Part shown: positions 1 through 64,000 of the stretch, in pieces | Layout of the letters: each line of letters opens with the position of its first letter | How positions within the stretch are numbered: position 1 is the stretch's first letter | Source of the DNA: an uncultured Phycisphaerales bacterium | GTDB lineage: Bacteria > Planctomycetota > Phycisphaerae > Tepidisphaerales > Tepidisphaeraceae | DNA: 64,000 nt | Direction of reading: 5' to 3' | Assembly (NCBI GenBank): GCA_963758525.1 | Contig: CAVWVQ010000003.1 | Location: forward strand, 2,624,001 to 2,688,000 | The notes under the pieces: generated by a model | Told to the model about the DNA's origin: nothing | Databases searched by the model: none | The model's input: the letters and a program-made list of their open reading frames with translations, nothing else | Program-made: the position numbers and the translations under genes

Positions 1-474
1 ACTAAAGTGGATCTTCTTCCGAAGAATCTGCGACCAGCCGTTCTCACCCGAAAACCCTCCATTAAGCTGCGGCGGTCGGTGATGGGGTTGGTGGGGCGTG
101 CCGGTGTTTTCACTTTCACGGGTAGGTTGCGGGCCGACGCCCCCTATTGCGCAAGGCACAACACGGTGTTCCAGGGCCTCGCCGCCGACGGGATGAAGCT
201 GGCTCTCTGGCTTCTCTTTCGAGCCGGCTACCGAATCGTGAATGTAATCCACGATCAAGTGCTCGTTGAAGTGCCGGCGAACTCGGACCTCAAGGCACAC
301 GCCGACCGAATCAGGCAACTGATGATCACCGCAATGAAGCTCGTCGTGCCGGATGTCAACATCGACGTGAGCTATGCAGCCACCGACCGTTGGCACAAGG
401 ATGCTGAGGCAGTATTTGCTCCAGGCGGTAAGCAACTGCTCGTGTGGCGGCCTGCCACCGCAGCCTGTGCGTAA
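1..474 (+). CDS. Family A DNA polymerase, C-terminal part (5' end outside window), probably element/phage-type
   Basis: ARHNTVFQGLAADGMKLAL and NVIHDQVLVEV match the PolA NxxxQGxAADxxK motif and motif C (VHDE); frame is open from position 1. Confidence 0.85.
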   Translation, partial: TKVDLLPKNLRPAVLTRKPSIKLRRSVMGLVGRAGVFTFTGRLRADAPYCARHNTVFQGLAADGMKLALWLLFRAGYRIVNVIHDQVLVEVPANSDLKAHADRIRQLMITAMKLVVPDVNIDVSYAATDRWHKDAEAVFAPGGKQLLVWRPATAACA

Positions 475-1424
475 CCATGCGATGGTGGGACGCTGGCGGA
501 GCAAGAATGTTCCCAAGGTAGAAGCAAGAGAGCCACGTCGATCATTGTTCCAGAGCTTGCCCAAAAATAGCGGAACTGAGTTTCCGCGTTCGACGTGCAC
601 GAACCATAAGCTCGGGCCAGCGGCCTGCCGTCCTTCCACGCCGTAGCCAAACTCATCGCCGTGGCTCGATGACCCCGGCATGAATCGCCTCTTCGAGCCA
701 AAGATTGAATTGCTCAACGGGGTCGGGCCTGAGGTTGACGCAACGTAAGCAGCCCTGGCGATACTCAGTGCGTATATCTGCCGGATTCATCGATAGCCAA
801 AAAGTAGCCTCAGGGTGGTTTCAAGTAAACAGAATCGGGCCGACCGAGGGCTGCCGTAACCACGGGGCACCGCACTGAGCCGCCGCATGGCCATGAACCG
901 AGCCGTTAGCGATCCCGCATGCCCGTCGCGACAGCTCATCGCGCGCCCATAGCCACAGCGCGTCGCGCGGCCTCCACGATCGCAAGCCTGAGACGGTCGT
1001 GGTGGATCCTGACCCACCTGGAACAGTGATCACAAAGCGGGAAATCTCCTCGATCAGCGGACGGCTTACACAGTCGGTCGTGTCAGAGGTAACCCCAGGC
1101 GGGCGGTTTTCGCAATGATGCGGGAGGATCGCGGGCTGAGGTATTGAATGCGCCAGGCATGAAACTGACATTACACCGGCCCTTTCATTGACCCTGTAGA
1201 TTCAAAAACCGTTTTTTGAATTTGCCATCAAGCCGGAGCTAGGTGGAAATGCAAGTTGCCGGTTAGACTGAAGTTATGCAGACGCGCGAGACCGATGTCC
1301 GGCGTTCTGTTCTCGACGCTTCGCTGGGTCGCGATGTGCAAACGCCGTCAAGCATGTGGCCGCAACAAGAGCGTTCTCGTGGCAAGCGGGGATCACGGGA
1401 AATGTAGTACAAGGAAACAGAACA

Positions 1425-1760
1425 GTGACGTGGGAAAAACGCGGTAATCACTCGTACGTGTATCGCAGCGCTCGCATGCCTGATGGGCGGGTGAAGAAGG
1501 AGTACATCGGCCACGGCCTGGTCGCCGCCAACGCCGAGCGAGAGGCAGCGATGAGTGTTGCCGCTCGTAAAGCCGATCAAGTGGCAGCCGAGCACCTGCA
1601 TGCGGAGCTTGAGCCCGCGGATCAGCTCACGGATGAGCTGGAGGTGGGAGTAAATCAGCTGGTTGAGGCACACTTACTCGTCGCGGGGTGGCATAAACAT
1701 CACGGGACATGGAGGCATAGACGTGACAGAAACAAGCACAGAGCCGTCCAAGAAAGATGA
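1425..1760 (+). CDS. Hypothetical protein of planctomycete mobile elements (WEKRGxxxYxYRS...RVKKEYIG type)
   Basis: GTG at 1425 after AAGGA; recognisable N-terminal pattern; overlaps next ORF. Confidence 0.6.
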   Translation: MTWEKRGNHSYVYRSARMPDGRVKKEYIGHGLVAANAEREAAMSVAARKADQVAAEHLHAELEPADQLTDELEVGVNQLVEAHLLVAGWHKHHGTWRHRRDRNKHRAVQER

Positions 1761-2391
1761 AAAGCCGAAGTTGTCGCCGCTGCAGGCGGTATTGGAGTTG
1801 GCACGCCGCGGCAAAACTGAGATCCTTCCAGAATTGGCGAAGATTCTGGATCAGCATCCCGAGATCTGGAAAGCTCAAGGAGACCTGGCGCGGTTGGTCG
1901 AGCAGTCGTGGCTGGATCGCATTTGCCGCAAAGACCTTCTCCACGGTCAAAGCGTCCGCCGGCAGCTTGAGGAGATGCGCCGGGAACTGGCGGGCGAAAC
2001 TCCCACACGTCTGGAGCGGGTGGTGGTGGACAGGATTATCGTTGCGTGGCTCGCTGCTCAACATGCAGAGCTGACGGAAGCAACATCCCAGGGTGACGGC
2101 GTCAAGCTCAGCGAACTGTGCCTCAAGCGGATGGAAAGTGCGAATCGCAGGATGCTGGCGGCCGTCCGGTCACTGGCTCAGGTGAGGCGTATGGCAGCGG
2201 GGTTGCGTGTGGAGATCCACCACGCCACCGCAGAGACTGCGCCGTTGCGCCCGGCAGCCGCGGTGCCGCACTGCGTTCAGCCGACTGCGCCGGGCAGTGA
2301 GGGCGCGGCATCAGCACACGATCGGCTCAATGCGTTGTTCGGGCGCGAGGTTGCGGCCGAGAAAGCAATGGTGCAGGAAGTGCCGATATGA
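1723..2391 (+). CDS. Hypothetical alpha-helical protein, element-associated
   Basis: GGAGG RBS at 1711 then GTG 1723; long ORF coupled to the previous gene. Confidence 0.6.
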   Translation: MTETSTEPSKKDEKPKLSPLQAVLELARRGKTEILPELAKILDQHPEIWKAQGDLARLVEQSWLDRICRKDLLHGQSVRRQLEEMRRELAGETPTRLERVVVDRIIVAWLAAQHAELTEATSQGDGVKLSELCLKRMESANRRMLAAVRSLAQVRRMAAGLRVEIHHATAETAPLRPAAAVPHCVQPTAPGSEGAASAHDRLNALFGREVAAEKAMVQEVPI

Positions 2392-2449
2392 CCACTGACG
2401 ACTTGACGGCGGCCGCCTTACGCAACGCACCGGGGATTTTCGATGTAGA

Positions 2450-2854
2450 TCAATCCTTCAGCTTCAGCTCTTCAAACTTCAGCCTCGGATTGATGAGATG
2501 ACCCACACCGTTCTCGATGGGCTTCAGTAAACCATTGACCAAGTCTGCGACCGTAAGATATTCCGCAGGTAGCCATTGATCAGGGTTGGCGTCGTAACGA
2601 GTAACGCGGGAGATGCGGTACAAATCAAGATATTGTTGCCGAACAGATGCAAACGATCCGTTCGTTCGCACCTGGTCATTCCGTTGAGCGTGATCGCATA
2701 CCTGGACGTCGAGACTGTCGAGAGCGGCGTCGATCAGGTGGAGGGCGGTGTAAAAAATAGCGGTGATCTGCCAGTCGCGGTAATTGCCGTCAATGGAACG
2801 GGCAAAACGGCGATTATGCTTCCATTGGTCGATGTGTTCCTGTGCGGTGGCCAT
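2450..2854 (-). CDS. HEPN-domain protein (putative toxin/RNase)
   Basis: EHIDQWKHN...DWQITAIFYTALH...H...SRVTRY pattern typical of small HEPN proteins. Confidence 0.7.
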   Translation of the reverse strand: MATAQEHIDQWKHNRRFARSIDGNYRDWQITAIFYTALHLIDAALDSLDVQVCDHAQRNDQVRTNGSFASVRQQYLDLYRISRVTRYDANPDQWLPAEYLTVADLVNGLLKPIENGVGHLINPRLKFEELKLKD

Positions 2855-2878
2855 TCTCGCAGCGTTCCCCCCACATGA

Positions 2879-3394
2879 TCAGGCTGGCGATTGGCTGACC
2901 CAGACCATCAGCGATGCTTCGCTGACGAATCTATCCATTGATCGTTCAGGAACTTGAAGGCTTTCGACGAGTCCGATCCCGAAATTTCCGCCTAGTTCCA
3001 CCTCAAGCTCTGTCATGCCGCCACCGAGCCGGAGGTCATAGCGAGCAGAGGTCGGCACAAAATAGAAGACCACTTTGTTGGAGCGCACATCCACGAGCGC
3101 AGAGCGAACGGCATCGGCGTGATCGTCACAAAACTTTCTGACGCGGGTGATCGCCGCACGAAAATTTGCAGTCCAGAGCAACTTGTTCTTGAGAAGCCGG
3201 CTGCCCTCGAATAACTGCTGGGCAGTCTGCTCCATCGAAGTGCCGTCAGTTTCGATCAGGCGATATTTCCGATGCGCTTCCTGAGCGTGGATCTCATGTA
3301 CGGTTGCTGCTGCTCGCTCAACTTCCGAGCCCACTTCCGTTCGCGTCTTGTCGCTCATTATACTCATTATCATCGGCATCCATGCCACGATCAC
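2879..3394 (-). CDS. Hypothetical protein, putative antitoxin partner of the HEPN gene
   Basis: Co-oriented, 24 bp upstream of the HEPN ORF; start uncertain. Confidence 0.5.
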   Translation of the reverse strand: MIVAWMPMIMSIMSDKTRTEVGSEVERAAATVHEIHAQEAHRKYRLIETDGTSMEQTAQQLFEGSRLLKNKLLWTANFRAAITRVRKFCDDHADAVRSALVDVRSNKVVFYFVPTSARYDLRLGGGMTELEVELGGNFGIGLVESLQVPERSMDRFVSEASLMVWVSQSPA

Positions 3395-3786
3395 GCGATC
3401 CGTCGACCGCTTTCGGTATGTCCAACAATAGCGACAACGTTACGACTGGTGCCACATGGTGTCAACCTTTATACCGCCGCGTCAGTTATCCAAACGCCAA
3501 TTCGAACGTTAAACTGTGACGGTTATTCCAGTGCGACCTGCTGGACTGCTGTGCCTGGTGTCGAATTGTCGGCCGGGCTCTTGGGCAGTCGCCAGCCATC
3601 CGTCCCCACGGACCACACGCGTCGTGACGGGTGAACTCGATCTCGAAGCTCGCTGGCTCGCTTGACCCTCGACCAAGATGCATTTTTTCATGAATTCTAA
3701 TGCAGCAACAATTCACGCGACGCGACGTTAGTAATTGAGTGGATGTGAACAGGCGACGTGCTCGTGTCCTGTCTGGCGGAGGTCCA

Positions 3787-5547
3787 ATGCGGAAGACGCG
3801 GAAGTGGCGTTTCAACGGCTTGCATTTTGTGGCCGTGGGCATCGTGACCGGGATCTCGTTGCTGCTACCCGCATTAGTTCTGGCTGCGGTCCCGGCAACG
3901 GCCCCCACGGCAGATTCCCCGGCGATCATCGCGAGCGAGAACGCCTGGAGCAGCGATGACGCCGCCCACCTGCTGCGGCGGGCCGGGTTCGGCGGGACTC
4001 CAGCGCAGATCGACGCGCTCCATGAGATGGGCCGTGACGCGGCGGTCGATTACCTTCTGACCGGTCAAACGCCTGCAGGAACGCAGACCGTATTTGCCAA
4101 GACGGATCTGCCAGAGTTCGTCCCGTCCCCGCCGATGGATGCAGTCGCGATCAAAGCTCAGGAGCAGCTGCAGGCCGCCCGAAAGGCAGCTAAGCTGGCG
4201 GCGCAGACCCCGCAAACGCAGCCGGCGCAGGTCGCCACAACCCAGGTCTCCGCGCCGGCCACGACTCAGCCCAACCTGGCTTTGAAGAAGCAGCTCCAGA
4301 AAGCAAACCGCCAGAACGATCGGGGAGATCTCCAGCGCCTTCGGACCTGGTGGGTGGACCGCATGATTCGCACTGACAGCCCGCTGGAAGAAAAGATGAC
4401 TCTCTTCTGGCATGGCCTGTTCACCAGCGGCGAAAAGGAAGTCCGTTCCGCGGCGTTCATGGAGCAGGAGATCGACCTGTTCCACCGCCAGGCATTGGGC
4501 AACTACAAGAAGCTCACCGACGACGTGGTCCATGCTCCGGCCATGCTCAGATACCTGAACAACGAACAAAATGTCGCCGGGAAGCCAAACGAAAACCTCG
4601 CCCGCGAGCTGATGGAATTGTTCACCATGGGCGAAGGACAGGGATACACCGAGGCGGACATCAAAGAAGTGGCGCGTGCATTAACCGGGCTTGCCCCGGC
4701 GGGCGGGAAGGGAGCTGCGGCGGCAAACGACACTGCTGTGGCGCTCCGGCCGAAAGCTCACGACTCGGGCATGAAGACGATCTTCGGAAAGAGCGGCAAC
4801 TTCGGTCCGGACGATGTAGTGAACCTGATCTTCAGTCGCCCGGAACCAGCGCGGCATTTGGCCCGGAAGCTCTGGGAATTCTACGCCTACCCTGATCCCA
4901 GCGATGCCGACCTCGCTCCTGTCGTCACTGCGCTCGAGCAGAATAACTACGAACTCAAACCGGCGCTGCGGGCGCTGTTCACCAGCCCGGCGTTCTACGG
5001 AGAAAAGGCCAAGTTCGCTCTGATCAAAAGCCCAGCCGAGCTGATGGTCGAGGAAGTCCGCGAACTGGGAATCACGCCGAGTCAGGAGCAGGACACTTAC
5101 ATTCAGCTACAGCTCAAGGGCATGGACCAGGAGCTGCTCCAGCCGCCGAACGTGCGCGGCTGGGTCGGTGGTGACAACTGGATCACCGCCGCGACGCTGT
5201 TCACCCGTTACAACGCATGCAGCGCCGTGGTCAACGGCGCGTTTAAGCGTGGAGGCAAAGTTCGGAAGACCAAGGTGATCGATGTGGTCTACGACTCCAC
5301 TGCAACCGCTGGGGCCGTTACCCCGGCAAAGCTCTTCGCATCCCTGGGCGATACCCCGGTGCCCGACAAAGTGGTGGATGCGGCCATCGATCGCTTCCTC
5401 CAGCGGCCTCTCGCCGCCGACAAGCGTGATGCACTGCTCGACGTCATTGGCCGCGAACCATTGCACATGGGTGATGCCGCAAGTGATACGCGCGTTCGTC
5501 AAATGATCTGCCTGCTATTGAGCACCCCCGAGTACCAAGTCCATTGA
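3787..5547 (+). CDS. DUF1800 family protein
   Basis: AAHLLRRAGFG, LEEKMTLFWH, PNENLARELMELFTMG, PPNVRGW, LLSTPEYQ; N-terminal hydrophobic segment. Confidence 0.92.
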   Translation: MRKTRKWRFNGLHFVAVGIVTGISLLLPALVLAAVPATAPTADSPAIIASENAWSSDDAAHLLRRAGFGGTPAQIDALHEMGRDAAVDYLLTGQTPAGTQTVFAKTDLPEFVPSPPMDAVAIKAQEQLQAARKAAKLAAQTPQTQPAQVATTQVSAPATTQPNLALKKQLQKANRQNDRGDLQRLRTWWVDRMIRTDSPLEEKMTLFWHGLFTSGEKEVRSAAFMEQEIDLFHRQALGNYKKLTDDVVHAPAMLRYLNNEQNVAGKPNENLARELMELFTMGEGQGYTEADIKEVARALTGLAPAGGKGAAAANDTAVALRPKAHDSGMKTIFGKSGNFGPDDVVNLIFSRPEPARHLARKLWEFYAYPDPSDADLAPVVTALEQNNYELKPALRALFTSPAFYGEKAKFALIKSPAELMVEEVRELGITPSQEQDTYIQLQLKGMDQELLQPPNVRGWVGGDNWITAATLFTRYNACSAVVNGAFKRGGKVRKTKVIDVVYDSTATAGAVTPAKLFASLGDTPVPDKVVDAAIDRFLQRPLAADKRDALLDVIGREPLHMGDAASDTRVRQMICLLLSTPEYQVH

Positions 5548-5568
5548 ACCTCTCTCCAAAGGTCCGCC

Positions 5569-6945
5569 ATGTCTTCCAACCCCTTTTTTTATTCGCGACG
5601 TGCGTTCCTGAACCAGGGCGTACAGCTTCTGAGCGCTGCTGCAACGTTGCCGCTGTTTCTGGATCGGACATCCCGGGCTCTGGCAGCGGATTTCGCGGCC
5701 AACCCGCAAGGCAATGGCCGGCCGGATAACGTCTTAGTCATCGTGCAGATGGCTGGTGGCAACGACGGTCTGAATACGGTCGTCCCGGTGCGGAACGACG
5801 ACTATTACAAGGCGAGACCAACCTTGGCGATTTCCCGCACGGAAGCCCTCCATGCTACCGATGATTTCGGCTTCCACCCCAGCGCGACCGGGTTCAAAAA
5901 AATGTGGGACGACGGGCACCTGGCGGTCCTCCACTCGGTGGGCTACCCGAATCACAACCGTTCGCACTTCCGCAGCACCGACATCTGGCAGACGGCCGAG
6001 CCGGAGAAGGTGGCGTCATCCGGATGGCTCGGGCGGTACTTTGACGCCTGTTGCTCCGGTGAGGATCCCGGTCATGAACCGCAGCCCAAAGCCGCCGATC
6101 CGAATGCCGCGATCGCCCTGACCGCGGAGCCTCCCACGACGCTCATCGGCAGAAAGTTCATCCCGCTGGCCTTCCGGTCACCCGCCGAGCTGACCTTCTC
6201 CGCCGCAGCCGGCAACGATCGCCTCAAGACTGCCTTCGAGCGCCTGAACAGCGACATCGGGCTGCATGATCCGATCAACGATGCCGACCACATGGCACCG
6301 GGAAGTGGCACCATCCACATTCCCCGCGGCTCCGAAACGTCCGTTCAGACGGATGATTTCCTGCAGCGCTCTGCTCTCAACGCGCGGGTCTACGCCGACA
6401 CGATCAAGCACTCCGTCGCGACCGTGCAGAACAAGGTTGCCTATCCAGCCTCCCCGTTCGCGGTGGAACTCAAGCTGGTGGCCCAGATGATCGCCGCCGG
6501 GCTCCCGACGCGCGTCTACTATGTGCAGATTGGCGGATTCGATACGCACTCGGGCCAGAAGCAGCGTCACGTCAAACTGATGAGTGATCTGAGCGGCAGC
6601 CTGGCGGCGTTCGTCGATGACCTCAAGGCCCTGGGCCACCTCGATCGCACAACCGTCATGACCTTCAGCGAATTCGGCCGTCGCGTCCACGAAAATGGCA
6701 GCGGCACCGATCACGGCGAAGCTGCGCCGCTCTTCGTCATGGGCACCGCCATCAAGCCCGGCTTCCACGGTGCCGACCCGGAACTCCGCCCCGACAAACT
6801 ACACCGCGGCGACGTCCCCTTCGGCCAGGACTTCCGCAGTCTCTACGCCACCATGCTCGGGCAGTGGCTCCGCGCGGACGATGCGAAAGTGCTCGGGCAA
6901 AGTTTCCCGCGACTCGATCTGTTCCAGCAGGAACGCGTGGGATGA
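5569..6945 (+). CDS. DUF1501 family protein (Tat-like leader)
   Basis: SRRAFL leader, GGNDGLNTVVP, RSHF, GGFDTH, FSEFGRR, GTDHG; canonical partner of DUF1800. Confidence 0.92.
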   Translation: MSSNPFFYSRRAFLNQGVQLLSAAATLPLFLDRTSRALAADFAANPQGNGRPDNVLVIVQMAGGNDGLNTVVPVRNDDYYKARPTLAISRTEALHATDDFGFHPSATGFKKMWDDGHLAVLHSVGYPNHNRSHFRSTDIWQTAEPEKVASSGWLGRYFDACCSGEDPGHEPQPKAADPNAAIALTAEPPTTLIGRKFIPLAFRSPAELTFSAAAGNDRLKTAFERLNSDIGLHDPINDADHMAPGSGTIHIPRGSETSVQTDDFLQRSALNARVYADTIKHSVATVQNKVAYPASPFAVELKLVAQMIAAGLPTRVYYVQIGGFDTHSGQKQRHVKLMSDLSGSLAAFVDDLKALGHLDRTTVMTFSEFGRRVHENGSGTDHGEAAPLFVMGTAIKPGFHGADPELRPDKLHRGDVPFGQDFRSLYATMLGQWLRADDAKVLGQSFPRLDLFQQERVG

Positions 6946-7443
6946 GGCTACGGTTCAGACGTCATCGTCTTTCGGATCCGGAACACAAACCGAAATCTTC
7001 TACGTTCTCAACCCAGTATGGGAGCTCGAATGAATTGCCCCTTGACTGATCAAATGACCGAGTACGGAAGTTGCGATGGGGGCGTATCCCGGGCGTTTCC
7101 CATTTTTTCTCAGATTCCAGTTTGCCCACGCTTCAGGCTGCTCGCTCGTCAAATCGTCACGGGTCATGGGGAAGCGTAGGCGATGAATTCACAGCGGGGA
7201 TGTCGAGAAAGCGGGAATAGCTTTGCCACCGTCAAACGCCAACGTATCTTCACCGTCTGGCCCGCAGCTACCCCGTCGAGGTTTCCCCCCCTTTCCTTGG
7301 CACCTACGGGCTTTTTCATGCGCCAAATGTGAAATGCCTTGGGAGATACAGACCCAAGCGCCTCGTCGTGCTTGCTGCTCTGTGGCCAGCTTCAGACCCG
7401 TGTGATGGCGTCATCCTGTGCGTGGCGTGTAAGATCAGTCGTC

Positions 7444-8070
7444 ATGAGCAAATCTCGGATCATCGCCCTGCTTGTCGTCTGTGCGAACGTCACTGCCTTG
7501 GCTGCCGATACGCCAGCGACTGCACCAGCTGCCATATCTGACCTCTCAACGCCCGTGGCAGCCGTCATTACATATTTTCAAGCAGTGGATCGCCATGATG
7601 CCGCCGCCGCCAAAGCAGCAGCAGTGATCGATGCGCAAAACGAGAAGTTCATCGACGGGGTGATCGCCGAGCTTGCCGCACAGCAAAAGTACCGAGACGC
7701 CGCAGTGAAGAAATTTGGCGCTGACAGACGCCTCTCGCATTTAGGCTCCTCAGCGATGCTGATAGGTTTGGCAAAGGACGGTCAAGTTCACGAGAAAGGG
7801 GACGTTGCTGACATCGGCGAGCACGGTGACTTTCCATGCCGGAGATTTGACGGGAAATGGCATCTCGATTTGATTCGTCAAAACGCTGACGGCAAGCTCT
7901 TGGACGAGACAATCCTTTACCTGAGCAAATCCGCTGAGGTCTACAACAGCTTTGCATCTCAAGTTGACACGGGCGACTGGAAGTCATTGGACGAGGTGGA
8001 GAAAGCGAGAATCGCTGCAGCGCCGAAACCGCCAGAGCCGCCAGATTCCAATAACGGATCGCCTTCTTGA
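7444..8070 (+). CDS. Secreted hypothetical protein
   Basis: Signal peptide MSKSRIIALLVVCANVTALA followed by a helical domain. Confidence 0.7.
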   Translation: MSKSRIIALLVVCANVTALAADTPATAPAAISDLSTPVAAVITYFQAVDRHDAAAAKAAAVIDAQNEKFIDGVIAELAAQQKYRDAAVKKFGADRRLSHLGSSAMLIGLAKDGQVHEKGDVADIGEHGDFPCRRFDGKWHLDLIRQNADGKLLDETILYLSKSAEVYNSFASQVDTGDWKSLDEVEKARIAAAPKPPEPPDSNNGSPS

Positions 8071-8148
8071 CGGCGCTGGATGGATTAGCGCTGAAGCCTC
8101 GGACTAAGCCCATCAAGCAATCCTCCTTCAGTATTGGCCAGTTCGTTC

Positions 8149-8523
8149 ATGCTCCAAGAGCATCTCCAACTCAACTACCCGAATCGGCTCCCAGTCTGGC
8201 ATCAACGACGAGCAGTAAAGTGGGCGCTTGCCACGTCAATATTTGCGACGTTGATGTGTGTGCTTTGGTGGACATGGAATTCTGCCCTCGGTGATTGGGT
8301 GAGGTTTAGGTACTGGGAACACCGCTGCGAACGGTATTCGGCGTCGCCTGAGACAATGATATATTCTACTGACCCAGCGGTGCTACGCAGGAACGCCGTC
8401 GTGAATTCGCCATGGCGGTTGCCCGCCTTCTTCGGGGCACGTAGCTCCGTCTTGCCGGTAAAGATGTCGAGTTCGTACAGGGACGGCACTCGGAACTTCC
8501 ACAGCATCCATTCGGGGATGTAG
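8149..8523 (+). CDS. Hypothetical membrane-anchored protein, possibly truncated
   Basis: One TM helix then RFRYWEHRCERYS; the C-terminal part looks degenerate. Confidence 0.4.
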   Translation: MLQEHLQLNYPNRLPVWHQRRAVKWALATSIFATLMCVLWWTWNSALGDWVRFRYWEHRCERYSASPETMIYSTDPAVLRRNAVVNSPWRLPAFFGARSSVLPVKMSSSYRDGTRNFHSIHSGM

Positions 8524-8772
8524 TGCGTGATTTGGCTCTTCGGCTGACTCATGGTGAGACCATCCGTCCAGAAAACCTAGCCTAACCAAAGGTAACAGAC
8601 AGCAGTGAGAGCATGTAGTCGATTGCGACGCAGCACTGACGCAGTGCTGAGTCGCTGGAGTAAAATGGAGTGCCGAATCGGCAAGTGCTACGTTGCGTTA
8701 GTCATTTCGGGGACAGAACGTGCCAGGGACGAGGCCCGCTGCACCCAGAAACAAAGACAAAGGATATGTATC

Positions 8773-8958
8773 ATGGCAAAGGGTTATGACGCGTACTGCG
8801 TATTGCTGGTGTCAGCTAATGAGTTCCCGACAGATGTGATCGGGCGTGCCAGCTTCTACGTGGGCTGCACGCGGGCGATCGAGTATCTCGAAGTGTTCGC
8901 GTACGCGAACAAGGGCCTGGCGGCGGAGATGGAGGAAGCTTTGCGTCGATTGCCATGA
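8773..8958 (+). pseudogene. Remnant of an SF1 (UvrD-like) helicase C-terminus
   Basis: AKGYD...FYVGCTRAIEYL resembles helicase motifs V/VI; the rest of the gene is absent. Confidence 0.6.
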
Positions 8959-9077
8959 AACGCTGATGGGTTCATAAGTATGGCGGCAACGGGGGGAATG
9001 CCGGCTAGATCTTATCTGGCTCGTCACTGCATGAATTCACTTCCGCGTTGCCATTGTTGACACTGCACATCGCGAAA

Positions 9078-12000
9078 TCATCCATCTAGAAGTTCGCCTT
9101 CTTTCTTGGATCGGTCGATTTCCATATTCGCGTGCTTCACGAGTGACTCAAAAAACCCGCGTTCCGGAGCGCCGATGGGAAGGGATCGAACCAACTCGTC
9201 GCAGCGTTCCTTCAATGCGAGGTCCGCGGGGAATGGCTCGCCAAGTCTTCCCTGTCTGCCGCCACACGTCACAGCCGCATAAAGGTAGTCGCTTACGTTA
9301 CGGAAGCACTCTTCGCCCAATGTCGAAGCATTCTTCAAGAGTTCCATGACCCACTTGGCGTGTGCGAAAAAAGTGTTCTGCCCAGCCTTTCGAAAGAGCG
9401 GCGGAATCCGTTACGGTCGTGGTATCATGAGCACGCGACATTGCGGCGAGCAACTCCATCGAGGCTGGTGTCGTAAAATGCGCGGACATTCCCTCAAATA
9501 TATCGCCAAGTCTATGCCGCGCCCGACCATCGGCCGAGCCGAATGCCTGCGCGACCCTTCGGAGCAGTTCAGGAGCTCGCTCGTGTCCGGACATGCCATT
9601 TACTGCTTGCCCTATTTGAAATGGAACTGCTTCGTAACCAGATGATGCAGCACCGCTATCTTCTTTTTCCATTCGAGCGAAAAGCAAATCGAGCACTGTT
9701 TCGGGCATTCGCAGAGAAAGGAAGTTGAGAAACTCCAGAACCCAGTGGTCATTAATGGCAGGCACCTCGATCAGTTTTTCTGTAAGGAGGCAAAGCTGCG
9801 AATCGGTTGCCACACTCATCGGCCCTTTCTCAGTTCCATTTCCAATAAGCCACAGAAAGAGATCGTTGCACACCTCGGGCTCGCCATCGAGCTTTGCCGC
9901 AAGCGCGACTGCAAGCGCGCCGCATGGGTTGGAATCCCGCAGCGAGGCCATGGTTCTGAAGGCCGCGCGGCGGACGGCTCCATCTGGGTCTCGCACCAGC
10001 TCATGCACCAGTTTTGTTTCGGAGTCCGTGAGGCCGGTACGGGCGCGTGCAGACAAATACACCGCAGCGCCGCATCTTAGGGCCGGAGAGGCCGCCCCAG
10101 CTGCGGTCTGTGCTATCTCGAACGATTCGGTCAGGTGCTCAGCTTTCGCATGGATAAGCAGGGCCGTTAGGTGCGTTCCAACTTCCTCCAGTCCTGGTTT
10201 GATGGCGCGACGAGCCAAACTCAGTGCAAACTCTGGGTTGATCTGACCGAGAGTGCACAGAAATCGCTCGATCTGAGGTTGGATACCGCACCGCTGCAAC
10301 TCCTGAATTGCGCCAACGATCGTCGTGATAGCGGCGTCAACCGAGGGGTTTGTTGTCAAGAACTCGTTGACGAGACGGCCTCGCCGCTCTTCACGACGCT
10401 GCTGGGCTCGTTCGAATCTAGCTGAGGGATTGACTTGGCTTTCATCATCGGCGTCCTCCGTCTCGTCCCAAACATTGGTATGCCGAAGCTCTCGCAAAAG
10501 CCGAAAGGAATAGTCATCGGGAACGGATTGGATAATTCGCCTGGCGGTCTCGGCGGTGGCTCGGTTGCCGTTGTCTTCGCAATCGACCGAAACTGGTCGG
10601 TGAAGAACAGCGAAGGGCAGCAAAGCATCAATAACCACGAGCTTAACAACCGCGCTTTGATCGGATGCAGCGATGCTCGCCAAGATTTCCATCGCCTCGT
10701 TCCGTTCTCCATCCCATTGCGCATAAAAGTCGTCGGGCATCTGGAGACCCAATGGCATGGCGATGCCTGCCAGAAGATGGGTCAGACTCTGGATGACTCG
10801 AAGAACGATCCGAGGCTGGCGATTTTGAGCAAGCTTCCGGAGAAGTTCGACGGCGCGACGCCGAACGTCGGCTGTATTCTTCAGGTCTACCCCAAATGGT
10901 TCCATCGTGTTCTCGCACCGGTCGATCGGTGGGAAATCCCAGTACGCTCCAGAATTGGATCCAGCACGTCGAGCGGAGAATGCGGGTGCCTTTCTACGTC
11001 TGCATCGTTCATCCACTTTTCAATTGCGTTAAGCGTTTCAGCTTGGACTGCCACAGGCTTGTCCAAATCGTACTCGGCAATATCGAGCAAAATGCGCATT
11101 CCGTGTCCCGGATTGGGATTCGTCGCGCGCGAATCATCTCTCCCAAGTATCCATAGAATATCCAGACAACGAGGCAGGTAATCCAGATGGAACGCGATCT
11201 GCTTTAGGATTGAAGGGAGATGGTCCATTACCCTCGAATGAGAAGAGCGCAAAGCGAAGTATTCGGCAAACGCACCCGATTCGGGCACGGTCGATGGATT
11301 TGCTATCGCGTACTCAATGAGACCGAACGTGCGCTCGGGCTGCAGATGGGCGACGTCTCTGAGTGAATCCAGAAGACGCCCGCGTCCGACATGTGATGCC
11401 GATTCGAAGTTTGCCCTGATTTTCCGCCACACATTGTCGAGGATGGTGTCAGCTCCGGGCGTGGTGGATCGCAATCGCCAGTCAAGTTCGGCCAAGTTCG
11501 TGAGCACGGCACCGCTGAAGGGTTGATGGAACGCATCAAACACGGAATCAGCGTATCCTGTCGACATCCCGCCGGCCGCAACACTAGCACTATGTAGCAG
11601 ATGGTCCGCTAGCACATCCGGGACGATTCGCGCCGTGCCGCCTCGACGAATTAGCACGCCAGCCGCTTCAAGTTGTCCGAGTATCCTCGCCACATCCACC
11701 GCTGACGCACGGAGAAATTGCGCCATCATACGATGCACGTCGGTATTGCCCGCGGGTAGCGGTTGCAATGCAGCAACGAGCGGGAGTAGTTTCCGCGCAA
11801 TCTCGGCGTCATTGCCGGACGTGAAACCTGCGCTGGCTTCTTCAGCAAACCGGTCGAGCACCAGTCTCTGGAACTCCTCATGGCGCTCCAGAAGTCGGGG
11901 ATCCACTGCCTCCCTTCGAAGAAAGTATGCGGCGACTATGAGCACGAGAGGTGAGTCGCCCACCGCACCTGCAAGTGCTTCGGCATGGTTTGCATGTGAG

Positions 12001-13193
12001 GGTCCAAGCGCGTCCTTTGCCAACTGAAGTAACTGCTTCCGATCGAGGCGCGTAAGACCCGCAGGAAGCACGGTCATTTGGGAAAGGTTTGCCCACGAAA
12101 TGTCTGCCCGCAACTGACGAACTGCATATGGCCTGGTGATCAATATAAGTTTCGTGCGCCCGGGCCGATGTTTGGTGAGACTGAGTAGGGCACGAACATC
12201 GTTCCGTCTGTGCGCATCCTCCGCAATGATAACGCAGCTGCCCACCGGCAGCTCGCGGGCAGAAGTGGGGGTGAGCTGCACGCCGTCAGTCACGACACGC
12301 GCATGCCAGTCCGAGTGTCGCTCCGGGAATTTGTGCGCGAATCCCCAGACCAGACGAGATTTTCCGCTGCCTCCGACCCCGCTGAGGACGAGGACTTGCT
12401 GGTCTGCCGATTCGACAAAGGCATCCAACTCCGTGAGCTCCCGACTTCGGCCAATCAGCGGCAATGCATGATGAAAGGCACGATCAGGATTTAGAAGTTC
12501 ACGGTAAAAGAGGCCCGGCGACATAAAGGTGGGGATTACCTTGACACCCAAAAAGTCCTCCGCCCATTGCGCACCAAAATGTGAAGCAATTAATGCACGC
12601 ACGTCTTCAGCATCCATCTTCCTGATGCGCAGGACGACATCCGTCGCGTCGAGTAACTTCCATTTCCGATGTCTCTTGATCTCATCGCGAATGGGAGTGC
12701 CGACGGTACAAGCGACGATGATCGTATGGTGGGATGCGTCATAGGCGTCCTCCGCGATGGTTTGTTGTACATCAGCCTTGGTGAACCGTTTGTATTGACG
12801 GCACTGGTACGTGCCTTCGCGACCACCCGGAAGCTTGGCGACAAGATCAATGCCCTTCTGCTCGCTGCCACGCGTTCCGTACCGATGACAGTCCTTCACT
12901 TTGGGTAAAAGGCTGACAAAGTGATGCGCGAACTCCTCAAATCGCTCCCAGCCGAAATTCGGGTCAAGAAGAGGAAGAAGGGTGGGCGTGGGCTTCGCCG
13001 CCGCACCAAGAGTTGCGTGCCGGCCTGCTTTTTTCATAACCTTCTGGCTTCTTTGAACAGAATGGGCCGGGCTCTTCTTCCCACGTGAAGTGGCCACAGC
13101 AGTCTTTTTCCGCCGTGATGTTGCTTTTCGTTGCCGACTTCGGGAGCCTGGGAGATGGGCGCGTTTTTTTGCCATTTTTAGTGCCTCCGACAC
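9078..13193 (-). pseudogene. Mrr-like nuclease - STAND NTPase - HEAT/helical-repeat protein (Avs-like), split by two frameshifts
   Basis: WERFEEF...GIDLVA...YQCR nuclease; GVGGSGKS Walker A; VIIAEDAH Walker B; three consecutive ORFs (10887-13193, 9298-11016, 9078-9347) join at ~10920 and ~9370. Confidence 0.8.
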
Positions 13194-13233
13194 CGGACGA
13201 CGTCACCAACAATGAAATTGCATCGGTCGCTAG

Positions 13234-13394
13234 CGCGAGTTTACAAGTTATTCGCGGTTGTGCCGAAAACCGCGGGTTTTTGGGGGTAAATCTGTATGAC
13301 CTACCTCTGGCCCTGAGAGGACCTCACAACAGCGGTTTTCTCGACGTTTACAGACATTCCTGGCATTTTTTCGTCCGTAACTTGTAAACTCGCG
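13234..13394. mobile_element. MITE-like element, 161 bp
   Basis: Perfect 17-bp terminal inverted repeats CGCGAGTTTACAAGTTA / TAACTTGTAAACTCGCG, flanked by CTAG at 13230-13233 and 13395-13398; no transposase. Confidence 0.8.
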
Positions 13395-14450
13395 CTAGCC
13401 GGCGGCGGGGCAGGGATACGGTCCGGGGCCGATGCTACCGACGATCCGGTGGTAAAGCTTCTTCCGCAGATCTTCCGGCGATTTCCAAAGCACATGATTG
13501 AGCTGTACCGTATCGAAGTGGGCCGAGCCAAAGTGTTCTTCATGGCAAGTATGGATGACTGGGATTTTCAGACCACGCGCAAATCCAGCTTCGAAATAGA
13601 CGCCGTTCCGGTTGCCCGTGAAGTCCGCGACGACAAAGGGCGCGAGGCGGATGTCGCCCAGAATCTTGTCCATTATCCAATCGTTATGCTCCGCGAGGTC
13701 GACCCGTGTTGCGCGATACCCCGCCTGTTCAATTGCCGGCTGAATCGCCTGCTGGAAGGCCGCGTCCATGCTCTTTCTTTCGTCACTGCCGCCAAACCAC
13801 ATTGCCACGAAGACCGGGTTCTGTGGGGCGCTGGTGCCACCAGTCAGTTTCTCGAAGTGTGCCCAGCCCTCAGGCGTCAGCGTAACCTCATACCCCAGAC
13901 TGTTTGACTGCATGCCCACGAAACCGTAATCACTCAGCGCAGTCAGGTTGTAGTCGATCTCACGGGGCAACTCTGCGAACGCAATTGCGGTGTCATCCCG
14001 CCTCAGGTCTATCCGATACCCTCCCGTCGGCGAAATGCTTGCTAAGTTGCACAACGTACGATCAATCCGCTCCGGCACGGTGCGCGGCCATCGTCCCATC
14101 AATTCCTCCAAGGCAACGGGGGCGAGATCTGTGCGTTGAAGTGGACCATATGGCTCCATTCCATACTGAAGCCAGAATCGAGGCAGTGGCCGGATGGATT
14201 GCTCGCGTAGTAACGGGGAAAGATGACCGGCATTCCATCGACCCCGCAAACGCTCGCTTCGCAAGTTAACGTCGTCATGCTCGGTCACAACAAACTCCCC
14301 GCACGCTGAGCAACACACCAAGCTCGCGTCAGCGCTGTGGGCACGGTCTTCCATCGTCAGTTCGAAAGTAAACGGGACGGCAGACCCGATGCGTGTCATC
14401 GTGCAGTCTGCTCGCAGGCACACAGGACAACTGGAATCTGAAGATCTCAC
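13395..14450 (-). CDS. Zn-ribbon/wHTH protein with C-terminal nucleoside 2-deoxyribosyltransferase-like domain
   Basis: CPVC...CSAC N-terminus; VFVAMWF...FVVADFTGNRNGVYFEAGFARGL...HFD C-terminus. Confidence 0.8.
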   Translation of the reverse strand: MRSSDSSCPVCLRADCTMTRIGSAVPFTFELTMEDRAHSADASLVCCSACGEFVVTEHDDVNLRSERLRGRWNAGHLSPLLREQSIRPLPRFWLQYGMEPYGPLQRTDLAPVALEELMGRWPRTVPERIDRTLCNLASISPTGGYRIDLRRDDTAIAFAELPREIDYNLTALSDYGFVGMQSNSLGYEVTLTPEGWAHFEKLTGGTSAPQNPVFVAMWFGGSDERKSMDAAFQQAIQPAIEQAGYRATRVDLAEHNDWIMDKILGDIRLAPFVVADFTGNRNGVYFEAGFARGLKIPVIHTCHEEHFGSAHFDTVQLNHVLWKSPEDLRKKLYHRIVGSIGPGPYPCPAAG

Positions 14451-14544
14451 GATTTACTCCGAGGTTGAGGTGGACGATCAACATTGCTACTGCGTTCGTT
14501 TACAGTCAGATGATTCTATCCCACGCTTCTATTTCGAGACGCGT

Positions 14545-15537
14545 TCATTCCCTCGGTGGACCGTAGTTCCGCCGGATGCGCGGGCGGTAGGGGGCCGTGG
14601 TCCCTTCGCCCGTCGCCACTTTCGGGAACACTTGGAGATGCACGACCACCTCGTCGTTCCATACCAGTGACGCCGCCGCCAGATCGCTTTCTTCCATCCG
14701 CCATTCCTTGCCGTCGCCGGGCGGATTGAAACCTTCCCACTTGCCGGCAATGGCACGGTCCAGCACCGCGCGGATCACCTGCCCCTCATCTGATCCCGGC
14801 TGCGCCGGATCAACTGGCGCTGCGAGCAGGTCGATTGCGTAACTGTCCACCAACGATTCCCAGAAATACTGGAGCGTGGTGTGACGGTCGAAGAGATCGA
14901 GCCCCTGGAACTTGCCGCCGTGAAGGACAGCCACGCCCACAGCGTCAGTCGGCAGTTGCAGGCTGCCGCGGAAGGCGCGGAGATCTGTCTCCCGCTTCGC
15001 ATATGCATCGCTCAACGCGCTGGTCGGGCTGCTGGAACCGGATGCTTCCAGAGATTGTGCCACTTCATTCCAGACCGCCCCCTGGTCGGCATCGTGCCGG
15101 CCGTCAGACTTGAGGTTCTGGTGCACGCGGGAGAGCTTTGCAGACCGCGTGCGATGGCTGGCGGACCTGCCGCTGGAGAATGACGGGCTGGCGTGACTCC
15201 AACGTCCCTGCTCGACACAGCTGACGGGAATCTTCAAGGTAGCCTGGGCGGGAACCAGCACATCGGTGTTGAGAATGCGGTTCTGCTTGGCCCCGACAAG
15301 TTCCTGGCCGTCCATGAGGAACACCCGCACGTCGAGCTTATTCTCCACTTGCAGCTCCGGTACGCTGCCGCTCTGGCTGATCTCCGTGATTACCACGCTG
15401 GCCAGCGTCTCCTGGCGCAGCAGCTCATACGGCGGCTGATCATGGGAACGGCCGAGTATTGGGACGAACTTGAGCTTCTGGCCCTGGCTGTGATCTGCTG
15501 AAACGGTTCTGGCACGGTGAATAATTGCCTCTGGCAT
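14545..15537 (-). CDS. ARPP-1 / DUF6569 family protein
   Basis: GSVPELQVEN...DGQELVGAKQNRILN...IPVSCVEQGRW, DQGAVW. Confidence 0.85.
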   Translation of the reverse strand: MPEAIIHRARTVSADHSQGQKLKFVPILGRSHDQPPYELLRQETLASVVITEISQSGSVPELQVENKLDVRVFLMDGQELVGAKQNRILNTDVLVPAQATLKIPVSCVEQGRWSHASPSFSSGRSASHRTRSAKLSRVHQNLKSDGRHDADQGAVWNEVAQSLEASGSSSPTSALSDAYAKRETDLRAFRGSLQLPTDAVGVAVLHGGKFQGLDLFDRHTTLQYFWESLVDSYAIDLLAAPVDPAQPGSDEGQVIRAVLDRAIAGKWEGFNPPGDGKEWRMEESDLAAASLVWNDEVVVHLQVFPKVATGEGTTAPYRPRIRRNYGPPRE

Positions 15538-15580
15538 TGCGGCTCCTTTTTTGTGGCCCCCCCTTCAATAACAGATGCTC

Positions 15581-15598
15581 CTGACAGCAGTGTGTCAG
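15581..15598. promoter_or_regulatory. Putative WYL box 1 (CTGACAGCAGTGTGTCAG)
   Basis: Palindrome; on the minus strand TGTCAG-N10-TATTGA points at the ARPP-1 gene. Confidence 0.7.
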
Positions 15599-15746
15599 TG
15601 GGCTCTGCAAAGAAGTTTGGCGAATCCGTTTTGAGCGTTACATTTCGCTCACGGCTTATCGCGACCGAGGACAGCAGACCCGTTGGTGAGGGAGTCGAAC
15701 GGATTCGAGAACCCTGTGGGCAGCTGGTGGGCGAATCGAGGATGCT

Positions 15747-17357
15747 GTGATATTTCCCACGGATTGGATCAAGCAGGCCATCCTCCACCCCGAGCAGGCA
15801 GTCCGAGCGACCGCATTGCTGTACTTCACCGAGTCATTCAGCGATGACCCTGCGGTGATGCCGTTCGTGATCCAGGCGGTCGAACGATACGGCAAAGAAA
15901 CCTCCTTTGATCTGCTCCGTCACGCCGAATGGCTGTGCCAGACTCCGGCGACCGTTGATTGGCTCATCGGCCAGCTTCGCTGTGAGCTCGACACCACAGA
16001 CATCAACGAGGACAACCTGCGCTTTGCCCTCGCACTCATCCTGTGCCACGCCGAACCGCAACTGCTGGCCCACCGTTACGGCGAGATTATCGCTTCCCCT
16101 GCTTTTCCCGAGTCGCTCAGGGAACCGCTGCGTGAGTGTCTGAAAATGGAATTCTCCGACTGGCTGACGCTATGGAAGATGTTTGAGGAACTCGCCCGGC
16201 AGACGATGGAGAATCAGAGACTGTCGAGGGCCGACTACCACCGATATCACCGCATAATGCGGGCGCTGGCCCGCCACACAGCCGCGGACGCGGACTTGGT
16301 GCTGTCATTGTTGCGCGATTACCGAGGTCACGACCAGGCACTGGTGGTGTGGTTGGAGCCGTGTATCGTTGAACTTGCCGGGCGATTGCGGCTGGTCGAT
16401 GCGATCCCACTGATCCTTGAGCGAATCGACGCCGACACGGATGCCGTGGTGGACGAGATCAGCAACGCCCTCATCCGGATCGGGGGCGATGCCGTGGTAA
16501 CCGCCGTCATCAAGAGATGGCCTTCGGCCCGCACGAACTCCCGATACATACTGGCTGAGGCTCTGCAACACATCCACACAGATACGGCCCATAAACATCT
16601 GCTTGACTGCTTGAAAGCGCCTGACGATTGTGATCTGGAAATCTACATCACCAACTGTGCACTGGGGCACTTCAGCCAGCGAGCCAACGAGGCGGCACGG
16701 CAACTGTTGCTCGAATTCGGCGAGGAGGAACTGAGTGGCGAGCATTGGGATTTACGTTACCACCTGATTGCCGCCGCCACATTGATGGAGGAATCTTTCC
16801 CAGAATATGAGGCGTGGCATGAGGAGGCGGTGAGAAGCAACTACGGCAGGACGAAGCTCAGGCAGGACAAGCCCAGGCGATTGGCCGATGCCTTCACGGG
16901 AGACGAGGAAGCACCCTCACCTTCGAGCGGCGGCAGGAGCAGCAGTGTGCCTGCAAAACCGAGGCGCAAATTGGAGGTCCAAAGATCCAGTAGCGGTTGC
17001 GGCGACAATGCTGCGCCCACAAACCAGAACGAATCCGTCAGCACGATCTCTGTCTCGGCCGACCAACTCTGGAAAGATTTCCAGGAGAACGAAGTCGCGG
17101 CCAACATGAGATACAAGGGGAAAACCGTAAGGGTCGAAGGAAGCGTCGCAGCTATCAAGGTCAAATCCGGCAGGCCCCACATTTACCTGCGGAGTGAATA
17201 TGATGGCGTAGACTGCGCATTCACGGATTCTGACAATGCTGATCTGGCGAGGTTGAGCAAGGGCAGCCTTGTTGCCGTTCAAGGTGACTGCACGGGCATG
17301 GTTTACGGGATCGTGGTGGCGCTGGACAATTGTCGATTGATTCAGGGAAGTTCATGA
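15747..17357 (+). CDS. HEAT-repeat-like protein fused to a C-terminal tRNA_anti-like OB-fold
   Basis: AIPLILERI...ALIRIGGDAVV repeats; C-terminal SADQLWKDFQENEVAANMRYKGKTVRVEG. Confidence 0.7.
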   Translation: MIFPTDWIKQAILHPEQAVRATALLYFTESFSDDPAVMPFVIQAVERYGKETSFDLLRHAEWLCQTPATVDWLIGQLRCELDTTDINEDNLRFALALILCHAEPQLLAHRYGEIIASPAFPESLREPLRECLKMEFSDWLTLWKMFEELARQTMENQRLSRADYHRYHRIMRALARHTAADADLVLSLLRDYRGHDQALVVWLEPCIVELAGRLRLVDAIPLILERIDADTDAVVDEISNALIRIGGDAVVTAVIKRWPSARTNSRYILAEALQHIHTDTAHKHLLDCLKAPDDCDLEIYITNCALGHFSQRANEAARQLLLEFGEEELSGEHWDLRYHLIAAATLMEESFPEYEAWHEEAVRSNYGRTKLRQDKPRRLADAFTGDEEAPSPSSGGRSSSVPAKPRRKLEVQRSSSGCGDNAAPTNQNESVSTISVSADQLWKDFQENEVAANMRYKGKTVRVEGSVAAIKVKSGRPHIYLRSEYDGVDCAFTDSDNADLARLSKGSLVAVQGDCTGMVYGIVVALDNCRLIQGSS

Positions 17358-17461
17358 ACTGCTGCGGATGGCCAGGACCATCGCCGCACTGTGGTGCCCC
17401 ATGCCTCCCGCCACGCCTGAGGGCTTTTGCCACGACGCTGCTGGTAAACGAGCACACGCTC

Positions 17462-17479
17462 CTGACAGCATTGTGTCAG
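17462..17479. promoter_or_regulatory. Putative WYL box 2, autoregulatory position (CTGACAGCATTGTGTCAG)
   Basis: Palindrome ~80 bp upstream of the WYL gene start. Confidence 0.7.
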
Positions 17480-17557
17480 CGACGCTCCCAGCAAATTTTG
17501 GCGAAACAGTTTTTCACCGTTAGGATGCCGCTTACCACTGACACAGGGGTGCTCGCG

Positions 17558-18598
17558 ATGGCTGCGGACTACTCTCGGATTCACCGGCTGCTCAAGATCC
17601 TCATGCTCATCCAGGGGCAGAAAGATTGGACCGCCAAGCGCCTGGCGCTGGAATGTCACACCACCGAGCGAAGCATCTACCGTGATCTCAAGATGCTGCA
17701 GGGAGCGGGCGTGCCGTATTTCTTTGACAAGGAGAATGGCGGATACGCCGTGCAGAGGGACTTCTTCATGCCGGCGGTGGCTCTCACCCTTGAAGAGTCC
17801 CTGGCCCTGGTGGCGCTGGCCGAGCAAGTAGGGGGGCGCGAGCAGGTGCCATTCACCAAGGCGGCCGCCAAGGCAATCGCCAAGATCCGCTGCAACCTGC
17901 CGCCGAAGGTGCAGCAGGAGCTGCAGAAGATCGACGATCTGGTCGCTATTCACCTCTCACCCGTGAATCCACCGGAGGGCACGGAAGATGTCTACGAGGT
18001 GGTGCGGGCGGCGCTGGCCAACCGCAAGACGCTGGAATGCAGCTACGACTCAATCGGCGCGAGTCAGAAGGGGGTTGATGGCAATGGCGGTGTGAAAGAG
18101 ATCTTTTTGTTCAGGCCGTACACGCTGCTGTTCAGCCAGCGGGCCTGGTACGCGCTGGGGCACCACGATGGCAGAGGTGCCGTGCGGTGTCTGAAGCTGA
18201 ACCGCTTCACACGCTGCAAATCTACCGAGATTCTTTATGACATTCCCAAGAGCTTTGCGGTCGGCAAACATCTGGGCAATGCGTGGCGGATGATCCGGGG
18301 GAGCAAGTCATACGATGTCGAGTTGCGGTTCGATGCCGAGTTCGCCGAGACCATTGCCGACACGCACTGGCACGCAACGCAGGAAGTGATCTGGAACGAC
18401 GACGAGTCAATCACGTTCTGGTGCGAAGTAGACGGTTTGGACGAAATCGTGTGGTGGATCCTGGGGATGGGCCCGCACTGCGTGGTGAAGAAGCCGGCGG
18501 AGTTGGCGAGCCAGGTCAGTGGTCTGGCCGCGGCGATCGTCAAGCAGTACGACGCGAAGCCCTCCAGCAAGCCCCGCAAAAAGATAACTTCACTGTGA
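17558..18598 (+). CDS. HTH-WYL-WCX transcriptional regulator (PafB/YafY/DriD-like)
   Basis: RIHRLLKIL...TERSIYRDLKML wHTH; FRPYTLLFSQRAWYALG...LKLNR WYL; EIVWWILGMG WCX. Confidence 0.93.
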   Translation: MAADYSRIHRLLKILMLIQGQKDWTAKRLALECHTTERSIYRDLKMLQGAGVPYFFDKENGGYAVQRDFFMPAVALTLEESLALVALAEQVGGREQVPFTKAAAKAIAKIRCNLPPKVQQELQKIDDLVAIHLSPVNPPEGTEDVYEVVRAALANRKTLECSYDSIGASQKGVDGNGGVKEIFLFRPYTLLFSQRAWYALGHHDGRGAVRCLKLNRFTRCKSTEILYDIPKSFAVGKHLGNAWRMIRGSKSYDVELRFDAEFAETIADTHWHATQEVIWNDDESITFWCEVDGLDEIVWWILGMGPHCVVKKPAELASQVSGLAAAIVKQYDAKPSSKPRKKITSL

Positions 18599-18612
18599 CG
18601 CGGTGCTGTCAG
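18595..18612. promoter_or_regulatory. Putative WYL box 3 (GTGACGCGGTGCTGTCAG)
   Basis: Same spacing; overlaps the WYL stop codon and precedes ORF 18663. Confidence 0.55.
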
Positions 18613-18662
18613 AGAGCCGCGGCACCGTGCTGCTGGAACATAGAATTAGGCAAGGAAGCCTC

Positions 18663-18944
18663 ATGGCGCAGAAGCGGCAAGAAATCACTGGTGCGAAGAC
18701 CATGTCTGACGAGCGGATATGTCGGTGGGCGATGCTGGCAACGATGCGCACTCTCCGGCTGTCGTTGCGGAAGGGGAGGCCGATCAGTCTGCCCAACCTG
18801 CTGCGCCTGTTCCAGCGAAGATGCGCCGAACGAGCTCTCGCTGGCAACCAGGCACGTGCTCATCACCGGCTGGAGAGTTGGTATCGCCAACATCAGCCGT
18901 TTCAGCAACTGGCCCGACGGTGGTGCTGCCCGCCGCCTCGCTGA
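18663..18944 (+). CDS. Small basic hypothetical protein
   Basis: AAGGAAG RBS and ATG downstream of box 3; the 3' end overlaps an IS remnant. Confidence 0.4.
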   Translation: MAQKRQEITGAKTMSDERICRWAMLATMRTLRLSLRKGRPISLPNLLRLFQRRCAERALAGNQARAHHRLESWYRQHQPFQQLARRWCCPPPR

Positions 18945-19017
18945 GGCGGACTTCAAGGCTCTGCGCGAGGCCCGAAAGACGATGTTGTTTGAGCGTCTGC
19001 AACAGGGAAGATCTCAT
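18928..19017 (-). pseudogene. IS21 IstB N-terminal remnant
   Basis: MRSSLLQTLKQHRLSGLAQSLEVRLSEAAG resembles IstB N-termini; no ATPase domain follows. Confidence 0.6.
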
Positions 19018-19170
19018 GGATTGAGCTCGGGTACTGAAGGTTGTTGGGAAGCGGTTCAAACTTGACGCTTCCGTGCCTTCGCAACGCGGAATTCTGGCGA
19101 TCCGGTGAAATTTCCTAAGATCGTCGTCCCAGTCGTTTTTTACCCTTCTCGCTGCTATTATTGCCGAGCT

Positions 19171-19557
19171 ATGACCCGAATTCCCGATGAAGTGATCCGC
19201 CGCTTTGCGTACAAACGCCATCTGCCACTCGGGGATGCAAGAGGTGTCTTTTCGGACTTGGAGGACTTCCTTGATGCGGCGTCACGCCGCAAGATGGTCC
19301 CGTCCGTGGCCGTTGATGCAGCTTGGCACGAGTTCATTCTTCACACACGGCAGTACGCACAATTTTGTCAAGACCGTTACGGCTGCATGGTCCATCACGT
19401 CCCGACTTCTCCGTGCTCTCTCAACAATGTGGGCGAGATCACAGAAGATTCAACTGCCGGGAACGTTGAATGCGATTCGGATTGTGCTTCTGACAGTCCA
19501 AGCTCACCAATGGAATCGTCATCGTTGAGAACGCGATTGGTCGAAACTGCTAGATAG
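19171..19557 (+). CDS. Glycine-rich-domain-protein-like (GRDP/DUF1399) protein
   Basis: PSVAVDAAWHEFILHTRQYAQFC...HHVP motif. Confidence 0.75.
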   Translation: MTRIPDEVIRRFAYKRHLPLGDARGVFSDLEDFLDAASRRKMVPSVAVDAAWHEFILHTRQYAQFCQDRYGCMVHHVPTSPCSLNNVGEITEDSTAGNVECDSDCASDSPSSPMESSSLRTRLVETAR

Positions 19558-19691
19558 CTACCCCAGAAATTGGGTGTGAGCGTGCGGGTTCATTCGGTAA
19601 CGCGCTGCCGATGGCTTGCAGCAATTCCACCATTGGGATTACCAGATAGGAAGATTTCCAACCTGCTGTTAACGCATCGGAATCTGTATCG

Positions 19692-20816
19692 TCAGCTGCT
19701 TGGCTGAGCCGGGAGTGCCTTTTGTTGAATCCTTCTGAACAGGTGCAGCAGAGCAGTGAGGGCAGGGGATCGCTCAAACTCATGTGCGCGGTAAAGCATA
19801 CCCATCGGGATGCGAATCTTCTGCAGCTCCTTCGTCAGCAGTCCCTTGCTCAGCTTGCCTTCCGTCTTTAGCGGTGGGTCGTACGATGGCGGCCTTGCAG
19901 CGTGGGCCCAATCCACGAAACTCTTTGTCGCCAGCATCAATGCCGGATCGGGTTGAAATCGCAACACCTGAACCTGGTTCATACTGTCATGTATCTTTGG
20001 CCTTCTCAATGTGAGACGCTCACAACGATCAGAGCCGAGCGACTCGACCAACCACGACCGCGTCACGCCGGGAAGTGGCATATAGGCTAGCCATTGCTCT
20101 ATTTCAACAGGACCTACCGTTAATCCGATCTTCGAAACCAAGGCCGCATTGAGGAGTACAGCCATCTGTTCCTCCCCGATCTTTTCGAAATGAAACCCCT
20201 CCGGAATTCCGACAAGCTCTCCGTTCGTTTCGACGAAAGGCGATAAGAAGCAATCGCAAGTACTAAACTCTGCCTTCACGGCTCCAAAGACATGCCGCGA
20301 GTGGACGGGAGTGATTCGAACCTCCAACTCCGGATTTAACCGCGTGAGATGATACCGAAGGTCCGCCGCGAGACGCAGCATCATGTGCACTGATCCAATT
20401 TCCACCCGCGGCTTCACCTTCGAGGATTGCTCTTCGATTTGCTTCTGAAAGAGCCGTAGGTGTTCCGCTGCCCACCGAGCAAAATGTTCCCCGACAACGG
20501 TTAGCTCGTAAGGTTGTCCGCTACGTCGCTGTTCGGCGACCGTTACCTCCGTATTTAACACCTCCGACAGGAGTCTGGACAGCTTAGTGACACGCCATCG
20601 GACAGATGACGGATCGATGTTCAGCAACACACCTAACTCGCGGGGCGTTTTATTCAGATATAAGTGAGAGGCCAACAGAAGATCGGCGACATCCATCGTC
20701 CCCAGTTTTTCCAAAGCAATCAGGTTCAAGTCGGCCGCCATCGAAGGCCGTTCCGTCGCTGGCGACGTTGGTTCCACAGCCAAGGTCCGCGACGATTTCC
20801 GCACCCGATTTCTCAT
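19692..20816 (-). CDS. Divergent LysR-like transcriptional regulator
   Basis: HTH (LLNIDPSSVRWRVTKL), LTVVGEHF linker, effector-like domain; divergent from the operon at 21072; alternative start near 20741. Confidence 0.55.
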   Translation of the reverse strand: MRNRVRKSSRTLAVEPTSPATERPSMAADLNLIALEKLGTMDVADLLLASHLYLNKTPRELGVLLNIDPSSVRWRVTKLSRLLSEVLNTEVTVAEQRRSGQPYELTVVGEHFARWAAEHLRLFQKQIEEQSSKVKPRVEIGSVHMMLRLAADLRYHLTRLNPELEVRITPVHSRHVFGAVKAEFSTCDCFLSPFVETNGELVGIPEGFHFEKIGEEQMAVLLNAALVSKIGLTVGPVEIEQWLAYMPLPGVTRSWLVESLGSDRCERLTLRRPKIHDSMNQVQVLRFQPDPALMLATKSFVDWAHAARPPSYDPPLKTEGKLSKGLLTKELQKIRIPMGMLYRAHEFERSPALTALLHLFRRIQQKALPAQPSS

Positions 20817-21071
20817 CCCCGGGGATTGTATGCCGTGTCGGCGGGTCGCGCAAGCAGGAATTACCTACTGAATTAAAGATTACTCTGTGTATTTTGTGTT
20901 CGCAAGGTTTATTCTGCGGGGGCCGTCAGCGAGAGGAGGCCCTTGATGTCGCTGGATCGAATGCGTGTAAATTCGCCTGAAGTTTCCCAGACACAGAGGG
21001 ACAGCTCCACCCACCGGTGGTCCCAGTACACGTTGGTGCCGCTCGCTCTTTCGTCGTTCAGAGTTTTTGGC

Positions 21072-21905
21072 ATGAGTACTCCATCCACGATCGACATCAA
21101 GGCCCCGATGTTGTTCCACGACGGATCATCACCGCCGACCGCTGTAGTTGTTTTCGATGCGTTCCGGTGTTCGTCCACGCTCCTGGCTTGCTTCGCTCGC
21201 GGATTGCACGCGGCGGTATTGTCGGAGAAGGGCCAGTCGGCGGCCGGTACGACGATCGGTAAGGCGGAGCAACTAGCACAAGAGCTGAAATGCAAATTAA
21301 TCCTCGGCGGCGAACTGCATGGGCGTGCCGTCAGCGGAGGTGTTGTCGGCAACTCACCGATCGAGTCCTGCACAGCAATTCTTGACGACAGAAAGCTTCT
21401 GCATTTTCAGTCTACTAACTTTGCCCGGTCGTTCAACAAGATCACGGACTACGTACATCAGCAGCGGGAGGGTTTGGTGGAGATATTCGTCATTAGCTAT
21501 GCGAACGCCGCCATCACAGCACAACTAATTCAGAGTTCTGGATACGAACGCATCATCGCTGTTTGTGGTGGTTTCTTCGATTGCATGGCCATCGAAGATA
21601 TGACGCTCGGTGGCAGGTTCATTAGCGAGCTCGGGATCGACGACGGGGATCTCGATGACGATTCGCTGGCGATGCTTGCGTGCTACCGTGCTCTAAATCC
21701 GACGCCTGCCCTTGTGGGTGGGGGTTGGGCAGGACGAGTTCTCCGGCACATTGGTAAAGCCGAGGACATCTGGGACGTCATCGGCACGTCGCGGTTGCCA
21801 CAGCATCAACGCCGCCGCATGTCGAACTTAATCTTGCAGGTTAGATGGATTCACGGCACCCCGATGATTCAAGCGGTGGCCAGTCAACTCCTAACGAGAG
21901 TGTAG
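21072..21905 (+). CDS. 2-phosphosulfolactate phosphatase (ComB)-like protein, divergent
   Basis: VVFDAFRCSST, GGE..G...GNSP, STN, VCGG...IED. Confidence 0.75.
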   Translation: MSTPSTIDIKAPMLFHDGSSPPTAVVVFDAFRCSSTLLACFARGLHAAVLSEKGQSAAGTTIGKAEQLAQELKCKLILGGELHGRAVSGGVVGNSPIESCTAILDDRKLLHFQSTNFARSFNKITDYVHQQREGLVEIFVISYANAAITAQLIQSSGYERIIAVCGGFFDCMAIEDMTLGGRFISELGIDDGDLDDDSLAMLACYRALNPTPALVGGGWAGRVLRHIGKAEDIWDVIGTSRLPQHQRRRMSNLILQVRWIHGTPMIQAVASQLLTRV

Positions 21906-21907
21906 AG

Positions 21908-22321
21908 ATGAATTGCTTCATCATCAAGAAGTCCTTCCACTTTCACGCGGCCCACCGCAACGAAGATCTTTCTAACGATAGATGCTTCTCAATTCACGGT
22001 CATACGTACCACGTAGACTGTCACTTCGCTTTCACAAAAGCCGACTCCCACAGTGTCACGATGCTATTTTCTGATATTGAGAAGCAGGTACTCCCGGTGC
22101 TGGCTCCATTCGAGCACAGCTTCATCGTGAATCGGGTAGACCCCCTATATACGGTGTTGAGGGACCAAGGCATTAAACTCTGTGTCCTCGATCATCCCTC
22201 ATCTGCGGAAAATCTCGCACAACTATTCTTCGATCGAATACGGGCGAACACTGAGCTGAACCTAGTTCGGTTAGACCTTCAGGAGACGGAGAGTTCTGTC
22301 GTTTCCTATTGTGGTTCCTAG
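21908..22321 (+). CDS. queD: 6-carboxytetrahydropterin synthase / PTPS family
   Basis: KSFHFHAAH, CFSIHGHTY, SAENLA, LQETES. Confidence 0.9.
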   Translation: MNCFIIKKSFHFHAAHRNEDLSNDRCFSIHGHTYHVDCHFAFTKADSHSVTMLFSDIEKQVLPVLAPFEHSFIVNRVDPLYTVLRDQGIKLCVLDHPSSAENLAQLFFDRIRANTELNLVRLDLQETESSVVSYCGS

Positions 22322-22928
22322 GTACAGCAGGCCGAAGGACGTGGCCGAAATGAATCCTCTTTTGCTGATACCGAAGTGGTTGTACATGGCACGCAAACAT
22401 GGCGTGCCGAAGCCGGAGGCGTTCTGCTTGAGCACCATCACAAGGGCGGGAATGCCGTCTTCGCGGATGATGTTGGTAACCGAATGTCTTGACGGGGAGC
22501 TAATCTTTTGCACTGACTGTCGGAGCAATAAGGGTCAAAACATATCTGATAATCCCGCGGCGGCGGCGTTGCTCTATTGGCAGCCAATTAGTCGCCAAGT
22601 GCGGCTCGAAGGAACGATCGAACCCGCACAGGATTCACTTGCAGACGCAGATTTCAATAGAAAAACGGCTGGTCAGCGGTTGATCATTTCGCTGGGCATC
22701 CAGAGCAGCACGCTGCGTCGCTACCGCCGTCTTGCTTTTGACGTTTCTGACAAGCTGTCAGTGATGGCGGACGGTGCTCAGCTGACTAGGCCGTGGTACT
22801 GGAAGGCATATCGCCTGCGAGCTTCACGCGTCGAATTTTTCCGTGGCGGCTCGCATCGGCTGAATCGTCGGCTCTCGTTCCTATTAGATGAGCGCGGCCG
22901 ATGGAAAGCTCAACGTCTATATCCCTAG
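22311..22928 (+). CDS. Pyridoxamine 5'-phosphate oxidase (PdxH/PhzG)-like FMN enzyme, divergent
   Basis: LSTI...PSSRM, SNKG, RQVRLEG, RPWYW, VEF...RL...W...RLYP. Confidence 0.8.
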   Translation: MVPRYSRPKDVAEMNPLLLIPKWLYMARKHGVPKPEAFCLSTITRAGMPSSRMMLVTECLDGELIFCTDCRSNKGQNISDNPAAAALLYWQPISRQVRLEGTIEPAQDSLADADFNRKTAGQRLIISLGIQSSTLRRYRRLAFDVSDKLSVMADGAQLTRPWYWKAYRLRASRVEFFRGGSHRLNRRLSFLLDERGRWKAQRLYP

Positions 22929-22963
22929 CCACCGATAAGGTAACGGCCATCCATCAGGAGTTT

Positions 22964-23935
22964 ATGATCGACGCTGTCCAGTTAATCTCGCACGCGGTGT
23001 TTGATCTGCCAGACGCCGGTGACACGGTCGCAATCCTTTGCCATTTCAACCCGTGCCTCTACATATCACCCGTCCGGAATCTCGCAGCCACCCTCGATTG
23101 GCTTTTGGCGGAAGAACTTCCCACGTATGCAATCGAGCTGAGGTGCGGTCATAGCGTATCTGCACCACCCGTCTTACCAGTTGGCCATCGGAAGGTGCTT
23201 CAACTTACCAGCGACTCCTGGATGTTCGTGAAAGATAATCTTTGGAATGTTCTTGCGAAAAATCTACCGGCTCACTTCTCGAACATAATCTGCGTCGACG
23301 CTGACGTGAGCTTGAGGACACGGGGTTGGAAAAAGACCTTAGCAGATCGCTTAGGGTCATTTCCAGTCGTTCAGCCGTTTAGCCGCGGGGTTTGGCTTGA
23401 TTCCATTGGCAATGTGTTCAAAGAGAAATACTCGTGCGGTTATGCGGCCAACTGCGGCCTCCCGACGCCGCATCTGTCAAAGGAATATCACTGCGGATTT
23501 GCGGTCGCCGTGCGGCGAGATTTCTGGGCGGAGACCGGCGGCTTTTTCAATAGCCCGGTTGGGGGTGGGTCGTTGTTCCTTATGTCAGCTACGCTCGGCG
23601 TAGAAAATGAACTCGAGCCGATCCTTTCCAGTGCAGCTCCAGCGTTTGCTCGCCAGTACCGGGAGTGGGCTGACCGAGTTAGATGTTGGTCCCACCAAAG
23701 GCTGGGGCACGTGGACGGCGATGCTTACCACCTTTGGCACGGATCCCGGGCCAAGCGTCGCTACTTTGACAGATTTGAACTACTCAGCGGCTTCGATCCA
23801 TTCACGGATGTCGAAAGTAAGCCGTCGGGACTCCACGAATGGAGCCCAGTGGCTCGGACGACTAAGCAGACTATGTTGCGGAGAATTGAGGACTACTTCA
23901 AAGAACGCGAGGAAGACGAGCACGTCGTTCCCTGA
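22964..23935 (+). CDS. Putative GT-A fold glycosyltransferase-like protein
   Basis: KDNLWN, ICVDADV (DxD), VVQPF, GFAVAVRRDFW, HLWHG...RRY; AGGAG RBS. Confidence 0.6.
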   Translation: MIDAVQLISHAVFDLPDAGDTVAILCHFNPCLYISPVRNLAATLDWLLAEELPTYAIELRCGHSVSAPPVLPVGHRKVLQLTSDSWMFVKDNLWNVLAKNLPAHFSNIICVDADVSLRTRGWKKTLADRLGSFPVVQPFSRGVWLDSIGNVFKEKYSCGYAANCGLPTPHLSKEYHCGFAVAVRRDFWAETGGFFNSPVGGGSLFLMSATLGVENELEPILSSAAPAFARQYREWADRVRCWSHQRLGHVDGDAYHLWHGSRAKRRYFDRFELLSGFDPFTDVESKPSGLHEWSPVARTTKQTMLRRIEDYFKEREEDEHVVP

Positions 23936-24403
23936 GACCACGGCACGGTCAGGGAAGCTATCGCATTCCATTTGTTATCTGGAGGCACCGGGAAGGCCAC
24001 CCTACCAGCCCGGCCGATCCCGACCGGGGTCTTCTTCTTTGGCGATACATTGAGACTTGCGTAGTCGAATTCCCCCTGGCCTCCGGATCGGCCATCGACT
24101 ACTGGACTGCTACCCTGTTCGCCGGAGTTTCGGCTCATCGATCCCCAGCGGCTGGGTCGGGCGAAGGTCCAGCCAGGCCCGAGCCATCGCAGACAGCCGT
24201 GCCGTAGCTGACATTCGCCTCTGCTCGTGATACGGCTGCGTCAGCCAAGGCAGATTCGGTCGTCAGGGTACCTCGGAGATTCTTGGACGCGCGCCGGATC
24301 AATCGCCAATAAACTCCGAATTATCGGGAACCCGGTTTCACTTCCAACGTCTAACCCTCCGTTCCAAGTCTCCGAACCAAGCTCGCACTGAAAGGGCTCG
24401 ATC

Positions 24404-27400
24404 ATGTTCGCACCTCGCGTGACGGCGTCTTGTTTGGCCCTTGCACTGGTTGTCGCGGGATTGCTCCTGGCGGATGAGCCGGGCAACGCACCCGGGCCGA
24501 AGGATCCGTGTTATCTTGGGCATGTTTCCACGGACAAACCGATCTATCGACCGGGAGAACGGGTCTGGCTGCGCGGCGTCGTCCTGGGGGCGCTGGATCA
24601 CAAGCCCTTGCCGGAGGGACAATCAGCTGATGCCGTTTTGCAGATCACCGGCCCCAGGGGGGAGCAGCTTTTCACGACAAATGGGCAGATTCAAGAGAGC
24701 GTGGCGGGGTTCGCCTGGGATGTGCCTGCCGACGCGGCTGGCGGGCAATATGCGGCCGTCGTCAGTTTTCCCTATAGCGGGTTCCCACCGGCAAAACGCA
24801 TTTTTGACGTGCGAGCCTATCGCGCTCCGCGGCTCAAGGGTGAGATTATCTTCCTTCGCGATGGATTCGGGCCGGGCGACATGGTCAGAGCATCGCTCCA
24901 TGTTGAGCGCGCCGAAGGCGGCCTGCCCGCCGGGGCAAAAGTGTCGGCAACCGCCATCGTCGATGGCCAAGACGCGTACTCGGGCCAGACGGTCATTGAT
25001 CCGGCCGGGAATTGCTCGGTTGCGTTTACGCTGCCGGCCCGGATCGAGCGCGGCGACGGGACGCTCTCGCTGGCGGTAGCCGATGGCGGCGTGGTCGAGC
25101 CGATCGCCAAGACGATCCCAATTCTGCTGAAGAGCGTTGATCTGGCGATCTATCCCGAGGGAGGCGATCTGGTCGCCGGGTTGCCTTGCAGGGTCTATGT
25201 CGAAGCGCGCACCACCGCGCAGAAGCCGGCGGACCTGGTGGGACAGGTGATCGATTCGCATGGCAACGCCGTGGTCGATTTTGCTACCGAGCATGAGGGG
25301 CGCGGCCGATTTATCCTCACCCCCAAAACCGGTGAGAGCTATGCGATCAAGCTTTCGCAGCCCTCGGGCATCACCAGGATCTACCCGCTCCCCGCGGCCA
25401 AGACCGAGGGCGTCGTGCTGCTGGCGTTGGACGATATGACCCGGGGCGGCGAGCCGATCCGACTCAACATCGCGGGGACCGCCGCCGGATCATACGATGT
25501 CAGCCTTTCCAAACGGCAGACGGAAGTGGCGTCCGCCCCCGTCAAACTGCTGCCCGGCGTGGCCGCGCAAGTGGTTCTCACGCCGCCTTCATGGGCGGAC
25601 GGCGTGCTGGTCGCGACCGTAAAGACCGCCGACGGCACTCCCATCAGTGAACGGCTGATCTTCCGCCAAAGCGCCCGGGCCATCCACGTGAAGGTGACAG
25701 CGGATCGACCTTCCTTCACGCCCGCCGACCAGGTGAACATCAGCGTCACCACCACGGACGACGCCGGAAAGCCGGTGCCGGCGGTCGTTGGCGTCACCGC
25801 CACCGACGAAGCCGTACTGCGCATCCCAGAAAAGCGCGATCGCGCCCCGCGGCTGGGGGCGATGGTGCTCCTGGGAAATGACGTGCGTGACCTGGCCGAC
25901 GCCGGGGCCTATCTCGACCGGGCTGATTCCAAGGCACCGCTGGCAACCGATTTGCTTCTTGGGACGCAGGGATGGCGCAGGTTCGCGACGGTCGATGCGA
26001 AAAAGTTCATCGCCGCCTACGGCGATCCCGCCCGGCGCGCCTGGGAGATCTGCTGCCGCCGCAACCGATGTTCTGGAATGTTGCCGGTGGCCGGGGCGGA
26101 GGCGGTCGGTTCTTTGCAGTGACCGCCGCCCGGGCTCCTGGGCCGATGGTACGTGAGCAGAACGCGGCGGAAGACGCAAAGCTCAACGATCGCGCTGCAG
26201 AGAACAGGCCGCCTGCCGCCCCCGCGATGGTCGACCAGTCGCAAGCCGGGCAACAGGTAAGGAAGGACCTGCAATTGCAGCCGGCGGCTGACATGCCGGC
26301 GACACAGCCGGCAGCAATGCCGATTGCGATGCCGCCGCCGCTTCCCGTCGTTCGCATCTATGCCCACGATCTCCAGCCCAATCGATCCAGCAGCGATCGC
26401 ACCGATTTCACCGAGACACTGTACTGGGCCGCCGGCGTAAAGACCGACGAAAAGACCGGGACGGCAACACTCTCCTTCCATCTCAATGACTCGGTCACCA
26501 GCTTTGCCATTACCGCCGACGCATTCGATGCTTCGGGAGCACTGGGCGAAGGCAAGACGATCATCACCTCCTCTAAGCCGTTCTACGTTGAGCCCAAACT
26601 GCCGCTGGAAGTGAGCGTCGGCGATCTGATTCACCTCCCGATCGCGGCCGTCAATAACACGCGGAGCAATCTGGATCGCGTCCGTCTCACTCTCAACGGC
26701 GGAGCCGGGCTGAGCATCTCTCCGATCCAGGAGTTTGATCTTCCGGCTGGCCAGCGCGTGCGGCAATTGGTTGATCTGCGCGTTGGCGCTGCGCCGGGAA
26801 CCACAAAGGTCGTTGTCGATGCCCGCGCCGGCGACTTTACCGATCAGGTAACGCGCACGCTGGCCATCGTGCCGCTGGGATTCCCGACAGAAATCAACAA
26901 GGGCGGGCTGGTCAGCTCCGCCGGCAGCGTGGTCGACGAAATCCAGGTTCCCCAGTCTGTGGTGGCGGGAAGCATGAAAACCTCGGCCGCCCTCTACCCC
27001 ACTCCATTGGCCAATCTCACCGAGGCGTTGCAGGGGCTGTTGCAGGGGCCAAACGGCTGCTTCGAGCAGACCACCTCGACCAACTATCCGCTGGTCATGG
27101 CCGACCAATATTTCACGACCCATGCCGGGGTCGACCCATCGCTCATCGCCCACAGCAACGATCTGCTGGATAAGGGATACGCGCGACTGACCAGTTTTCA
27201 GTGCAAGAACAAGGGGTATGAATGGTTCGGCGAAGACCCCGGACACGAATGCCTGACGGCGTACGGGCTGCTTGAGTTCACCGATATGTCCGCCGTTCGC
27301 AGCGTCGATCCCGCGATGCTTCAGAACACACGCACCTGGCTGCTGGCCCGACGTGACGGCAAGGGAGGCTTCACCCACGAACGGCGTGCCCTGCATACCT

Positions 27401-28488
27401 GGGTCACCGATCCCGACTGTGCCAACGGCTATTGCACATGGGCCCTGCTCGAAACCGGCCAGAGCGGCCTCGATACAGAGGTGAAGTGGCTCGCGGAGCA
27501 CGCACAAACCGATCCCAACAGCTATGTCAAAGCCCTGGCCGCCAGCTCCCTGTACCTCGCCGGCGACAAGGCCGGTGCGCGGCAGTTCATGGATCGGCTG
27601 GCCGACCTGCAGGATAAAGACGGCCACGTTCGCGGAGCAGTCACCACCGTCGTCGGCAGCGGCGGAGACAGCCTGGAAATCGAAACCACCTCGTTGGCGA
27701 CACTGGCGTGGCTGCGCGAGCCGGCGTACGCCGCACATGTCGAGTCGGCCATCCGCTACCTGGCCGACTCCTGCAAAGCCGGACGATACGGCTCGACGCA
27801 ATCGACCGTGCTGGCGCTGCGCGCGATCATCGCCTATGACAAAGCCCGCGCCCATCCGACCGCCGCCGGCAAAGTGCTGCTTTTTGTCGATCATCAAGGC
27901 GTGGGCGAAGCGATCACCTTTGACGCCAGTTCCACCGGCGCGATCAAGCTCCCCGACTTCTCAGCGCAGATGACGCCCGGCGAACACGCTGTCGAATTGC
28001 GCATGACCGACGGCTCCAGTCTTCCGGACGCCGTCACGGTGTCATTCAACAGCGTGACGCCCGTCTCTTCCAAGGGGTGCCCACTGACGATGACCACGGC
28101 GCTTGCCGATCCGCAGGTGGCCGAAGGAGCGCCCACCGAGGCGCGGGTGACGATCACCAACCGGTCGGTCGCGACGCTCCCCACTCCGATCGCGATCGTC
28201 GGCCTGCCCGGCGGCCTGGAAGTGCGGCACGATCAACTCAAGGAACTGGTGAAAGCCGGCCGCATCGCCGCCTACGACGTGCGCGGCCGGGAGGTGATCC
28301 TGTATTGGCGTGACATTCAGTCCAAGCAGACCATCGAGGTCCCGCTCAGCCTGACCGCTGCCATCCCCGGTGAATACACCGGCCCGGCCAGCCGTGCGTA
28401 CCTGTATTACTGCGATGAATTCAAGCAATGGCTGCCGGGAATGAAAGTCACCATCATGGCCAAGGCCTCGCAAGCCCAGCGGGGATGA
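24404..28488 (+). CDS. Bacterial alpha-2-macroglobulin family protein, with one frameshift at ~26040
   Basis: Signal peptide, STDKPIYRPGE (MG2), YPEGGDLV, RTDFTETLYW, thioester GCFEQ; one extra C in GCC|CTG restores a single ORF. Confidence 0.9.
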
Positions 28489-28586
28489 CGCAACTCTTTT
28501 CTTTACTCCGCGACGATTCACCCGTCTGACGGATGCGTTCTCAAGGAAGCTCGCGGGCCTGGATTTCTCATGTAGACTTCCCTCTG

Positions 28587-29285
28587 GTGAAACGCCGCTT
28601 TTTCAACGTGCTGGCCGGGGTATCACTGCTATTGTGCGTCACAATGGTGACGCTGTGGGCGCGGAGCTACCGCGTTGCAGACAGTTTTGCGGTGAAAGTT
28701 CCTCCGCATTCAATCGCACCTGCCACACATCAGCCTTTCATCGCCTGCGAGCTGGATTCATACCGGGGTATCGTGAGGTTCATGGATGTTGATGTTCGGT
28801 TCGGCATTGCCTACTGGCGAACTGGGATTCGATGGGGCTGGGGAACAGTTCAACCGCAGGATGCACCAAGGTTCTGGACCGACATTATTCCCCTGCGTCA
28901 GCAGCACACCTGGCTCCATGCTGGCTTCGGGTATGCCGCCGGGCGCGCACGCGGATTTTACTACTATCCTGTCGGCGCGGTGGCCGCGCCTGATTGGGTT
29001 CTCGTAATACTCACCGCGGTAATTCCATGTCTATGGGTGGACCGCTTCCGGCGTCGAGTGAGTCGCTTGAGGGGAGGGCTTTGCCCTTCATGCGGTTACG
29101 ACCTCCGTGCCACGCCTGCCCGCTGCCCCGAGTGCGGAACGGCCACCGCGGGTGCGGGAATCTCAAACTGCCCCAATATTCGCCCTCGAACGGTTTCGCT
29201 GCAGGGGTGGTCGACGCCGGCGGGCCATTCAAAGGCTGAAGATGGGCATTGGCCATCTCGGGGAAAGGGGATGTGCCGTCGCTGA
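28587..29285 (+). CDS. Membrane protein with Zn-ribbon (GLCPSCGYDLRATPARCPECG)
   Basis: KRRFFNVLAGVSLLLC leader, second TM, C-terminal CxxC-CxxC. Confidence 0.8.
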   Translation: MKRRFFNVLAGVSLLLCVTMVTLWARSYRVADSFAVKVPPHSIAPATHQPFIACELDSYRGIVRFMDVDVRFGIAYWRTGIRWGWGTVQPQDAPRFWTDIIPLRQQHTWLHAGFGYAAGRARGFYYYPVGAVAAPDWVLVILTAVIPCLWVDRFRRRVSRLRGGLCPSCGYDLRATPARCPECGTATAGAGISNCPNIRPRTVSLQGWSTPAGHSKAEDGHWPSRGKGMCRR

Positions 29286-29660
29286 GCATTGGCCGCTTTA
29301 GCACTGCCTATAAACCCATATGATTTTGGCACTTACATCACGGCCCCGTCTCAGACGCTCAAAACAGGGGTACTCGCGGGCCATCTGAGCCCCGCAAACT
29401 GCCTCAGCGAGGCGGGAAATCGCAGCAAACCACATTGTGGCGAGGGCCTGGCATCACCAGACGCTATGGCTCGCTGCAATAAACCTCTAATTCAAAAACC
29501 GGTTTTTAGATTATCCGCCCGGGTCGAGTTGCCGGATGAACCAGAGTTAGCCATAGAAGTAGAACGACGGGGGGGCTAACGGGAACCGCCGTCGCGGCTG
29601 GTCACGCGCCCGATCCGTCCCGATCGGGTTGTTGAGAGTTCTCACAGTTTTCAGCGGTCG

Positions 29661-29694
29661 CTGCCACAACGTTGTCAGTGGCGTTGTGCATACT
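29661..29694 (+). promoter_or_regulatory. Putative WYL box 4 plus -10 (CTGCCACAACGTTGTCAG-N10-CATACT)
   Basis: Directly upstream of the YbjN gene RBS (AAAGGAG). Confidence 0.65.
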
Positions 29695-29721
29695 CCCTTC
29701 ATCAATTGAAAGGAGCCCGCG

Positions 29722-30315
29722 ATGGCAAAGAGATCGAACGCAATGGCGCGGTTGAAGCAGTTTCTGAACCGCAGTGGCTGGCAGTACATGACCGACAAGG
29801 AGCAGACGCTTCGCGGCCTGATGAGCGGCGACAACGGCCAGTGGAACTGGATCGCCACACAAACGGATGATGACCGGTTTCTGATGTTTTGCGCAAGTTC
29901 CCCCGTGAAGGTGCCGCCAAAGAAACGTCTCGCGGTCGCGGAATATCTCACTCGCGCCAACTGGTGTTTCCAGTTCGGCAACTTTGAAATGAACTGGTCT
30001 GACGGGCAGGTGGTGCTCCGCACGTCCATTCCCATCACGGCGGGGTCTGCGCCACCCGACGCGATCGAGCACCTGGTCTATGGCAACTGCTCGTTGATGG
30101 ACCGTCACCTGCCGGGCTTGCTGGCAGTGAGCATCGGCAATGTGAAGCCGGCGCAGGCGATAGCGGACGTGCAGCGCGGCCCTGATGTGCCCAGCGCGGA
30201 AGAGAACTCCGCAGTGACGGCTGGCGATTGCCCTCAGACACCCGATGCCTCGACGGTGATTCCGCGGCCGGTGTCGCCGAGCGGGCTCGATGGATTTTCC
30301 GCCGGCAACAACTGA
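29722..30315 (+). CDS. YbjN-domain (T3SS chaperone-like) protein
   Basis: VAEYLTRANWCFQFGNFEMNWSDGQVVLR. Confidence 0.8.
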   Translation: MAKRSNAMARLKQFLNRSGWQYMTDKEQTLRGLMSGDNGQWNWIATQTDDDRFLMFCASSPVKVPPKKRLAVAEYLTRANWCFQFGNFEMNWSDGQVVLRTSIPITAGSAPPDAIEHLVYGNCSLMDRHLPGLLAVSIGNVKPAQAIADVQRGPDVPSAEENSAVTAGDCPQTPDASTVIPRPVSPSGLDGFSAGNN

Positions 30316-30481
30316 GCCGGGGCTTGAACCCGCCCCGGAGCGGAGGCATAGCCGGTATGTGTGTTCCCCAGGCCTTCCGAGTCAGCGAGCTTGTATATGG
30401 TGACGTGAACTGACCAGTTCCTCCACGGTCGTGGCACGCTGCTTCAAGCGACGGGCGACGGAAAGTCTTTTTCTGATTCAC

Positions 30482-31533
30482 TCATTGTTTGCCTCCCGGA
30501 TGTCCAACAGTCCAGTTCTGGACGGACCTTAGCAGACCAATCGCGGTGTCAATTAGGTCATCTATTAGCTTGGCAGTGAGCGTACCCGTAAGCGGAAGCC
30601 TGTCTCCAGTTTTCAGCAGAGGAATATCCTGCACCAGCATCGTTTGCTCGGTAAATTCCTTGTCCACAAAACCGCTCTTGTGAATGAGCACATTTCGGAC
30701 GGCGGCCGCATACTGAAGTCCTGGCGAATCCAAAAGTTCGATGATTGCGTCAGCATGCACATCAAACGCGAGATGATAGGCAAGCCGTATGTCTGGAAGA
30801 GATCGAAACGACACCTTCCGGATGCCCGATAGAAGGTCCCCCATTTTCGCTCGGACATCAAAACCGTATCGCTCCAACTCTCCAATCGGAATGCTTTTCG
30901 CGTCATTTTTGCATGCCCCTGTTCTATTCCGGCTCGCTTGCTTTCGTTTGAATATTTCCCTCGCGGTTGCCCCTTCAACGATCCCAGCCTTGATGGCCGT
31001 GCATTCACGGCGTCGATCCAAACGTCTTCCGCCAAGCTTTCGAAAACCGTCCACGCTTGAATCAGCATCGCGCGATAAAAGTACCTGATCGCATCGTCAT
31101 CAAAAAACCGCGCGAATTCCTGCTCTATGGTTTGCCAGATGATGGGCGTCAAAATGATTACGTTGTTCACGACTGGCGGCACATAGCCAGAGGCTACTGC
31201 CTCCCAAATCCTTTTATCGTACTCGCCGACTCCCTCGCCCTCATGGCGTGGCAATTGACGCATCGTGAATTGGAATCGTTCTTCATAGATCGAAAGTTGT
31301 GCGGGAAATAAAATAAACTGCTCAAGCCCATGCAGATTCTCAAGGAGAGCATCGGCGGAATGGCGAAACAGTTCGTCGGGCTCTGGTCGCGGCTTGCGCG
31401 TTGTTTCTCCAACCAGACGAATCGCCGCAGCGAAGTCGGCAACTTTGCCGACGCGGTCTGCTGGAAGTTCCTTTTTGCTCATAGCGCGCATTTTCGCGCG
31501 GGGATCACCTTCGTCAAATATATTGTTGCCCAA
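30482..31533 (-). pseudogene. HEPN-like protein split by a frameshift (~30900-30960)
   Basis: AWTVFESLAED in the first ORF and RNVLIH (R-x4-H) in the second. Confidence 0.6.
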
Positions 31534-31572
31534 AATAGATTTCGTCCAAATCTCGAAAATCGCAGTTCATCA

Positions 31573-31606
31573 CTGACCAGGTGTTGTCACTGTGGCCAGA
31601 TACACA
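31573..31606 (+). promoter_or_regulatory. Putative WYL box 5 (CTGACCAGGTGTTGTCAC-N10-TACACA)
   Basis: Between the divergent HEPN-like and nuclease-helicase genes. Confidence 0.6.
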
Positions 31607-31718
31607 TCGCCCGTAACCGAGATTCGGTCTCGCGTCATTCATGAAACCCTTCAGAACTTGCAACCGGCAGACCGGCAGGGCAAGCTGAAGAAGAGGCAGC
31701 CCTTCGGGGAAGGTCGCA

Positions 31719-34700
31719 ATGTACCACGACACAGAGGGCCTGCGCTTTTCGCCCACCGACCTGATCGTCTACCTGGAGGGTGAGTTCGGCTCATGGATGG
31801 ACCGGTCGTATCTGGAGCAGAGGCGAGAAATGAACGCACCGGCGACGGCCGCAGGCGCGGCGCTGGCGTATCGGCCGGATGGCGACAGCGCGGAAATGAA
31901 GCTGATCAAGGTCAAGGGAATAGAGCACGAGCAAGCATTCCTGCAGTCGCTCAAGACAGCGGGTTACAGAATTGTCGAGGTTATCCAGGGCGATGACGCC
32001 GCAGGTCACACTCTGCAGGCCATGCGCGATGGCGCTCAGGTCATCTATCAGGCGTGCGTCGAGGCCGCACCGTTCCGTGGTTACGCCGACTTTCTGAATC
32101 GACAGGGGGGCATCTCATCCCTGGGCGCACACCACTACGAAGTCTGGGATACGAAGTTGGCGAAATCCGCCAAGCCGTATTTCGTGATCCAGCTGTGCGC
32201 CTATGCCGAAATGCTCGAAGTGCTGCAAGGCCGCCGGCCGGAGGGCGTGGAGATTGTGCTGGGCACCAACGATCGCCGGCGTTTCAGGACCAACAACTAT
32301 TTTTACTACTACCGCTGTCTGAAGAACGGTTTTTTGAAGTTCCAGGAAAAGTTCGACGCAGAACAGATGCCTCATCCCGGTTTCTCACGGGGCTACGGGC
32401 GCTGGAGCGACGTGGCGGAGAGGATCCTGGCCGAATCCGACCACCTGATTGGCGTGGCACGGATGACCCGAACGCAGGTGAAGCGGCTGGAAGCTGCCGG
32501 CATCACGACGATCGCGGCGCTGGCCGCTTCCAATCAGTCGACAATCCTCGGCATGGACCCCCTGATCCTGGCCCGGCTCAGGAAACAGGCGCAGCTGCAG
32601 ATTCAATCTCGTGGCAAAGACACGCCGGCATTCGAGGTGGTGGCACCGCAGGCCGACGATCCCCGGCGCGGGCTGGCGCTTCTGCCACCTCCTTCGCCGG
32701 GGGATGTGTTCTTCGACATGGAAGGCTACCCCTTTGCGGCCGACGGATTGGAATACCTGTTTGGAGCCACATATCAGGAAGGGAAAGAGTTGCGGTTCGC
32801 CGACTGGTGGGCGCACGACGCGATTCAAGAGAAAACCGCCTTCGTGGGGTTTGTGACCTGGGCGCACCGGCGATGGAAGCGCGACCCGGACATGCACATT
32901 TACCACTACGCGGCCTACGAGCCCTCGGCGCTGCGACGGCTCATGGGTAAGTTTGCCACCTGCGAAGTCGAGGTGGATGAGCTGCTGCGGAACCAGGTCT
33001 TCGTGGACCTCTACACCGTGGTGCGGCAAGGCGTGGTCGTCGGGACGCCGAGCTATTCACTGAAAGACGTCGAGCGGGCGTACATGCGGCCGCGAACCGG
33101 GTCGGTAACAAGCGCTTCTGGATCGATCATCGCATATCAAGCATGGATGGAGAGTGAGCAGCCGCAGAGCTGGCAGGGCTCCCCGATCCTTCGGGAGATC
33201 CGTGATTACAACCAACTGGACTGTGATTCGACGTTCGAGCTCGCGGTCTGGCTGCGCAGGGTGCAGGCCACGCATAACATCGCCTACCTTCCGGAGAAGA
33301 CCGACGCGCCTGGCGACGCGGATCACGAGGACCCCGGCAGGGAGAATCCCAGCAAGGCTCTGGCCGAGAGACTCCTGAAGGAGATTGAAGACAACAAGGT
33401 CACCGATCCCGAGCGCCGGCGGGTGCAGGAGTTGTTGGCGTGGCTGCTGGAGTTCCACTGGCGAGAAGCCAAGCCGGTCTTCTGGCTCATGTTTGAGCGC
33501 CACGACATGACCGAAGAAGAGCTGTCGGCTGACCTGGACTGCCTCGGCGGCCTGCAACGAACCAAAGAACGACCGATACCGGTAGATCGCTCGCGGTTGA
33601 TCGGCTACCGGTACGACCCTGACCAGGACACCAAACTTTGTCCCGGCAGTAAATGCTTCTTTGCTCACGACCTGAGCGCGAAGGTCACCATCGAGACGAT
33701 GGACCGGCAATAGGGGCTGCTCCAGATTCGGTTCGGTCCATCCGTACCAGAAGTCCCTGACCGACTGAATCTAATTCCCAACGAGTACGTATCTGCAAGG
33801 TCGATCTCTGACGCCGTCTGCCGCTACGTGGATGGATGGAGCCACGGTCAGATTCGATCGCAGGCGGTCGATGATCTGATCCACCGCCGGCTTCCCTGGA
33901 TCAAGAGGCATGCGGGCGGCGCAGTGGTGCCGGACGGCGTCGATCTGCTGCCGGCGCTGACCGACGTCATGCGGCGGCTGGATCACACGACGCTGTGTAT
34001 CCAGGGGCCACCGGGATCGGGCAAAACATTTACCGCGGCGCATGTCATCGCCGAGCTGCTGCGTGACGGCAGACGGATCGGGGTCATGGCCAGCAGCCAC
34101 AAGGCGATCCTGAACCTGATGGAGGCGATCGCCGAGGCCGTTGAAGAGAAAGGGATCACCGCACGGCTGGTGAAGGTGGGTGGCGACGCTGATGAACCGT
34201 TGATCGCAACCGGTGTGGTTGAGCATTGCCCCCAAAACTCAGCTGCCGCAGAGGAACTGGGGTCTCGAAGCCTCGTGCTTGGGGGGACTGCCTGGCTCTT
34301 CAGTCGACCGGAGCTGGAAGGGCAGTTGGATTACTTGTTCGTGGACGAAGCTGGACAGGTTTCGCTGGCGAACATCGTCGGCAGCGGGCCGTGTGCCAGG
34401 AACATCATCCTCGTGGGCGATCAGATGCAGCTATCGCAGCCGACGAAGGGATCGCATCCCGGCGAGAGCGGCCTATCCGCGCTCGATTACCTCCTCCAAG
34501 GACACGCGACGATCCCGCCCGAACTGGGCGTGTTCCTGAGCAAGACATATCGTATGCACCCGGAAGTCTGCGAATTTATCTCGCAGGCCGTGTACGAGGG
34601 GCGGCTGAAGTCTCATCCCGATACCGCCAGGCAGGCGGTCCTCTGCGGTGATAAAGACCACGGAATGATCCGACGGCAGTCAGGCGTGAGCTTTGTGCCC

Positions 34701-35168
34701 GTCGAGCATGAAGGCAACGCCCAGGCAAGCGACGAGGAAATCGAGATCATCGAGGCGATCATCAGGCAGTTGCTCGGCAGGTGCGTGGTTGAGCGTGATG
34801 GTACGCAACGGGATTTAACGCTCAGCGACATCCTGATCGTCGCGCCGTACAACATGCAGGTCCGGCGACTGCAGGTCCGGCTGGGAACCAATGCTCGCGT
34901 TGGCACGGTCGACAGTTTCCAGGGCCAGGAAGCTCATGTGGTGATTGTCTCTATGTGCGCGTCGAGCGTGGAAGACAGTCCACGCGGGCTTGAGTTCCTG
35001 TTGAACAAGAACCGCATCAATGTTGCGGTGTCCAGGGCAAAGAGCCTCGCGATTGTGGTGTGGTGCCCGAATCTCATGGCAGCACGCTGCCGCACGATCG
35101 AGCAGATGGAACTCGTGAATCTGTTTTGCTGGCTGGCGGCATATGCGGAAGAGTTGTCGGCCCGATAG
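31719..35168 (+). pseudogene. TM0106-family RecB-like nuclease / RNase H-like / SF1 helicase, with one in-frame TAG at 33711-33713
   Basis: FSPTDL, GYADFL..YEVWDTK, FFDMEG, YNQLDC, QGPPGSGKT, VDEAGQ, GDQMQL, FQGQE, NVAVSRA; both ORFs share one frame. Confidence 0.9.
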
Positions 35169-35197
35169 GTGGGCACACGATGTGCGGGGGGCGTCGC

Positions 35198-36247
35198 CTA
35201 ACCCACTCTTGGCGAGCGATCCTCAAAATGCATAGGTAGCGCAATGTCGTAAATTTTCCAGAACGGATCATGTGAACCGCCATCTTCGAAGTGCGCAGCT
35301 TTCACAGTGTGGGGCATTCGCGGCTCCTTGAGGTATGTGACGTACCGACTCAGCGCAGGCAGATAATCGCCTGCGGCAATGTACGAGGGTAACGTAGCGA
35401 CGAATGTCAGTCCGTTGATTCTGAAAAGCAGCGATACCGCGAACAGCATCTCTTGGGACCTCTCAAACACCGGATGGCCACGAAATTCAGGATCGAATCT
35501 ATCAGCGTAATGGAGGAGGAACCATTTGCTTGTCAGCGTGTCTCCCAATGGAATGAGCGAATCGTTCAGTACAATTTTCACGCATCCCCTGAAGGGGCCG
35601 AAGTATTCCCCTGCCTGTTCTTTTGAGGCACGCTCCTCGAAAAAACGAGCGAGCGGACGCCTCACGAAATCAGCAGATGGATTACCCACCCACCTGTATC
35701 CGGCGATGCGAAACATCGCCAGATAGGCGCACTTCAGAAATGAGCCTATCAAGGCCGGTTCTGCCAATACGATAGAAGCTTCAAGTTGAACAGGCCTAGT
35801 CAAATCAAACCCCTCGATTGCGATCTTCACAAAACGGTGAGGGAAACTGTTGGTCGGTCCGTTAATCGAAAAACGCGGGAATCGCTTTCCCATCTCGGCA
35901 AGGTTCTTCTGATTGGGAGCGGCGGCTATGACCGGAAAGCGCTCGTCACCACTGACGACAGCAGCGGTGTCCGCCTTGTCAACGAACTCGTCTGATGCCA
36001 TTTTTGGAATGTTGAGATACTTGATGAGGTCGGGCTCAATCGTGCGACCGAAGTAATTGTCAACATCCTTTCGCTGGATCACCTTTAGACGTGAACATTC
36101 TTTGATAGCCGCGTTCAGGACATGCCCATCGCAAAGCTCCGCCTTTGGATCATCGTACAGTAGAATAGGGCAGAGGAATCGCTCCGGCGCGACGCCAATA
36201 CAGGCTTGGAGGTCATTGGCAAACCATTTCAACTGCTCTTCGTTCAT
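35198..36247 (-). CDS. Divergent HNH endonuclease-like protein
   Basis: FLCPI...GHVLN...DNYFG echoes the HNH_5 layout, with Cys ligands degenerate. Confidence 0.55.
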   Translation of the reverse strand: MNEEQLKWFANDLQACIGVAPERFLCPILLYDDPKAELCDGHVLNAAIKECSRLKVIQRKDVDNYFGRTIEPDLIKYLNIPKMASDEFVDKADTAAVVSGDERFPVIAAAPNQKNLAEMGKRFPRFSINGPTNSFPHRFVKIAIEGFDLTRPVQLEASIVLAEPALIGSFLKCAYLAMFRIAGYRWVGNPSADFVRRPLARFFEERASKEQAGEYFGPFRGCVKIVLNDSLIPLGDTLTSKWFLLHYADRFDPEFRGHPVFERSQEMLFAVSLLFRINGLTFVATLPSYIAAGDYLPALSRYVTYLKEPRMPHTVKAAHFEDGGSHDPFWKIYDIALPMHFEDRSPRVG

Positions 36248-36387
36248 CGCGCCTTCGATGCACTTCCAATCCCGTGGTGATCGAAGCATACGCAGCCTTG
36301 CTAAGCCTCTCCATCGGGGCTGTTCCGTTTTGACTGTTTGCTGGCGTGGGACCGCTCCCAACGTTAATCTTTTCCCACGCGGGGAAC

Positions 36388-39300
36388 ATGAGCACTCAAT
36401 CGAACATCCACTCTCCGAACTTCTCGTTTCTAGGCAGGCACGGCGAAGTCCTACTCAGGTACGGTGCCTTGGCCGAGCGATACGTCTTTGACGATCCCAA
36501 CTCCGCACTGATTAAACTTCGCCAGCTTGGCGAGGCGCTCGCGAAGAAGATCGCCGCGTCCATCGGCTTGGCGATCGATCCCGACATCGACTTTCTTGGT
36601 CTGTTAAACAAGCTCCGCGATTCCGGGGTGCTGACACCCGAGGTCGCCGAGCTTTTCCACGGTCTCCGCAAGGCGGGCAACGCGGCCGCCCATGACGGTG
36701 TCGGGACACAACGCGAAGCACTGCATCAGCTCAAGATGGCTCGCATCCTCGGAGTGTGGTTTCAGAAGGCATTCGGAAACGAGCCGAAGTTCAAGGCCGG
36801 TCCCTTCGTGCCTCCGCCCGACCCGCGCCAGGCTGAATCAGCCCTCGTTGCGGAACTCGATCAGCTCCGCAAACAACTCGCCGCTGGCGAAGCGGAAACC
36901 CACACCGCGAAATTGACCGCCCAACAAGAGGCGAAACTCAGACAGGACGCCGAGGTCCGCGCCAGCGCCATGTATCACGACCTGGAGGCGGCCTTCGCTC
37001 TCGCCGAAGATGCTGAACGCCGCCTCGAAGCCGACCGTCGGCAATTCGCGCAGGCACTCGCCACCCAACAGGCACAGGTGGTGCAACAGGCTACAGTTGC
37101 TCCGGCTACCGTTCAGGCCACCATCAGCCTGGCTATCCAGGCCGGCAACGCGCTCGATCTCTCCGAAGCCGATACTCGTAAGCTCATTGACGCCGAACTC
37201 CGAGAGGCCGGCTGGGAAGCCGACACCCCTCTCCTCCGCTATGCTGCCGGCACCCGACCACAGAAGGGGACCAACATCGCCATCGCCGAGTGGCCCACAG
37301 CCTCCGGCCCCGCTGACTACGCCCTGTTCGTCGGGCTCGTCTGCGTCGGCGTGGTTGAGGCCAAGCGCAAGAACAAGGATGTGGCCGGCTCCATCGAGCA
37401 GGCCAAACGCTACAGCAGGGGTTTTACGTTCGACGCTAATCAAACCGCAACGGGAAGCCCGTGGGGTTCTTACAAGGTCCCGTTCCTATTCGCCACCAAC
37501 GGCCGGCCATTTCTTCGGCAACTCATCACCAAGAGCGGCATCTGGTTCCTCGACGGCCGCGCCGCACACAATAACGCCCGCGCCCTCCAGGGTTGGTACA
37601 CGCCCAGCGGCCTGTTGGACCTCCTCAAACAGGACGAGCAGGCCGCCCAGGAAACCCTCCGTGCCGAGCCAACCGACTACCTGCCGCTCCGCGACTTCCA
37701 GAAGCGTGCCATCGCCGCCGTCGAGAAAGCGCTGGAGCAATCCCGCCGTCAACTGCTCATCGCCATGGCCACTGGCACCGGCAAGACCCGAACCAGCATT
37801 GGCATGGTTTACCGCCTGATCAAAGCCAAGCGATTTAACCGCGTCCTGTTCCTCGTGGACCGTTCCGCCCTTGGCGAGCAGGCCACCGACGCCTTTAAGG
37901 ACGTGCGACTTGAGAGCCTCAAGACCTTCTCTGACATTTATGACGTGAAGGAGATGGGCGACCTCCGTCCCGACGCAGACACTCGTCTTCACGTTGGCAC
38001 CATCCAGGGCATGATGCGCCGCATCCTCCTCTCCGAGGACCGCGAGCCCATCCCCGTCGATCTCTATGATTGCATCGTCGTCGACGAGTGCCATCGCGGC
38101 TACCGCTGGGATGACCTGATAATGAAAGACGGCATCGAGCAGCTCAACTTCTATAAATCCCTACTCCTGCACCTGGGCACCAAGGGCTCTGGTCGCGTGC
38201 AGGCGATCTTCGCCGACGCCACGACCTCGCTCCGCCAGCCACGCAATCTGGCCAAGCTCGTGACCGACATTGATGCCCTCGACTGGTATTCTGCAAAGAG
38301 CGAAGGTCTTGGAGATCTCTATGAAGGGCTGTTGGAGAAGAATGCCAACGAGAAGAAGTCCGGTGCCGGGCAGTATTTCACGCCACGACCACTGATCGAG
38401 TGCATGGTCGAGCTCACCCAGCCCCAGGCTGGCGAGTTCGTGCAGGACCCTGCTGCCGGCACCGGCGGCTTTCTCATCGCCGCCGACCGGTACATCAAGG
38501 CCCGTACCGACGACCTCTTCAAGCTTTCCGTGCGCCTGCAGGATTTTCAGAAGCGCCAAGCATTCTACGGCATCGAGCTTGTCCCCGACGCCCACCGCCT
38601 GCTGCTGATGAACGCTATGCTGCACGATATTGAAGGTGATCTGATTCTCGGCGATACGCTTTCCGCCGACGGTGCCAAGCTCCCCGTCGCCGATGTCATC
38701 CTCACCAATCCGCCGTTCGGCACGAAGAAAGGGGGCGGTCAGCCCACCCGTGACGACTTCACCTACCCCACTTCCAACAAGCAGCTCTGCTTCCTCCAGC
38801 ATGTTTACCGTGGCTTGCGTCCCAGCACCAAGGAGAAGGTTAGTCGTGCGGCCATCGTCCTGCCGGACAACGTCCTGTTTGAAGAAGGCGTCGGTGCCCA
38901 GGTCCGGGCTGATCTGATGGACAAGTGCAACTTACACACGATCCTTCGCCTGCCGACCGGCATCTTCTACGCGCAGGGTGTCAAGACCAATGTCCTGTTC
39001 TTCACCCGCGGCCTGGCCGCGAAGGACACCGGCAACACTAAGGGCGTCTGGATCTACAACATGCGGGCCAACATGCCTGCTTTCGGCAAGCGCACGCCTC
39101 TCACCATCGAGCATTTCAAAGACTTCAGGGTCGCCTATGGTCGCGACCCGCTCGGCCAATCGAAGCGGAAAGACCATGGGGAGGAAGGACGCTTCCGCTA
39201 CTTCACCCGCGAGTTCATCCGCGACAAGAAGGGCGAAAGCCTCGACATTTCCTGGCTGAAGGACGATAGCGACGGCAGCAACGAAGTGCTGCCCGATCCT

Positions 39301-39399
39301 GATGAAATCGCGGCTGCGATAACGGCGAAGCTGAAGACGGCGATGAAGGAGATGGGCGAGCTTGTGGAGATACTGGAAGGGCAGGAGGTGGACACGTGA
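36388..39399 (+). CDS. In-frame fusion of Type I HsdR N-terminal half and HsdM (N6-adenine MTase)
   Basis: DUF4145-like start, PADY..VVEAKR nuclease, MATGTGKT, DECHRGY, then directly RWDDL...GQYFTPR, DPAAGTGG, TNPPF. Confidence 0.9.
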   Translation: MSTQSNIHSPNFSFLGRHGEVLLRYGALAERYVFDDPNSALIKLRQLGEALAKKIAASIGLAIDPDIDFLGLLNKLRDSGVLTPEVAELFHGLRKAGNAAAHDGVGTQREALHQLKMARILGVWFQKAFGNEPKFKAGPFVPPPDPRQAESALVAELDQLRKQLAAGEAETHTAKLTAQQEAKLRQDAEVRASAMYHDLEAAFALAEDAERRLEADRRQFAQALATQQAQVVQQATVAPATVQATISLAIQAGNALDLSEADTRKLIDAELREAGWEADTPLLRYAAGTRPQKGTNIAIAEWPTASGPADYALFVGLVCVGVVEAKRKNKDVAGSIEQAKRYSRGFTFDANQTATGSPWGSYKVPFLFATNGRPFLRQLITKSGIWFLDGRAAHNNARALQGWYTPSGLLDLLKQDEQAAQETLRAEPTDYLPLRDFQKRAIAAVEKALEQSRRQLLIAMATGTGKTRTSIGMVYRLIKAKRFNRVLFLVDRSALGEQATDAFKDVRLESLKTFSDIYDVKEMGDLRPDADTRLHVGTIQGMMRRILLSEDREPIPVDLYDCIVVDECHRGYRWDDLIMKDGIEQLNFYKSLLLHLGTKGSGRVQAIFADATTSLRQPRNLAKLVTDIDALDWYSAKSEGLGDLYEGLLEKNANEKKSGAGQYFTPRPLIECMVELTQPQAGEFVQDPAAGTGGFLIAADRYIKARTDDLFKLSVRLQDFQKRQAFYGIELVPDAHRLLLMNAMLHDIEGDLILGDTLSADGAKLPVADVILTNPPFGTKKGGGQPTRDDFTYPTSNKQLCFLQHVYRGLRPSTKEKVSRAAIVLPDNVLFEEGVGAQVRADLMDKCNLHTILRLPTGIFYAQGVKTNVLFFTRGLAAKDTGNTKGVWIYNMRANMPAFGKRTPLTIEHFKDFRVAYGRDPLGQSKRKDHGEEGRFRYFTREFIRDKKGESLDISWLKDDSDGSNEVLPDPDEIAAAITAKLKTAMKEMGELVEILEGQEVDT

Positions 39400-41528
39400 G
39401 CGATGAGGATGACATCCTTCCTGCCGGTTGGATCGAGGCTCCGATCAGTGACTTGGCCGTTGAAAGGGTCGAGCAGTCTGGTCCCACAGAAGCCAGCGTC
39501 TTCACTTACATTGATATTGGCAGCGTCGATAATGCGGCGAAGGCAATCGTCAGCCCGAAAGTGATGGAATGCCGGTCGGCACCGAGTAGGGCACGTCAAA
39601 GCGTGAAGACTGGTGACGTCCTTGTTTCAATGACGCGACCGAATCTCAACGCCGTCGCATGCGTACCGCCAGAACTTGACGGAGCGATAGCATCGACTGG
39701 CTTTGACGTTCTCAGATCCTCCGAGATTCACCCGGACTGGATCTTTGCCCACGTCCGGTCGCAGCCATTCGTGGAGAAGATGACGTCTCTCGTGCGTGGA
39801 GCACTCTATCCTGCGGTGAATTCACGCGAAGTGCGGAGCTATGTCATTTCTGTGCCACCTGTGGCCGAACAGAAAAGAATCATCTCGAAGATTTCATCAC
39901 TGGAGAATCGCAGTCGCAAAGTCCGCGAAGCATTGGAAGCAGTCGGTCCATTGTTGAACCATTTCCGGCAATCGGTCTTGGCGGCGGCGTTCCGTGGCGA
40001 CCTCACGGCTGACTGGCGTGCCGCCCATCCCGACACCGAGCCCGCCAGCGCCCTGCTCGCCCGCATCCGCCAGGAGCGCCGCCACAAGTGGGAAAAGGCC
40101 GAGCTGCCCAAGATGAAAGCTAAGGGCAAGAAGCCCACCGATGACAAGTGGAAAGAGCGGTATGAGGAGCCGGAGCCGGTGGTTGACGCCGATTTGCCGG
40201 ATTTGCCGGAGGGGTGGTGCTGGTGCCCTTTGCACGAAGTCGGATACTTAAATCGGGGGAAATCTCGTCACCGTCCTCGAAATGCCGAACACCTTTACGG
40301 CGGTGCTTATCCGTTTGTCCAGACCGGCGACATTGCAAACTCCGGCGGTAAGATCCTGAGACATTCGCAGACTTATTCTGAGGCGGGCTTGGAACAAAGC
40401 CGGCTCTGGCCAACCGGAACTGTATGCATCACGATCGCGGCGAACATAGCAAGTTCCGCGGTTCTCACCTATCCCGCTTGCTTTCCTGATAGCGTGGTTG
40501 GCGTCATCCCGGATTCTCAATTGTGTTCGCCAGAGTTTCTTGAGTTCTTTCTGCGGACGGCCAAGGAAAACCTTGAGCGCTTCGCTCCTGCGACTGCCCA
40601 GAAGAACATCAACGTCGGCATACTAAACGACGTCGCCGTACCTCTCCCACCATCAGGCGAATTACGTGAACTTGTGAGTCGAGTCACGCACGCTTTTAGG
40701 GCGATTTCATGTGTGGAGATTCAAGTCTCTGACGCCCTGCGGGACTTGAGTATTCAAGACCAATCCATCCTCGCCAAAGCCTTCCGTGGCGAATTGGTAC
40801 CGCAAGATCGCAATGACGAGCCGGCGTCGCTCCTGCTGGAGCGCATCCGCGCCGCCCGTGAGCCCGGGGAGAGCAACGACAACGGCAATGGCACTCGCCG
40901 CAAGGGACGACTTAACCACCAGCCTGACGTTGCCGCAACCGACGATGGGCCTCGTCCCGCTTTGGAAGGCAAGCCAGCAGCAAAGGACAAACCAGATGCC
41001 ACCGCCAAACAGTTAGAGCTATTCCAGAAATCCGACGGCCGCACAACCCATGGGAATGTTGCGGTCGCGTCTACCGCTCTACCGATCGACGTGACCGACC
41101 GCGACGAGGTGATGGCTGCCGTGCGCGAGGTATTCACCGACGGCGTCACCCGTGACCGCGAGACGGCCTTGCGGGAACTGTCCAACGCGTTGGGCTATGG
41201 CCGGCTGGGAGCGCGCATTCGCGATGCGCTCGATGGCGATCTTCGCACAGCCGTCCGCCGTGGCATCCTGGAAAATACTCCGGCCGGCTTGCGCATCCTC
41301 TGCCGCAACATCTCCGATTACGACCGCGATTTCTTGATTGAGCAATTGTTGGCCGGCATTGGGACCAATTGGTGGGACCGCGAGGTGTTGATCGAGGGCA
41401 CCGCCCGCTGGCTAGGCTATCGCCGCACCGGACCTGTGATTGCGGAGACGCTTGCAAGCGCCATCACCCTGGCAATCCGGCGTGAGATTCTGTCTGCCGA
41501 TGGTTCGCGCGTCCGACGGCTGAAGTAA
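39396..41528 (+). CDS. hsdS: Type I specificity subunit with an extra C-terminal tandem wHTH-like extension
   Basis: LPAGW/LPEGW, PPVAEQKRI, QSVLAAAFRG, QSILAKAFRGELVPQ; GTGA overlap with the MTase gene. Confidence 0.9.
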   Translation: MSDEDDILPAGWIEAPISDLAVERVEQSGPTEASVFTYIDIGSVDNAAKAIVSPKVMECRSAPSRARQSVKTGDVLVSMTRPNLNAVACVPPELDGAIASTGFDVLRSSEIHPDWIFAHVRSQPFVEKMTSLVRGALYPAVNSREVRSYVISVPPVAEQKRIISKISSLENRSRKVREALEAVGPLLNHFRQSVLAAAFRGDLTADWRAAHPDTEPASALLARIRQERRHKWEKAELPKMKAKGKKPTDDKWKERYEEPEPVVDADLPDLPEGWCWCPLHEVGYLNRGKSRHRPRNAEHLYGGAYPFVQTGDIANSGGKILRHSQTYSEAGLEQSRLWPTGTVCITIAANIASSAVLTYPACFPDSVVGVIPDSQLCSPEFLEFFLRTAKENLERFAPATAQKNINVGILNDVAVPLPPSGELRELVSRVTHAFRAISCVEIQVSDALRDLSIQDQSILAKAFRGELVPQDRNDEPASLLLERIRAAREPGESNDNGNGTRRKGRLNHQPDVAATDDGPRPALEGKPAAKDKPDATAKQLELFQKSDGRTTHGNVAVASTALPIDVTDRDEVMAAVREVFTDGVTRDRETALRELSNALGYGRLGARIRDALDGDLRTAVRRGILENTPAGLRILCRNISDYDRDFLIEQLLAGIGTNWWDREVLIEGTARWLGYRRTGPVIAETLASAITLAIRREILSADGSRVRRLK

Positions 41529-41864
41529 CCTGTCGCACGACGCGCGAAACGCCAATTGTGGAAGCCATGTGTCGATGGAGGGACGCAGATCAAAGCATCC
41601 TGTGGCCAAAACGGCGTATGTGTCGCTGAAAAAGTAGGAATCGCGTATGAACAAAGTCGATCCTCAACTCACCGGCGACCCCGTTCGAAAGGCGATGAGT
41701 AGACTAAAGGGAGTGGAGTTTCGTGGCCCCGAAGAACTCGCCGAGTTCCTGAAGAGGGAAGGTTTGAAGCTTCTCCCGCTGGTGCAGGTCGGCCATCGCC
41801 GCAATCAGCGAAAAACGCGTGCTATTTCTTTAATCGCCTGGAGGCCAATCGTGCGCGCTGCATT

Positions 41865-42197
41865 TCAAGACACTGTCCAGCGGTAGTCATAGTGGTCGAC
41901 TATCGTATCGCTCTGGTCCCGGCAATTCGGAAACGCGTTGTAGAGTATGGCGTTGACCTTGTCATGATCCCCGCCTCTGGGCAATTGTATCTCAACATCG
42001 TTTCGCCAGCCTCCTGGGGCAGTAACGCTGATGCCCTTTAATCCCAGCGATTTGAACAGATTGCGGATGGCGGCGGCCAGTTCTTTTGCCGGAACACTGC
42101 GGTCGACAAAATCAGGCTTGACCGCGTTGGGATCGATTGTGACCAACTTAGCTTGCAACGCTCTCGTTCTGGCCTCTAGCACATCGCGGTCACTCAT
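41865..42197 (-). CDS. Small hypothetical protein
   Basis: GGAG RBS and ATG; preceded by box 6. Confidence 0.6.
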   Translation of the reverse strand: MSDRDVLEARTRALQAKLVTIDPNAVKPDFVDRSVPAKELAAAIRNLFKSLGLKGISVTAPGGWRNDVEIQLPRGGDHDKVNAILYNAFPNCRDQSDTIVDHYDYRWTVS

Positions 42198-42225
42198 GTC
42201 GTTCTCCGTCAGATGGCATTATTTC

Positions 42226-42243
42226 CTGCCAGCATATTGTCAG
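42226..42243. promoter_or_regulatory. Putative WYL box 6 (CTGCCAGCATATTGTCAG)
   Basis: Same 18-bp spacing, ~30 bp upstream of the 42197 ATG. Confidence 0.55.
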
Positions 42244-42489
42244 AGAGCTGTCAGTGGGGCGTTGGTCGCGTCAATTATCCAACTGCAATGGAAGGGTTAA
42301 GTGAGCACGCGGAGATTTATCGTCCGCTCTCGCAGTGTTCCATGTAAGGGCCACATCCACGCCACATGTCGCCTACGCGCCTTTCACTGTGTACTCCTGC
42401 TCGTGCCACCGAATCGATCACCCGATCGATTAATGCTGGGACGGTTGCTTCCGATCACGTCACGATATTTCTGCTCAAGCTGGTGGAAC

Positions 42490-44610
42490 TCATTTTGGCC
42501 CGGGCTTTAGCTTTGGAACAAGCCCTAACTCCTTCATATCGTCAACAGTTTCGGGGATCCATTTCAAGGCGGTCTTCGGATTGCGGCGGACTTTATAGGG
42601 ATCTTCGGCAAAGTGTTTGGCGACCTTCGCAGCGATTTCTTCCGCCGTGCCACCTTCGAGCAAGCACTCCCACAAACAGCGGTCATAAGGATCGCGCGGG
42701 TACTTTACATGAGATCCGCCGGCACTGGCGGTGGAAGGCGCGGGCGGAAGGCCGGCGGCTTCATTGAGTCGGTCGGGGTTCCAGACCTGGTTCGCGATTG
42801 CGACGTATAGTTGCTGCCGTGCTTCAATGTCGGCTTTCTTGAACTCCTTGTGCCCGACAAACGGAAGGCCCGCTTGTTTTAGCTTTTTGAGTGGCGGATT
42901 GCGGTCGTACGCATCCGGATTGAGGGATTGCGCCAGCAGATTCTGTTCCAGGTATTTCGGCAATTTCTTGGCATATGACCAGTCATTGTAGCTAGCGTTG
43001 AAAGTTTTCGGCAGCAGCAGAAGCCCCCCGAGGCGATTGCGATATTCGTCGAAATCCGTTTTGTGTGTAAACTCTTCCTTGTGCTGATCCCAATGGTCGG
43101 CCCAGATGTGCTCCACCTCGTAGCCGTTCTTGCGACCTTCGGACATGAATTCTTCAAAATGCGACGCCAGACCGCCGTGCACTTCGATGAAATCTGTCAT
43201 GCGGGCCAATAGCCATTTGATCGAATAACGATTCATCTGGGTCAGCCCGAACGTAGGACGGGTGTCAAAAGTTTCTTCCTCGTCGTCCAGGCGCTTGCGC
43301 AGGATCGTCACGAGCTGCTCCGGGGACTTTCCCCGAATGTCACGCATGATGAGAAACATGGCGTATTGCATCGTCGAGTAGGCGATCGAGCGGTAGTTCC
43401 AAATCCGGCGTGCGATAAGAATGTCCACAAAAGACGCGACGATTTCTATTTTCTGTAGCCGCGTTGCCTCATCATCGGCGATCTTTAACGGGGCGAGGAG
43501 CAGCGGATATTGAAGGGTAAAATCGAGCCACGAGTTTGCGTAGACGATTTCAAAGCCCTTAACGGGCTTGAGGGAAGCGCGGGAAAGCAGCTCATACTGG
43601 CCGGAGTAGAATTTGAAGTCTTGTTCGACAAACCGGACGTAATCGGCGGACTTTGCGAGCCCCAGTCGCTCTTCGTTCTCCTTCTTCCGCACCCAGCGAT
43701 GGAACTCCGTGCCCAGACGGTCAAAATCACCGGGCTGCGCGCCTTTCTTGCGTTCCCGGATTGAATCCGCGTATTGGCTGCGCAGCCACGCTTTGACCGC
43801 ATCCGTCGGTTCTTCCTTATCGATTTCGAGAAGGCGATTGGTGGTCTGCTTCCAAATGGCGTTGACGCGATCGCGCTCGCCCTCGTCGGTGACGTTGGCA
43901 ATGAGGTAGCTCTTGAGCATGTCCAGCGGTGCCAGCGAGAGGCCGCGGTCATTCATGGTCTCAAAAATTGTATAGGCATCATCGTCGGAGTAAGCCGTGA
44001 TCTCGACGACGTGAACATTGGTGAGCAGCCAGTCCAAGAAGAAAGGCAGCGCCTGATCGTCGATGTCGGGTGGAAAATCTTCTGCGATCTCCTGATAGCG
44101 GGCGACCATGTTGCGTACCGCCTCCGGATCTTTGACCGTAGGGCTGTAATGCTTGCCGGCGTAGAGAGCGTCGAGGCATGGAGTGCGTTCGGGCACGTCG
44201 ATATTAAAAGATTTCTTACCGTACGTGACGGAGAGAATCAGATGATTCACAGGAACCCGTCGCTCTTCCGGTAGACCACGCTGCCGATGGTGCAAGTAAA
44301 TTAGGAACAAAGTCAATGTGGTGAGGCGCTGCTGGCCGTCGATGATGAAGCTCTGACCCTTCTTCTGGCTGAGGATAATTGAGCCGAGAAAGTAGTGGCC
44401 ATATTTCGCGACGGCGTCACGTTCCTGGTCTGGCTCGTAATGTTCCAGAAATTTCCTGCACAAGTCGTCAATCAGTTCGACGAGCTGCTTTGTCTGCCAC
44501 TTGTATTCACGCTGGTACGGGTCAATGGCGTAACGACGACTGAAAAACAATTCCCCGATGGTGCGGCCTTTGCCATCAATATCTTGGCGTTGAACTTCGG
44601 ACGTGCTCAT
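42490..44610 (-). CDS. DUF262-DUF1524 (GmrSD/SspE-like) modification-dependent nuclease
   Basis: YQREYKW, IIDGQQRLTT, IFETMNDRG, VEHIW...LGGLLLL...FNAS. Confidence 0.92.
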   Translation of the reverse strand: MSTSEVQRQDIDGKGRTIGELFFSRRYAIDPYQREYKWQTKQLVELIDDLCRKFLEHYEPDQERDAVAKYGHYFLGSIILSQKKGQSFIIDGQQRLTTLTLFLIYLHHRQRGLPEERRVPVNHLILSVTYGKKSFNIDVPERTPCLDALYAGKHYSPTVKDPEAVRNMVARYQEIAEDFPPDIDDQALPFFLDWLLTNVHVVEITAYSDDDAYTIFETMNDRGLSLAPLDMLKSYLIANVTDEGERDRVNAIWKQTTNRLLEIDKEEPTDAVKAWLRSQYADSIRERKKGAQPGDFDRLGTEFHRWVRKKENEERLGLAKSADYVRFVEQDFKFYSGQYELLSRASLKPVKGFEIVYANSWLDFTLQYPLLLAPLKIADDEATRLQKIEIVASFVDILIARRIWNYRSIAYSTMQYAMFLIMRDIRGKSPEQLVTILRKRLDDEEETFDTRPTFGLTQMNRYSIKWLLARMTDFIEVHGGLASHFEEFMSEGRKNGYEVEHIWADHWDQHKEEFTHKTDFDEYRNRLGGLLLLPKTFNASYNDWSYAKKLPKYLEQNLLAQSLNPDAYDRNPPLKKLKQAGLPFVGHKEFKKADIEARQQLYVAIANQVWNPDRLNEAAGLPPAPSTASAGGSHVKYPRDPYDRCLWECLLEGGTAEEIAAKVAKHFAEDPYKVRRNPKTALKWIPETVDDMKELGLVPKLKPGPK

Positions 44611-45645
44611 GATTTCCCTTTCAGCAGTTCATCAAGCAGACCATCTGCTTCCTTTTCCAGGGCGAGAATGTCGGCACGGAGGACGTCTAGGCTCTGTCTG
44701 ACGGATCGAATGTTCGGCGCTCGTTAGGTATTGCGCGTTCTTCTATGATCGTCATGATGTTCTCCACATGGAGGACAGATGGCGCACTACGAACTCACGG
44801 ATGATCACTGGAACCTGATCAAGGCACTTTTCCCCGTACAAAAACGTGGCGGACGATGGAACGACCACCGCATCACGCTCAATGGGATGCTCTGGATTCT
44901 TCGCTCCGGAGCTCCATGGCGAGACATGCCCGAACGCTACGGGAAATGGAAGAGCGTCTATGATCGCTTCAACCGCTGGCGGCGCGAAGGCTTCTTCGAT
45001 CGCATCCTCAAAGCACTGCGGATTCGACTCAACAAGGAGGGCAAGATCGATTGGGATCTCTGGCTCGTCGACGGCTCCAATGTGCGTGCTTCTCGCGCTG
45101 CCGCCGGGCGCGCAAAGGGGGCGCGGCCTCGACTTCGAACCGGCCGACCACGCGCTGGGCCGCTCGCGCGGCGGATGGGGATCAAAGTTCCACGTGGTTA
45201 CTGACGGAAAGGGCCTTGTGCTCGCCGTCACCGTTACCGCGGGGCAAACGCACGAATCCACGCAGCTCCACAAGGTGATGCACGCGGTGCAGCACCCCTG
45301 CACATCGGCTGGCCGGGGAAGATCGCGGGCGACAAAGGGTACAGCTACGAAACCGTTCGCCAGTTCCTGGCCGATTGCGGGATCGAAGCCGTCATCCCGC
45401 GCAAATCCAATCAGCCACGACCAAAGGGCGAGCGATTCGATAAAAGCAGCTACCGCAAACGAAGCCGCATCGAGTGTGCTATCGGATGGCTCAAGGAATG
45501 TCGTCGGCTGGGAACACGCTATGAGAAGCTGGCTCTTAACTTCTTGAGCTTCGCCAAACTCGCTATCATGCTGAAATACCTGAGGGTTCTCGATCCGTCA
45601 GACAGAGCCTAACGACCACAGAGGCTGATAGAATACGGCGAACAT
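44607..45645 (-). pseudogene. C-terminal remnant of a second hsdM, interrupted by the IS5
   Basis: Removing the IS gives FYQPLWSLDVLRADILALEKEADGLLDELLKGKS*, overlapping the DUF262 start by ATGA. Confidence 0.65.
44690..45609 (+). mobile_element. IS5-family insertion sequence, 920 bp
   Basis: 19-bp perfect IRs GGCTCTGTCTGACGGATCG; TA duplication; transposase from 44779 (LTDDHW, GAPWRDMP, GRSRGG, GDKGY) split at ~45115 and ~45310. Confidence 0.95.
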
Positions 45646-45647
45646 TG

Positions 45648-46037
45648 TCAGCCCCATGCGCCCGCGGTTGGATCAATCATAACCGTTTCATACCGCTTGT
45701 CGTCCTGAAGATGGCACTTGCTGTGCTGAACATCTGAAAGCAGCCGGAACAAGTCGCCGTCTGTGTCTTCGGCGATCCATTCCGCAAGAGACAACGCCTG
45801 CTGGGCCGACAGCCGTGTGCCATCGATGATGAACGTCAAGCGGATGCCGTATTCGTCGCAGTCGAACGGTTCAGGATCAGGACTCACGATGGGGATGAGC
45901 GACGACCCCACTCGTGTGGCAAATTCCCGTCCGCAGTTGCCAAGCACCCGAAGAAAGGGTTGCAGACCATCAGGTCGGTTCAAAGTGTCTCCTTTCGTAT
46001 TGGCATACAACCGGGGCACGATCACGCGGCTCCCCAT
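45648..46037 (-). CDS. Hypothetical protein
   Basis: ORF downstream of TGTCAG-N10-CATACC on the minus strand. Confidence 0.45.
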   Translation of the reverse strand: MGSRVIVPRLYANTKGDTLNRPDGLQPFLRVLGNCGREFATRVGSSLIPIVSPDPEPFDCDEYGIRLTFIIDGTRLSAQQALSLAEWIAEDTDGDLFRLLSDVQHSKCHLQDDKRYETVMIDPTAGAWG

Positions 46038-46073
46038 CCGCCAGCTTGATGACCAGCGGTATGCCTGCTGGCA

Positions 46074-46091
46074 CTGACAGCGTGCAGTCAG
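46074..46091. promoter_or_regulatory. Putative bidirectional WYL box 7 (CTGACAGCGTGCAGTCAG)
   Basis: N10-TAAATT on plus and N10-CATACC on minus; lies between divergent ORFs. Confidence 0.65.
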
Positions 46092-46198
46092 TAGTCGCAA
46101 ATAAATTCGGCTGGTGGCATGTTGGCGGTTAGACTGCCGGCGGCTTCACGACTGAATGGGGACTTCGCATGGGTACTGGATCTGTCGAGGGAGGTGTG

Positions 46199-46771
46199 AT
46201 GACTAACGAACTGCCATCCGGCTGCATAACGCTCTCTGAAGCAGCCGTGCGATTCGGCCTGTCGACTGACGCGTTATCGATGCTGCTGGTTAAAGCTCGG
46301 GTTGAAGCTGAGATCTACGGCGGAGTCCGTATCCTGTCGCGCGATGCATTGACCCGATTGGAAAATTTCTTGTCGGCACTTCCGCTGGTGCACGTCAGCC
46401 AGCGGCACAAAAAGTTCCGTAAACATGTGAAGCAGGTAAAATCTGCGAGCCCGCGGACGTTCACGGCGATAGAAAAGGCTGCTGATAAACTTGACCCTAG
46501 AGCCACCGATCAGGCGATCCGATCACTCCAAGAAAGATTTTCCACAGACAACTCCGTCACGCAGCCCGGGCCGGGTCTTGCCGAAATCGAGAAGCAACGG
46601 CGTTTACGGGAGAAGCAGCAGCAGCGGCTTGCCAAGCGGCAGGCTACAGAGCATCAGCGCGCGGTGGAGCGGCGGCTTGCGGAACAGAGCATTGCGCTGC
46701 AACAGCTTTTGGCGAAGCGAACGCCGTCGACCTTCTTTGGAAGTACAGGGCCGGACTACCCGGATTCTTGA
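46199..46771 (+). CDS. Hypothetical protein with N-terminal excisionase-like HTH and coiled coil
   Basis: GGAGG RBS; ITLSEAAVRFGLS. Confidence 0.55.
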   Translation: MTNELPSGCITLSEAAVRFGLSTDALSMLLVKARVEAEIYGGVRILSRDALTRLENFLSALPLVHVSQRHKKFRKHVKQVKSASPRTFTAIEKAADKLDPRATDQAIRSLQERFSTDNSVTQPGPGLAEIEKQRRLREKQQQRLAKRQATEHQRAVERRLAEQSIALQQLLAKRTPSTFFGSTGPDYPDS

Positions 46772-46786
46772 CGCGACAACGGATCT

Positions 46787-47323
46787 TTACCGCAGCGTCG
46801 GCCCGATACACTCGGCCGCCTCGGCACCGCTTAGAGTCTTCCGCACGGCCAGCAATTCCGCAAGCCGTTGAATCTTGTCGCGGTGGCGACGGACCAAGCG
46901 GCGGGCCTCAATCCTCAGTCGGGCGAGGTAGGCTTGGTGGATGTCGTCGCCCATGTACGATGTCCCGGAAGGATAAACGCCGTACTCTCGCGAAAGCCAG
47001 AAAGCGTTCTGGTTGTCCGCTCCCCCGTTGCTTTCCGGCGCATCGGGATCAATCAGCCACTCGGCTTCCATGCCCGCGTAACTGCCGATGATCGCCATCC
47101 GGGCAATCGCTCGCCGCTCGCGTTTGGTGTGTGCAATATACCCCAGCGGGGGCGGCGATGTGCAGCAGCCATTGGCGTCGTCGTGCGGTACGCAGGTGAC
47201 GGAATTGACCGCAAGGCCTTGGACAAGGTCGGCAACTGCATGTCCGGCTTCGTGCCAGCATGTGGCCATTTGCTGCGCTTCGGTGCGGCGGTTCTTTTTT
47301 GGGCCTGTTTTCTTCATTTTCAT
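46787..47323 (-). CDS. Stand-alone peptidase M41 (FtsH protease domain)-like metalloprotease
   Basis: HEAGHAV, AGMEAE, GAD, LAELLAVRKTLSG. Confidence 0.75.
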   Translation of the reverse strand: MKMKKTGPKKNRRTEAQQMATCWHEAGHAVADLVQGLAVNSVTCVPHDDANGCCTSPPPLGYIAHTKRERRAIARMAIIGSYAGMEAEWLIDPDAPESNGGADNQNAFWLSREYGVYPSGTSYMGDDIHQAYLARLRIEARRLVRRHRDKIQRLAELLAVRKTLSGAEAAECIGPTLR

Positions 47324-47432
47324 GGCCTTCCTTTTGCGCGCTTCGGTGTCGCCCCAGCAGCAATAACTATACGACATCTCCGGGTTGGGCGACGTCAGGC
47401 TGGAACGCGCATTCGCGATGTGCTCGACGCCG

Positions 47433-47466
47433 ATGACCTCACCACGTCAGTCATTTCGAATAAATT
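47433..47466 (+). promoter_or_regulatory. Putative WYL box 8 (ATGACCTCACCACGTCAG-N10-TAAATT)
   Basis: TGAC-N8-GTCA with a -10 hexamer at N10, upstream of a HEPN gene. Confidence 0.55.
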
Positions 47467-47529
47467 CGGCCGGGAGCGCCTCGATGGTTATACTTACGAT
47501 GGCAACACAGCTTTTGACGGGGAGTTCGG

Positions 47530-48237
47530 ATGGGGAACGGATCAATCACTCACTCAGCGACGGCGGCACCGCCTCTACCTGACCTGACGCCGGCGGCCAT
47601 GAAGATCCGCTTCAAAGACAAATGCACCGCCATCGGCACCCGGCATCGCAACTGGCAGGTTCGCGTCCACCGCTCTCTTTCCTGGCTGAAGCGGGCAGAC
47701 CAGTTCACCGACGAACAATCGGAAGCCCATTTCCTGTTCCTGTGGATCGCCCTGAACAGTCTCTACAGCGGATGGGATCCTGCCACGAACGCGCCGGGTT
47801 TCGACACGCAGGCGCGCGATGAATTTCTCCGTCGGGCGTGCGAGCGGGACAAGCCGCTGCTGGCTCAGATGCTCAAGGATTGCCGTGGGCTGGTGAAGAA
47901 ACTGCTGGAGAACCCGTTTCTGGCGGCGAGTTTCTGGAAACAACCAGACCATCCCCAGGCCAAGACGTGGGCTACGGCGGATGCTGGGTATCTGGACCGG
48001 CACCTGAAGAACGGCGAAATCAGCATCGTGCTGATCCAGGTGATGCACCGGCTGTTCATCTTCCGTGGCCAGCTTGTTCACGGGGCCAGCAGCGGGGGCA
48101 GTCGGCTGAACCGCGGCTCAATGAAGTATTGCCTGTGGGCGCTGCAGAAGTTCGTGCCGCTGCTGGTGCATGTGGTGATCGAGCACGGCTGTCACGATGA
48201 GTGGCCAGATTTGTGCTATCCACCGTTGTCGGGATGA
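47530..48237 (+). CDS. HEPN-domain protein (ApeA-like)
   Basis: HRSLSWLKRA, FLFLWIALNSLY, RGQLVHG (R-x4-H); alternative start 47599. Confidence 0.8.
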   Translation: MGNGSITHSATAAPPLPDLTPAAMKIRFKDKCTAIGTRHRNWQVRVHRSLSWLKRADQFTDEQSEAHFLFLWIALNSLYSGWDPATNAPGFDTQARDEFLRRACERDKPLLAQMLKDCRGLVKKLLENPFLAASFWKQPDHPQAKTWATADAGYLDRHLKNGEISIVLIQVMHRLFIFRGQLVHGASSGGSRLNRGSMKYCLWALQKFVPLLVHVVIEHGCHDEWPDLCYPPLSG

Positions 48238-48899
48238 ACCGCAACTGAATCGGGACTTCGTGATCGCGGATCCGTCAGACAGTTTTGACGTTTGAGGCAC
48301 GGACACTTCAGCCGGACCTCTTTCAACGTCTGAGCAGTCAGACCGTCTGGTAATGATGTCTGTTTTGACGATCCGCCGTTCGACTGCGATGATTCGAGGC
48401 GACAAAGCGAAGGAAGAGAAATGAAAACAGTAGAGGCGGAGGAGATGCCGTTGGGCCGGCGAACCCCCCTGGATGACGACGACGTGAGTTCTTCCAGATT
48501 CAAGAGTAGCAAGTGACTCGATTGAAGATCCAAGCAGGTAAGCTATGCCAAAAGGTGAACTCAAGCGACTCATTATAGAATATGACGACGTCTCGCGTGA
48601 CTTGCGGAATTATCAGAGTGCTGCCGTTCGGGCGATGAACGGCATCGACCTCACTCAACAACAGATTACCGAAATGCTGGCGAAAAAGGCTGCAGCTTGC
48701 CGTAGACATTCGTGCTGCGGTTGCTTCACAGCCTTCTTCAGTCGAAGTCCTTCTCGATTGGATTCTTCGCTCAAACTAGCCGCTATCCGTCTCGACAATT
48801 TCGTCCGCAAAAAGAACTTGTGAAAGAGAAGGCACCAGGCGATTGATCGCCTTGTCGAGCGGATGACGCACGAGGCAATGCAAGCTGGAGTGTGTGATC

Positions 48900-49493
48900 A
48901 TGGGATCATTTTCAACAAGATTTCATGATGCTGTGGTGTATGCGGTCGAGCTGCATGCGAGCCAGCTCCGCAAATCAACCGACATACCGTACGTCTCCCA
49001 CCTGTTTGGCGTGGCAGGCCTGGCGATGGAGTACGGGGCGACGGAGGACGAAGCGATCGGAGCATTGCTCCACGACGCAGTGGAAGATCAGGGCGGCAAG
49101 CCGACCCTCGAAGAGATTCGCCGACGGTTTGGCGATGGCGTCGCCGCGATCGTCCAGGGCTGCACCGACACGGATGTCCAGCCGAAGCCGCCGTGGCGCG
49201 CCCGCAAGGAGGCATACATCGCCCACGTCCGCCACGCCAGCCCGTCGGTTTGCCTGGTTTCGGCGTGCGACAAGCTGCACAACGCCCGCTGCATCTTGAG
49301 TGACGTCCGTTTCGAGGGCGATGCGGCATACAGCAAGTTCACCGGAGGGAAGGACGGCACGTTGTGGTACTACCGCTCGCTGGCAGATGGATTCGTCGGC
49401 AAGATTCCGATGCGTCTCGCAGACGAGCTGGAACGTGTCGTAGCGGAGCTTGAGCGCCTGGCGTCGAAGAATCGGACGGAACTGATCGGGTAA
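48900..49493 (+). CDS. HD-domain small alarmone hydrolase (Mesh1/SAH-like)
   Basis: HASQLRK..IPYVSH, LLHDAVED, DKLHNAR. Confidence 0.88.
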   Translation: MGSFSTRFHDAVVYAVELHASQLRKSTDIPYVSHLFGVAGLAMEYGATEDEAIGALLHDAVEDQGGKPTLEEIRRRFGDGVAAIVQGCTDTDVQPKPPWRARKEAYIAHVRHASPSVCLVSACDKLHNARCILSDVRFEGDAAYSKFTGGKDGTLWYYRSLADGFVGKIPMRLADELERVVAELERLASKNRTELIG

Positions 49494-49634
49494 AGGCTAT
49501 CGTGGACAAAGCGAGATGGCTGCGGTCCGCTGAAATTGCGTGACCCTTTCGTTAGACCTCGGGCCGGGACCATTGTAACGGTCGAAGGGCAGGGCGAGCA
49601 CGTTGCAGGAAATAATTGGCTCGATGGTGTGAAC

Positions 49635-50465
49635 GTGGGACGACAAAAAGAACACTCCGTGCTTGACGAGGTGTTCGAACGGCTGAAGGTGACCCCGATC
49701 TGGTTCGGACCTGTACTTGCGCTCGTAGTATTCGTCTTTTTCCGATTCGCGATCCCACTGCTCATGCCATCAGCAAAGCCGGGATTCTCGGTTTCTTCGC
49801 TATTACTTCAGATGCTGCCGCTGCTTTCCTGGCTGGCCGGTGGCGCTCTATTGCTGGCGTGGTTCATGGCTGAACTCTGGAAGCTATTCAACCGTCGTCT
49901 TCTCGACGGCCAAACAGGACTCGCAAGCATTCGAGATGTCTCATGGCAGGAGTTCGAGCGTCTGGTCAGTGAAGGCTATCGACGCATGGGCTATGTAGCG
50001 GAGGTCGTCGGAAGCGCATCGGGCGATGGTGGTGTAGACATCAGACTCACCGGGTTCGGCGAGAAGGTACTTGTTCAATGCAAGCAGTGGCGAGCGTATA
50101 CCGTCGGCGTCACGACTGTTCGGGAGTTGCTCGGCGTGGTCGTCAGCCAGAGGGCAGATAAGGGCATTCTGGTAACTTCTGGAAGGTTCACGCAGCAGGC
50201 CAAGCTGTTCGCCGCCACGAATCCTGCCATTGAGTTAGTAGATGGTCCGGCACTGTTCGAGCTGATTCGTGCGGTACAGAAGAGTTCCGACAAGCGGAAT
50301 GCGTTTCCCGGTCAACCGACCATTCCGGTGGCACATTCACCAGAATGTCCCTCCTGTCGTTCGGAGATGGTCCTACGCATCGCACGCAAGGGAGCTAATC
50401 CCGGCTCCCGATTTTGGGGCTGCCCGAACTACCCTCGCTGCCGGGGAACCAGACCTGCCATTTGA
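49635..50465 (+). CDS. Membrane-anchored Mrr-like endonuclease with C-terminal topoisomerase-type Zn ribbon
   Basis: Two TM helices, SWQEFERLV, DGGVD...VQCK, CPSC...FWGCPNYPRC. Confidence 0.9.
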   Translation: MGRQKEHSVLDEVFERLKVTPIWFGPVLALVVFVFFRFAIPLLMPSAKPGFSVSSLLLQMLPLLSWLAGGALLLAWFMAELWKLFNRRLLDGQTGLASIRDVSWQEFERLVSEGYRRMGYVAEVVGSASGDGGVDIRLTGFGEKVLVQCKQWRAYTVGVTTVRELLGVVVSQRADKGILVTSGRFTQQAKLFAATNPAIELVDGPALFELIRAVQKSSDKRNAFPGQPTIPVAHSPECPSCRSEMVLRIARKGANPGSRFWGCPNYPRCRGTRPAI

Positions 50466-50785
50466 CCAGCTCAAGCGCGCCGAAGGCATCCTTCTGGCGA
50501 AATGTACATCGGGTTCGCCAGTTTACGGAACGTCGTAATCAACTTGCCGCGACAGTGAGCGAATGGTTTGGAGCAATCGGCCAGGCGTAAGATCGATGCA
50601 CTTGTGGTGAGTATCCCGAGCACCTCCTTGCGAATGAAGTGACCGAGCGGGTATGGTTACGAATTCACGGTCCTGGGCGGCTGCACGATATTGCCGTGAG
50701 GGGTGGGCGTATCCCTTCCTCTTATTCGCGCGATTCTATGGAGCTGAGTCATCAGGGATCGTCTCTCAGGAAAGGGAACGGCGCT

Positions 50786-52624
50786 ATGTCTGGAAATCGG
50801 CCAAACGTTTCGGGCAATCGATCTGCGTCACTACCCTTTTCTTGACGTCGTCAGCTGAAGCCATTCTTCATTGTCGAACGACTGGAGGATCGAACGCTTC
50901 TAAGCGGAATTACGACTCTGGCGTCGTTCAACGGTACCAACGGCAGCAATCCTGTCGCTGGCTTGGCACTTGACAGCAGCGGGAACCTCTTCGGTACAGC
51001 CAATTCCGGCGGTGCGAATTCCCAAGGCACCGTGTTCGAACTCGCCAACGGTAGCAAGTCGATTACAACCGTCGCTCCGCTCAATGGTAGCGGTGCGGCA
51101 AGTATTCAGGACGGGGTAGTGATGGACGGCAGCGGTAATCTGTTCGGTACCAGTTGGGGCGGAGGTGTGGATGGGGAGGGGACAGTGTTTGAAATCGTCA
51201 AAGGCTCTAACACGCTTACTGTGCTGGCTTCTTTTGATGGCGGCAACGGCGCTCATCCATACGGCAGCTTGATTTTGGATCGAAGCGGAAATCTTTTCGG
51301 TGCCACATCCGTGGGGGGTGATAGCAACAACGGCACGATATTCCAGATTGCGAGCGGCAGTAACACGATCACCCCACTTGCTTCATTAAATGGTGCAAAC
51401 GGAAGCTACACCGCGGCTTCATTGGTGATGGACAGTACCGGGAACCTTTACGGTGTGAGCACAGGCGGCGGCGCTAATACCAACGGAAGTGTCTTTGAAC
51501 TCGGCAACGGCGCAAACACGATCACGACGTTGGCGTCCTTTGACGGTAGTAACGGCAGTTATCCCAATGGTGCCCTGGTTTTGGACAGCGAGGGGAACTT
51601 ATACGGCACCACCGAAATTGGTGGGGATAACGGTAACGGCACAGTGTTTGAAATCGCCAAGGGTAGTAACGCGATCAGAACGTTGGCTTCGTTCAATGGG
51701 AACAACGGCGCAAATCCTTATGCCGGTATGGCATTCGATGCAGCCGGCAACCTCTTCGGGACTGCTTGGGCCGGTGGCGATAACGGTGATGGCACGGTGT
51801 TTGAGGTCGTCAAAGGAAGCAGCACCATCGCGACCCTGGCATCGTTTAGCGGTAGCGATGGGAGCAATCCGGTTGGGGGAGTGGTCATAGACAGTTCGGG
51901 AAATCTATACGGCACTACCAGCAAGGGCGGTGCGAATGGCGTGGGGAGCGTCTTCGAGTATTCCCCAACGGCATCGTCTGACTCTCCGGGCGTCACTGGC
52001 GCACAACTTGTCAAAATAATGCCAGTACTTGGGATCACGATGGCTACGCAGCTTGCACCTGCTCTTAACGCTGCCTTGGCGGAATTTGGGATAAACACCA
52101 AGGTGCGTGAGGCATGTTTTCTTTCTCAGATAGCGGCTGAATCGATTCAGCTTACCGATTGGGATGAGCAGATAAGCGCTATAAGTGGACCAAATTATAT
52201 CAATTACACGACGTTCAGCCCGATTAAAAAAGATGTTGTCAGAGCAAAGTCGTTTGGAATGACGCTCGCCAACGACGGTCTGCTCTATCATGGCCGAGGC
52301 CCTATCCAACTGACTTGGCTTACCACTTACACCCAGGCGAGCCGGTATCTCTTTCCAGCAGATCCGCTGCTCCTTGTGAATTCACCGACGCTAGTCAGCG
52401 ACACTACCCAGCCACAATATGGATTTCGAACTGCGGGTTGGTTTTGGACCAGGGCGAAATCGAAAAATCTGAATATCATCGCGGACACGCTAAATCCCGC
52501 AAAGAGCGCATCGGTTCAACAAGTGAATAAGCAGCTCACGAAGATCGTAACGGGCGGCTTAAATGCGACTACTGTGACTACGCGGCTGAAATTTCTAAAA
52601 CGAGCACTTGCCGATCTCTCCTGA
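50786..52624 (+). pseudogene. Secreted tandem-repeat (GloVer/choice-of-anchor) protein with C-terminal GH19 domain; in-frame TGA at 50843-50845
   Basis: ERLEDRTLLS leader, about seven DSxGNLYGT...GTVFE repeats, FLSQIAAES, YHGRGPIQLT. Confidence 0.8.
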
Positions 52625-52779
52625 GATTTCCGTATGCGGTAGATCTCTGCTCTCCGCACTAGCAAGACCGATCTGCCCGCAGGGAAGGCCGCGTTGCAGG
52701 ATTTGATCGGCAACCTGGAGCAGGCGACGCAGCAATAGGGGGGTTACATAAAAGAGCTGGTCCTGATACACCCCGCGGA

Positions 52780-53212
52780 ATGGCACGTTACACACTCCTG
52801 ATCTTGTTTTCCTGGCCGGCGCGGGCGGCGCGGGCATCCCGATTCAGGTCGCGTCCAATCACCGGCTGGGGGAGGCGGTCAAGTCGCCGGCGATGAGCGT
52901 GGCTATATCCTTCCTGATCGGGGGATTGGCGATGGCTCTCCTGGTCGCAACTGGATTGACAGGATCGGGACGCCTTTCGGGAGCCACTTCTGCGGCGTGG
53001 TGGGCGTGGGTGGGCGGATTGCTAAGCGCGACCTTTGGCCGCAATCGGGCGCGGGTGCGGTGATCGCCGCAACAGTGTTCGGTCAACTATTTGCCGCCGC
53101 TGTGCTGGACCACTTCGGCTGGCTCGGCGTGCCGCAGGTGCGGATCAACTGGTGGCGCGTCTGCGGCATGCTTCTTCTTCTGGGTGGTGCGCTGCTGATG
53201 CAAACGAAATGA
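52780..53212 (+). pseudogene. DMT/YdcZ (DUF606) transporter, frameshifted
   Basis: IPIQVASN, WWAWVGG and GQL...LDHFGWLG lie in different frames. Confidence 0.75.
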
Positions 53213-53324
53213 TGTCATGCCCGCTATCGACGGCGCAAACGCTTCGGAGTCGGGCATGATGTCGTTTAATGGATGCATAACGAATCGCGAGTCTCGCCAG
53301 CCCATTTCCGCGTAAACTCCATGC

Positions 53325-53579
53325 ATGCGATGCGATGAGGTATCAGCCTGGCAAGCGCAGAAAATTTCGTCGTGGCTCACGCCAACCCTCGTGAGGCTGG
53401 TCAAGCTTCACGCCCGTATGGTTGCGAACGACTTCTCCGATAGCGATCCGTTGATGGCGAAAGTCGTAGCGGCCAAAGAGGCCGTGCGCGAATTGCAAGT
53501 GCAGTTGCATGATTTGGAAGCGAAGCGGCAACGGTCAGAAGAAGCGCCGACATGGTTGAAGGCGCGTGGCGTTGATTAA
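53325..53579 (+). CDS. Small hypothetical protein
   Basis: Compact helical ORF. Confidence 0.5.
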   Translation: MRCDEVSAWQAQKISSWLTPTLVRLVKLHARMVANDFSDSDPLMAKVVAAKEAVRELQVQLHDLEAKRQRSEEAPTWLKARGVD

Positions 53580-53606
53580 TCTGGTTCCATCGAACGACAA
53601 CGGAGA

Positions 53607-53890
53607 GTGCTGATGCGCCGCTCGCGTTTCTATGCCGGCATACTCATGGTGCTGTTGACGGCTGCTGGCATCACATCAGCGGACACCCTCAAGGTCGGGC
53701 CGGGCGAGAAGTTCGCCAAGCCTTCGCAGGCGTTTGCCGCCGCCGCGGAAGGCGATGTCATTGAAATCGCGGCCGGCGAATACAGGGGTGACGTCGCCAT
53801 CATTCAAACTAATAAGCTTCTGATTCGTGGGATGGGCAGACAACCCGTGAAAATCCCCGCCGATGGCAAGAACGCTGGCGGCAAGGCTCG
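53607..53890 (+). pseudogene. Truncated secreted beta-helix-type protein
   Basis: Signal peptide, TLKVGPG...GDVIEIAAGEY; sequence degenerates after GGKA. Confidence 0.55.
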
Positions 53891-54470
53891 ATCGCGCAGG
53901 GGCTCGATCGGACGTCGTCGCCAACGGATACGATCCTTGCAGTCCAATTTAGTGGCGAAGTCAAGCGGGTGTGGGAGACTGTCACACAACAGCAATGATT
54001 AACCCAATCAAACTGATCGTCCTCATCATGGCAACCTCTGGCGCGGCAGCCGCGGCCCAGGCGGAGAACGGCCAACCGCTGCTGCTCTCCTACGGCGATA
54101 CCTGCATCGGGACTTAGTCGAGACCCCCAGGGAGGGGGACCAGACTATGGCCATCCCCCAATCGCTGCTCGCGGCCAAACGCTGTGCAAACGATGTTGAT
54201 GAACTCTGGTGGAATCCGAATCCAGGTTCGCCGGGAACGCCAAAGGTCCTCATCGGAAAGGCGGATGACGGCGCTGCCCATCATCAATAGGAGCAACACT
54301 AATTAGTCAAACACGGATCGTATCGGTGGCTTGACCGCTCACGCCGCTCCCGCCTGGCCCGCTGCCAATGCTGATACGCCGTCGCCGGCGGCGTCGAGAA
54401 CTTCCAGCGATATAGGCCTTGCATTATTCCCGTGTGGAACGGGGCGGGTTAATCCACGCCCGAACTGCAT

Positions 54471-54944
54471 CTAAGGAGCAACAGCCACCACCCCGACATT
54501 CGGATCATCGGGGCACGGTACCTGCAGGACGCTCCGGCTTTTGTCATTCGCCTGATCCACCCAATCCTTATCACCCGGCTTCTTAATCAATACCTCTGAA
54601 GGGGAGAGCCCCATTGCCGTTATGCCAGCGGCATGCATCCGCTCCAGTTCATCCTTTCCTTTTGGCGAGTACTTCAGGAGATACCCTGCAAATTCCTTCT
54701 TACCGCAACTGAAGACGTAGCACTGAACCGCTTCTTTGCCGTTGTGATCCACGGGCGCGACGAGCTTGCTGTTGTCAGCAAACCAGGTTTTTCCGTCATC
54801 GACCGTGAAGAACACGCTGGCCGGGCCCAGCTGGCGGTGAGAACGGAGTTGCGAGATCGAGACCGCAATTGCAATCACGGCAGCCGCGATCACTGCGGCG
54901 ATGAAGATAATCGGATTCCGGTTGATGGTTTCGCGCACCGACAT
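54471..54944 (-). CDS. Exported hypothetical protein, paralog of 57784-58314
   Basis: MSVRETINR, DDGKTWF, HNGK, EVLIKKPG, CP. Confidence 0.8.
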   Translation of the reverse strand: MSVRETINRNPIIFIAAVIAAAVIAIAVSISQLRSHRQLGPASVFFTVDDGKTWFADNSKLVAPVDHNGKEAVQCYVFSCGKKEFAGYLLKYSPKGKDELERMHAAGITAMGLSPSEVLIKKPGDKDWVDQANDKSRSVLQVPCPDDPNVGVVAVAP

Positions 54945-54995
54945 ATTGGGCACCTCTGGCAGGTTGATTCATCCGAACGGCGACTGACGTGTCCA

Positions 54996-56042
54996 TCACT
55001 GATCCGGCGTATTCATTCTGATCTTGTCGTCGTCCCAGTTGAGGTAATAGTGCTCGATGTACGCGATGCCCGAGTTCCAGGTCGGCCCGCCGTTGGCTGC
55101 TATATTCGGCGTTGCGGTTGTTGACGTCCACGGCTGCCATGTCCATCGGTCGTGATTGCAGTTGGTATAGTAGCCGCCCCAGGTGGTGTGATCGGAGGTC
55201 GCGGGAGAGCCAAGCGGAATATTCCCGTACCCTCCCCGATTACCCTGGGAAAAGCTCTTCTCCAGATTATCGCTGGAATCGGAGAGGATCTGGGCGGACC
55301 CGTCGAAGAACGCGCAGGAGAGTCCCTTGTTATGACCGACTTGCAACAGCGCGTCCTTTCTCCAGAAACTGCCAGTCCAGGCTTCCCAGAAGATGTCCAT
55401 CACCATCGGAGTATCCGGAGCGGCCCGGGTGATGTTGTGAGCCCAGGCCCAGTTGCACTTTCGCTGAGCTCCCGAACCTATGTTCGCTGCCACCGAGGGA
55501 GCATAAGCTGTATCGGCAATGGCGACGATGTAGCCCCCGTTCAGGTCGCCGTTAAACGCGCCACCAGGCCATGCGCCATTCCACAAGCCTGGATTCCACG
55601 TCGTTCCATCGCTGATGCTGGTCAACTGCGGAGCCGATTGCCAGTCGAAGCTCCACAGATCATCAGATGCCCGGCCCGGGCAATAGCAAAGATGCACATC
55701 GGTCAAATAGTTGCGGTAGAGCAGCGTTCCAGCTCCAGTCGGCCAGGTCTTGATGGCCCCGTTCACATAAATCTTTTGGGCAGGGCTGCAGCGCAGGAAG
55801 AACGTGTACCCGACCGGCCATCCCGTTCCATCGACGATGTTCGCGGGGAGTGAGCCCTTATTCTCGTTGGCATACATCAGATTGGCGGCCGCGATCTGCC
55901 GGACATTGCTGAGACACTGAATCTGTCTCGCTGCCTGCCGCGCCTTGCTGAGCGCGGGCAACAGGAGACTGACCAGTATCGCGATAATGCCAATCACGAC
56001 GAGCAACTCAACAAGAGTCAAACCGTTTCTTGGTTTCCGCAT
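54996..56042 (-). CDS. Prepilin-type N-terminal cleavage/methylation protein (DUF1559-like)
   Basis: [14 protein letters not shown]...CLSN; H-x9-DG motif. Confidence 0.9.
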
Positions 56043-56130
56043 ATTTGCACGTGCGAACTATTTGAGCCGTGGATCGCCCAGCGACACGAGACATGGATGC
56101 AATGGTTTCACAAGCTTCCCGGTGAAAAAC

Positions 56131-56865
56131 TCACTGCGTCGCGACGTTGTCCCCGTAGAACTCATTGACGGTGCGGACCCACTCGTCGGCCAGAAGTTGC
56201 TGGCCGCTGAAGGTGGGATGAACTCCGTCCCAGATCCAGTAATCCGCCGGGGCGCGCTTGCAGGCATCTTCGTACACGTTCTGCAGTTTCACGAGGGGCG
56301 CATGGTACTTCGTTGCGAGATTCGCGACGATCTCCTGCCGCTTGAGCAATTCCATGTGGTATGCGTCCCAGTTCTCTTTCTTCTTGCCAGTGGGCAATCC
56401 GAATGGCTCGCACAATACCAGGCGCACGTGCGGCAATGCCTTGACCGTCTCAGCCAGCAATTCGTCGTAGCGCTGCTGGTAATCAGCTGCGCTGACGCCG
56501 CCGTTGAGATCGTTGACCCCGACCAGAATGCTCAGGATGTCGGGCTTGAGATTGAGCGTGTCTGTCTTCCACCGCGCCGCAAGATCATTGACCTTATTTC
56601 CGCTCACGCCCCGGTTAATGAACGTCAGATGTCGCTCCGGAAGCATCGCGCCATATTTGGCTCCGATGATAAACGCGTAGCTATGGCCCAGCACGTGATT
56701 GGGATCGGCGCTTCGACCGCGATTCATGTCGGTAATCGAGTCACCTTGAAAGAGGATGACGTTCCCTTCCTTAAAGGCAGGCATCTCGTTCTTCTCGGCC
56801 GCTGAGGCAATTACAGCTCCAACCAATGGGACGAGACTGGCGATTAAGGTGAGGTAATGTCGCAT
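56131..56865 (-). CDS. SGNH/GDSL hydrolase, secreted
   Basis: GDSITD, NRGVSG, GVND, DGVHP. Confidence 0.92.
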   Translation of the reverse strand: MRHYLTLIASLVPLVGAVIASAAEKNEMPAFKEGNVILFQGDSITDMNRGRSADPNHVLGHSYAFIIGAKYGAMLPERHLTFINRGVSGNKVNDLAARWKTDTLNLKPDILSILVGVNDLNGGVSAADYQQRYDELLAETVKALPHVRLVLCEPFGLPTGKKKENWDAYHMELLKRQEIVANLATKYHAPLVKLQNVYEDACKRAPADYWIWDGVHPTFSGQQLLADEWVRTVNEFYGDNVATQ

Positions 56866-56879
56866 TTCAAGCGTGTCCT

Positions 56880-57698
56880 TTAGTACCACCACCACTGCCC
56901 CCATTGCTGGCCGTTCCAGTGCTCCGCGGACATATTGCCGACTGCTGAGCTGGCTGCATTATTAAGAGGGTTGACATAAGGTGCCGTGACCCACTCCCCG
57001 TGACCATCGGTAAACACCTGATTCGCTCCCGATACGTGCATCAAGCCCGCTGCGTCCTGATAAAATGCGTGGTTGATTGTCCATCCAACGCGGAACGGGT
57101 CCGCCGTCGCATATTGAACAATGTCGCCGAAGAGCGGGAGCGGTGCCCCATTGTTGGTTGAATCGACGGATTCGAGTCCGATGCGAGTAGGGCGCATCGC
57201 CGCCTTCCTCTCATATGATTGAATGGGCGGCAACCCCCACCCGTTGCCGAAATACATGTACGAAGTGCATACTGTATCAAAATAGACGAAATTGTTGCGC
57301 GTGTTGAAGTACGGGTTGCTGGGACATTCCCAGACTTCGCTGATGGCCTTCGGCTGATCGGTCACTGTGCCCGGGTCAGGGTAACCCATGGCAATGTACA
57401 TCCGAGTGATCATCCCGTTCACCCACATCGCCGATTGTGCCGGATTGTATTTGAATGAGTTGGTTCCGTTCTGGTGATTGCGCAGATCGAGCGGATAGCG
57501 TCCCTTGTTCTCGTTGGCATACATGATGGCGCTCAATCCGATCTGCCGAAGATTGCTCAGGCACTTGGTTTTATTGGCGGAATCGCGGGCCCTGGCCAGC
57601 GCCGGGAGGAGAAGCCCAATCAGCACCGCGATAATGCCGACTACCACCAATAGCTCAACAAGGGTAAAGCCGCTGCGAGTCTGCTCCGCTCGAACCAT
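56880..57698 (-). CDS. Prepilin-type N-terminal cleavage/methylation protein
   Basis: [14 protein letters not shown]...[15 protein letters not shown]. Confidence 0.9.
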
Positions 57699-57783
57699 AA
57701 TCAACCTCGTGCTTTCTGCGGCGCGATCCAATTCGCGATTGCCGTAAAGCATAAGTGGCTGTCGGTGGTTGGCAGGCCTGCTC

Positions 57784-58314
57784 TCACTTGGTCGCTCCGT
57801 TGTCAGAATCAATGGGAGAGACCGGCACGAGACCCTCGGATCCACCGCCAGGACAAACCGGGGTGATGATGCGGAGGTATTCCTTGTAGGCAACGGGCTT
57901 CGTGATATCGCCTTGCACCCATATTATCTCCGCCGGTCGCTTCACTTCCATCGGTTCATCAATCATATCCGCTGCCGGCTTGTTTGCAGCGAATGCCGCA
58001 GTGATCCGCGCCTTTGCGGCATCGCTGTAGCGTTCAAGATAGCCAACGAACGGCCTGCCTGCCCCGCAGCGAAAGACCTCCGCCCGGACTGCTTGTTTAC
58101 CGTTGTGATCGAATGGCGCAAGCCTGGATCGATCGTCGATGAACCACGTTTTGCCGTCGTCGTCAGAATAAAACACCTTTGCGATTGAAACCGCAGCGCT
58201 CGCCCTTCCCTTCAAAAGCTGGATGAGAATAAACGTCAGCGCGATGAGAATCGCGACCACCGAAGCGGCCATCAAAAGTTTCTGCTGTCGGTTGATCGTA
58301 TCACGCACACTCAT
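57784..58314 (-). CDS. Exported hypothetical protein, paralog of 54471-54944
   Basis: [27 protein letters not shown]. Confidence 0.8.
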
Positions 58315-58333
58315 TTGGATTCTGCACCAGCGA

Positions 58334-59941
58334 CTATTTGAGCCGTGGGTCGCCCAGCGAGACGACATCCCAGTCTAAACCATCACCTCCGTCGGTCGAT
58401 ACCAATGTCAGCGAATGCGCGGCGGGTTCGATGGGAACGTCAACGTCGAACGGCGGGTCCATGAGATGGATCAATTTGTGTGAACGGAGATCGCCGTCCA
58501 CGAACACCCAGAACTCCGATCGATCGGAGACTTTCCGACCAGTTCGTTCGACATATGCATTGATGTTCACGCACACAGCCACAAAATGCGAGAACGGCCG
58601 GTTGGGGTGCGCATTGCGAAGGGCATCGAGATCGAAGGTAATCCCTTTGTTTGCATGGAGCCGGAGTAATCGATGACCCGAGGAGGCGTAATCGATCGCC
58701 CCGATCCTGCCCGTGTTTGTCGGCTCAATACCCACCCGTGTCTCGATGTTTCCGGGCCAAATGTCCTGATATGCAAGATTGCAGGTCGGCGGAAAAATGT
58801 ACTGATCTCCAGCCGCGTCGAGCGTGTCAGGCTTTGGCCCGCCATGCGGGATGAAGACGCCCAATGGCAGGGAGGGACAGGGATGGAACTTCCCATCCCC
58901 GGGAACGCCGCGATTCAGTGCGGTCTGAACGCTGCGCTTATCTGTCGGCACCGGAAGGATCGTCCCACTCGCGATATCGATCCCGCCATTCGACTGGCGC
59001 TGCGTTCCGTCTCCGCCGGCGATCAGGTCCACCAGATCAATTGCCGGGACATCCTGGACAAAGTTTCCCGTGTGGCACTCAATCCTTTGCGCCGAACTGA
59101 CGCCCACATCGACGCGGGCGGCCTGCTCGGCCGAGAGGAGCAGCGCGGCTCCGCCGGCCTTGGGCGTTACTTCAACCGTGCCGCGGATGACATGCGTTTC
59201 GGTATTGCCTGCCTTGTCCACGATGATGCCGAACTCGGTGCCCAGATCGACGGTGCGTGAGGAAGGAGTCACAATGGTAAATCCGTGGGCGTTGGGAGGT
59301 ACGCTCACCGTGATTTTGCCGAGTTGGAGCGAGACGCTGTTCTGAGATTGAATTTCGAAATGAGAGGGCCCCTCGACCACGAGTGAAACGCCATTGTCCA
59401 GGCGGATCTGGGCCAACCCGCTGGCCAGTTGCAGCGGTCCAGCAGGAAGGGGCTGCCCGTCGTGTGGTGGCTGAACTGCGGTGTCCCAGACGGCCGAGGC
59501 GCTGGCGACCAGATCTCCGCCGGGTTTGGCGGGACGAAGAATCGACCAGAGCACAATACCAACAAGAACCGGGATCGCTATTGCAGCGGCGAGCCGCCAA
59601 AGCCGGCGCTGTGACGAAGATTTTGGCGGCGCGACGGGCGTTGTGGCAGGGGGCTGGGGTGATGCATCGGGTGCCGCGTCGGAGCTGGCCTCGTTTTCAG
59701 GTTCCAGCGTGATGGAAGGAAGAATCATCGCGTCGTCAAGTGAAGTGCCCAGAGAGGCGGTTTCTTCCAGAAGCTGGCGACCGCGCATGACCTGGCGCAG
59801 GCGCTGGTGGATCATCGACGCTCTGGTCACGATCCTGGCGTGAAGGGGATCTTCCTTCACCCAACGGCAGAGTTCAGCCGCCTCGGCTTCGTCCAGAAGC
59901 CCGTCGAAGTGTTTATCGAGAATTTCCATCGGGTCTTTCAT
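58334..59941 (-). CDS. FecR-like anti-sigma factor with C-terminal NPCBM-like domain
   Basis: TM helix, LVVEGPS...TVDLGTEFG FecR, LHANKGITFDL...GDPRL. Confidence 0.88.
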   Translation of the reverse strand: MKDPMEILDKHFDGLLDEAEAAELCRWVKEDPLHARIVTRASMIHQRLRQVMRGRQLLEETASLGTSLDDAMILPSITLEPENEASSDAAPDASPQPPATTPVAPPKSSSQRRLWRLAAAIAIPVLVGIVLWSILRPAKPGGDLVASASAVWDTAVQPPHDGQPLPAGPLQLASGLAQIRLDNGVSLVVEGPSHFEIQSQNSVSLQLGKITVSVPPNAHGFTIVTPSSRTVDLGTEFGIIVDKAGNTETHVIRGTVEVTPKAGGAALLLSAEQAARVDVGVSSAQRIECHTGNFVQDVPAIDLVDLIAGGDGTQRQSNGGIDIASGTILPVPTDKRSVQTALNRGVPGDGKFHPCPSLPLGVFIPHGGPKPDTLDAAGDQYIFPPTCNLAYQDIWPGNIETRVGIEPTNTGRIGAIDYASSGHRLLRLHANKGITFDLDALRNAHPNRPFSHFVAVCVNINAYVERTGRKVSDRSEFWVFVDGDLRSHKLIHLMDPPFDVDVPIEPAAHSLTLVSTDGGDGLDWDVVSLGDPRLK

Positions 59942-59945
59942 GCAG

Positions 59946-60455
59946 TTACGACGCCATCCTCGCCTCTATACAGTCGCGCAGCGCCGCGCGCACGCGGTGC
60001 AGCGCGACATTAATCGCCCGAATATTGCTCCCCATCCGGCGGGCGATGTCATTGGGTTTGAGATTCTCCTGATAGCGCATTTCAACAAGATTCCGCGCCT
60101 TGTTCGCCAGCCGTTTGAGGCAGTGATCCATCGCATCGTGCAGGGGGCCCTGTTCGTGCTGAGCCTGGACGTGAGCCTCGGCCAGGGCCTGCAGGGCCTC
60201 CGAATCGAAGACCAACTTGTCGGCCGACTGACGCCGGTGCGAGTCCATCGCTTTGTTGCGGGCGATCCCGATGACCCAGGCATTGAACGACTGTGGCACG
60301 CTCCGCGACGGTTCGTGCGAAAGGACCGCCGCCGCCACTTCCTGCAAAACGTCCTGGGCGTCGTGGTAATCGGGAATCAGCAGTGATATGTAGGAATCAA
60401 CCAGCGGCTGAGCCGCCGCCCATTTCCTGGCGACATCTTCAATCGCGCTGTTCAT
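59946..60455 (-). CDS. ECF sigma-70 factor
   Basis: DAQDVLQE, FNAWVIGIARN, ALHRVRAALRDC. Confidence 0.92.
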   Translation of the reverse strand: MNSAIEDVARKWAAAQPLVDSYISLLIPDYHDAQDVLQEVAAAVLSHEPSRSVPQSFNAWVIGIARNKAMDSHRRQSADKLVFDSEALQALAEAHVQAQHEQGPLHDAMDHCLKRLANKARNLVEMRYQENLKPNDIARRMGSNIRAINVALHRVRAALRDCIEARMAS

Positions 60456-60674
60456 GCGGGAAGTCTCCCGAAATGCCTCAGACAGGTCCGAATCGCCTAA
60501 TCCATCATCCCTCGCCACTTATTACGTCGCAACTGATACCCCGATTCTTACAACGAAATGCCCATTTTTATTTTTCTGTAAGAATTTACCGGCCAATTAC
60601 GACGTAATGGGGAACGCCGGTATGTCTGGCAACGGCGTTACATTCCAGGTTTTGCGAAGGAACGGTGGAGAGAG

Positions 60675-63600
60675 ATGCAAAATCGCAACGAGGTCATCGG
60701 CGGACGAACTATCTCCCGTACACTCAGACGCCGGCAGAAGGCAACCCGACGCATGCCGCTGGCAGCTGCCGCGGCGGCAGCAATCGCCTCGGTCTTCCAC
60801 TCCGGGATGGCCAAAGCGAACACTGCCGACAACGTCACCAACGGACAGTCCGACCTGGGTGCGTCGGGAACGTATGGAGGTGGGTCGCCCACCACTTCCA
60901 GCGATGTGACATTCACCAACGTGACCTACAGCCCAACAGCATTTACGCTAAACACCAACGCGGCCAACCCAAACATTGGCACACTGGATGACTTGGACGC
61001 TACCCAGACGCTCACGATCCAAAACACGACCAGTGGCTCCACCACCACGATTACATTGAACGGCGGCTCCAATTCGACCGCTTCACCGGCGAACGCCGCT
61101 GACCTGCTTTATGTCGCCTCCGGCGGCACGCTCTCGATGGGTACGGCTGGGGCTGGCACCCTGGGTCTGGCGCTGGCATCCAGCGGGAACTTCGATATTG
61201 CCGGCACCGCCAACGTCACTTCGGCCATCTCCGGCAGCGGCTTTGGCTTCACCAAGACCGGAGCGGGTTCGCTGACGCTCTCAGGCCCAAACACCTATAC
61301 TGGCAATACCGGCGTCGCGATGGGCAATACGACCGGATTAAACACCTCCAGCATCCTCAATCTCTCCTATGCAGCGAACCAGACGAACATCATCAATAAC
61401 GCCGCGAACAGCTCGGCCCTCATCCTTGGCGGCAGCCTGACTTCGGACGCGACTACTGTTCTCGGTGGAGGTCGATTGACCCTCACGGGCGTCGCCACCA
61501 GCACGAACACTCAGAGCTTCAATGGCATGACGGTCGGAACCGGCGGCAACAACATCGTCTTTGCGAACAATGCAACCGCGAACACGATCGCCCTCAATGT
61601 GGGCGCCATCAGCCGGACTGTGGGCGGCACGCTGCACATCACGCAACCGACCGGCACGGTTTCGGCCTCGAACGGTGTGGCGACCACGACCGGCACGGCG
61701 AGCACGATCCTGACGGACGCGAACGGAACGGCCTACGCCACCGTCGGAGGAACCGCAGCGGCGGCGGGAGATTGGGCGGCAAAAGATGCGACCAACGGCT
61801 TCATTGTCGGCGGTTCGACGCTTGGCGGTTTTTACACTACTGCGACTTCCGCTGCGACCTTCAGCGGAAATGCGGATGTGACGACCGGATTCACTGCGAC
61901 TGCCGGCACGACGGTCGCTAGCATCCGGATGAACAACAACACGGCCCAAACGCTGAATATCAACAGTAGCGGCAATACGACCGTGAGCACGGGCGGCATT
62001 CTCTTCGGATCGACGGGCAACTCAGTCATCACCGGCACGGTCACTGCCAAGCTGATCGCAGGCGCTGGCAAAGAACTCGTCTTCATCAACACCAGCACCG
62101 GCACGCCGCAGATTAATGCAGTCATTGGCGATAGCACTTCGGGTGCTAGCAGCGTCACCTACCGCGCTCTGCAGCTTACTTCGGGCAACGGACAGTTCCA
62201 AGTCGGCAGCGCCGGCAACACCTACACTGGCAACACCTACATCGAGAGCGGTCGGGTTCAAACGGCCGTCAGCACTGCGTTCGGCACCGGTGCCGGTGCA
62301 AACGTTTACATCGATGGAAACACCAACGGCCAAGCCTATCTTGTCGGCGGCACGTATGCCAACCACTTCTACCTCGTCGGCAACGGCTGGAATGAGAGTG
62401 GCGGTCCTTACGGAGCGCTTCGCCTTCAGGGTGCAACCGTCTCGGGTCAAGTCACTCTTCTCGGCAATGCCACGATCAGTGATCAAGGCGGAACTGGAAC
62501 CATCAGCAATGTGATCGACGACGGCGGCAATGCCTACGCACTGACCGTCAATGGCGGCAACACGCTGAATCTCAACAACGTGAATACCTATACCGGCGGC
62601 ACAACGCTGAACGCCGGTACGCTGGTCTTCGGCAACGCCTCCGCTTTTGGCAATGGAACTGTGACGCTGGCAGCCGGCACGCTCAAGGCTGGTGGCAGCG
62701 GCTTTACTCTCGCCAACAACGTCTCGGTGACCGGTGGCGCGATCTTAGATATGGCTGGAAACAATGTGGGGATCAGCGGCAACATCAGCGGCGCAACCGC
62801 CCTGAATGTTGCAACCAGCAGCCTCACTCCCACAACGTTGGCCCTCAACGGAAATAACAGCGGATACAGCGGAACAGTCACATTCGCCAATCGTGATGCG
62901 GTGAGTTTTAACTCGGCCAGCGCCGGTAGCGCCGCCGCCGCCTGGGTCTTCAACGACCCGGCCGGCGACCGCGTGAGAATCAACATCGGCAACGCCACCA
63001 TCAACTTCGGATCCATTTCCGGCAGCGGACAGATGCAAAACGACACTGGCAACTCGACGTCCATTGTCAGCGTCGGTGCTCTTGGCACGAGCACCACGTT
63101 CGGCGGAACACTGAAAAACAATGGGACCGGCATCCTTGCCCTTACCAAGGTCGGGAACGGGACGCTGACGTTGACGGGTGCGGGTAACACGTATAGCGGC
63201 GGGACAACGATTTCGTCCGGAACGTTGCGAGCCAACGTCGCCGCGGCCACGGGCACTAGTGCCGTTACAGTCTCGGCAGGCGTCTCGGGAAACTACACGG
63301 GCGGCGTGCTCGGGGGCAGCGGGACGGTCGGAGCGGTCGCGCTTGGAGCGGCGAACACCACTGCAAAGCAGGGCGGAATTATCACTGCCGGCGCCGACGG
63401 CTCGACGGCCGGGAAGCTCACCACCGGCGCGGAGACCTGGAACGGGGGCGCGGTCTATAACTGGAAGGTCACGAACGCCGGGACGGGTGTCACCGGTGCG
63501 CCGACTAAGACCAGCGCCCAGACCGGCGGAAATTCGACAACCTGGGACGATCTGGCCATCGGCGGCGCGTTGACCGTCGGCTCTTCGGGTTCGCCGATCA

Positions 63601-64000
63601 GCGTCGCCAACGGCAACGCATTTACCATCCAGCTATCCAGTTTGACGGGAAACCAGACGACGCCGACCGCCACGACCGGATTTGATGCCACCAAGAGCTA
63701 TAGCTGGATCATCGGAACCGTGAGCAGCATCAGCCTGAATGGGGCGGCCAACCTTCCCGTCACCACCAATACCGACACGAAACTGATTACCGGCGTAAAC
63801 ACCGATCTGTTCGCTCTCGATACATCCGGCTTCAACCTTGGAACGGCCGGCAACGCGCTTCCGAGCGGAGCCCCCGGATTTGAACTCGACGCAATCGGCA
63901 CCGGCAGCGGTGATAATATCGTGCTGAGCTATGAGGCCGCGCCCGAGCCGGGCACTGCGATGCTAGTTCTCGCCGGGGGTTTGCCAACGCTAATCGCACG
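60675..64000 (+). CDS. Large autotransporter-associated beta-strand repeat protein with PEP-CTERM anchor (runs off the window; absent from the ORF track)
   Basis: ATG 60675 after GGAG; signal-like AAAAAAIASV; TKTGAGSLTLSGPNTYTG repeats; ends APEPGTAMLVLAGGLPTLIAR. Confidence 0.88.
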   Translation, partial: MQNRNEVIGGRTISRTLRRRQKATRRMPLAAAAAAAIASVFHSGMAKANTADNVTNGQSDLGASGTYGGGSPTTSSDVTFTNVTYSPTAFTLNTNAANPNIGTLDDLDATQTLTIQNTTSGSTTTITLNGGSNSTASPANAADLLYVASGGTLSMGTAGAGTLGLALASSGNFDIAGTANVTSAISGSGFGFTKTGAGSLTLSGPNTYTGNTGVAMGNTTGLNTSSILNLSYAANQTNIINNAANSSALILGGSLTSDATTVLGGGRLTLTGVATSTNTQSFNGMTVGTGGNNIVFANNATANTIALNVGAISRTVGGTLHITQPTGTVSASNGVATTTGTASTILTDANGTAYATVGGTAAAAGDWAAKDATNGFIVGGSTLGGFYTTATSAATFSGNADVTTGFTATAGTTVASIRMNNNTAQTLNINSSGNTTVSTGGILFGSTGNSVITGTVTAKLIAGAGKELVFINTSTGTPQINAVIGDSTSGASSVTYRALQLTSGNGQFQVGSAGNTYTGNTYIESGRVQTAVSTAFGTGAGANVYIDGNTNGQAYLVGGTYANHFYLVGNGWNESGGPYGALRLQGATVSGQVTLLGNATISDQGGTGTISNVIDDGGNAYALTVNGGNTLNLNNVNTYTGGTTLNAGTLVFGNASAFGNGTVTLAAGTLKAGGSGFTLANNVSVTGGAILDMAGNNVGISGNISGATALNVATSSLTPTTLALNGNNSGYSGTVTFANRDAVSFNSASAGSAAAAWVFNDPAGDRVRINIGNATINFGSISGSGQMQNDTGNSTSIVSVGALGTSTTFGGTLKNNGTGILALTKVGNGTLTLTGAGNTYSGGTTISSGTLRANVAAATGTSAVTVSAGVSGNYTGGVLGGSGTVGAVALGAANTTAKQGGIITAGADGSTAGKLTTGAETWNGGAVYNWKVTNAGTGVTGAPTKTSAQTGGNSTTWDDLAIGGALTVGSSGSPISVANGNAFTIQLSSLTGNQTTPTATTGFDATKSYSWIIGTVSSISLNGAANLPVTTNTDTKLITGVNTDLFALDTSGFNLGTAGNALPSGAPGFELDAIGTGSGDNIVLSYEAAPEPGTAMLVLAGGLPTLIA

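Follow-up and report, generated by a model that had tools for sequence, protein, structure and literature searches.

A DriD-like regulator of the wHTH-WYL-WCX class is encoded in the window analysed here, a 64-kb stretch that includes a defence island of a 6.47-Mb planctomycete genome (Table 1, in which coordinates are positions within the window). A preliminary description of this DNA had reported eight variants of the palindrome CTGACA-N6-TGTCAG, and all of them are present, here as boxes 1 to 8. The genes to the left of box 1 would be co-transcribed, judging from their order. For the 212-aa protein behind box 8, previously taken as a HEPN protein, a Pfam search gave no match, and the HEPN-like lead from the Atlas is weak.

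Table 1. Palindromic boxes and genes of the window, with matrix score and genome rank of each box. N10, N38 and N40 give the distance in bp from box to hexamer.
Feature	Position	Direction	Bits (rank)	Description
Box 1	15581..15598	both	25.3 (2)	perfect, back-to-back; leftward TATTGA at N10, towards ARPP-1 operon; rightward TTGGCG/TACATT at N40, towards gene 15747
Box 2	17462..17479	.	23.5 (4)	perfect; followed after 41 bp by the -10 of the WYL gene itself, TAGGAT; hexamer on the left decayed
Box 3	18595..18612	+	14.5 (21)	overlaps WYL stop codon; CACCGT at N10; heads small ORF
Box 4	29661..29678	+	20.6 (5)	CATACT at N10; heads YbjN-family gene
Box 5	31573..31590	+	19.7 (8)	TACACA at N10; precedes nuclease 31719-33713 and helicase 33828-35168
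Box 6	42226..42254	.	12.7 + 12.2 (40)	weakest; extra half-site in tandem; leftward CATCTG at N10, 28 bp from uncharacterised ORF 41865-42197(-)
Box 7	46074..46091	both	19.9 (7)	back-to-back; leftward CATACC at N10, uncharacterised ORF about 45648-45983; rightward TAAATT at N10, TAGACT at N38, ORF 46169/46199-46771 (uncertain)
Box 8	47433..47450	both	14.2 (25)	back-to-back, 3 mismatches; leftward CACATC at N10, M41-like peptidase 46787-47323; rightward TAAATT at N10, TATACT at N38, gene 47599-48237
Putative box 1 operon	9298..15537	-		ARPP-1 14545-15537; NDT-like/TIR-effector-like 13395-14450; AAA_16 STAND-type ATPase 10887-13193; weak HEAT-repeat protein 9298-11016
536-aa protein	15747..17357	+		C-terminal OB fold (tRNA_anti-like); flanked by both homologous promoter copies
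WYL regulator	17558..18598	+		wHTH-WYL-WCX, 346 aa, DriD-like; recognition-helix R38/R42
93-aa protein	18663..18944	+		Arg-rich, four-helix; previously unannotated; directly behind box 3
YbjN-family protein	29722..30315	+		putative target of box 4
TM0106 RecB-like nuclease and SF1 helicase	31719..35168	+		putative target; two ORFs, possibly one split gene
212-aa protein	47599..48237	+		HEPN-like as a weak lead (score 0.77)

Seven of the eight boxes differ from the palindrome by at most two mismatches, and box 8, which reads ATGACC-N6-CGTCAG, was missed by a two-mismatch search. This search gave nine matches in the window, including 42237 and 4373, a number reached by one of 100 shuffled sequences (mean 2.12). 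The site at 4373 was taken as chance, lying inside a DUF1800 gene with 9.6 bits and rank 138. Scoring with a weight matrix trained on 57 sites, all from other genomes, shows the boxes clustered: nine sites of at least 12 bits fall between 15 and 48 kb of the window against 0.2 expected, for an interval picked post hoc, and no other 33-kb tile of the genome holds more than three. When the motif frequency was compared genome-wide, as had been proposed, the excess over control spacers held at 16 bits or more (11 intergenic sites against 1–3) and was lost at 12 bits or more (64 at spacer 6 against 40–77), so that boxes 3, 6 and 8 are weak when taken alone. Moreover, the copies are not independent of each other, as boxes 1 and 2 and the genome site C3:806085 have flanking sequence in common and boxes 7 and 8 align to one promoter template. 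Literature searches found no publication on this motif or on WYL proteins in Phycisphaerae.

The class of the WYL protein is given by Pfam HTH_11, WYL and WCX, all above cut-off, and by its structure model and fold search. Its best PDB match by profile is DriD of Caulobacter crescentus (E 1e-21), matched over the full length at about 18% identity, and the fold search likewise places DriD (E 8.5e-20, TM 0.60) and PafB (3.7e-15) far ahead of the repressors CapW and BrxR (3.8e-9, TM 0.32–0.34). The homodimeric DriD, and not PafBC, is thus the closest match by both sequence and fold. The regulator had also been described as the single WYL protein, which is correct for the window but not for the genome, where paralogues of 62% and 42% identity and a 71% fragment are found; the window protein and the 62%-identical paralogue could each serve all the boxes. 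No tandem pafB/pafC arrangement was seen: there is one WYL gene per locus, the paralogues are more than 1 Mb apart, and the site is a full palindrome. Mycobacterial PafBC is a heterodimer that reads one half-site, with its second HTH wedged against sigma region 4; given the full palindrome and one WYL gene per locus, such sigma adaptation is not expected here.

Two recognition-helix arginines four residues apart, as in regulators of the DriD/SiwR/DdaA type, are present in the window protein. These residues, R38 and R42, are at least 90% conserved in 51 relatives and align with R37 and R41 of DriD, for which a base-reading role is described (PMC10853764); Y41 stands at DriD E40. The ssDNA pocket of DriD comprises Y168, R178, R189, Y192, R204, R207 and Y240. 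In the same 51 relatives the pocket residues Y163, R195, Y198 and R216 are invariant. At other pocket positions the window protein has Phe for DriD R178 (F183, likewise invariant), K213 for R204 and Arg for Y240, and therefore the ligand may differ from that of DriD.

The association of the box with the WYL gene is borne out across Phycisphaerae, in counts that overstate independence because the relatives are kin: with at most one mismatch, 32 WYL loci contain 19 boxes at spacer 6 against one over six control spacers; a second comparison found a box in 16 of 29 loci against 0 of 29; and in an independent set of 48 metagenome loci spacer 6 gave 36 sites, the six control spacers together 5. In a quick tree, a box lies within 1.5 kb of 32 of the 37 proteins of the window's branch and of one of the 10 in the sister branch. 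Only spacer 6 is enriched, and the strict GAC-N7-GTC operator of DriD and DdaA was not recovered, its 5-bp control giving 0–1 sites. Of the 16 genomes that encode a close WYL protein (E<=3e-98), 13 have a perfect box, as do 29 of 234 others; the reversed control gives 11 of 251. That the 29 exceed this control, and that the N10 hexamer is often absent at dispersed boxes, would suit a palindrome bound by another transcription factor with only an incidental WYL link. We regard this as very improbable, since in many families boxes are found to either side of WYL orthologues, many of those 29 genomes encode more distant WYL relatives, and the box is missing from the three relatives whose recognition helix is changed (to RTLSR in two, to RQLRR in one). 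From these comparisons of sequence, CTGACA-N6-TGTCAG is likely the operator of the neighbouring WYL protein.

The position of the box within promoters is also informative. Hexamers resembling a -10 peak at two distances from the box, 10 bp and 40 bp. At the WYL loci of relatives TAnnnT stands at N10 in 17 of 120 arms (next-best offset, 5), and an independent set of 60 arms has the hexamer at N10 in 8 and at N40 in 6; YAnnnT is found at N38–41 in 13 of 21 distinct WYL-facing arms, one locus having been entered twice. The hexamers already pointed out in the window (TATTGA, CATACT, TACACA, TAAATT twice and CATACC) do lie exactly at N10, although the distance is to be counted from the nearer half-site and not from the distal one. 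The hexamers of the window are poor, the final T being absent from TATTGA, TACACA, CATACC and CACATC. At boxes 7 and 8 the position of TAAATT is confirmed but its identity as a -10 is doubtful, since it aligns with the AT-rich tract of the far (N38–41) promoter template, and it probably is that tract. Dispersed perfect boxes of three box-rich relatives have the N10 hexamer in 0 of 56 arms, so that N10 is mainly a feature of the WYL-adjacent module. The box spacer carries at most 0.27 bits where a -35 would fall, hence no -35 information. CTGACA as a -35 element was rejected, as it would sit 22 bp from the -10.

An operator that takes the place of the -35 and keeps a constant spacing to the -10, as found at the WYL loci, is typical of the DriD, SiwR and DdaA type. 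The spacing had been called PafBC-like; N10 itself stands, but it is not specific to PafBC, being common to DriD, SiwR and PafBC. DriD likewise has its palindrome where a -35 would lie, with the spacing to the -10 held constant, and an oligonucleotide from the same source reads GTC-GC-N10-CAATCT when counted by eye, the same spacing as here (PMC13004042). At recA, its far site lies 17 nt upstream of the -35, like the far site here (PMC9186387), and DriD has a site in a bidirectional promoter next to its own gene, as in the window. The operators differ in spacing (GAC-N8-GTC here, GAC-N7-GTC for DriD) and in the base before GAC, T here and C there. SiwR of Mycobacterium smegmatis is described as a homodimer whose palindrome precedes the -10 of the divergent operon next to it, and its EMSA oligonucleotides show GTC-CT-N10-CAGGGT, counted by eye, again with this spacing (PMC10693628); it differs in its N7 spacing and its local two-gene regulon of DinB-family genes. 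The PafBC motif, tGTCgg(N10)tA(N3)T, has the same half-site core and N10, and two arginines are described to read its GTC (PMC8635444). DdaA of Moraxellaceae is described as a WYL activator whose palindrome, some 50 bp ahead of the start sites, is found in front of repair, R-M and CRISPR-Cas genes (PMC12392091, PMC13010146); its motif, CGWCA-N5-TGWCG, has N7 between GAC and GTC against N8 here.

A site at -23 to -40 could also block the polymerase. The WYL protein would then be a CapW/BrxR-like repressor over the -35 region and its own promoter, released by ssDNA or ADP-ribose products. CapW and BrxR have the same domain order as the window protein, occur in defence islands and are described as repressing them, and CapW senses ssDNA (PMC11662680). 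Moreover, the two-gene ARPP-WYL neighbourhood has already been published, with the WYL factors of ARG/ARPP conflict systems presented as negative regulators sensing ADPr (PMC9503650). Nevertheless, we think that repression is quite improbable. With no conserved -35 where one is expected and with weak -10s, the promoters would be poor unaided. The box-hexamer spacing equals that of three characterised activators, and the window protein is far closer in fold and sequence to DriD and PafB than to CapW/BrxR. As for the N40 site, it is placed upstream of the -35, from where repression is unusual.

Regarding the genes that carry boxes, the idea that these mark the defence genes of the island in general has to be abandoned, as the genes for type I R-M, GmrSD and Mrr lack a box immediately in front of them. 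On the other hand, the expected conservation upstream of orthologues was found, box and N10 hexamer persisting at WYL-linked ARPP-1 and YbjN orthologues: a box precedes 6 of 31 ARPP-1 homologues, all six WYL-adjacent, and box plus CATACT is kept in 3 of the 8 YbjN homologues with upstream DNA. Elsewhere in the same genome the type I-G cas3 operon carries a box, and a comparison of 24 loci found a box at this cas3 in 5 of them, control tests giving 1 of 144. A global SOS-like regulon was rejected for this genome, in which LexA is present and neither recA nor lexA has a box (best upstream scores 4.8 and 1.5 bits); recA is boxed in 2 of 5 box-rich relatives. In this respect the system departs from DdaA, whose regulon includes repair genes and which is described as a core regulator that replaced SOS, whereas the WYL gene here is patchy and coexists with LexA; it also departs from DriD in that the targets are mostly accessory or defence genes.

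A more restricted possibility is that only the WYL-adjacent boxes function, as a local module and not a 32-kb regulon, and that boxes 5 to 8 are chance matches or relics of WYL promoter cassettes that were duplicated or reshuffled. Boxes 1, 2, 7 and 8 have one promoter template in common, and no boxed homologue of the targets of boxes 5 to 8 was found in the compared loci, where 47599 alone was scored (0 of 2). In the quick tree, the window WYL protein groups with YbjN-adjacent relatives and its paralogue with ARPP-1-adjacent ones, which suggests an island made as a mosaic of cassettes. We consider this reading unlikely all the same. In the alignment of promoter copies the half-sites are preserved while the flanks diverge, and boxes 4, 5 and 7 are within the genome's top 8. 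A diffusible regulator would act at any intact box, and the dispersed boxes of relatives precede cas3, cas4-cas1, cse1, recA, addB and rmuC. A phage origin is unsupported: ten candidates on viral contigs gave no confirmed relative of the WYL gene, and a tRNA search of the window found none.

The 93-aa protein belongs to a family of 208 clusters that is almost always encoded directly behind a WYL gene, and its reading frame shows codon-position identities of 0.55/0.62/0.38. Pfam and NCBIfam searches gave no match; the structure model (pLDDT 82) has no fold match with Foldseek or VIA-align, the best structural Z of 7.7 being to generic helical bundles, and its Atlas neighbours are unnamed proteins. 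Beside box-carrying WYL genes it is often absent: grouped by identity band, 21 of 27, 15 of 32 and 5 of 33 loci have it. In a phylum-wide sample 4 of 241 genomes matched, the single match outside the class being weak, with two stops. A complex model predicts the protein to be a WYL-binding partner, placed on the WYL/WCX surface beside the ssDNA-binding R216, with a score of 0.83 against 0.00 for the best control; at least 82% of contacts are common between runs (partner pLDDT 76–78). Among solved pairs 116 of 157 attain the mark used, among mismatched pairs 2 of 215, figures that are only roughly applicable here. Apart from the start Met the family has four conserved positions, and the modelled contacts use three of them, N45, R48 and R52. 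Interface positions are not significantly more conserved than the remaining core (0.62 vs 0.54, p=0.15).

Co-induced with its neighbour, such a partner would likely be a feedback brake on the WYL response. It is quite conceivable, if somewhat less so, that it instead acts as a co-activator or stabilises the active dimer, or is a DidA-like independent effector whose modelled contact is spurious. The model cannot give the direction of effect, and mismatched pairs do occasionally pass the mark. Each of two known activators induces a small gene, DriD didA and DdaA aciT. The latter is a division-inhibiting gene, and so, as described, is didA (PMC10853764). In L019 and L036 the small ORF continues in frame into a Csb1-type cas gene. 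Against these alternatives, of the 22 matches in whole genomes 19 stand immediately after a WYL gene. Moreover, two WYL positions at the modelled interface, E264 and E140, more often carry an acidic residue where the small gene occurs (30 of 31 against 11 of 34, and 29 of 31 against 14 of 34, respectively), comparisons that are confounded by kinship.

Taken together, we think it fairly probable that the palindrome is the operator of a DriD-like WYL protein, an ssDNA-sensing homodimer that activates accessory defence genes and on which a small partner docks. We infer that, following DNA damage, the homodimer would sense single-stranded DNA and bind the box, with R38 and R42 reading the GTC of each half-site like R37 and R41 of DriD. 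At targets with the box at -23 to -40 and no -35 element, the dimer may stabilise RNA polymerase in the fashion of DriD, and these targets would be weak promoters of accessory defence genes, including that of the small Arg-rich protein. A box centred near -61.5 would likely stimulate the back-to-back promoter, usually the WYL gene's own. The co-induced small protein would most likely bind the acidic WYL/WCX surface beside R216 and damp the response. A fuller version, a two-component circuit of Phycisphaerae in which an ssDNA-sensing activator has one operator, at -31.5 in defence targets and at -61.5 in its own promoter, and the small protein clamps the WYL-WCX sensor cleft and ends the response, is put forward tentatively, as possible rather than probable.

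The finding is likely a variant of DriD/SiwR/DdaA-type activation with a GAC-N8-GTC operator and a co-encoded small partner, and it would extend WYL-activated damage and defence regulons, with a defined operator, to Planctomycetota. This operator flags candidate inducible defence genes: the ARPP-1 operon, YbjN, the TM0106 nuclease-helicase, an HNH gene and type I-G CRISPR. It also suggests that the ARPP-WYL pair, published as repression, would be activation. The small protein bears on how the response of WYL activators is ended; for PafBC, deactivation is described to follow a fall in ssDNA (PMC11804915). The literature examined mentions no co-encoded partner for DriD and no protein partner of a WYL activator. 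If true, the clamp would be a protein anti-activator for a WYL regulator. As a minor observation, the preliminary description had overlooked the CACCGT at N10 of box 3 and the ORF behind that box.

The eight boxes (palindromes CTGACA-N6-TGTCAG) and the hexamers quoted with them in the preliminary description were all verified in the window sequence. Because circularity had to be avoided, the scoring matrix was trained on 57 sites from WYL loci of other genomes only, and then used for scanning the whole 6.47-Mb genome. In the window, the sites of at least 12 bits are the eight boxes and a tandem site, with no others; between 15 and 48 kb, an interval picked post hoc, nine such sites are found versus 0.2 expected, and other 33-kb tiles hold at most three. 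The expectation that the motif stands out from the whole genome holds in part, with an excess over control spacers at 16 bits or more and none below. Therefore, it is context alone that makes boxes 18595, 42226 and 47433 convincing.

Positions of the boxes and other features (window coordinates unless a contig, C1 to C3, or a locus, L, is given; ranks are genome ranks in the matrix scan)
Feature	Position	Remarks
Window	C3:2624001-2688000
Accessory stretch	~9-52 kb	ARPP-1, NDT-like gene, STAND-type ATPase, WYL, YbjN, TM0106 nuclease, SF1 helicase, type I R-M fusion, GmrSD, IS5, HD protein, Mrr
Box	15581	rank 2
Box	17462	rank 4
Box	18595	rank 21
Box	29661	rank 5
Box	31573	rank 8
Box	42226	rank 40
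Tandem site	42237
Box	46074	rank 7
Box	47433	rank 25
WYL gene	17558..18598 (+)
Small Arg-rich gene	18663-18944 (+)	93-aa product
Low-GC genes inside island	20943-23935	2-phosphosulpholactate phosphatase, PTPS-like, pyridoxamine-phosphate-oxidase-like; unboxed
Alpha-2-macroglobulin gene	24404-28488	looks frameshift-split
Nuclease-helicase gene	31719-35168	looks frameshift-split
Type I R-M	36346-41528	short HsdR-like part fused to methyltransferase (1017 aa); specificity subunit 710 aa; no upstream box
IS5	44779-45547	looks frameshift-split
Second cassette (L001)	C3:805050-807528	split ARPP-1, perfect box, intact 62% WYL paralogue, weak box, second small gene
71% WYL fragment	C3:4753277
Strong box	C3:1788553	precedes type I-G cas3 operon
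Strong box (L245)	C3:4810577	genome's top score; between HNH nuclease gene and split NERD-kinase (PglW-like)
Eight near-identical repeat copies	C1:204021, 209315; C2:268201-276817	hold 2-mismatch box look-alike, treated as unrelated
Small Arg-rich domain in frame with Csb1/GSU0053 (type I-G Cas7)-type ORF	L019:3651-5207	Csb1 type by Pfam match
Same arrangement	L036:1906-3498	Csb1 type by resemblance

The box goes together with the WYL gene, whose closest relatives are found in Tepidisphaeraceae and Phycisphaerales MAGs at 62-70% identity, which points to a Phycisphaerae planctomycete as the host. The genomes compared are kin, so that all counts of this linkage overstate independence: among 32 WYL loci, a spacer of 6 gives 19 boxes and the six control spacers together 1; 16 of 29 further WYL loci have a box versus 0/29 for each control; and in 48 independent metagenome WYL loci there are 36 at spacer 6 versus 5 for controls. 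Across 251 class genomes, a perfect box is present in 13/16 with a close WYL orthologue and in 29/234 others, the reversed-pattern control being present in 11/251. On a quick tree, 47 of 74 proteins have a box within 1.5 kb of their gene, the proportion being 32/37 in the window's branch versus 1/10 in a sister branch.

The WYL protein (346 aa; HTH_11, WYL and WCX domains) has DriD as top match both in the profile search (E 1e-21) and in the fold search (E 8.5e-20, followed by PafB at 3.7e-15 and CapW/BrxR at about 4e-9). Its R38 and R42 align with DriD R37 and R41, given as base-reading residues in PMC10853764, and its Y163, R195, Y198 and R216 match residues of the DriD ssDNA pocket, whereas DriD R178, R204 and Y240 are replaced by Phe, Lys and Arg. 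In the window boxes the hexamer comes 12 bases after GTC, the same distance that is counted by eye in the DriD promoter oligonucleotides (PMC13004042), the SiwR EMSA probes (PMC10693628, supplement 1) and the PafBC motif (PMC8635444), as these sequences are printed there. Thus, the spacing described as PafBC-like does match PafBC, but DriD and SiwR have it too and DriD is the best match. PMC9186387 describes a further DriD site at recA, 17 nt before the -35, so both the N10 and the far-upstream geometries have precedent. The half-site spacing differs, being GAC-N8-GTC in the window versus N7 in DriD and SiwR. The proposed regulon is of the DriD/DdaA kind with an operator of its own, and a predicted dedicated small partner would be its distinctive feature; a literature search found no paper on this motif or WYL clade. 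The WYL gene is single in the window; elsewhere in the genome there are a paralogue of 62% identity that shares its promoter template, one of 42% that has no box, and a fragment of 71%.

The promoter geometry bears on the sign of regulation. TAnnnT peaks 10 bp from the box edge (N10) in 17 of 120 arms, the next offset having 5, and the 60 independent arms show two peaks for it, N10 (8 arms) and N40 (6 arms). Close relatives commonly have the order target, -10, N10, box, N40, -10 and WYL gene, with YAnnnT at N38-41 in 13/21 distinct WYL-facing arms. Since a -10 lies at N10 on one side and at N38-41 on the other, the centre of the box falls at -31.5 relative to one promoter and at about -61.5, a classic upstream-activator position, relative to the other. 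A less likely reading is that WYL is a repressor, the role supposed for WYL factors linked to ARPP in PMC9503650. We think that WYL is probably an ssDNA-triggered activator acting via the boxes: ssDNA from damage or phage replication would activate the dimer, which would bind the boxes, supply the polymerase contacts missing at promoters without a -35, raise its own gene and induce the accessory defence modules.

By alignment, 15581, 17462 and C3:806085 are copies of a promoter template with the layout common in close relatives, to which 46074 and 47433 also align with a -10 at N38. Among the N10 hexamers proposed earlier, the spacing is conserved near WYL, whereas TAAATT at 46074 and 47433 aligns with an AT-rich tract of the template. 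At 17462 the two half-sites have been retained although the leftward hexamer has decayed, a pattern that suggests selection on the promoter to the right, which faces WYL. Counting against generality of the N10 geometry, the dispersed boxes with a perfect match in three box-rich relatives (28 of 29 boxes) have an N10 hexamer in 0/56 arms; a -10-like hexamer is at N38-42 in 5 and at N52 in 5. The hexamer recurs at N52, about one helical turn past N40, at loci L104, L110, L118, L125 and L073.

Conservation upstream of orthologues was borne out in part, a box plus N10 hexamer preceding 6/31 ARPP-1 and 3/8 YbjN homologues. All six boxed ARPP-1 homologues are WYL-adjacent, and 0/24 are boxed among those from the ARPP search alone. 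A local module instead of a regulon is possible but less probable. Elsewhere in the genome, strong boxes stand before the ARPP-1 gene next to the paralogue and before the HNH gene and the cas3 operon tabulated, and type I-G cas3 loci are boxed in 5/24 versus 1/144 control tests. Among box-flanking ORFs in relatives, 100 of 166 were scanned for named domains, with matches to Csb1 (2), Cas3 (2), Cas4-Cas1, Cse1, RecA, AddB, RmuC, HIRAN (2), Mrr_N, DNA methylase and EVE, besides housekeeping enzymes and many unknowns. recA is boxed in 2/5 box-rich relatives; no box was found upstream of recA or lexA in the window's own genome. The use of boxes as defence-gene markers has to be qualified, since type I R-M, GmrSD and Mrr of the island have none directly upstream. 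In one genome (G095; L072, L130, L131), each of three DUF932 gene copies has its own perfect box, the N10 hexamer being CAACCT/CAACAT, which suggests that genes of mobile elements have come under the WYL response of the host. Like the three genes tabulated, AddB and further genes outside the window in the same genome as the window look split, and these apparent frameshifts may be sequencing indels.

Box 18595 overlaps the WYL stop codon and, with CACCGT at N10, heads the previously overlooked small gene. Its family comprises 208 clusters (50% identity), is unnamed in Pfam and NCBIfam, and shows a coding signature (identity by codon position 0.55/0.62/0.38). In loci selected by WYL, 44/45 distinct copies lie within 3 kb behind a WYL gene and 29/45 are boxed, 20 of these 29 with nAnnnT at N10. 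Whole genomes give 22 matches in 18/251, the WYL gene being present in 18/18 and 19/22 matches lying within about 1.5 kb behind it. The protein is modelled as four helices (pLDDT 82), for which structure searches gave no telling match. Modelling of two WYL chains with its residues 10-90 gave a complex score of 0.83 (best control 0.00), above a mark passed by 116/157 solved and 2/215 mismatched pairs, counts only roughly valid for this model; runs had at least 82% of contacts in common, with partner pLDDT 76-78. N45, R48 and R52 would contact one WYL chain at residues 140-145 and 215-221, whereas residues 42-44 would reach WCX 264-279 of the second chain, the modelled interface lying at the edge of the ssDNA cleft including R216. 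Acidic residues are more frequent in WYLs with the small gene than without at E140 (29/31 vs 14/34), D164 (31/31 vs 19/34) and E264 (30/31 vs 11/34), comparisons confounded by kinship; the small-protein interface has no significant extra conservation over the rest of the core (p=0.15). The model supports binding to WYL and does not give the sign of the effect. A brake, in which the co-induced protein would damp the WYL sensor, is a tentative reading, rated rather less likely than not. The in-frame arrangements at L019 and L036, in two genomes, may be fusions that form the first gene of a CRISPR operon, and in P0134, a response-regulator-like protein by eye, the small-protein domain forms the C-terminus.

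Follow-up and report, generated by a model that had tools for sequence, protein, structure and literature searches.

What does a compact row of genes that joins ComB-like, QueD-like and PdxH-like proteins to a glycosyltransferase (GT) produce, and do these genes form a unit at all? The row lies in a 64,000-nucleotide stretch of DNA (the window) from an uncultured Phycisphaerales bacterium. A first-pass annotation described it as an orphan operon with a divergent LysR-like regulator inside a defence island, and proposed that it either makes a pterin- or deazapurine-derived glycosylated metabolite or is a nucleotide/cofactor-modifying conflict system.

Gene layout, regulator and genomic surroundings

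All five genes, i.e. the regulator and the four-gene operon, are present where the first-pass annotation placed them (Table 1). The tight coupling that it reported stands for the 2-bp and 35-bp gaps but not for an 11-bp overlap: as judged from the sequence, the PdxH-like gene most likely starts with the ATG at 22350, because homologues begin there and a ribosome-binding site is present, and the overlap therefore becomes a 28-bp gap. The most likely start of the ComB-like gene is 20946, where a strong ribosome-binding site is found; the GT gene has an alternative start at 22901, which would yield a protein of 344 aa. The four genes are indeed more AT-rich than their surroundings (GC 54.0% vs. 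59.0% in the left flank, 64.0% in the right flank and 60.7% in the contig), and GC as low as that of the cassette was observed in 0.19% of 1050 equal-sized windows.

Table 1 Features of the cassette region, in window positions.
Feature	Position	Strand	Basis and remarks
Divergent regulator, probably LysR-type	19692..20816	-	Start 20816, 20741 or 20696; ESM Atlas; local to the window locus
Intergenic gap, 129 bp, AT-rich core	20817..20945	.	Between divergent genes; from sequence
ComB-fold phosphatase-like protein, rare clade, 319 aa	20946..21905	+	PF04029, homologues, model match, motif table
QueD-like protein, distinct clade, PTPS-I motif Cx3HGH, 137 aa	21908..22321	+	PF01242, clade, residues
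PdxH/PhzG-fold flavoprotein, remodelled substrate pocket, 192 aa	22350..22928	+	Clade tree and residue table
GT-A fold glycosyltransferase-like protein without the xED catalytic-base Asp, 323 aa	22964..23935	+	Model and fold searches

The gap between the divergent genes is likely a shared promoter region, although this assignment is putative. No sigma-70 consensus site was found in the gap, there was no convincing Rfam match in it or at the cassette, and no convincing repeats, terminal repeats or promoters were detected at the cassette; the 64-kb window contains no tRNA genes, and there was no right-hand attachment site among the matches listed. The regulator matches no Pfam or NCBIfam family (best HTH_24 at E = 0.14). 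ESM Atlas places it among LysR clusters (score 0.98, 212–215 shared features), which makes a LysR-type regulator probable. In the second fully read locus (L003, see below), tblastn yielded no match to the regulator.

Placement inside a defence island holds broadly: the window encodes a TIR-like effector, a STAND NTPase, a WYL regulator, type I restriction-modification, GmrSD and Mrr. However, an alpha-2-macroglobulin gene adjoins the cassette on the right, and the distance to the restriction genes is 12–25 kb. In L003, a PADLOC ZacA match (E = 1.5 × 10−58) is located directly upstream of the cassette; thus, both fully read loci (2/2) adjoin defence genes.

Recurrence and mobility of the cassette

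The operon is a conserved unit rather than a chance row of housekeeping genes. The gene set recurs elsewhere, so the term 'orphan' does not apply, and the four genes fall into separate small clades, none of them grouping with housekeeping orthologues. L003 shows the same gene order, with protein identities of 41% (ComB), 55% (QueD), 41% (oxidase, i.e. the PdxH-like protein) and 40% (GT), and with a zinc deaminase gene inserted between the oxidase and GT genes. All four genes together were read directly in two loci only, the window and L003, and 15 further records were linked indirectly, by an exact match in source-record size rather than from their DNA. By this measure, 9 of the 27 QueD-clade proteins lie on a record identical in size to that of a ComB- or close-GT protein, against 0.11 expected and none in the control sets. 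For the oxidase clade, 8 of the 10 proteins checked, themselves 10 of the 14 representatives, have record sizes in the cassette set (0.052 expected). None of the size-matched records joins ComB with GT. Co-divergence with QueD was significant for ComB (rho = 0.78, p = 0.0014, 6 pairs), borderline for GT (rho = 0.61, p = 0.056) and not significant for the oxidase (rho = 0.21, p = 0.20). Among the cassette links, no partner is as constant as the oxidase; QueD and the oxidase look like the core of the cassette, with ComB and GT as variable parts.

The cassette is horizontally acquired and travels together in unrelated bacteria. It was not found in 40 relatives. A QueD-clade profile run against 400 genomes of the phylum gave only three weaker matches, two of them adjoining folE, and a GT profile run against 400 genomes of the class gave distant matches in three genomes only. 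Plasmids contained five distant GT matches and no ComB-clade matches; viral contigs contained no cassette relatives for GT or ComB and, for QueD, only 21 outgroup loci (27–45% identity); phage records yielded a single weak QueD match. A GTDB scan with ComB-clade patterns matched 50 stretches, of which one was confirmed, and this was a distant archaeal ComB (25% identity). One Asp-less member of the cassette GT clade is found in a different cluster (L001), without QueD in the 12.7 kb covered there. No description of the four-gene set was found in the openly accessible literature.

The QueD-like protein

The QueD-like protein matches the PTPS family (PF01242, E = 2 × 10−22) and forms a clade with 27 other proteins. 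As reported earlier, its motifs are kept, and Cx3HGH, His16, His70, Glu101 and Glu126 are present in 27/27 clade proteins; Cx3HGH is the mark of PTPS-I/QueD (PMC5041015, PMC9894224). The third Zn His of QueD and the equivalents of its His71 and Glu are likewise kept in 27/27. The score of 57 bits is below the TIGR03367 equivalog cut-off (89 bits). Judging by these residues, the protein likely makes 6-carboxy-tetrahydropterin (CPH4). Asp54 is missing in 27/27 clade proteins and His25 in 6/27; these positions are presumably the second triad of QueD. Triad loss was ruled out as a sign of a changed product: 13/13 outgroup QueDs, which include queE-linked ones, lack both residues. The nearest relatives are found in viral folE-queE-queC clusters, and 21/21 viral loci of these outgroup QueDs have a queE match, whereas the window and L003 have none.

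The PdxH/PhzG-fold oxidase

The PdxH-like protein consists of PNPOx_N and PNP_phzG_C domains, and its best solved relatives are PhzG proteins. It scores below the cut-offs of both TIGR00558 (133 vs. 180 bits; 99–155 bits, all below, for 14 clade proteins) and the PhzG family NF038138 (130 vs. 270 bits), and no phz family match was obtained among the neighbours scanned. The clade (15 rows) is strongly delineated (SH-aLRT 99), whereas its grouping with PhzG has a support of only 71 in a quick tree.

The replacement of EFWQ..RLHDR by EFFR..RLNRR is as first described and is clade-wide. All 15 rows lack Arg14, Tyr17, Lys72, Tyr129, Ser137 and His199 and carry Asp84, Arg86, Lys133 and Arg/Lys200, with Phe or Leu at the position of Trp191. 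The residues Arg67, Ser87, Lys89, Gln111, Gln146, Ser147 and Arg201, which we take to be on the FMN side, are kept, as is Arg197 (15/15 in each case, except for Arg67, with 14 and one gap). Among the contacts of PdxH with PLP, namely Tyr129, Arg133, Ser137, Arg197, His199, Arg14 and Tyr17 (PMC10969823), only Arg197 is kept in 15/15 rows. In this clade, then, the pocket for vitamin B6 is gone and a conserved cationic pocket has arisen, as would be expected of a PhzG-like oxidase; PhzG oxidises reduced phenazine carboxylates (PMC13692746).

The ComB-like and GT-A proteins

The ComB-like protein (PF04029, E = 2 × 10−20) belongs to a clade with 10 homologues at 34–50% identity. Its model matches 2z0j, 1vr0 and 2yyv (Foldseek TM 0.66–0.68), and the core residues DxxR, GE, NSP, TN and ED are present, yet it reaches at most 46 bits against equivalog cut-offs of 175–440. 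The altered motifs noted at first pass are clade-wide, with STNF in 12/12 clade rows and TTNG in both housekeeping controls.

The fourth protein has no Pfam, NCBIfam or PADLOC match, and an alignment search for solved relatives by sequence returned none (best E = 0.79). Its model (pLDDT 96) has a GT-A fold by fold search (8viw, Z 13.3, rmsd 3.3, 199 aligned). D112 and D114 (DxD) and the C-terminal H256 and H259 are invariant in 89 sequences; the xED Asp is kept in 75 of these and lost in 14, including all 8 that are cassette-linked. The window GT has Ser203 at this position, as assigned from motif order and the model helix 202–211. Loss of the xED Asp in GT-A enzymes accompanies anionic acceptors or retention (PMC7185993). 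The family has no Pfam model, and at most 3/89 members have a Pfam GT match; it is, in its wider extent, mostly viral, and distant members, located in phage tail regions and among other GTs and methyltransferases (read by eye), retain the Asp that the cassette type lost. The clade-wide residue changes support the use of new substrates predicted at first pass.

Host genes and the proposed pathway

As stated at first pass, folE, queE and queC are absent from the window; they are also absent from a 116-kb stretch spanning it and from L003. In the host, these genes are located elsewhere in the genome, which outside the window encodes separate folE (two genes), queE, queC, tgt, queD-like and comB genes, including three other PTPS genes. 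The presence of host queE and queC in trans counts against a pterin reading.

We tentatively propose, with a confidence that falls slightly short of even, that the product of QueD is processed by the cassette to an oxidised pterin that is likely sugar-linked. Between the product classes initially suggested, a pterin-derived glycosylated compound is the best reading, whereas a deazapurine-derived one is less likely because queE is absent from both fully read loci. Host FolE would supply dihydroneopterin triphosphate, by established chemistry, and the QueD-like enzyme, given its motif, would convert this to CPH4. The remodelled pocket suggests that the FMN protein stands in for QueE and acts on the reduced pyrazine ring of CPH4, yielding 6-carboxypterin in its dihydro or fully oxidised form, much as PhzG oxidises reduced phenazine carboxylates. 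A point against this is that CPH4 undergoes slow oxidation on its own as well (PMC9894224). In some loci, the zinc deaminase, the gene for which was seen in L003 only, may turn the pterin into a lumazine. For the base-less GT-A enzyme, the sugar acceptor would be anionic (a carboxylate or a phosphate) or else the mechanism would be a retaining one, and the ComB-like enzyme would remove phosphate from an intermediate, which is the least constrained step. The roles of GT and ComB do not follow simply from a 6-carboxypterin product because this compound has neither a hydroxyl nor a phosphate.

In the literature consulted, the described enzymatic fate of CPH4 is only ring contraction by QueE to deazaguanines; the conserved pairing of QueD with an oxidase, in the absence of QueE, suggests a second CPH4 branch leading to a hitherto undescribed pterin. 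With its PdxH-fold oxidase, ComB-fold phosphatase and base-less GT-A, the cassette also brings together three clades of enzymes whose active sites are remodelled. Deazapurine mining that starts from QueE would overlook it.

Alternative explanations

An unlikely but quite conceivable alternative is an anti-phage system that either depletes CPH4 and its precursor, by diversion or destruction, or produces an inhibitory pterin. Phages would then be unable to protect their DNA with 7-deazaguanines and would remain susceptible to restriction enzymes; the reactions may be those of the pterin pathway, with a different purpose. The conflict system suggested at first pass draws on the neighbourhood of both fully read loci, and the viral affinities of the nearest QueD relatives and of the wider GT family fit as well, as does the reuse of QueC in defence on two occasions (PMC13329287). 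However, there are only two such genomic contexts, the four cassette proteins have no PADLOC matches, the cassette itself includes no sensor, toxin or nuclease, the island in the window also carries non-defence cargo, and a LysR regulator fits metabolite-controlled expression. In a more specific version, which we consider rather doubtful, a QueD of phage type and an oxidase tailored to the task would use up CPH4 and store it in the form of a glycosylated pterin; phages would then be left without the 7-deazaguanine protection against the restriction enzymes of the island. If protective against phages, the cassette would be a counter to DNA hypermodification.

Similarly doubtful is tailoring of a huimycin-like 7-deazapurine glycoside, whereby QueD would raise flux, host QueE and QueC would complete the core, and decoration would fall to the GT, deaminase and oxidase. 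The host has queE, queC and two folE genes, deazapurine clusters use GTs (10.64898/2026.04.15.718813), and a 7-deazaguanine is a conceivable substrate of the L003 deaminase; but a full pathway is by definition one with FolE, QueD and QueE in a cluster (10.64898/2026.04.15.718813), queE and queC are absent from both read loci, and an aromatic deazapurine needs no PhzG-like oxidase, the very partner that is most constant. It is improbable that the cassette releases no small molecule and instead attaches an anionic group, pterin-derived or other, to a surface glycan or a protein: this would agree with the phage tail context of distant GT members and with a sulfotransferase-like gene behind the GT in L003 (motif by eye; no Pfam match), yet neither locus has export, polymerase or nucleotide-sugar genes, and those distant members keep the Asp. 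That housekeeping or replacement genes came together by chance, in particular with the PdxH-like gene standing in for a missing host pdxH, is very improbable and largely refuted. In the assembly, pdxJ is present, but of canonical pdxH there is no intact copy and only a 5' remnant, at window positions 612–790, whereas canonical pdxH is present in 17/24 genomes of the family. Nevertheless, the gene set recurs, a separate comB and three further PTPS genes are present in the host, all 15 oxidase-clade rows have lost the PLP-binding residues, the protein scores 133 bits compared to 248–286 for the pdxH of relatives, and the assembly is 91% complete. A vitamin B6 glycoside route was ruled out, the PLP pocket being lost and QueD left unexplained.

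Comparison with known systems

The preQ0/7-deazapurine clusters (FolE-QueD-QueE-QueC; huimycin, dapiramicin; 10.64898/2026.04.15.718813) share with the cassette a QueD-type first committed step from dihydroneopterin triphosphate, a GT for tailoring and a regulator beside the cluster. The cassette differs in lacking clustered folE, queE and queC and in having a PdxH/PhzG-fold oxidase and a ComB-fold phosphatase; the terms 'pyridox', 'phosphatase' and 'deaminase' do not occur in the text of that study. PhzG (NF038138; PDB 1ty9, 4hms) resembles the cassette oxidase in its PdxH fold, in the absence of Lys72, Tyr129, Ser137 and the N-terminal lid residues, and in a reduced pyrazine carboxylate substrate, as proposed for the cassette enzyme. 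However, PhzG keeps Arg133, Trp191 and His199, which are changed in the cassette clade, and a sister grouping is unsupported.

GpgS and MpgS, which we take to be paired glycosyl-phosphoglycerate synthase and phosphatase systems, likewise encode a GT-A enzyme without the xED base together with a phosphatase, but the cassette partners are of the pterin type, ComB has a different phosphatase fold, and the GpgS-type structure 3f1y matches the cassette GT only at Z 9.4 and 10% identity. In QatABCD and type IV CBASS (PMC13329287, 10.1101/2025.04.06.647259), deazaguanine-pathway chemistry is also reused near defence genes; there, QueC-like enzymes modify a partner protein and act with ATPase, nuclease or cyclase parts, which the cassette lacks. 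In cyanobacteria and Chlorobium, pterin glycosides (cyanopterin, biopterin glucoside) are made by a pteridine glycosyltransferase (PMC5683033, PMC13259868), a GT-1/AviGT-4-like enzyme that glycosylates the side-chain hydroxyl of biopterin. The cassette has instead a GT-A fold without the base Asp, a QueD with the PTPS-I motif and no reductase, whereas the proposed outcome, a sugar-linked pterin from the FolE branch, would be the same.

Results

All five open reading frames of the first-pass annotation, a co-directional row of four and one divergent gene, were recovered at the positions proposed, with two starts moved on the evidence of homologues and ribosome-binding sites. The first three products of the row belong to the Pfam families ComB (PF04029), PTPS (PF01242; QueD-like) and PNPOx_N + PNP_phzG_C (PdxH-like oxidase), and none of them reaches the NCBIfam equivalog cut-offs. 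The fourth has a GT-A glycosyltransferase (GT) domain in its high-confidence predicted structure (pLDDT 96.1), the closest folds being GT2-type enzymes (Foldseek E = 5e-8; Z = 13.3, rmsd 3.3, 199 aligned). Likeness of the divergent gene to LysR regulators, as first proposed, was seen only in the ESM Atlas (0.98). The suspected AT-richness was borne out: GC is 54.0% vs. 60.7% for the contig, which puts the stretch among the lowest 0.2% of 1050 windows; at third positions it is 0.59-0.64 vs. 0.74-0.79 in three flanking genes. The neighbouring 128-aa ORF, which we do not count as part of the cassette, resembles glycine-rich-domain/TIGR04222-type proteins by its motif. It has no Pfam match, and of 200 class genomes 2 contain a weak match. 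A short frame that we take to resemble the start of the IS21 helper IstB has no match elsewhere in the host genome.

Features with coordinates (window numbering unless a contig or locus is named)
Feature	Position	Strand	Observation
pdxH 5' remnant (canonical)	612-790	-	~58 codons, frameshifted; adjoins end of polymerase-like gene of integrated element
WYL regulator and small downstream ORF	17558-18900		paralogous copy at C3:806224-807489 (host contig)
IstB-like frame	18860-19030	-	left edge of low-GC stretch
128-aa ORF	19171-19557	+	convergent with LysR-like gene, equally low GC
LysR-like gene	19692-20816	-	divergent from cassette
Four-gene cassette	20946-23935	+	ComB start moved to 20946, oxidase start to 22350
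Interrupted or joined genes	24404-28488, 31719-35168, 36346-39399		alpha-2-macroglobulin and RecB-like nuclease/helicase each split in two; HsdR N-terminal half in frame with HsdM
Repeated genes	~53600-64000 and C3 beyond		several genes in near-identical downstream copies, e.g. 53607/72303, 66891/86756
Different cluster with Asp-less GT of the cassette GT's clade	L001:571-11436 (metagenome locus)		P-loop kinase, two radical SAM enzymes, nucleotidyltransferases, GT4, methyltransferase, cytidylate-kinase-like gene

Some 7.8 kb ahead of the window is a tRNA-Ser, and after it what is by eye an integrase gene. DNA comparison with 40 related genomes gave matches to the WYL and macroglobulin genes on either side but none to the cassette; ComB matches there are all distant (best E 2e-16 vs. 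2e-127). One row in these tallies, and in that for pdxH, is an unpublished genome (G004), on which no claim rests by itself. The split genes and the HsdR-HsdM run reflect either assembly errors or decay, and the near-identical copies either tandem duplication or an assembly artefact.

The close relatives of each cassette gene form a small, nearly wholly metagenomic clade (ComB, 10 homologues, 34-50% identity; QueD, 27, 50-74%; GT, 18, 41-58%; oxidase, 13 further representatives). Searching metagenomes with the GT recovered 59 loci, of which 3 reach >=40% identity. Among the 59, L003 carries in one row ComB, QueD, oxidase, a zinc deaminase (PF00383), GT and a sulfotransferase-like gene, with a PADLOC ZacA match upstream; the LysR gene was not found in it. 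Beyond the window and L003, linkage was read from exactly equal contig sizes of clade proteins alone. An exact size in common with a ComB protein or a close GT was observed for 9 of 27 QueD-clade proteins (0.11 expected with jittered lengths), with 0 matches for the distant GT and outgroup QueD control sets, and 8 of the 10 oxidase-clade proteins looked up also share an exact size (0.052 expected). The 15 shared sizes (ComB+QueD 3, QueD+oxidase 4, QueD+GT 4, oxidase+GT 2, ComB+QueD+oxidase 1, QueD+oxidase+GT 1), one of which (30069) nearly duplicates the L003 lineage, are indirect evidence for linkage of the clades. Among linked pairs, QueD and ComB co-diverge (rho = 0.78, p = 0.0014, 6 pairs), co-divergence of QueD and GT is weak (rho = 0.61, p = 0.056, 7 pairs), and that of QueD and oxidase is not detectable (rho = 0.21, p = 0.20, 7 pairs after exclusion of one near-duplicate pair). 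When the GTDB species genomes were scanned with ComB-clade patterns, no further copy turned up; the cassette is therefore rare.

In the QueD clade, His16, Cys26, His30, His32, His70, Glu101 and Glu126 are kept in all 27 aligned rows, and the first-triad Asp is replaced by Glu in 22; Cx3HGH is given as the PTPS-I/QueD signature (PMC5041015, PMC9894224). The nearest outgroup QueDs in viral loci are accompanied by matches to queE (21/21), folE (15/21) and queC (9/21), and one also adjoins folE in two genomes from the host's phylum; the cassette protein thus has the look of a preQ0-type QueD that has parted from QueE.

The 15 oxidase rows cluster together (SH-aLRT 99, quick tree, 75 rows), separate from the PdxH proteins of E. 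coli and the host's relatives. PLP contacts listed for E. coli PdxH are Tyr129, Arg133, Ser137, Arg197, His199, Arg14 and Tyr17 (PMC10969823). Arg197 is the sole survivor in the clade, which has Asp/Glu129, Lys133, Asn/Gln199, Arg/Lys200, Asp84 and Arg86 throughout; these replacements are conserved, not decayed, which speaks for a new anionic substrate. The FMN-contact residues are kept in the clade. Its closest relatives of solved structure, 1t9m among them, are PhzG proteins (82-95 bits vs. 69 for E. coli PdxH). Like PhzG substrates, 6-carboxy-tetrahydropterin (CPH4), the QueD product, is a reduced pyrazine carboxylate. PhzG is described as oxidising hexahydro- and tetrahydrophenazine carboxylates (PMC13692746); the link is one of analogy, not membership, because the grouping of the clade with PhzG has a support of only 71.

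Across 89 GT sequences, the DxD motif and a pair of C-terminal His never vary. At the start of helix 202-211, 75 of them have Asp; the other 14, among them all 8 linked to the cassette, have Ser or Ala. The lost Asp fits the xED catalytic base, whose loss is reported to accompany anionic acceptors or retaining transfer (PMC7185993). The L001 cluster looks like an undescribed nucleotide-derived pathway. In the ComB clade (12 rows) the core residues DxxR, GE, N, TN and ED are retained, but STNF stands in place of the TTNG of 2 housekeeping controls, and conserved aromatics and a lysine are added; the modelled fold is that of ComB. Our guess is that the aromatics stack on a heterocycle.

Discussion

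The cassette is real, rare and conserved, and apparently undescribed. We tentatively favour a route, a serious candidate that we would not quite call probable, whereby host FolE would supply the QueD-like enzyme, which would form CPH4; the flavoprotein would oxidise it, optional deamination would give a lumazine, a sugar would be moved onto an anionic group, and phosphate would be removed. The analysis establishes the genes, their folds, residues and linkage, while each reaction of the route is an inference. The route is weakest at the acceptor group and at the substrate of ComB.

An anti-phage drain of deazaguanine precursor is a minority possibility. The defence island first described here is broadly upheld, with a STAND NTPase, TIR-like effector, ARPP-1, WYL regulator, Mokosh-like helicase, type I restriction-modification, GmrSD and Mrr in the window, alongside alpha-2-macroglobulin and other cargo; the cassette proteins match no PADLOC defence model. 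A deazapurine glycoside finished by host QueE is rather improbable; the host does carry, elsewhere, two folE, queC, queE, one TGT-family gene and three other PTPS genes.

Decoration of a macromolecule has a slim chance. The wider GT family, which lacks a Pfam model, is largely viral and is possibly a virion glycosylation family; in phage-like contigs (L004, L005, L012, L023, L036) its genes, as read by eye, follow tape-measure or tail-like genes and adjoin methyltransferases. Replacement of housekeeping genes is very hard to credit. In its favour, an intact canonical pdxH is absent from the assembly although pdxJ is present; against it, a typical comB lies elsewhere.

When compared with deazapurine clusters, PdxH, PhzG and catalogued defence systems, the cassette belongs to none. 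No description of the four-gene set was found in the literature searched, and PMC12506659 contributed nothing further. Known pterin glycosides, in the available text of PMC5683033 and PMC13259868, involve a different GT family, and the QueC-based defence systems, as far as PMC13329287 and 10.1101/2025.04.06.647259 set out their components, have parts unlike those of the cassette. QueE-centred mining, as outlined in preprint 10.64898/2026.04.15.718813, would miss the cassette, which would work like a small heterocycle-tailoring cluster.

Follow-up and report, generated by a model that had tools for sequence, protein, structure and literature searches.

Type I restriction loci of the EcoKI family (Type IA-like; PRK11448, PRK09737; structures 2y7c and 2ar0) consist of hsdR, hsdM and hsdS in that order, with a complete SF2 motor (motifs I–VI) and a C-terminal domain in HsdR, a separate HsdM with a whole N-domain, and a two-TRD HsdS. 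The Type IIB systems BcgI and BsaXI (PMC3874165; PMC11997821; PDB 8w0p) represent conserved families whose SAM/Mg-dependent, ATP-independent cleavage falls on either side of a bipartite site and which methylate both strands; their RM chain carries a nuclease, a complete multi-helical connector and a gamma-class MTase, lacks a motor, and is accompanied by a separate two-TRD S subunit. In Type ISP enzymes a single chain runs from nuclease through helicase-like to MTase sequence, with a complete motor, and also includes the TRD (PMC6158711). Furthermore, the N-terminal part of HsdR has been joined experimentally to full HsdM, with little or no motor and a separate HsdS, in SauSI (CC398-1), and all ten of these fusions (RM_EB_2 to RM_EB_11) were restriction-negative and methylating (Bower et al. 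2018, PMC6158711). Among the open-access papers listed by literature searches, none described a natural in-frame hsdR::hsdM fusion.

Such a fusion was present in the window analysed here, a 64,000-nucleotide stretch of a Phycisphaerales genome to which all positions refer (Table 1). In the assembled sequence, hsdR'::'hsdM forms a single unbroken frame from its ATG; an alternative GTG start at 36346 lies upstream and would overlap the adjacent gene. Residues 9–576 matched positions 3–557 of 1123 in the EcoKI-type HsdR model PRK11448, while residues 569–929 and 929–996 matched M.EcoKI (2y7c/2ar0) from its residue 51 onward. Regular-expression searches of the translation revealed the nuclease ExK, Walker A (aa 461–467), motif II DECH (aa 566–569), YFTP, MTase motif I (aa 687) and NPPF (aa 774), but neither helicase motif III, motif VI nor the HsdM N-terminal 'KLW'; helicase motifs IV and V fall within the stretch absent from the fusion. 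The nuclease domain retained D310, E324-x-K326 and Q338-xxx-Y342, whose motif roles follow established knowledge of HsdR. The hsdS start overlaps the end of the fused ORF by 4 bases (GTGA), leaving hsdS as a separate ORF after the TGA stop, and its two-TRD assignment was based on PRK09737 matching in two stretches and on PADLOC Specificity_I at aa 6–490.

Table 1. Features of the fused restriction locus (positions in the window)
Feature	Position	Strand	Evidence
Fused hsdR'::'hsdM, 1003 aa	36388..39399	+	ORF calling, translation, alignment of relatives
DUF4145 domain at the HsdR N-terminus, with predicted coiled coil, aa 1–255	36388..37152	+	Pfam PF13643 at aa 29–116; long helices in AF2 model
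HsdR nuclease domain, aa 256–425	37153..37662	+	PF04313 at aa 308–373; motifs from translation
Stump of first RecA-like motor domain, aa 426–572	37663..38103	+	PF04851; ends before motif III
Join GGCTAC (Gly-Tyr)	38098..38103	+	Putative lone remaining copy of a 6-nt direct repeat
HsdM from residue 55 (P0122 numbering): rest of helical N-domain, catalytic domain, C-terminal HsdS-binding helix	38104..39399	+	
hsdS, 710 aa: two-TRD specificity subunit (~aa 6–490) and C-terminal extension of ~220 aa	39396..41528	+	

The locus shares with the EcoKI family its gene order, three homologous subunits at one place, a two-TRD HsdS, and the nuclease motifs, Walker A, motif II, MTase motif I and NPPF. It departs from that family in that HsdR lacks its last 569 residues and HsdM residues 1–52, the remnants being held in one chain; neither a complete motor with C-terminal domain nor a separate HsdM with whole N-domain was found. 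In contrast to the SauSI constructs, 147 motor residues are kept and the HsdM start is removed. Unlike in Type ISP, the motor is incomplete and S forms a subunit of its own; the TRD inside the nuclease-MTase chain, which characterizes both single-chain Type IIG and Type ISP enzymes, was not found.

Among the matches listed, the nearest intact pair was HsdR P0130 (1138 aa) and HsdM P0122, both from JGI with a longest contig of 43,785 bp for each, and all close relatives found had the intact layout. Fusion residues 5–572 aligned to P0130 with 76% identity (452/598, BLAST segment), and residues 571–1001 aligned to P0122 residues 53–483 with 90% identity (390/431). The join codes for G571-Y572, and GY occurs at the matching place in both P0130 and P0122. 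Compared with this pair, the fusion lacks 569 HsdR residues (motif III onward, RecA2 and EcoEI_R_C) and the first 52 HsdM residues, or approximately 1.9 kb. Profile searches were in accordance: PF00271 and PF08463 were found in P0130, and PF12161 (HsdM N-terminal) was matched in P0122, while all three were absent from the fusion, and the PF04851 match stopped at profile position 139 of 164 compared to 163 of 164 in P0130. The lost halves (P0130 570–1138 and P0122 1–54) could not be found by tblastn elsewhere in the organism's own genome (91% complete), where the only match was 80 aa at 35% in another hsdR (on C1), and PF08463 had no match in that genome. A preliminary description of this DNA, prepared from its letters, had read the ORF as an in-frame fusion in which HsdR continues up to motif II (DECHRGY) and passes into HsdM at GGCTAC, with helicase motifs III–VI and the HsdM start gone; the ORF, the model matches, the codons and the alignments to P0130 and P0122 confirm this, and alignment to the intact relatives now gives the size of the loss.

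The reading to which we assign a probability of roughly 0.6 is a recent microhomology deletion whose product is restriction-dead and probably methylation-dead. One deletion of approximately 1.9 kb between two Gly-Tyr (GGCTAC-type) repeats would have hit an ordinary type I hsdR-hsdM, presumably by slippage or recombination between short repeats, thereby joining the first 572 codons of hsdR in frame to hsdM minus 52 codons. The frame would be a matter of chance, as expected for about one third of random deletions. With everything from motif III onward lost, RecA2 and the C-terminal domain included, the product should hydrolyse no ATP and translocate no DNA, and should therefore not cut; the HsdR K477R change in EcoKI permits neither translocation nor cleavage (PMC4231737). 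The loss of restriction proposed in the preliminary description is thus supported by the missing motor parts. Loss of methylation would be harmless to the host, since the same event disables the nuclease. The age of the event can be judged from the motor stump, which was the best-conserved HsdR segment. Its 91% identity to P0130 points to a recent join, and the few private changes (one in the fusion compared to two in P0130) argue that the stump has not been remodelled.

The repeat invoked by the deletion has a basis in the family. GY or GF was present at the matching HsdM position in 108 of the 120 closest short HsdM matches listed, making the coincidence family-wide, and this, with GY in both P0130 and P0122, agrees with the earlier proposal that both parents shared the Gly-Tyr. 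Of 116 loci in which the hsdR and the hsdM site could both be placed, 39 had GY at each. The direct repeat at the join is deduced from the relatives' proteins and from these more distant loci, and it is a point against it that an identical 6-mer at both sites was found in only 13/116 (6/22 among loci with a GC content of at least 55%). The distance between the two sites in the 116 intact loci had a median of 1878 bp and a minimum of 1854, and measured 1856, 1896, 2338 and 4080 bp in four loci of the same phylum. The distances support a deletion between the Gly-Tyr repeats of hsdR and hsdM. Each intact locus counted (11 of 12 tried) carried 139–501 in-frame repeats of at least 6 nt shared by hsdR and the 5' portion of hsdM.

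A second copy of the join could be found neither among 150 cluster representatives, 160 database loci and 401 same-phylum genomes nor among 72,556 plasmids, where 0 of 50 matching records covered 80% of the junction peptide. A degenerate join pattern matched one viral contig, in a 65-codon frame without HsdR or HsdM similarity, and among 176 loci it had no match besides this contig and the locus described here; a low-sensitivity search of E. coli genomes gave no DNA match. Each of the three protein searches listed the best 120 of 7,998 candidates scored, so rarer copies of the join could be missed. Eleven other proteins contained both R and M parts, and eight of these were deletion-type fusions that join at scattered sites elsewhere, three of the eight being without MTase motif I (the SAM motif). 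The three left out of this count were P0129 (R and M nearly whole, in a eukaryote-labelled gene call), P0134 (a long unrelated read-through separates the R and M parts) and P0039 (M plus HsdR tail only). Fusion P0055 also breaks right after the DExHRGY motif, which could hint at a favoured site.

It is possible, albeit unlikely, that the deletion is real and restriction-minus but methylation-plus, as the preliminary description had suggested, with the catalytic domain and C-terminal helix still binding HsdS and marking a bipartite site, possibly once the HsdR portion has been cut away. All MTase catalytic motifs (motif I, NPPF) are preserved and conserved, as is the C-terminal helix, the catalytic domain was modelled mostly at pLDDT of ~80–98 per block, and hsdS is intact and overlaps the stop of the fused gene, so that some methylation may persist. 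All ten engineered nuclease-HsdM fusions kept DNA modification; however, they retained the entire HsdM including its Met (PMC6158711). In the AF2 model of intact P0122, helices 4–19 and 25–44 fall in the part lost here, and without its first two helices the N-domain would be destabilised, making a stable M2S1-type methylase unlikely. In TTE HsdM, deletions of residues 1–40 and 1–50 gave no stable complex with HsdS (PMC3047542), and the loss here is greater. The TTE helix 30–59 aligns within the missing part; in TteI, M2S1 no longer assembled once this helix was deleted, although TteI is an enzyme of another family and the result may reflect insoluble truncated protein. Moreover, the N-terminus was kept (alignment from residue 12 or earlier) in 117 of the 120 closest short HsdM matches listed. 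The AF2 model of the fusion (pTM 0.44) had a pLDDT below 50 at the join (570–578) and of 43–83 per block in the residual N-domain compared to 67–97 in the intact model, though part of this drop is technical because the two jobs differed in their alignments (41 full rows versus 38 mostly half-length rows). An internal restart yielding free HsdM was considered and rejected, as the first in-frame start codons after the join (aa 579, 604 and 625) would strip away further N-domain.

A rather improbable explanation is that the cells carry intact hsdR-hsdM-hsdS and that 1.9 kb was lost by template switching at the repeat during library preparation, or in the consensus. Noise in the assembly is evident: of 55 orthologue-like genes taken from a same-genus genome, 7 change frame in it, and three frame breaks were visible within the window. 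However, the errors observed were frame breaks, none of them kilobase-sized losses. P0055 and P0087 are two different joins of near-identical parents (98% identical), each found once, on a Logan contig, and show that joins of this type may turn up sporadically in assembled sequence; the absence of drift fits an artefact no less than a recent event. Speaking against an artefact, the 1003-aa sequence appears in identical form in Logan (one contig counted) besides NCBI and ENA, which suggests that a second assembler met the same join, and the Logan fragment P0126 (1,882-bp contig) is letter-identical to the adjacent GmrSD-family gene. Nor was a near-identical intact sister allele seen, the best intact HsdM and HsdR among the matches listed being 90% and 76–80% identical. 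Decay of the surrounding island, read from frameshifted neighbour genes, was rejected because approximately 13% of the tested genes have assembly frame breaks.

The preliminary description had further likened the locus to a Type I system collapsed to a Type IIB/IIG-like layout. The layout itself stands, as one nuclease-MTase chain with intact motifs is accompanied by a separate two-TRD S, and a path leading from Type I systems to Type IIB has been proposed (PMC6158711). The resemblance ends there: the join lies inside two domains, leaving a 147-aa RecA1 stump with Walker A and DECH between nuclease and MTase, where Type IIB chains have no ATP-dependent motor, and a connector truncated by the loss of the two HsdM helices, where theirs is complete. 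The best sequence and fold matches were Type I HsdM; kinship to a characterised IIB RM chain was partial, BsaXI being matched by Foldseek over 279 columns only (TMq 0.19, rank 37) and missing from 12 phmmer matches. The architecture, which Type IIB homologues keep, was a singleton among the representatives, loci, same-phylum genomes, plasmids and viral contigs searched. It is very improbable that this is a freshly made natural fusion at the first step from Type I to Type IIB, assembling with HsdS, methylating and perhaps, independently of ATP, nicking or cutting DNA close to its site, with the conserved Gly-Tyr repeat of hsdR motif II and hsdM as a recurring launch point across the EcoKI family. 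A working Type IIB-like enzyme or evolutionary intermediate, in which (RM)2S on a bipartite site would cut at a fixed distance by its tethered HsdR nuclease without ATP or translocation, as also proposed earlier, is hardly credible given the cut domains, the retained stump, the lack of a family with the join and restriction in 0/10 engineered equivalents (PMC6158711).

The fused protein is thus probably dead rather than a new kind of enzyme. Read as a deletion scar, the locus matters little, being a further example of a broken Type I restriction system that catches the eye through its in-frame join. It has a modest value as a natural counterpart of the engineered Type I to Type IIB fusions, and the few, scattered R::M joins seen in nature agree with the published view that fusions of this kind mostly fail and are lost (PMC6158711). 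Should the protein methylate or cut together with HsdS, it would provide a natural test of the Type I to Type IIB model, a transition that fusions made in the laboratory have left uncompleted.

The window holds a single open frame of 1003 codons, which family scans divided into an HsdR part followed by an HsdM part. Residues 9–576 of this fusion matched the EcoKI-type HsdR model PRK11448, reaching only position 557 of 1123, and M.EcoKI was matched from residue 569 onward, with the match beginning at M.EcoKI residue 51. The switch lies at Gly571-Tyr572, encoded by GGCTAC (38098–38103). Motif tests found the nuclease ExK, Walker A, motif II, MTase motif I, and NPPF, and revealed neither helicase motif III nor motif VI in the fusion. 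Since the ResIII profile match stops at position 139 of 164 (163 in an intact relative), the first RecA domain lacks the strand that carries motif III in SF2 helicases; RecA2 and the C-terminal domain are gone as well. The join falls inside two domains, not between domains. Thus, the in-frame HsdR::HsdM join of the preliminary description, its position, the loss of the later helicase motifs, and the missing HsdM start could all be confirmed.

The fused locus is set among defence-type genes of the TM0106 (nuclease-helicase), GmrSD, Mrr, and IS5 (transposase) families, and this setting is a defence island. The TAG in the TM0106-family gene may be a nonsense mutation or a sequencing error. HsdS has an extension of about 220 aa past the specificity core (residues ~490–710), of which residues 560–710 resemble small hypothetical-protein clusters (Atlas scores 0.93–0.96; DUF3320 on 38% of the members of one cluster), a likeness that may serve as a lead. 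Contig C1 of the same genome carries a second Type I locus (~159,500–163,100, reverse strand), with hsdR and hsdM both truncated; an hsdR ending after a 424-codon frame is followed by a 256-codon ORF, presumably DpnI-like, and by an hsdM with no N-terminus and with a frame break. PF01420 had no match on C1. An HsdM-like and HsdS-like pair was located near the end of contig C3 (5,037,340–5,039,835, reverse strand).

Coordinates of the fused ORF and of genes in its neighbourhood
Feature	Position in the window	Strand	Remarks
WYL regulator	17330–18598	+	
TM0106-family RecB-like nuclease + SF1 helicase	31719–35168		one frame, single TAG at 33711–33713, frame open beyond
hsdR'::'hsdM fusion	36388–39399	+	
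hsdS	39396–41528		directly after the fused ORF; 710 codons
GmrSD-family gene	42490–44610	-	PF03235 + PF07510
IS5-family transposase	44779–45547	+	two frames
Mrr_cat + zinc-ribbon gene	49536–50465	+	

The nearest intact HsdR was P0130 (1138 aa; 76% identity over the aligned part), and the nearest intact HsdM was P0122 (485 aa; 90% identity). Both come from JGI, and for each the longest contig is given as 43,785 bp; the two therefore probably lie side by side. The alignment to intact relatives that had been proposed for sizing the deletion was completed, and HsdR 570–1138 and HsdM 1–52 were absent from the fusion. The GY sites, the equivalents of the join after motif II in HsdR and near the HsdM start, lie at least 1854 bp apart (median 1878 bp) in the 116 of 160 database loci where both were located; in four same-phylum loci the distance was 1856, 1896, 2338, and 4080 bp. 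These distances point to a deletion of about 1.9 kb, provided that no extra gene stood between hsdR and hsdM. The lost pieces were not found elsewhere in the window's own genome (91% complete), and in the 80 GTDB loci listed, HsdR and HsdM were never matched within a single frame.

A repeat common to both parents had also been proposed. Of the 120 short HsdM matches listed as closest, 108 have GY or GF ahead of RW. In the DNA, an identical 6-mer stood at both GY sites in only 13 of 116 loci (6/22 at a GC of at least 55%). By likeness to such loci, a 6–7-nt repeat in the parent DNA is plausible. The GGCTAC-type site is nothing special, since intact loci (11 counted, 12 tried) hold 139–501 in-frame repeats of at least 6 nt shared by the post-nuclease part of hsdR and the 5' portion of hsdM.

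Both HsdR and HsdM were matched by 11 other proteins among the 241 compared. Eight of these have deletion-type joins (P0003, P0055, P0087, P0128, P0131, P0133, P0170, and P0200; five single-member clusters, the others of 2, 6, and 7 members), in which HsdR ends at ~510 to 1030 and HsdM starts at ~36 to 254. As SAM-binding motif I is absent in three of the eight, clearly dead products are part of the set. P0055 breaks right after the same DExHRGY motif (DEAHRGY) as the fusion, although its HsdM part begins about 13 residues earlier; P0087 has a quite different join, from an allele 98% identical to that of P0055. Both of these in-frame joins occur as singletons, on Logan contigs. In an unfiltered HMMER search, where any fused protein would be expected at top rank, the top 150 representatives were 107 HsdR only, 42 HsdM only, and one other short join (P0380). 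Matches occurred in 40 of 401 same-phylum genomes, with the junction spanned in the fusion's own genome only, and no match across the junction came from the searches of plasmids, viral contigs, E. coli, and short proteins. A second copy of the join was therefore not found in any of these protein, genome, plasmid, or viral searches; in the word-indexed protein searches, 7,998 candidates were scored per search, so their result reads 'not found', not 'absent'. Methylase_S was present in the same chain of many close HsdM homologues (e.g., P0006, P0007, P0010, P0012–P0016), as HsdM-HsdS fusions.

Two HsdM helices (4–19 and 25–44 in P0122 as modelled by AF2, mean pLDDT 87.5) belong to the part missing from the fusion. 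In T. tengcongensis HsdM, deletion of residues 1–10 or 1–30 was tolerated and deletion of 1–40 or 1–50 gave no stable HsdS complex (PMC3047542). By profile alignment, helix 30–59 of that protein aligns within the part missing from the fusion, and its YRW comes after residue 70. AF2 modelled the nuclease and catalytic cores of the fusion confidently, with pLDDT below 50 at 570–578, 638–642, and 652–662 and a pTM of 0.44 (at an alignment depth different from the P0122 job); the low values near the join may faintly hint at a damaged protein. A Walker A mutation leaves EcoKI without translocation or cleavage (PMC4231737), and ten engineered nuclease-HsdM fusions with HsdS gave modification and no restriction (PMC6158711). 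Based on the lost motor parts, the lost HsdM helices, and these precedents, the product is predicted with high confidence to be restriction-dead and with moderate confidence to be methylation-dead. A methylation-plus allele, one of the outcomes first suggested, would find its precedent in the modification by the ten engineered fusions; however, these retained the whole HsdM (the purified one was partly clipped), whereas two N-terminal helices are lost here, making such an allele unlikely.

At 91% identity to P0130, the motor stump is the best-conserved HsdR segment; the nuclease reaches 83%, DUF4145 75%, and the coiled coil 57%. The stump has one private change in the fusion and two in P0130, and the HsdM segments show no surplus; the coiled coil, a poorly conserved region, has 8 versus 3. 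Since an old, working motor-less enzyme would not need the stump, drift would be expected in it, and the undrifted stump speaks against such an enzyme. The join is thus very recent, or an artefact not present in the organism. Frequent frame breaks agree with the latter, occurring in 7 of 55 orthologue-like genes of the assembly and at three spots in the window. These spots, at ~26040 (alpha-2-macroglobulin-like gene), ~10930, and ~30890 (two further long ORFs), lie beside short base runs and are probably assembly indels; together with the few contigs (six, one of 5.04 Mb), the breaks suggest an unpolished long-read assembly. Within the assembly, the join is real. Besides NCBI and ENA, Logan is listed for exactly the same 1003-aa sequence (one contig counted), and the last 248 residues of the neighbouring GmrSD-family protein recur letter for letter in a Logan fragment, which suggests that a second assembly of raw data contains the join. 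A near-identical intact allele was not found in the searches. The join is therefore probably real in the organism, and an artefact is somewhat less credible than the methylation-plus allele.

BcgI consists of RM and S at 2:1 (PMC3874165), and the fusion with hsdS is similar in its two-gene layout. However, characterised Type IIB chains have a nuclease, a complete multi-helical connector, and an MTase with no translocase (PMC11997821), whereas the fusion retains a motor stump and lacks the complete connector. Type I HsdM structures gave the best matches in both sequence and fold, the match to BsaXI covers 279 columns only, and neither comparison gave a sign that the fusion works like a Type IIB enzyme. 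The suggested Type IIB-like cutting without translocation was thus not upheld, and a working enzyme of this kind is very improbable, the ten engineered fusions having shown no restriction. The best reading, to which we assign a probability of roughly 0.6, is that a Type I system underwent ordinary decay through a recent short-repeat deletion of ~1.9 kb, in line with the microhomology deletion originally proposed. Judged by its matches, the fusion is what remains of a Type I system of the EcoKI family and does not belong to Type IIB.
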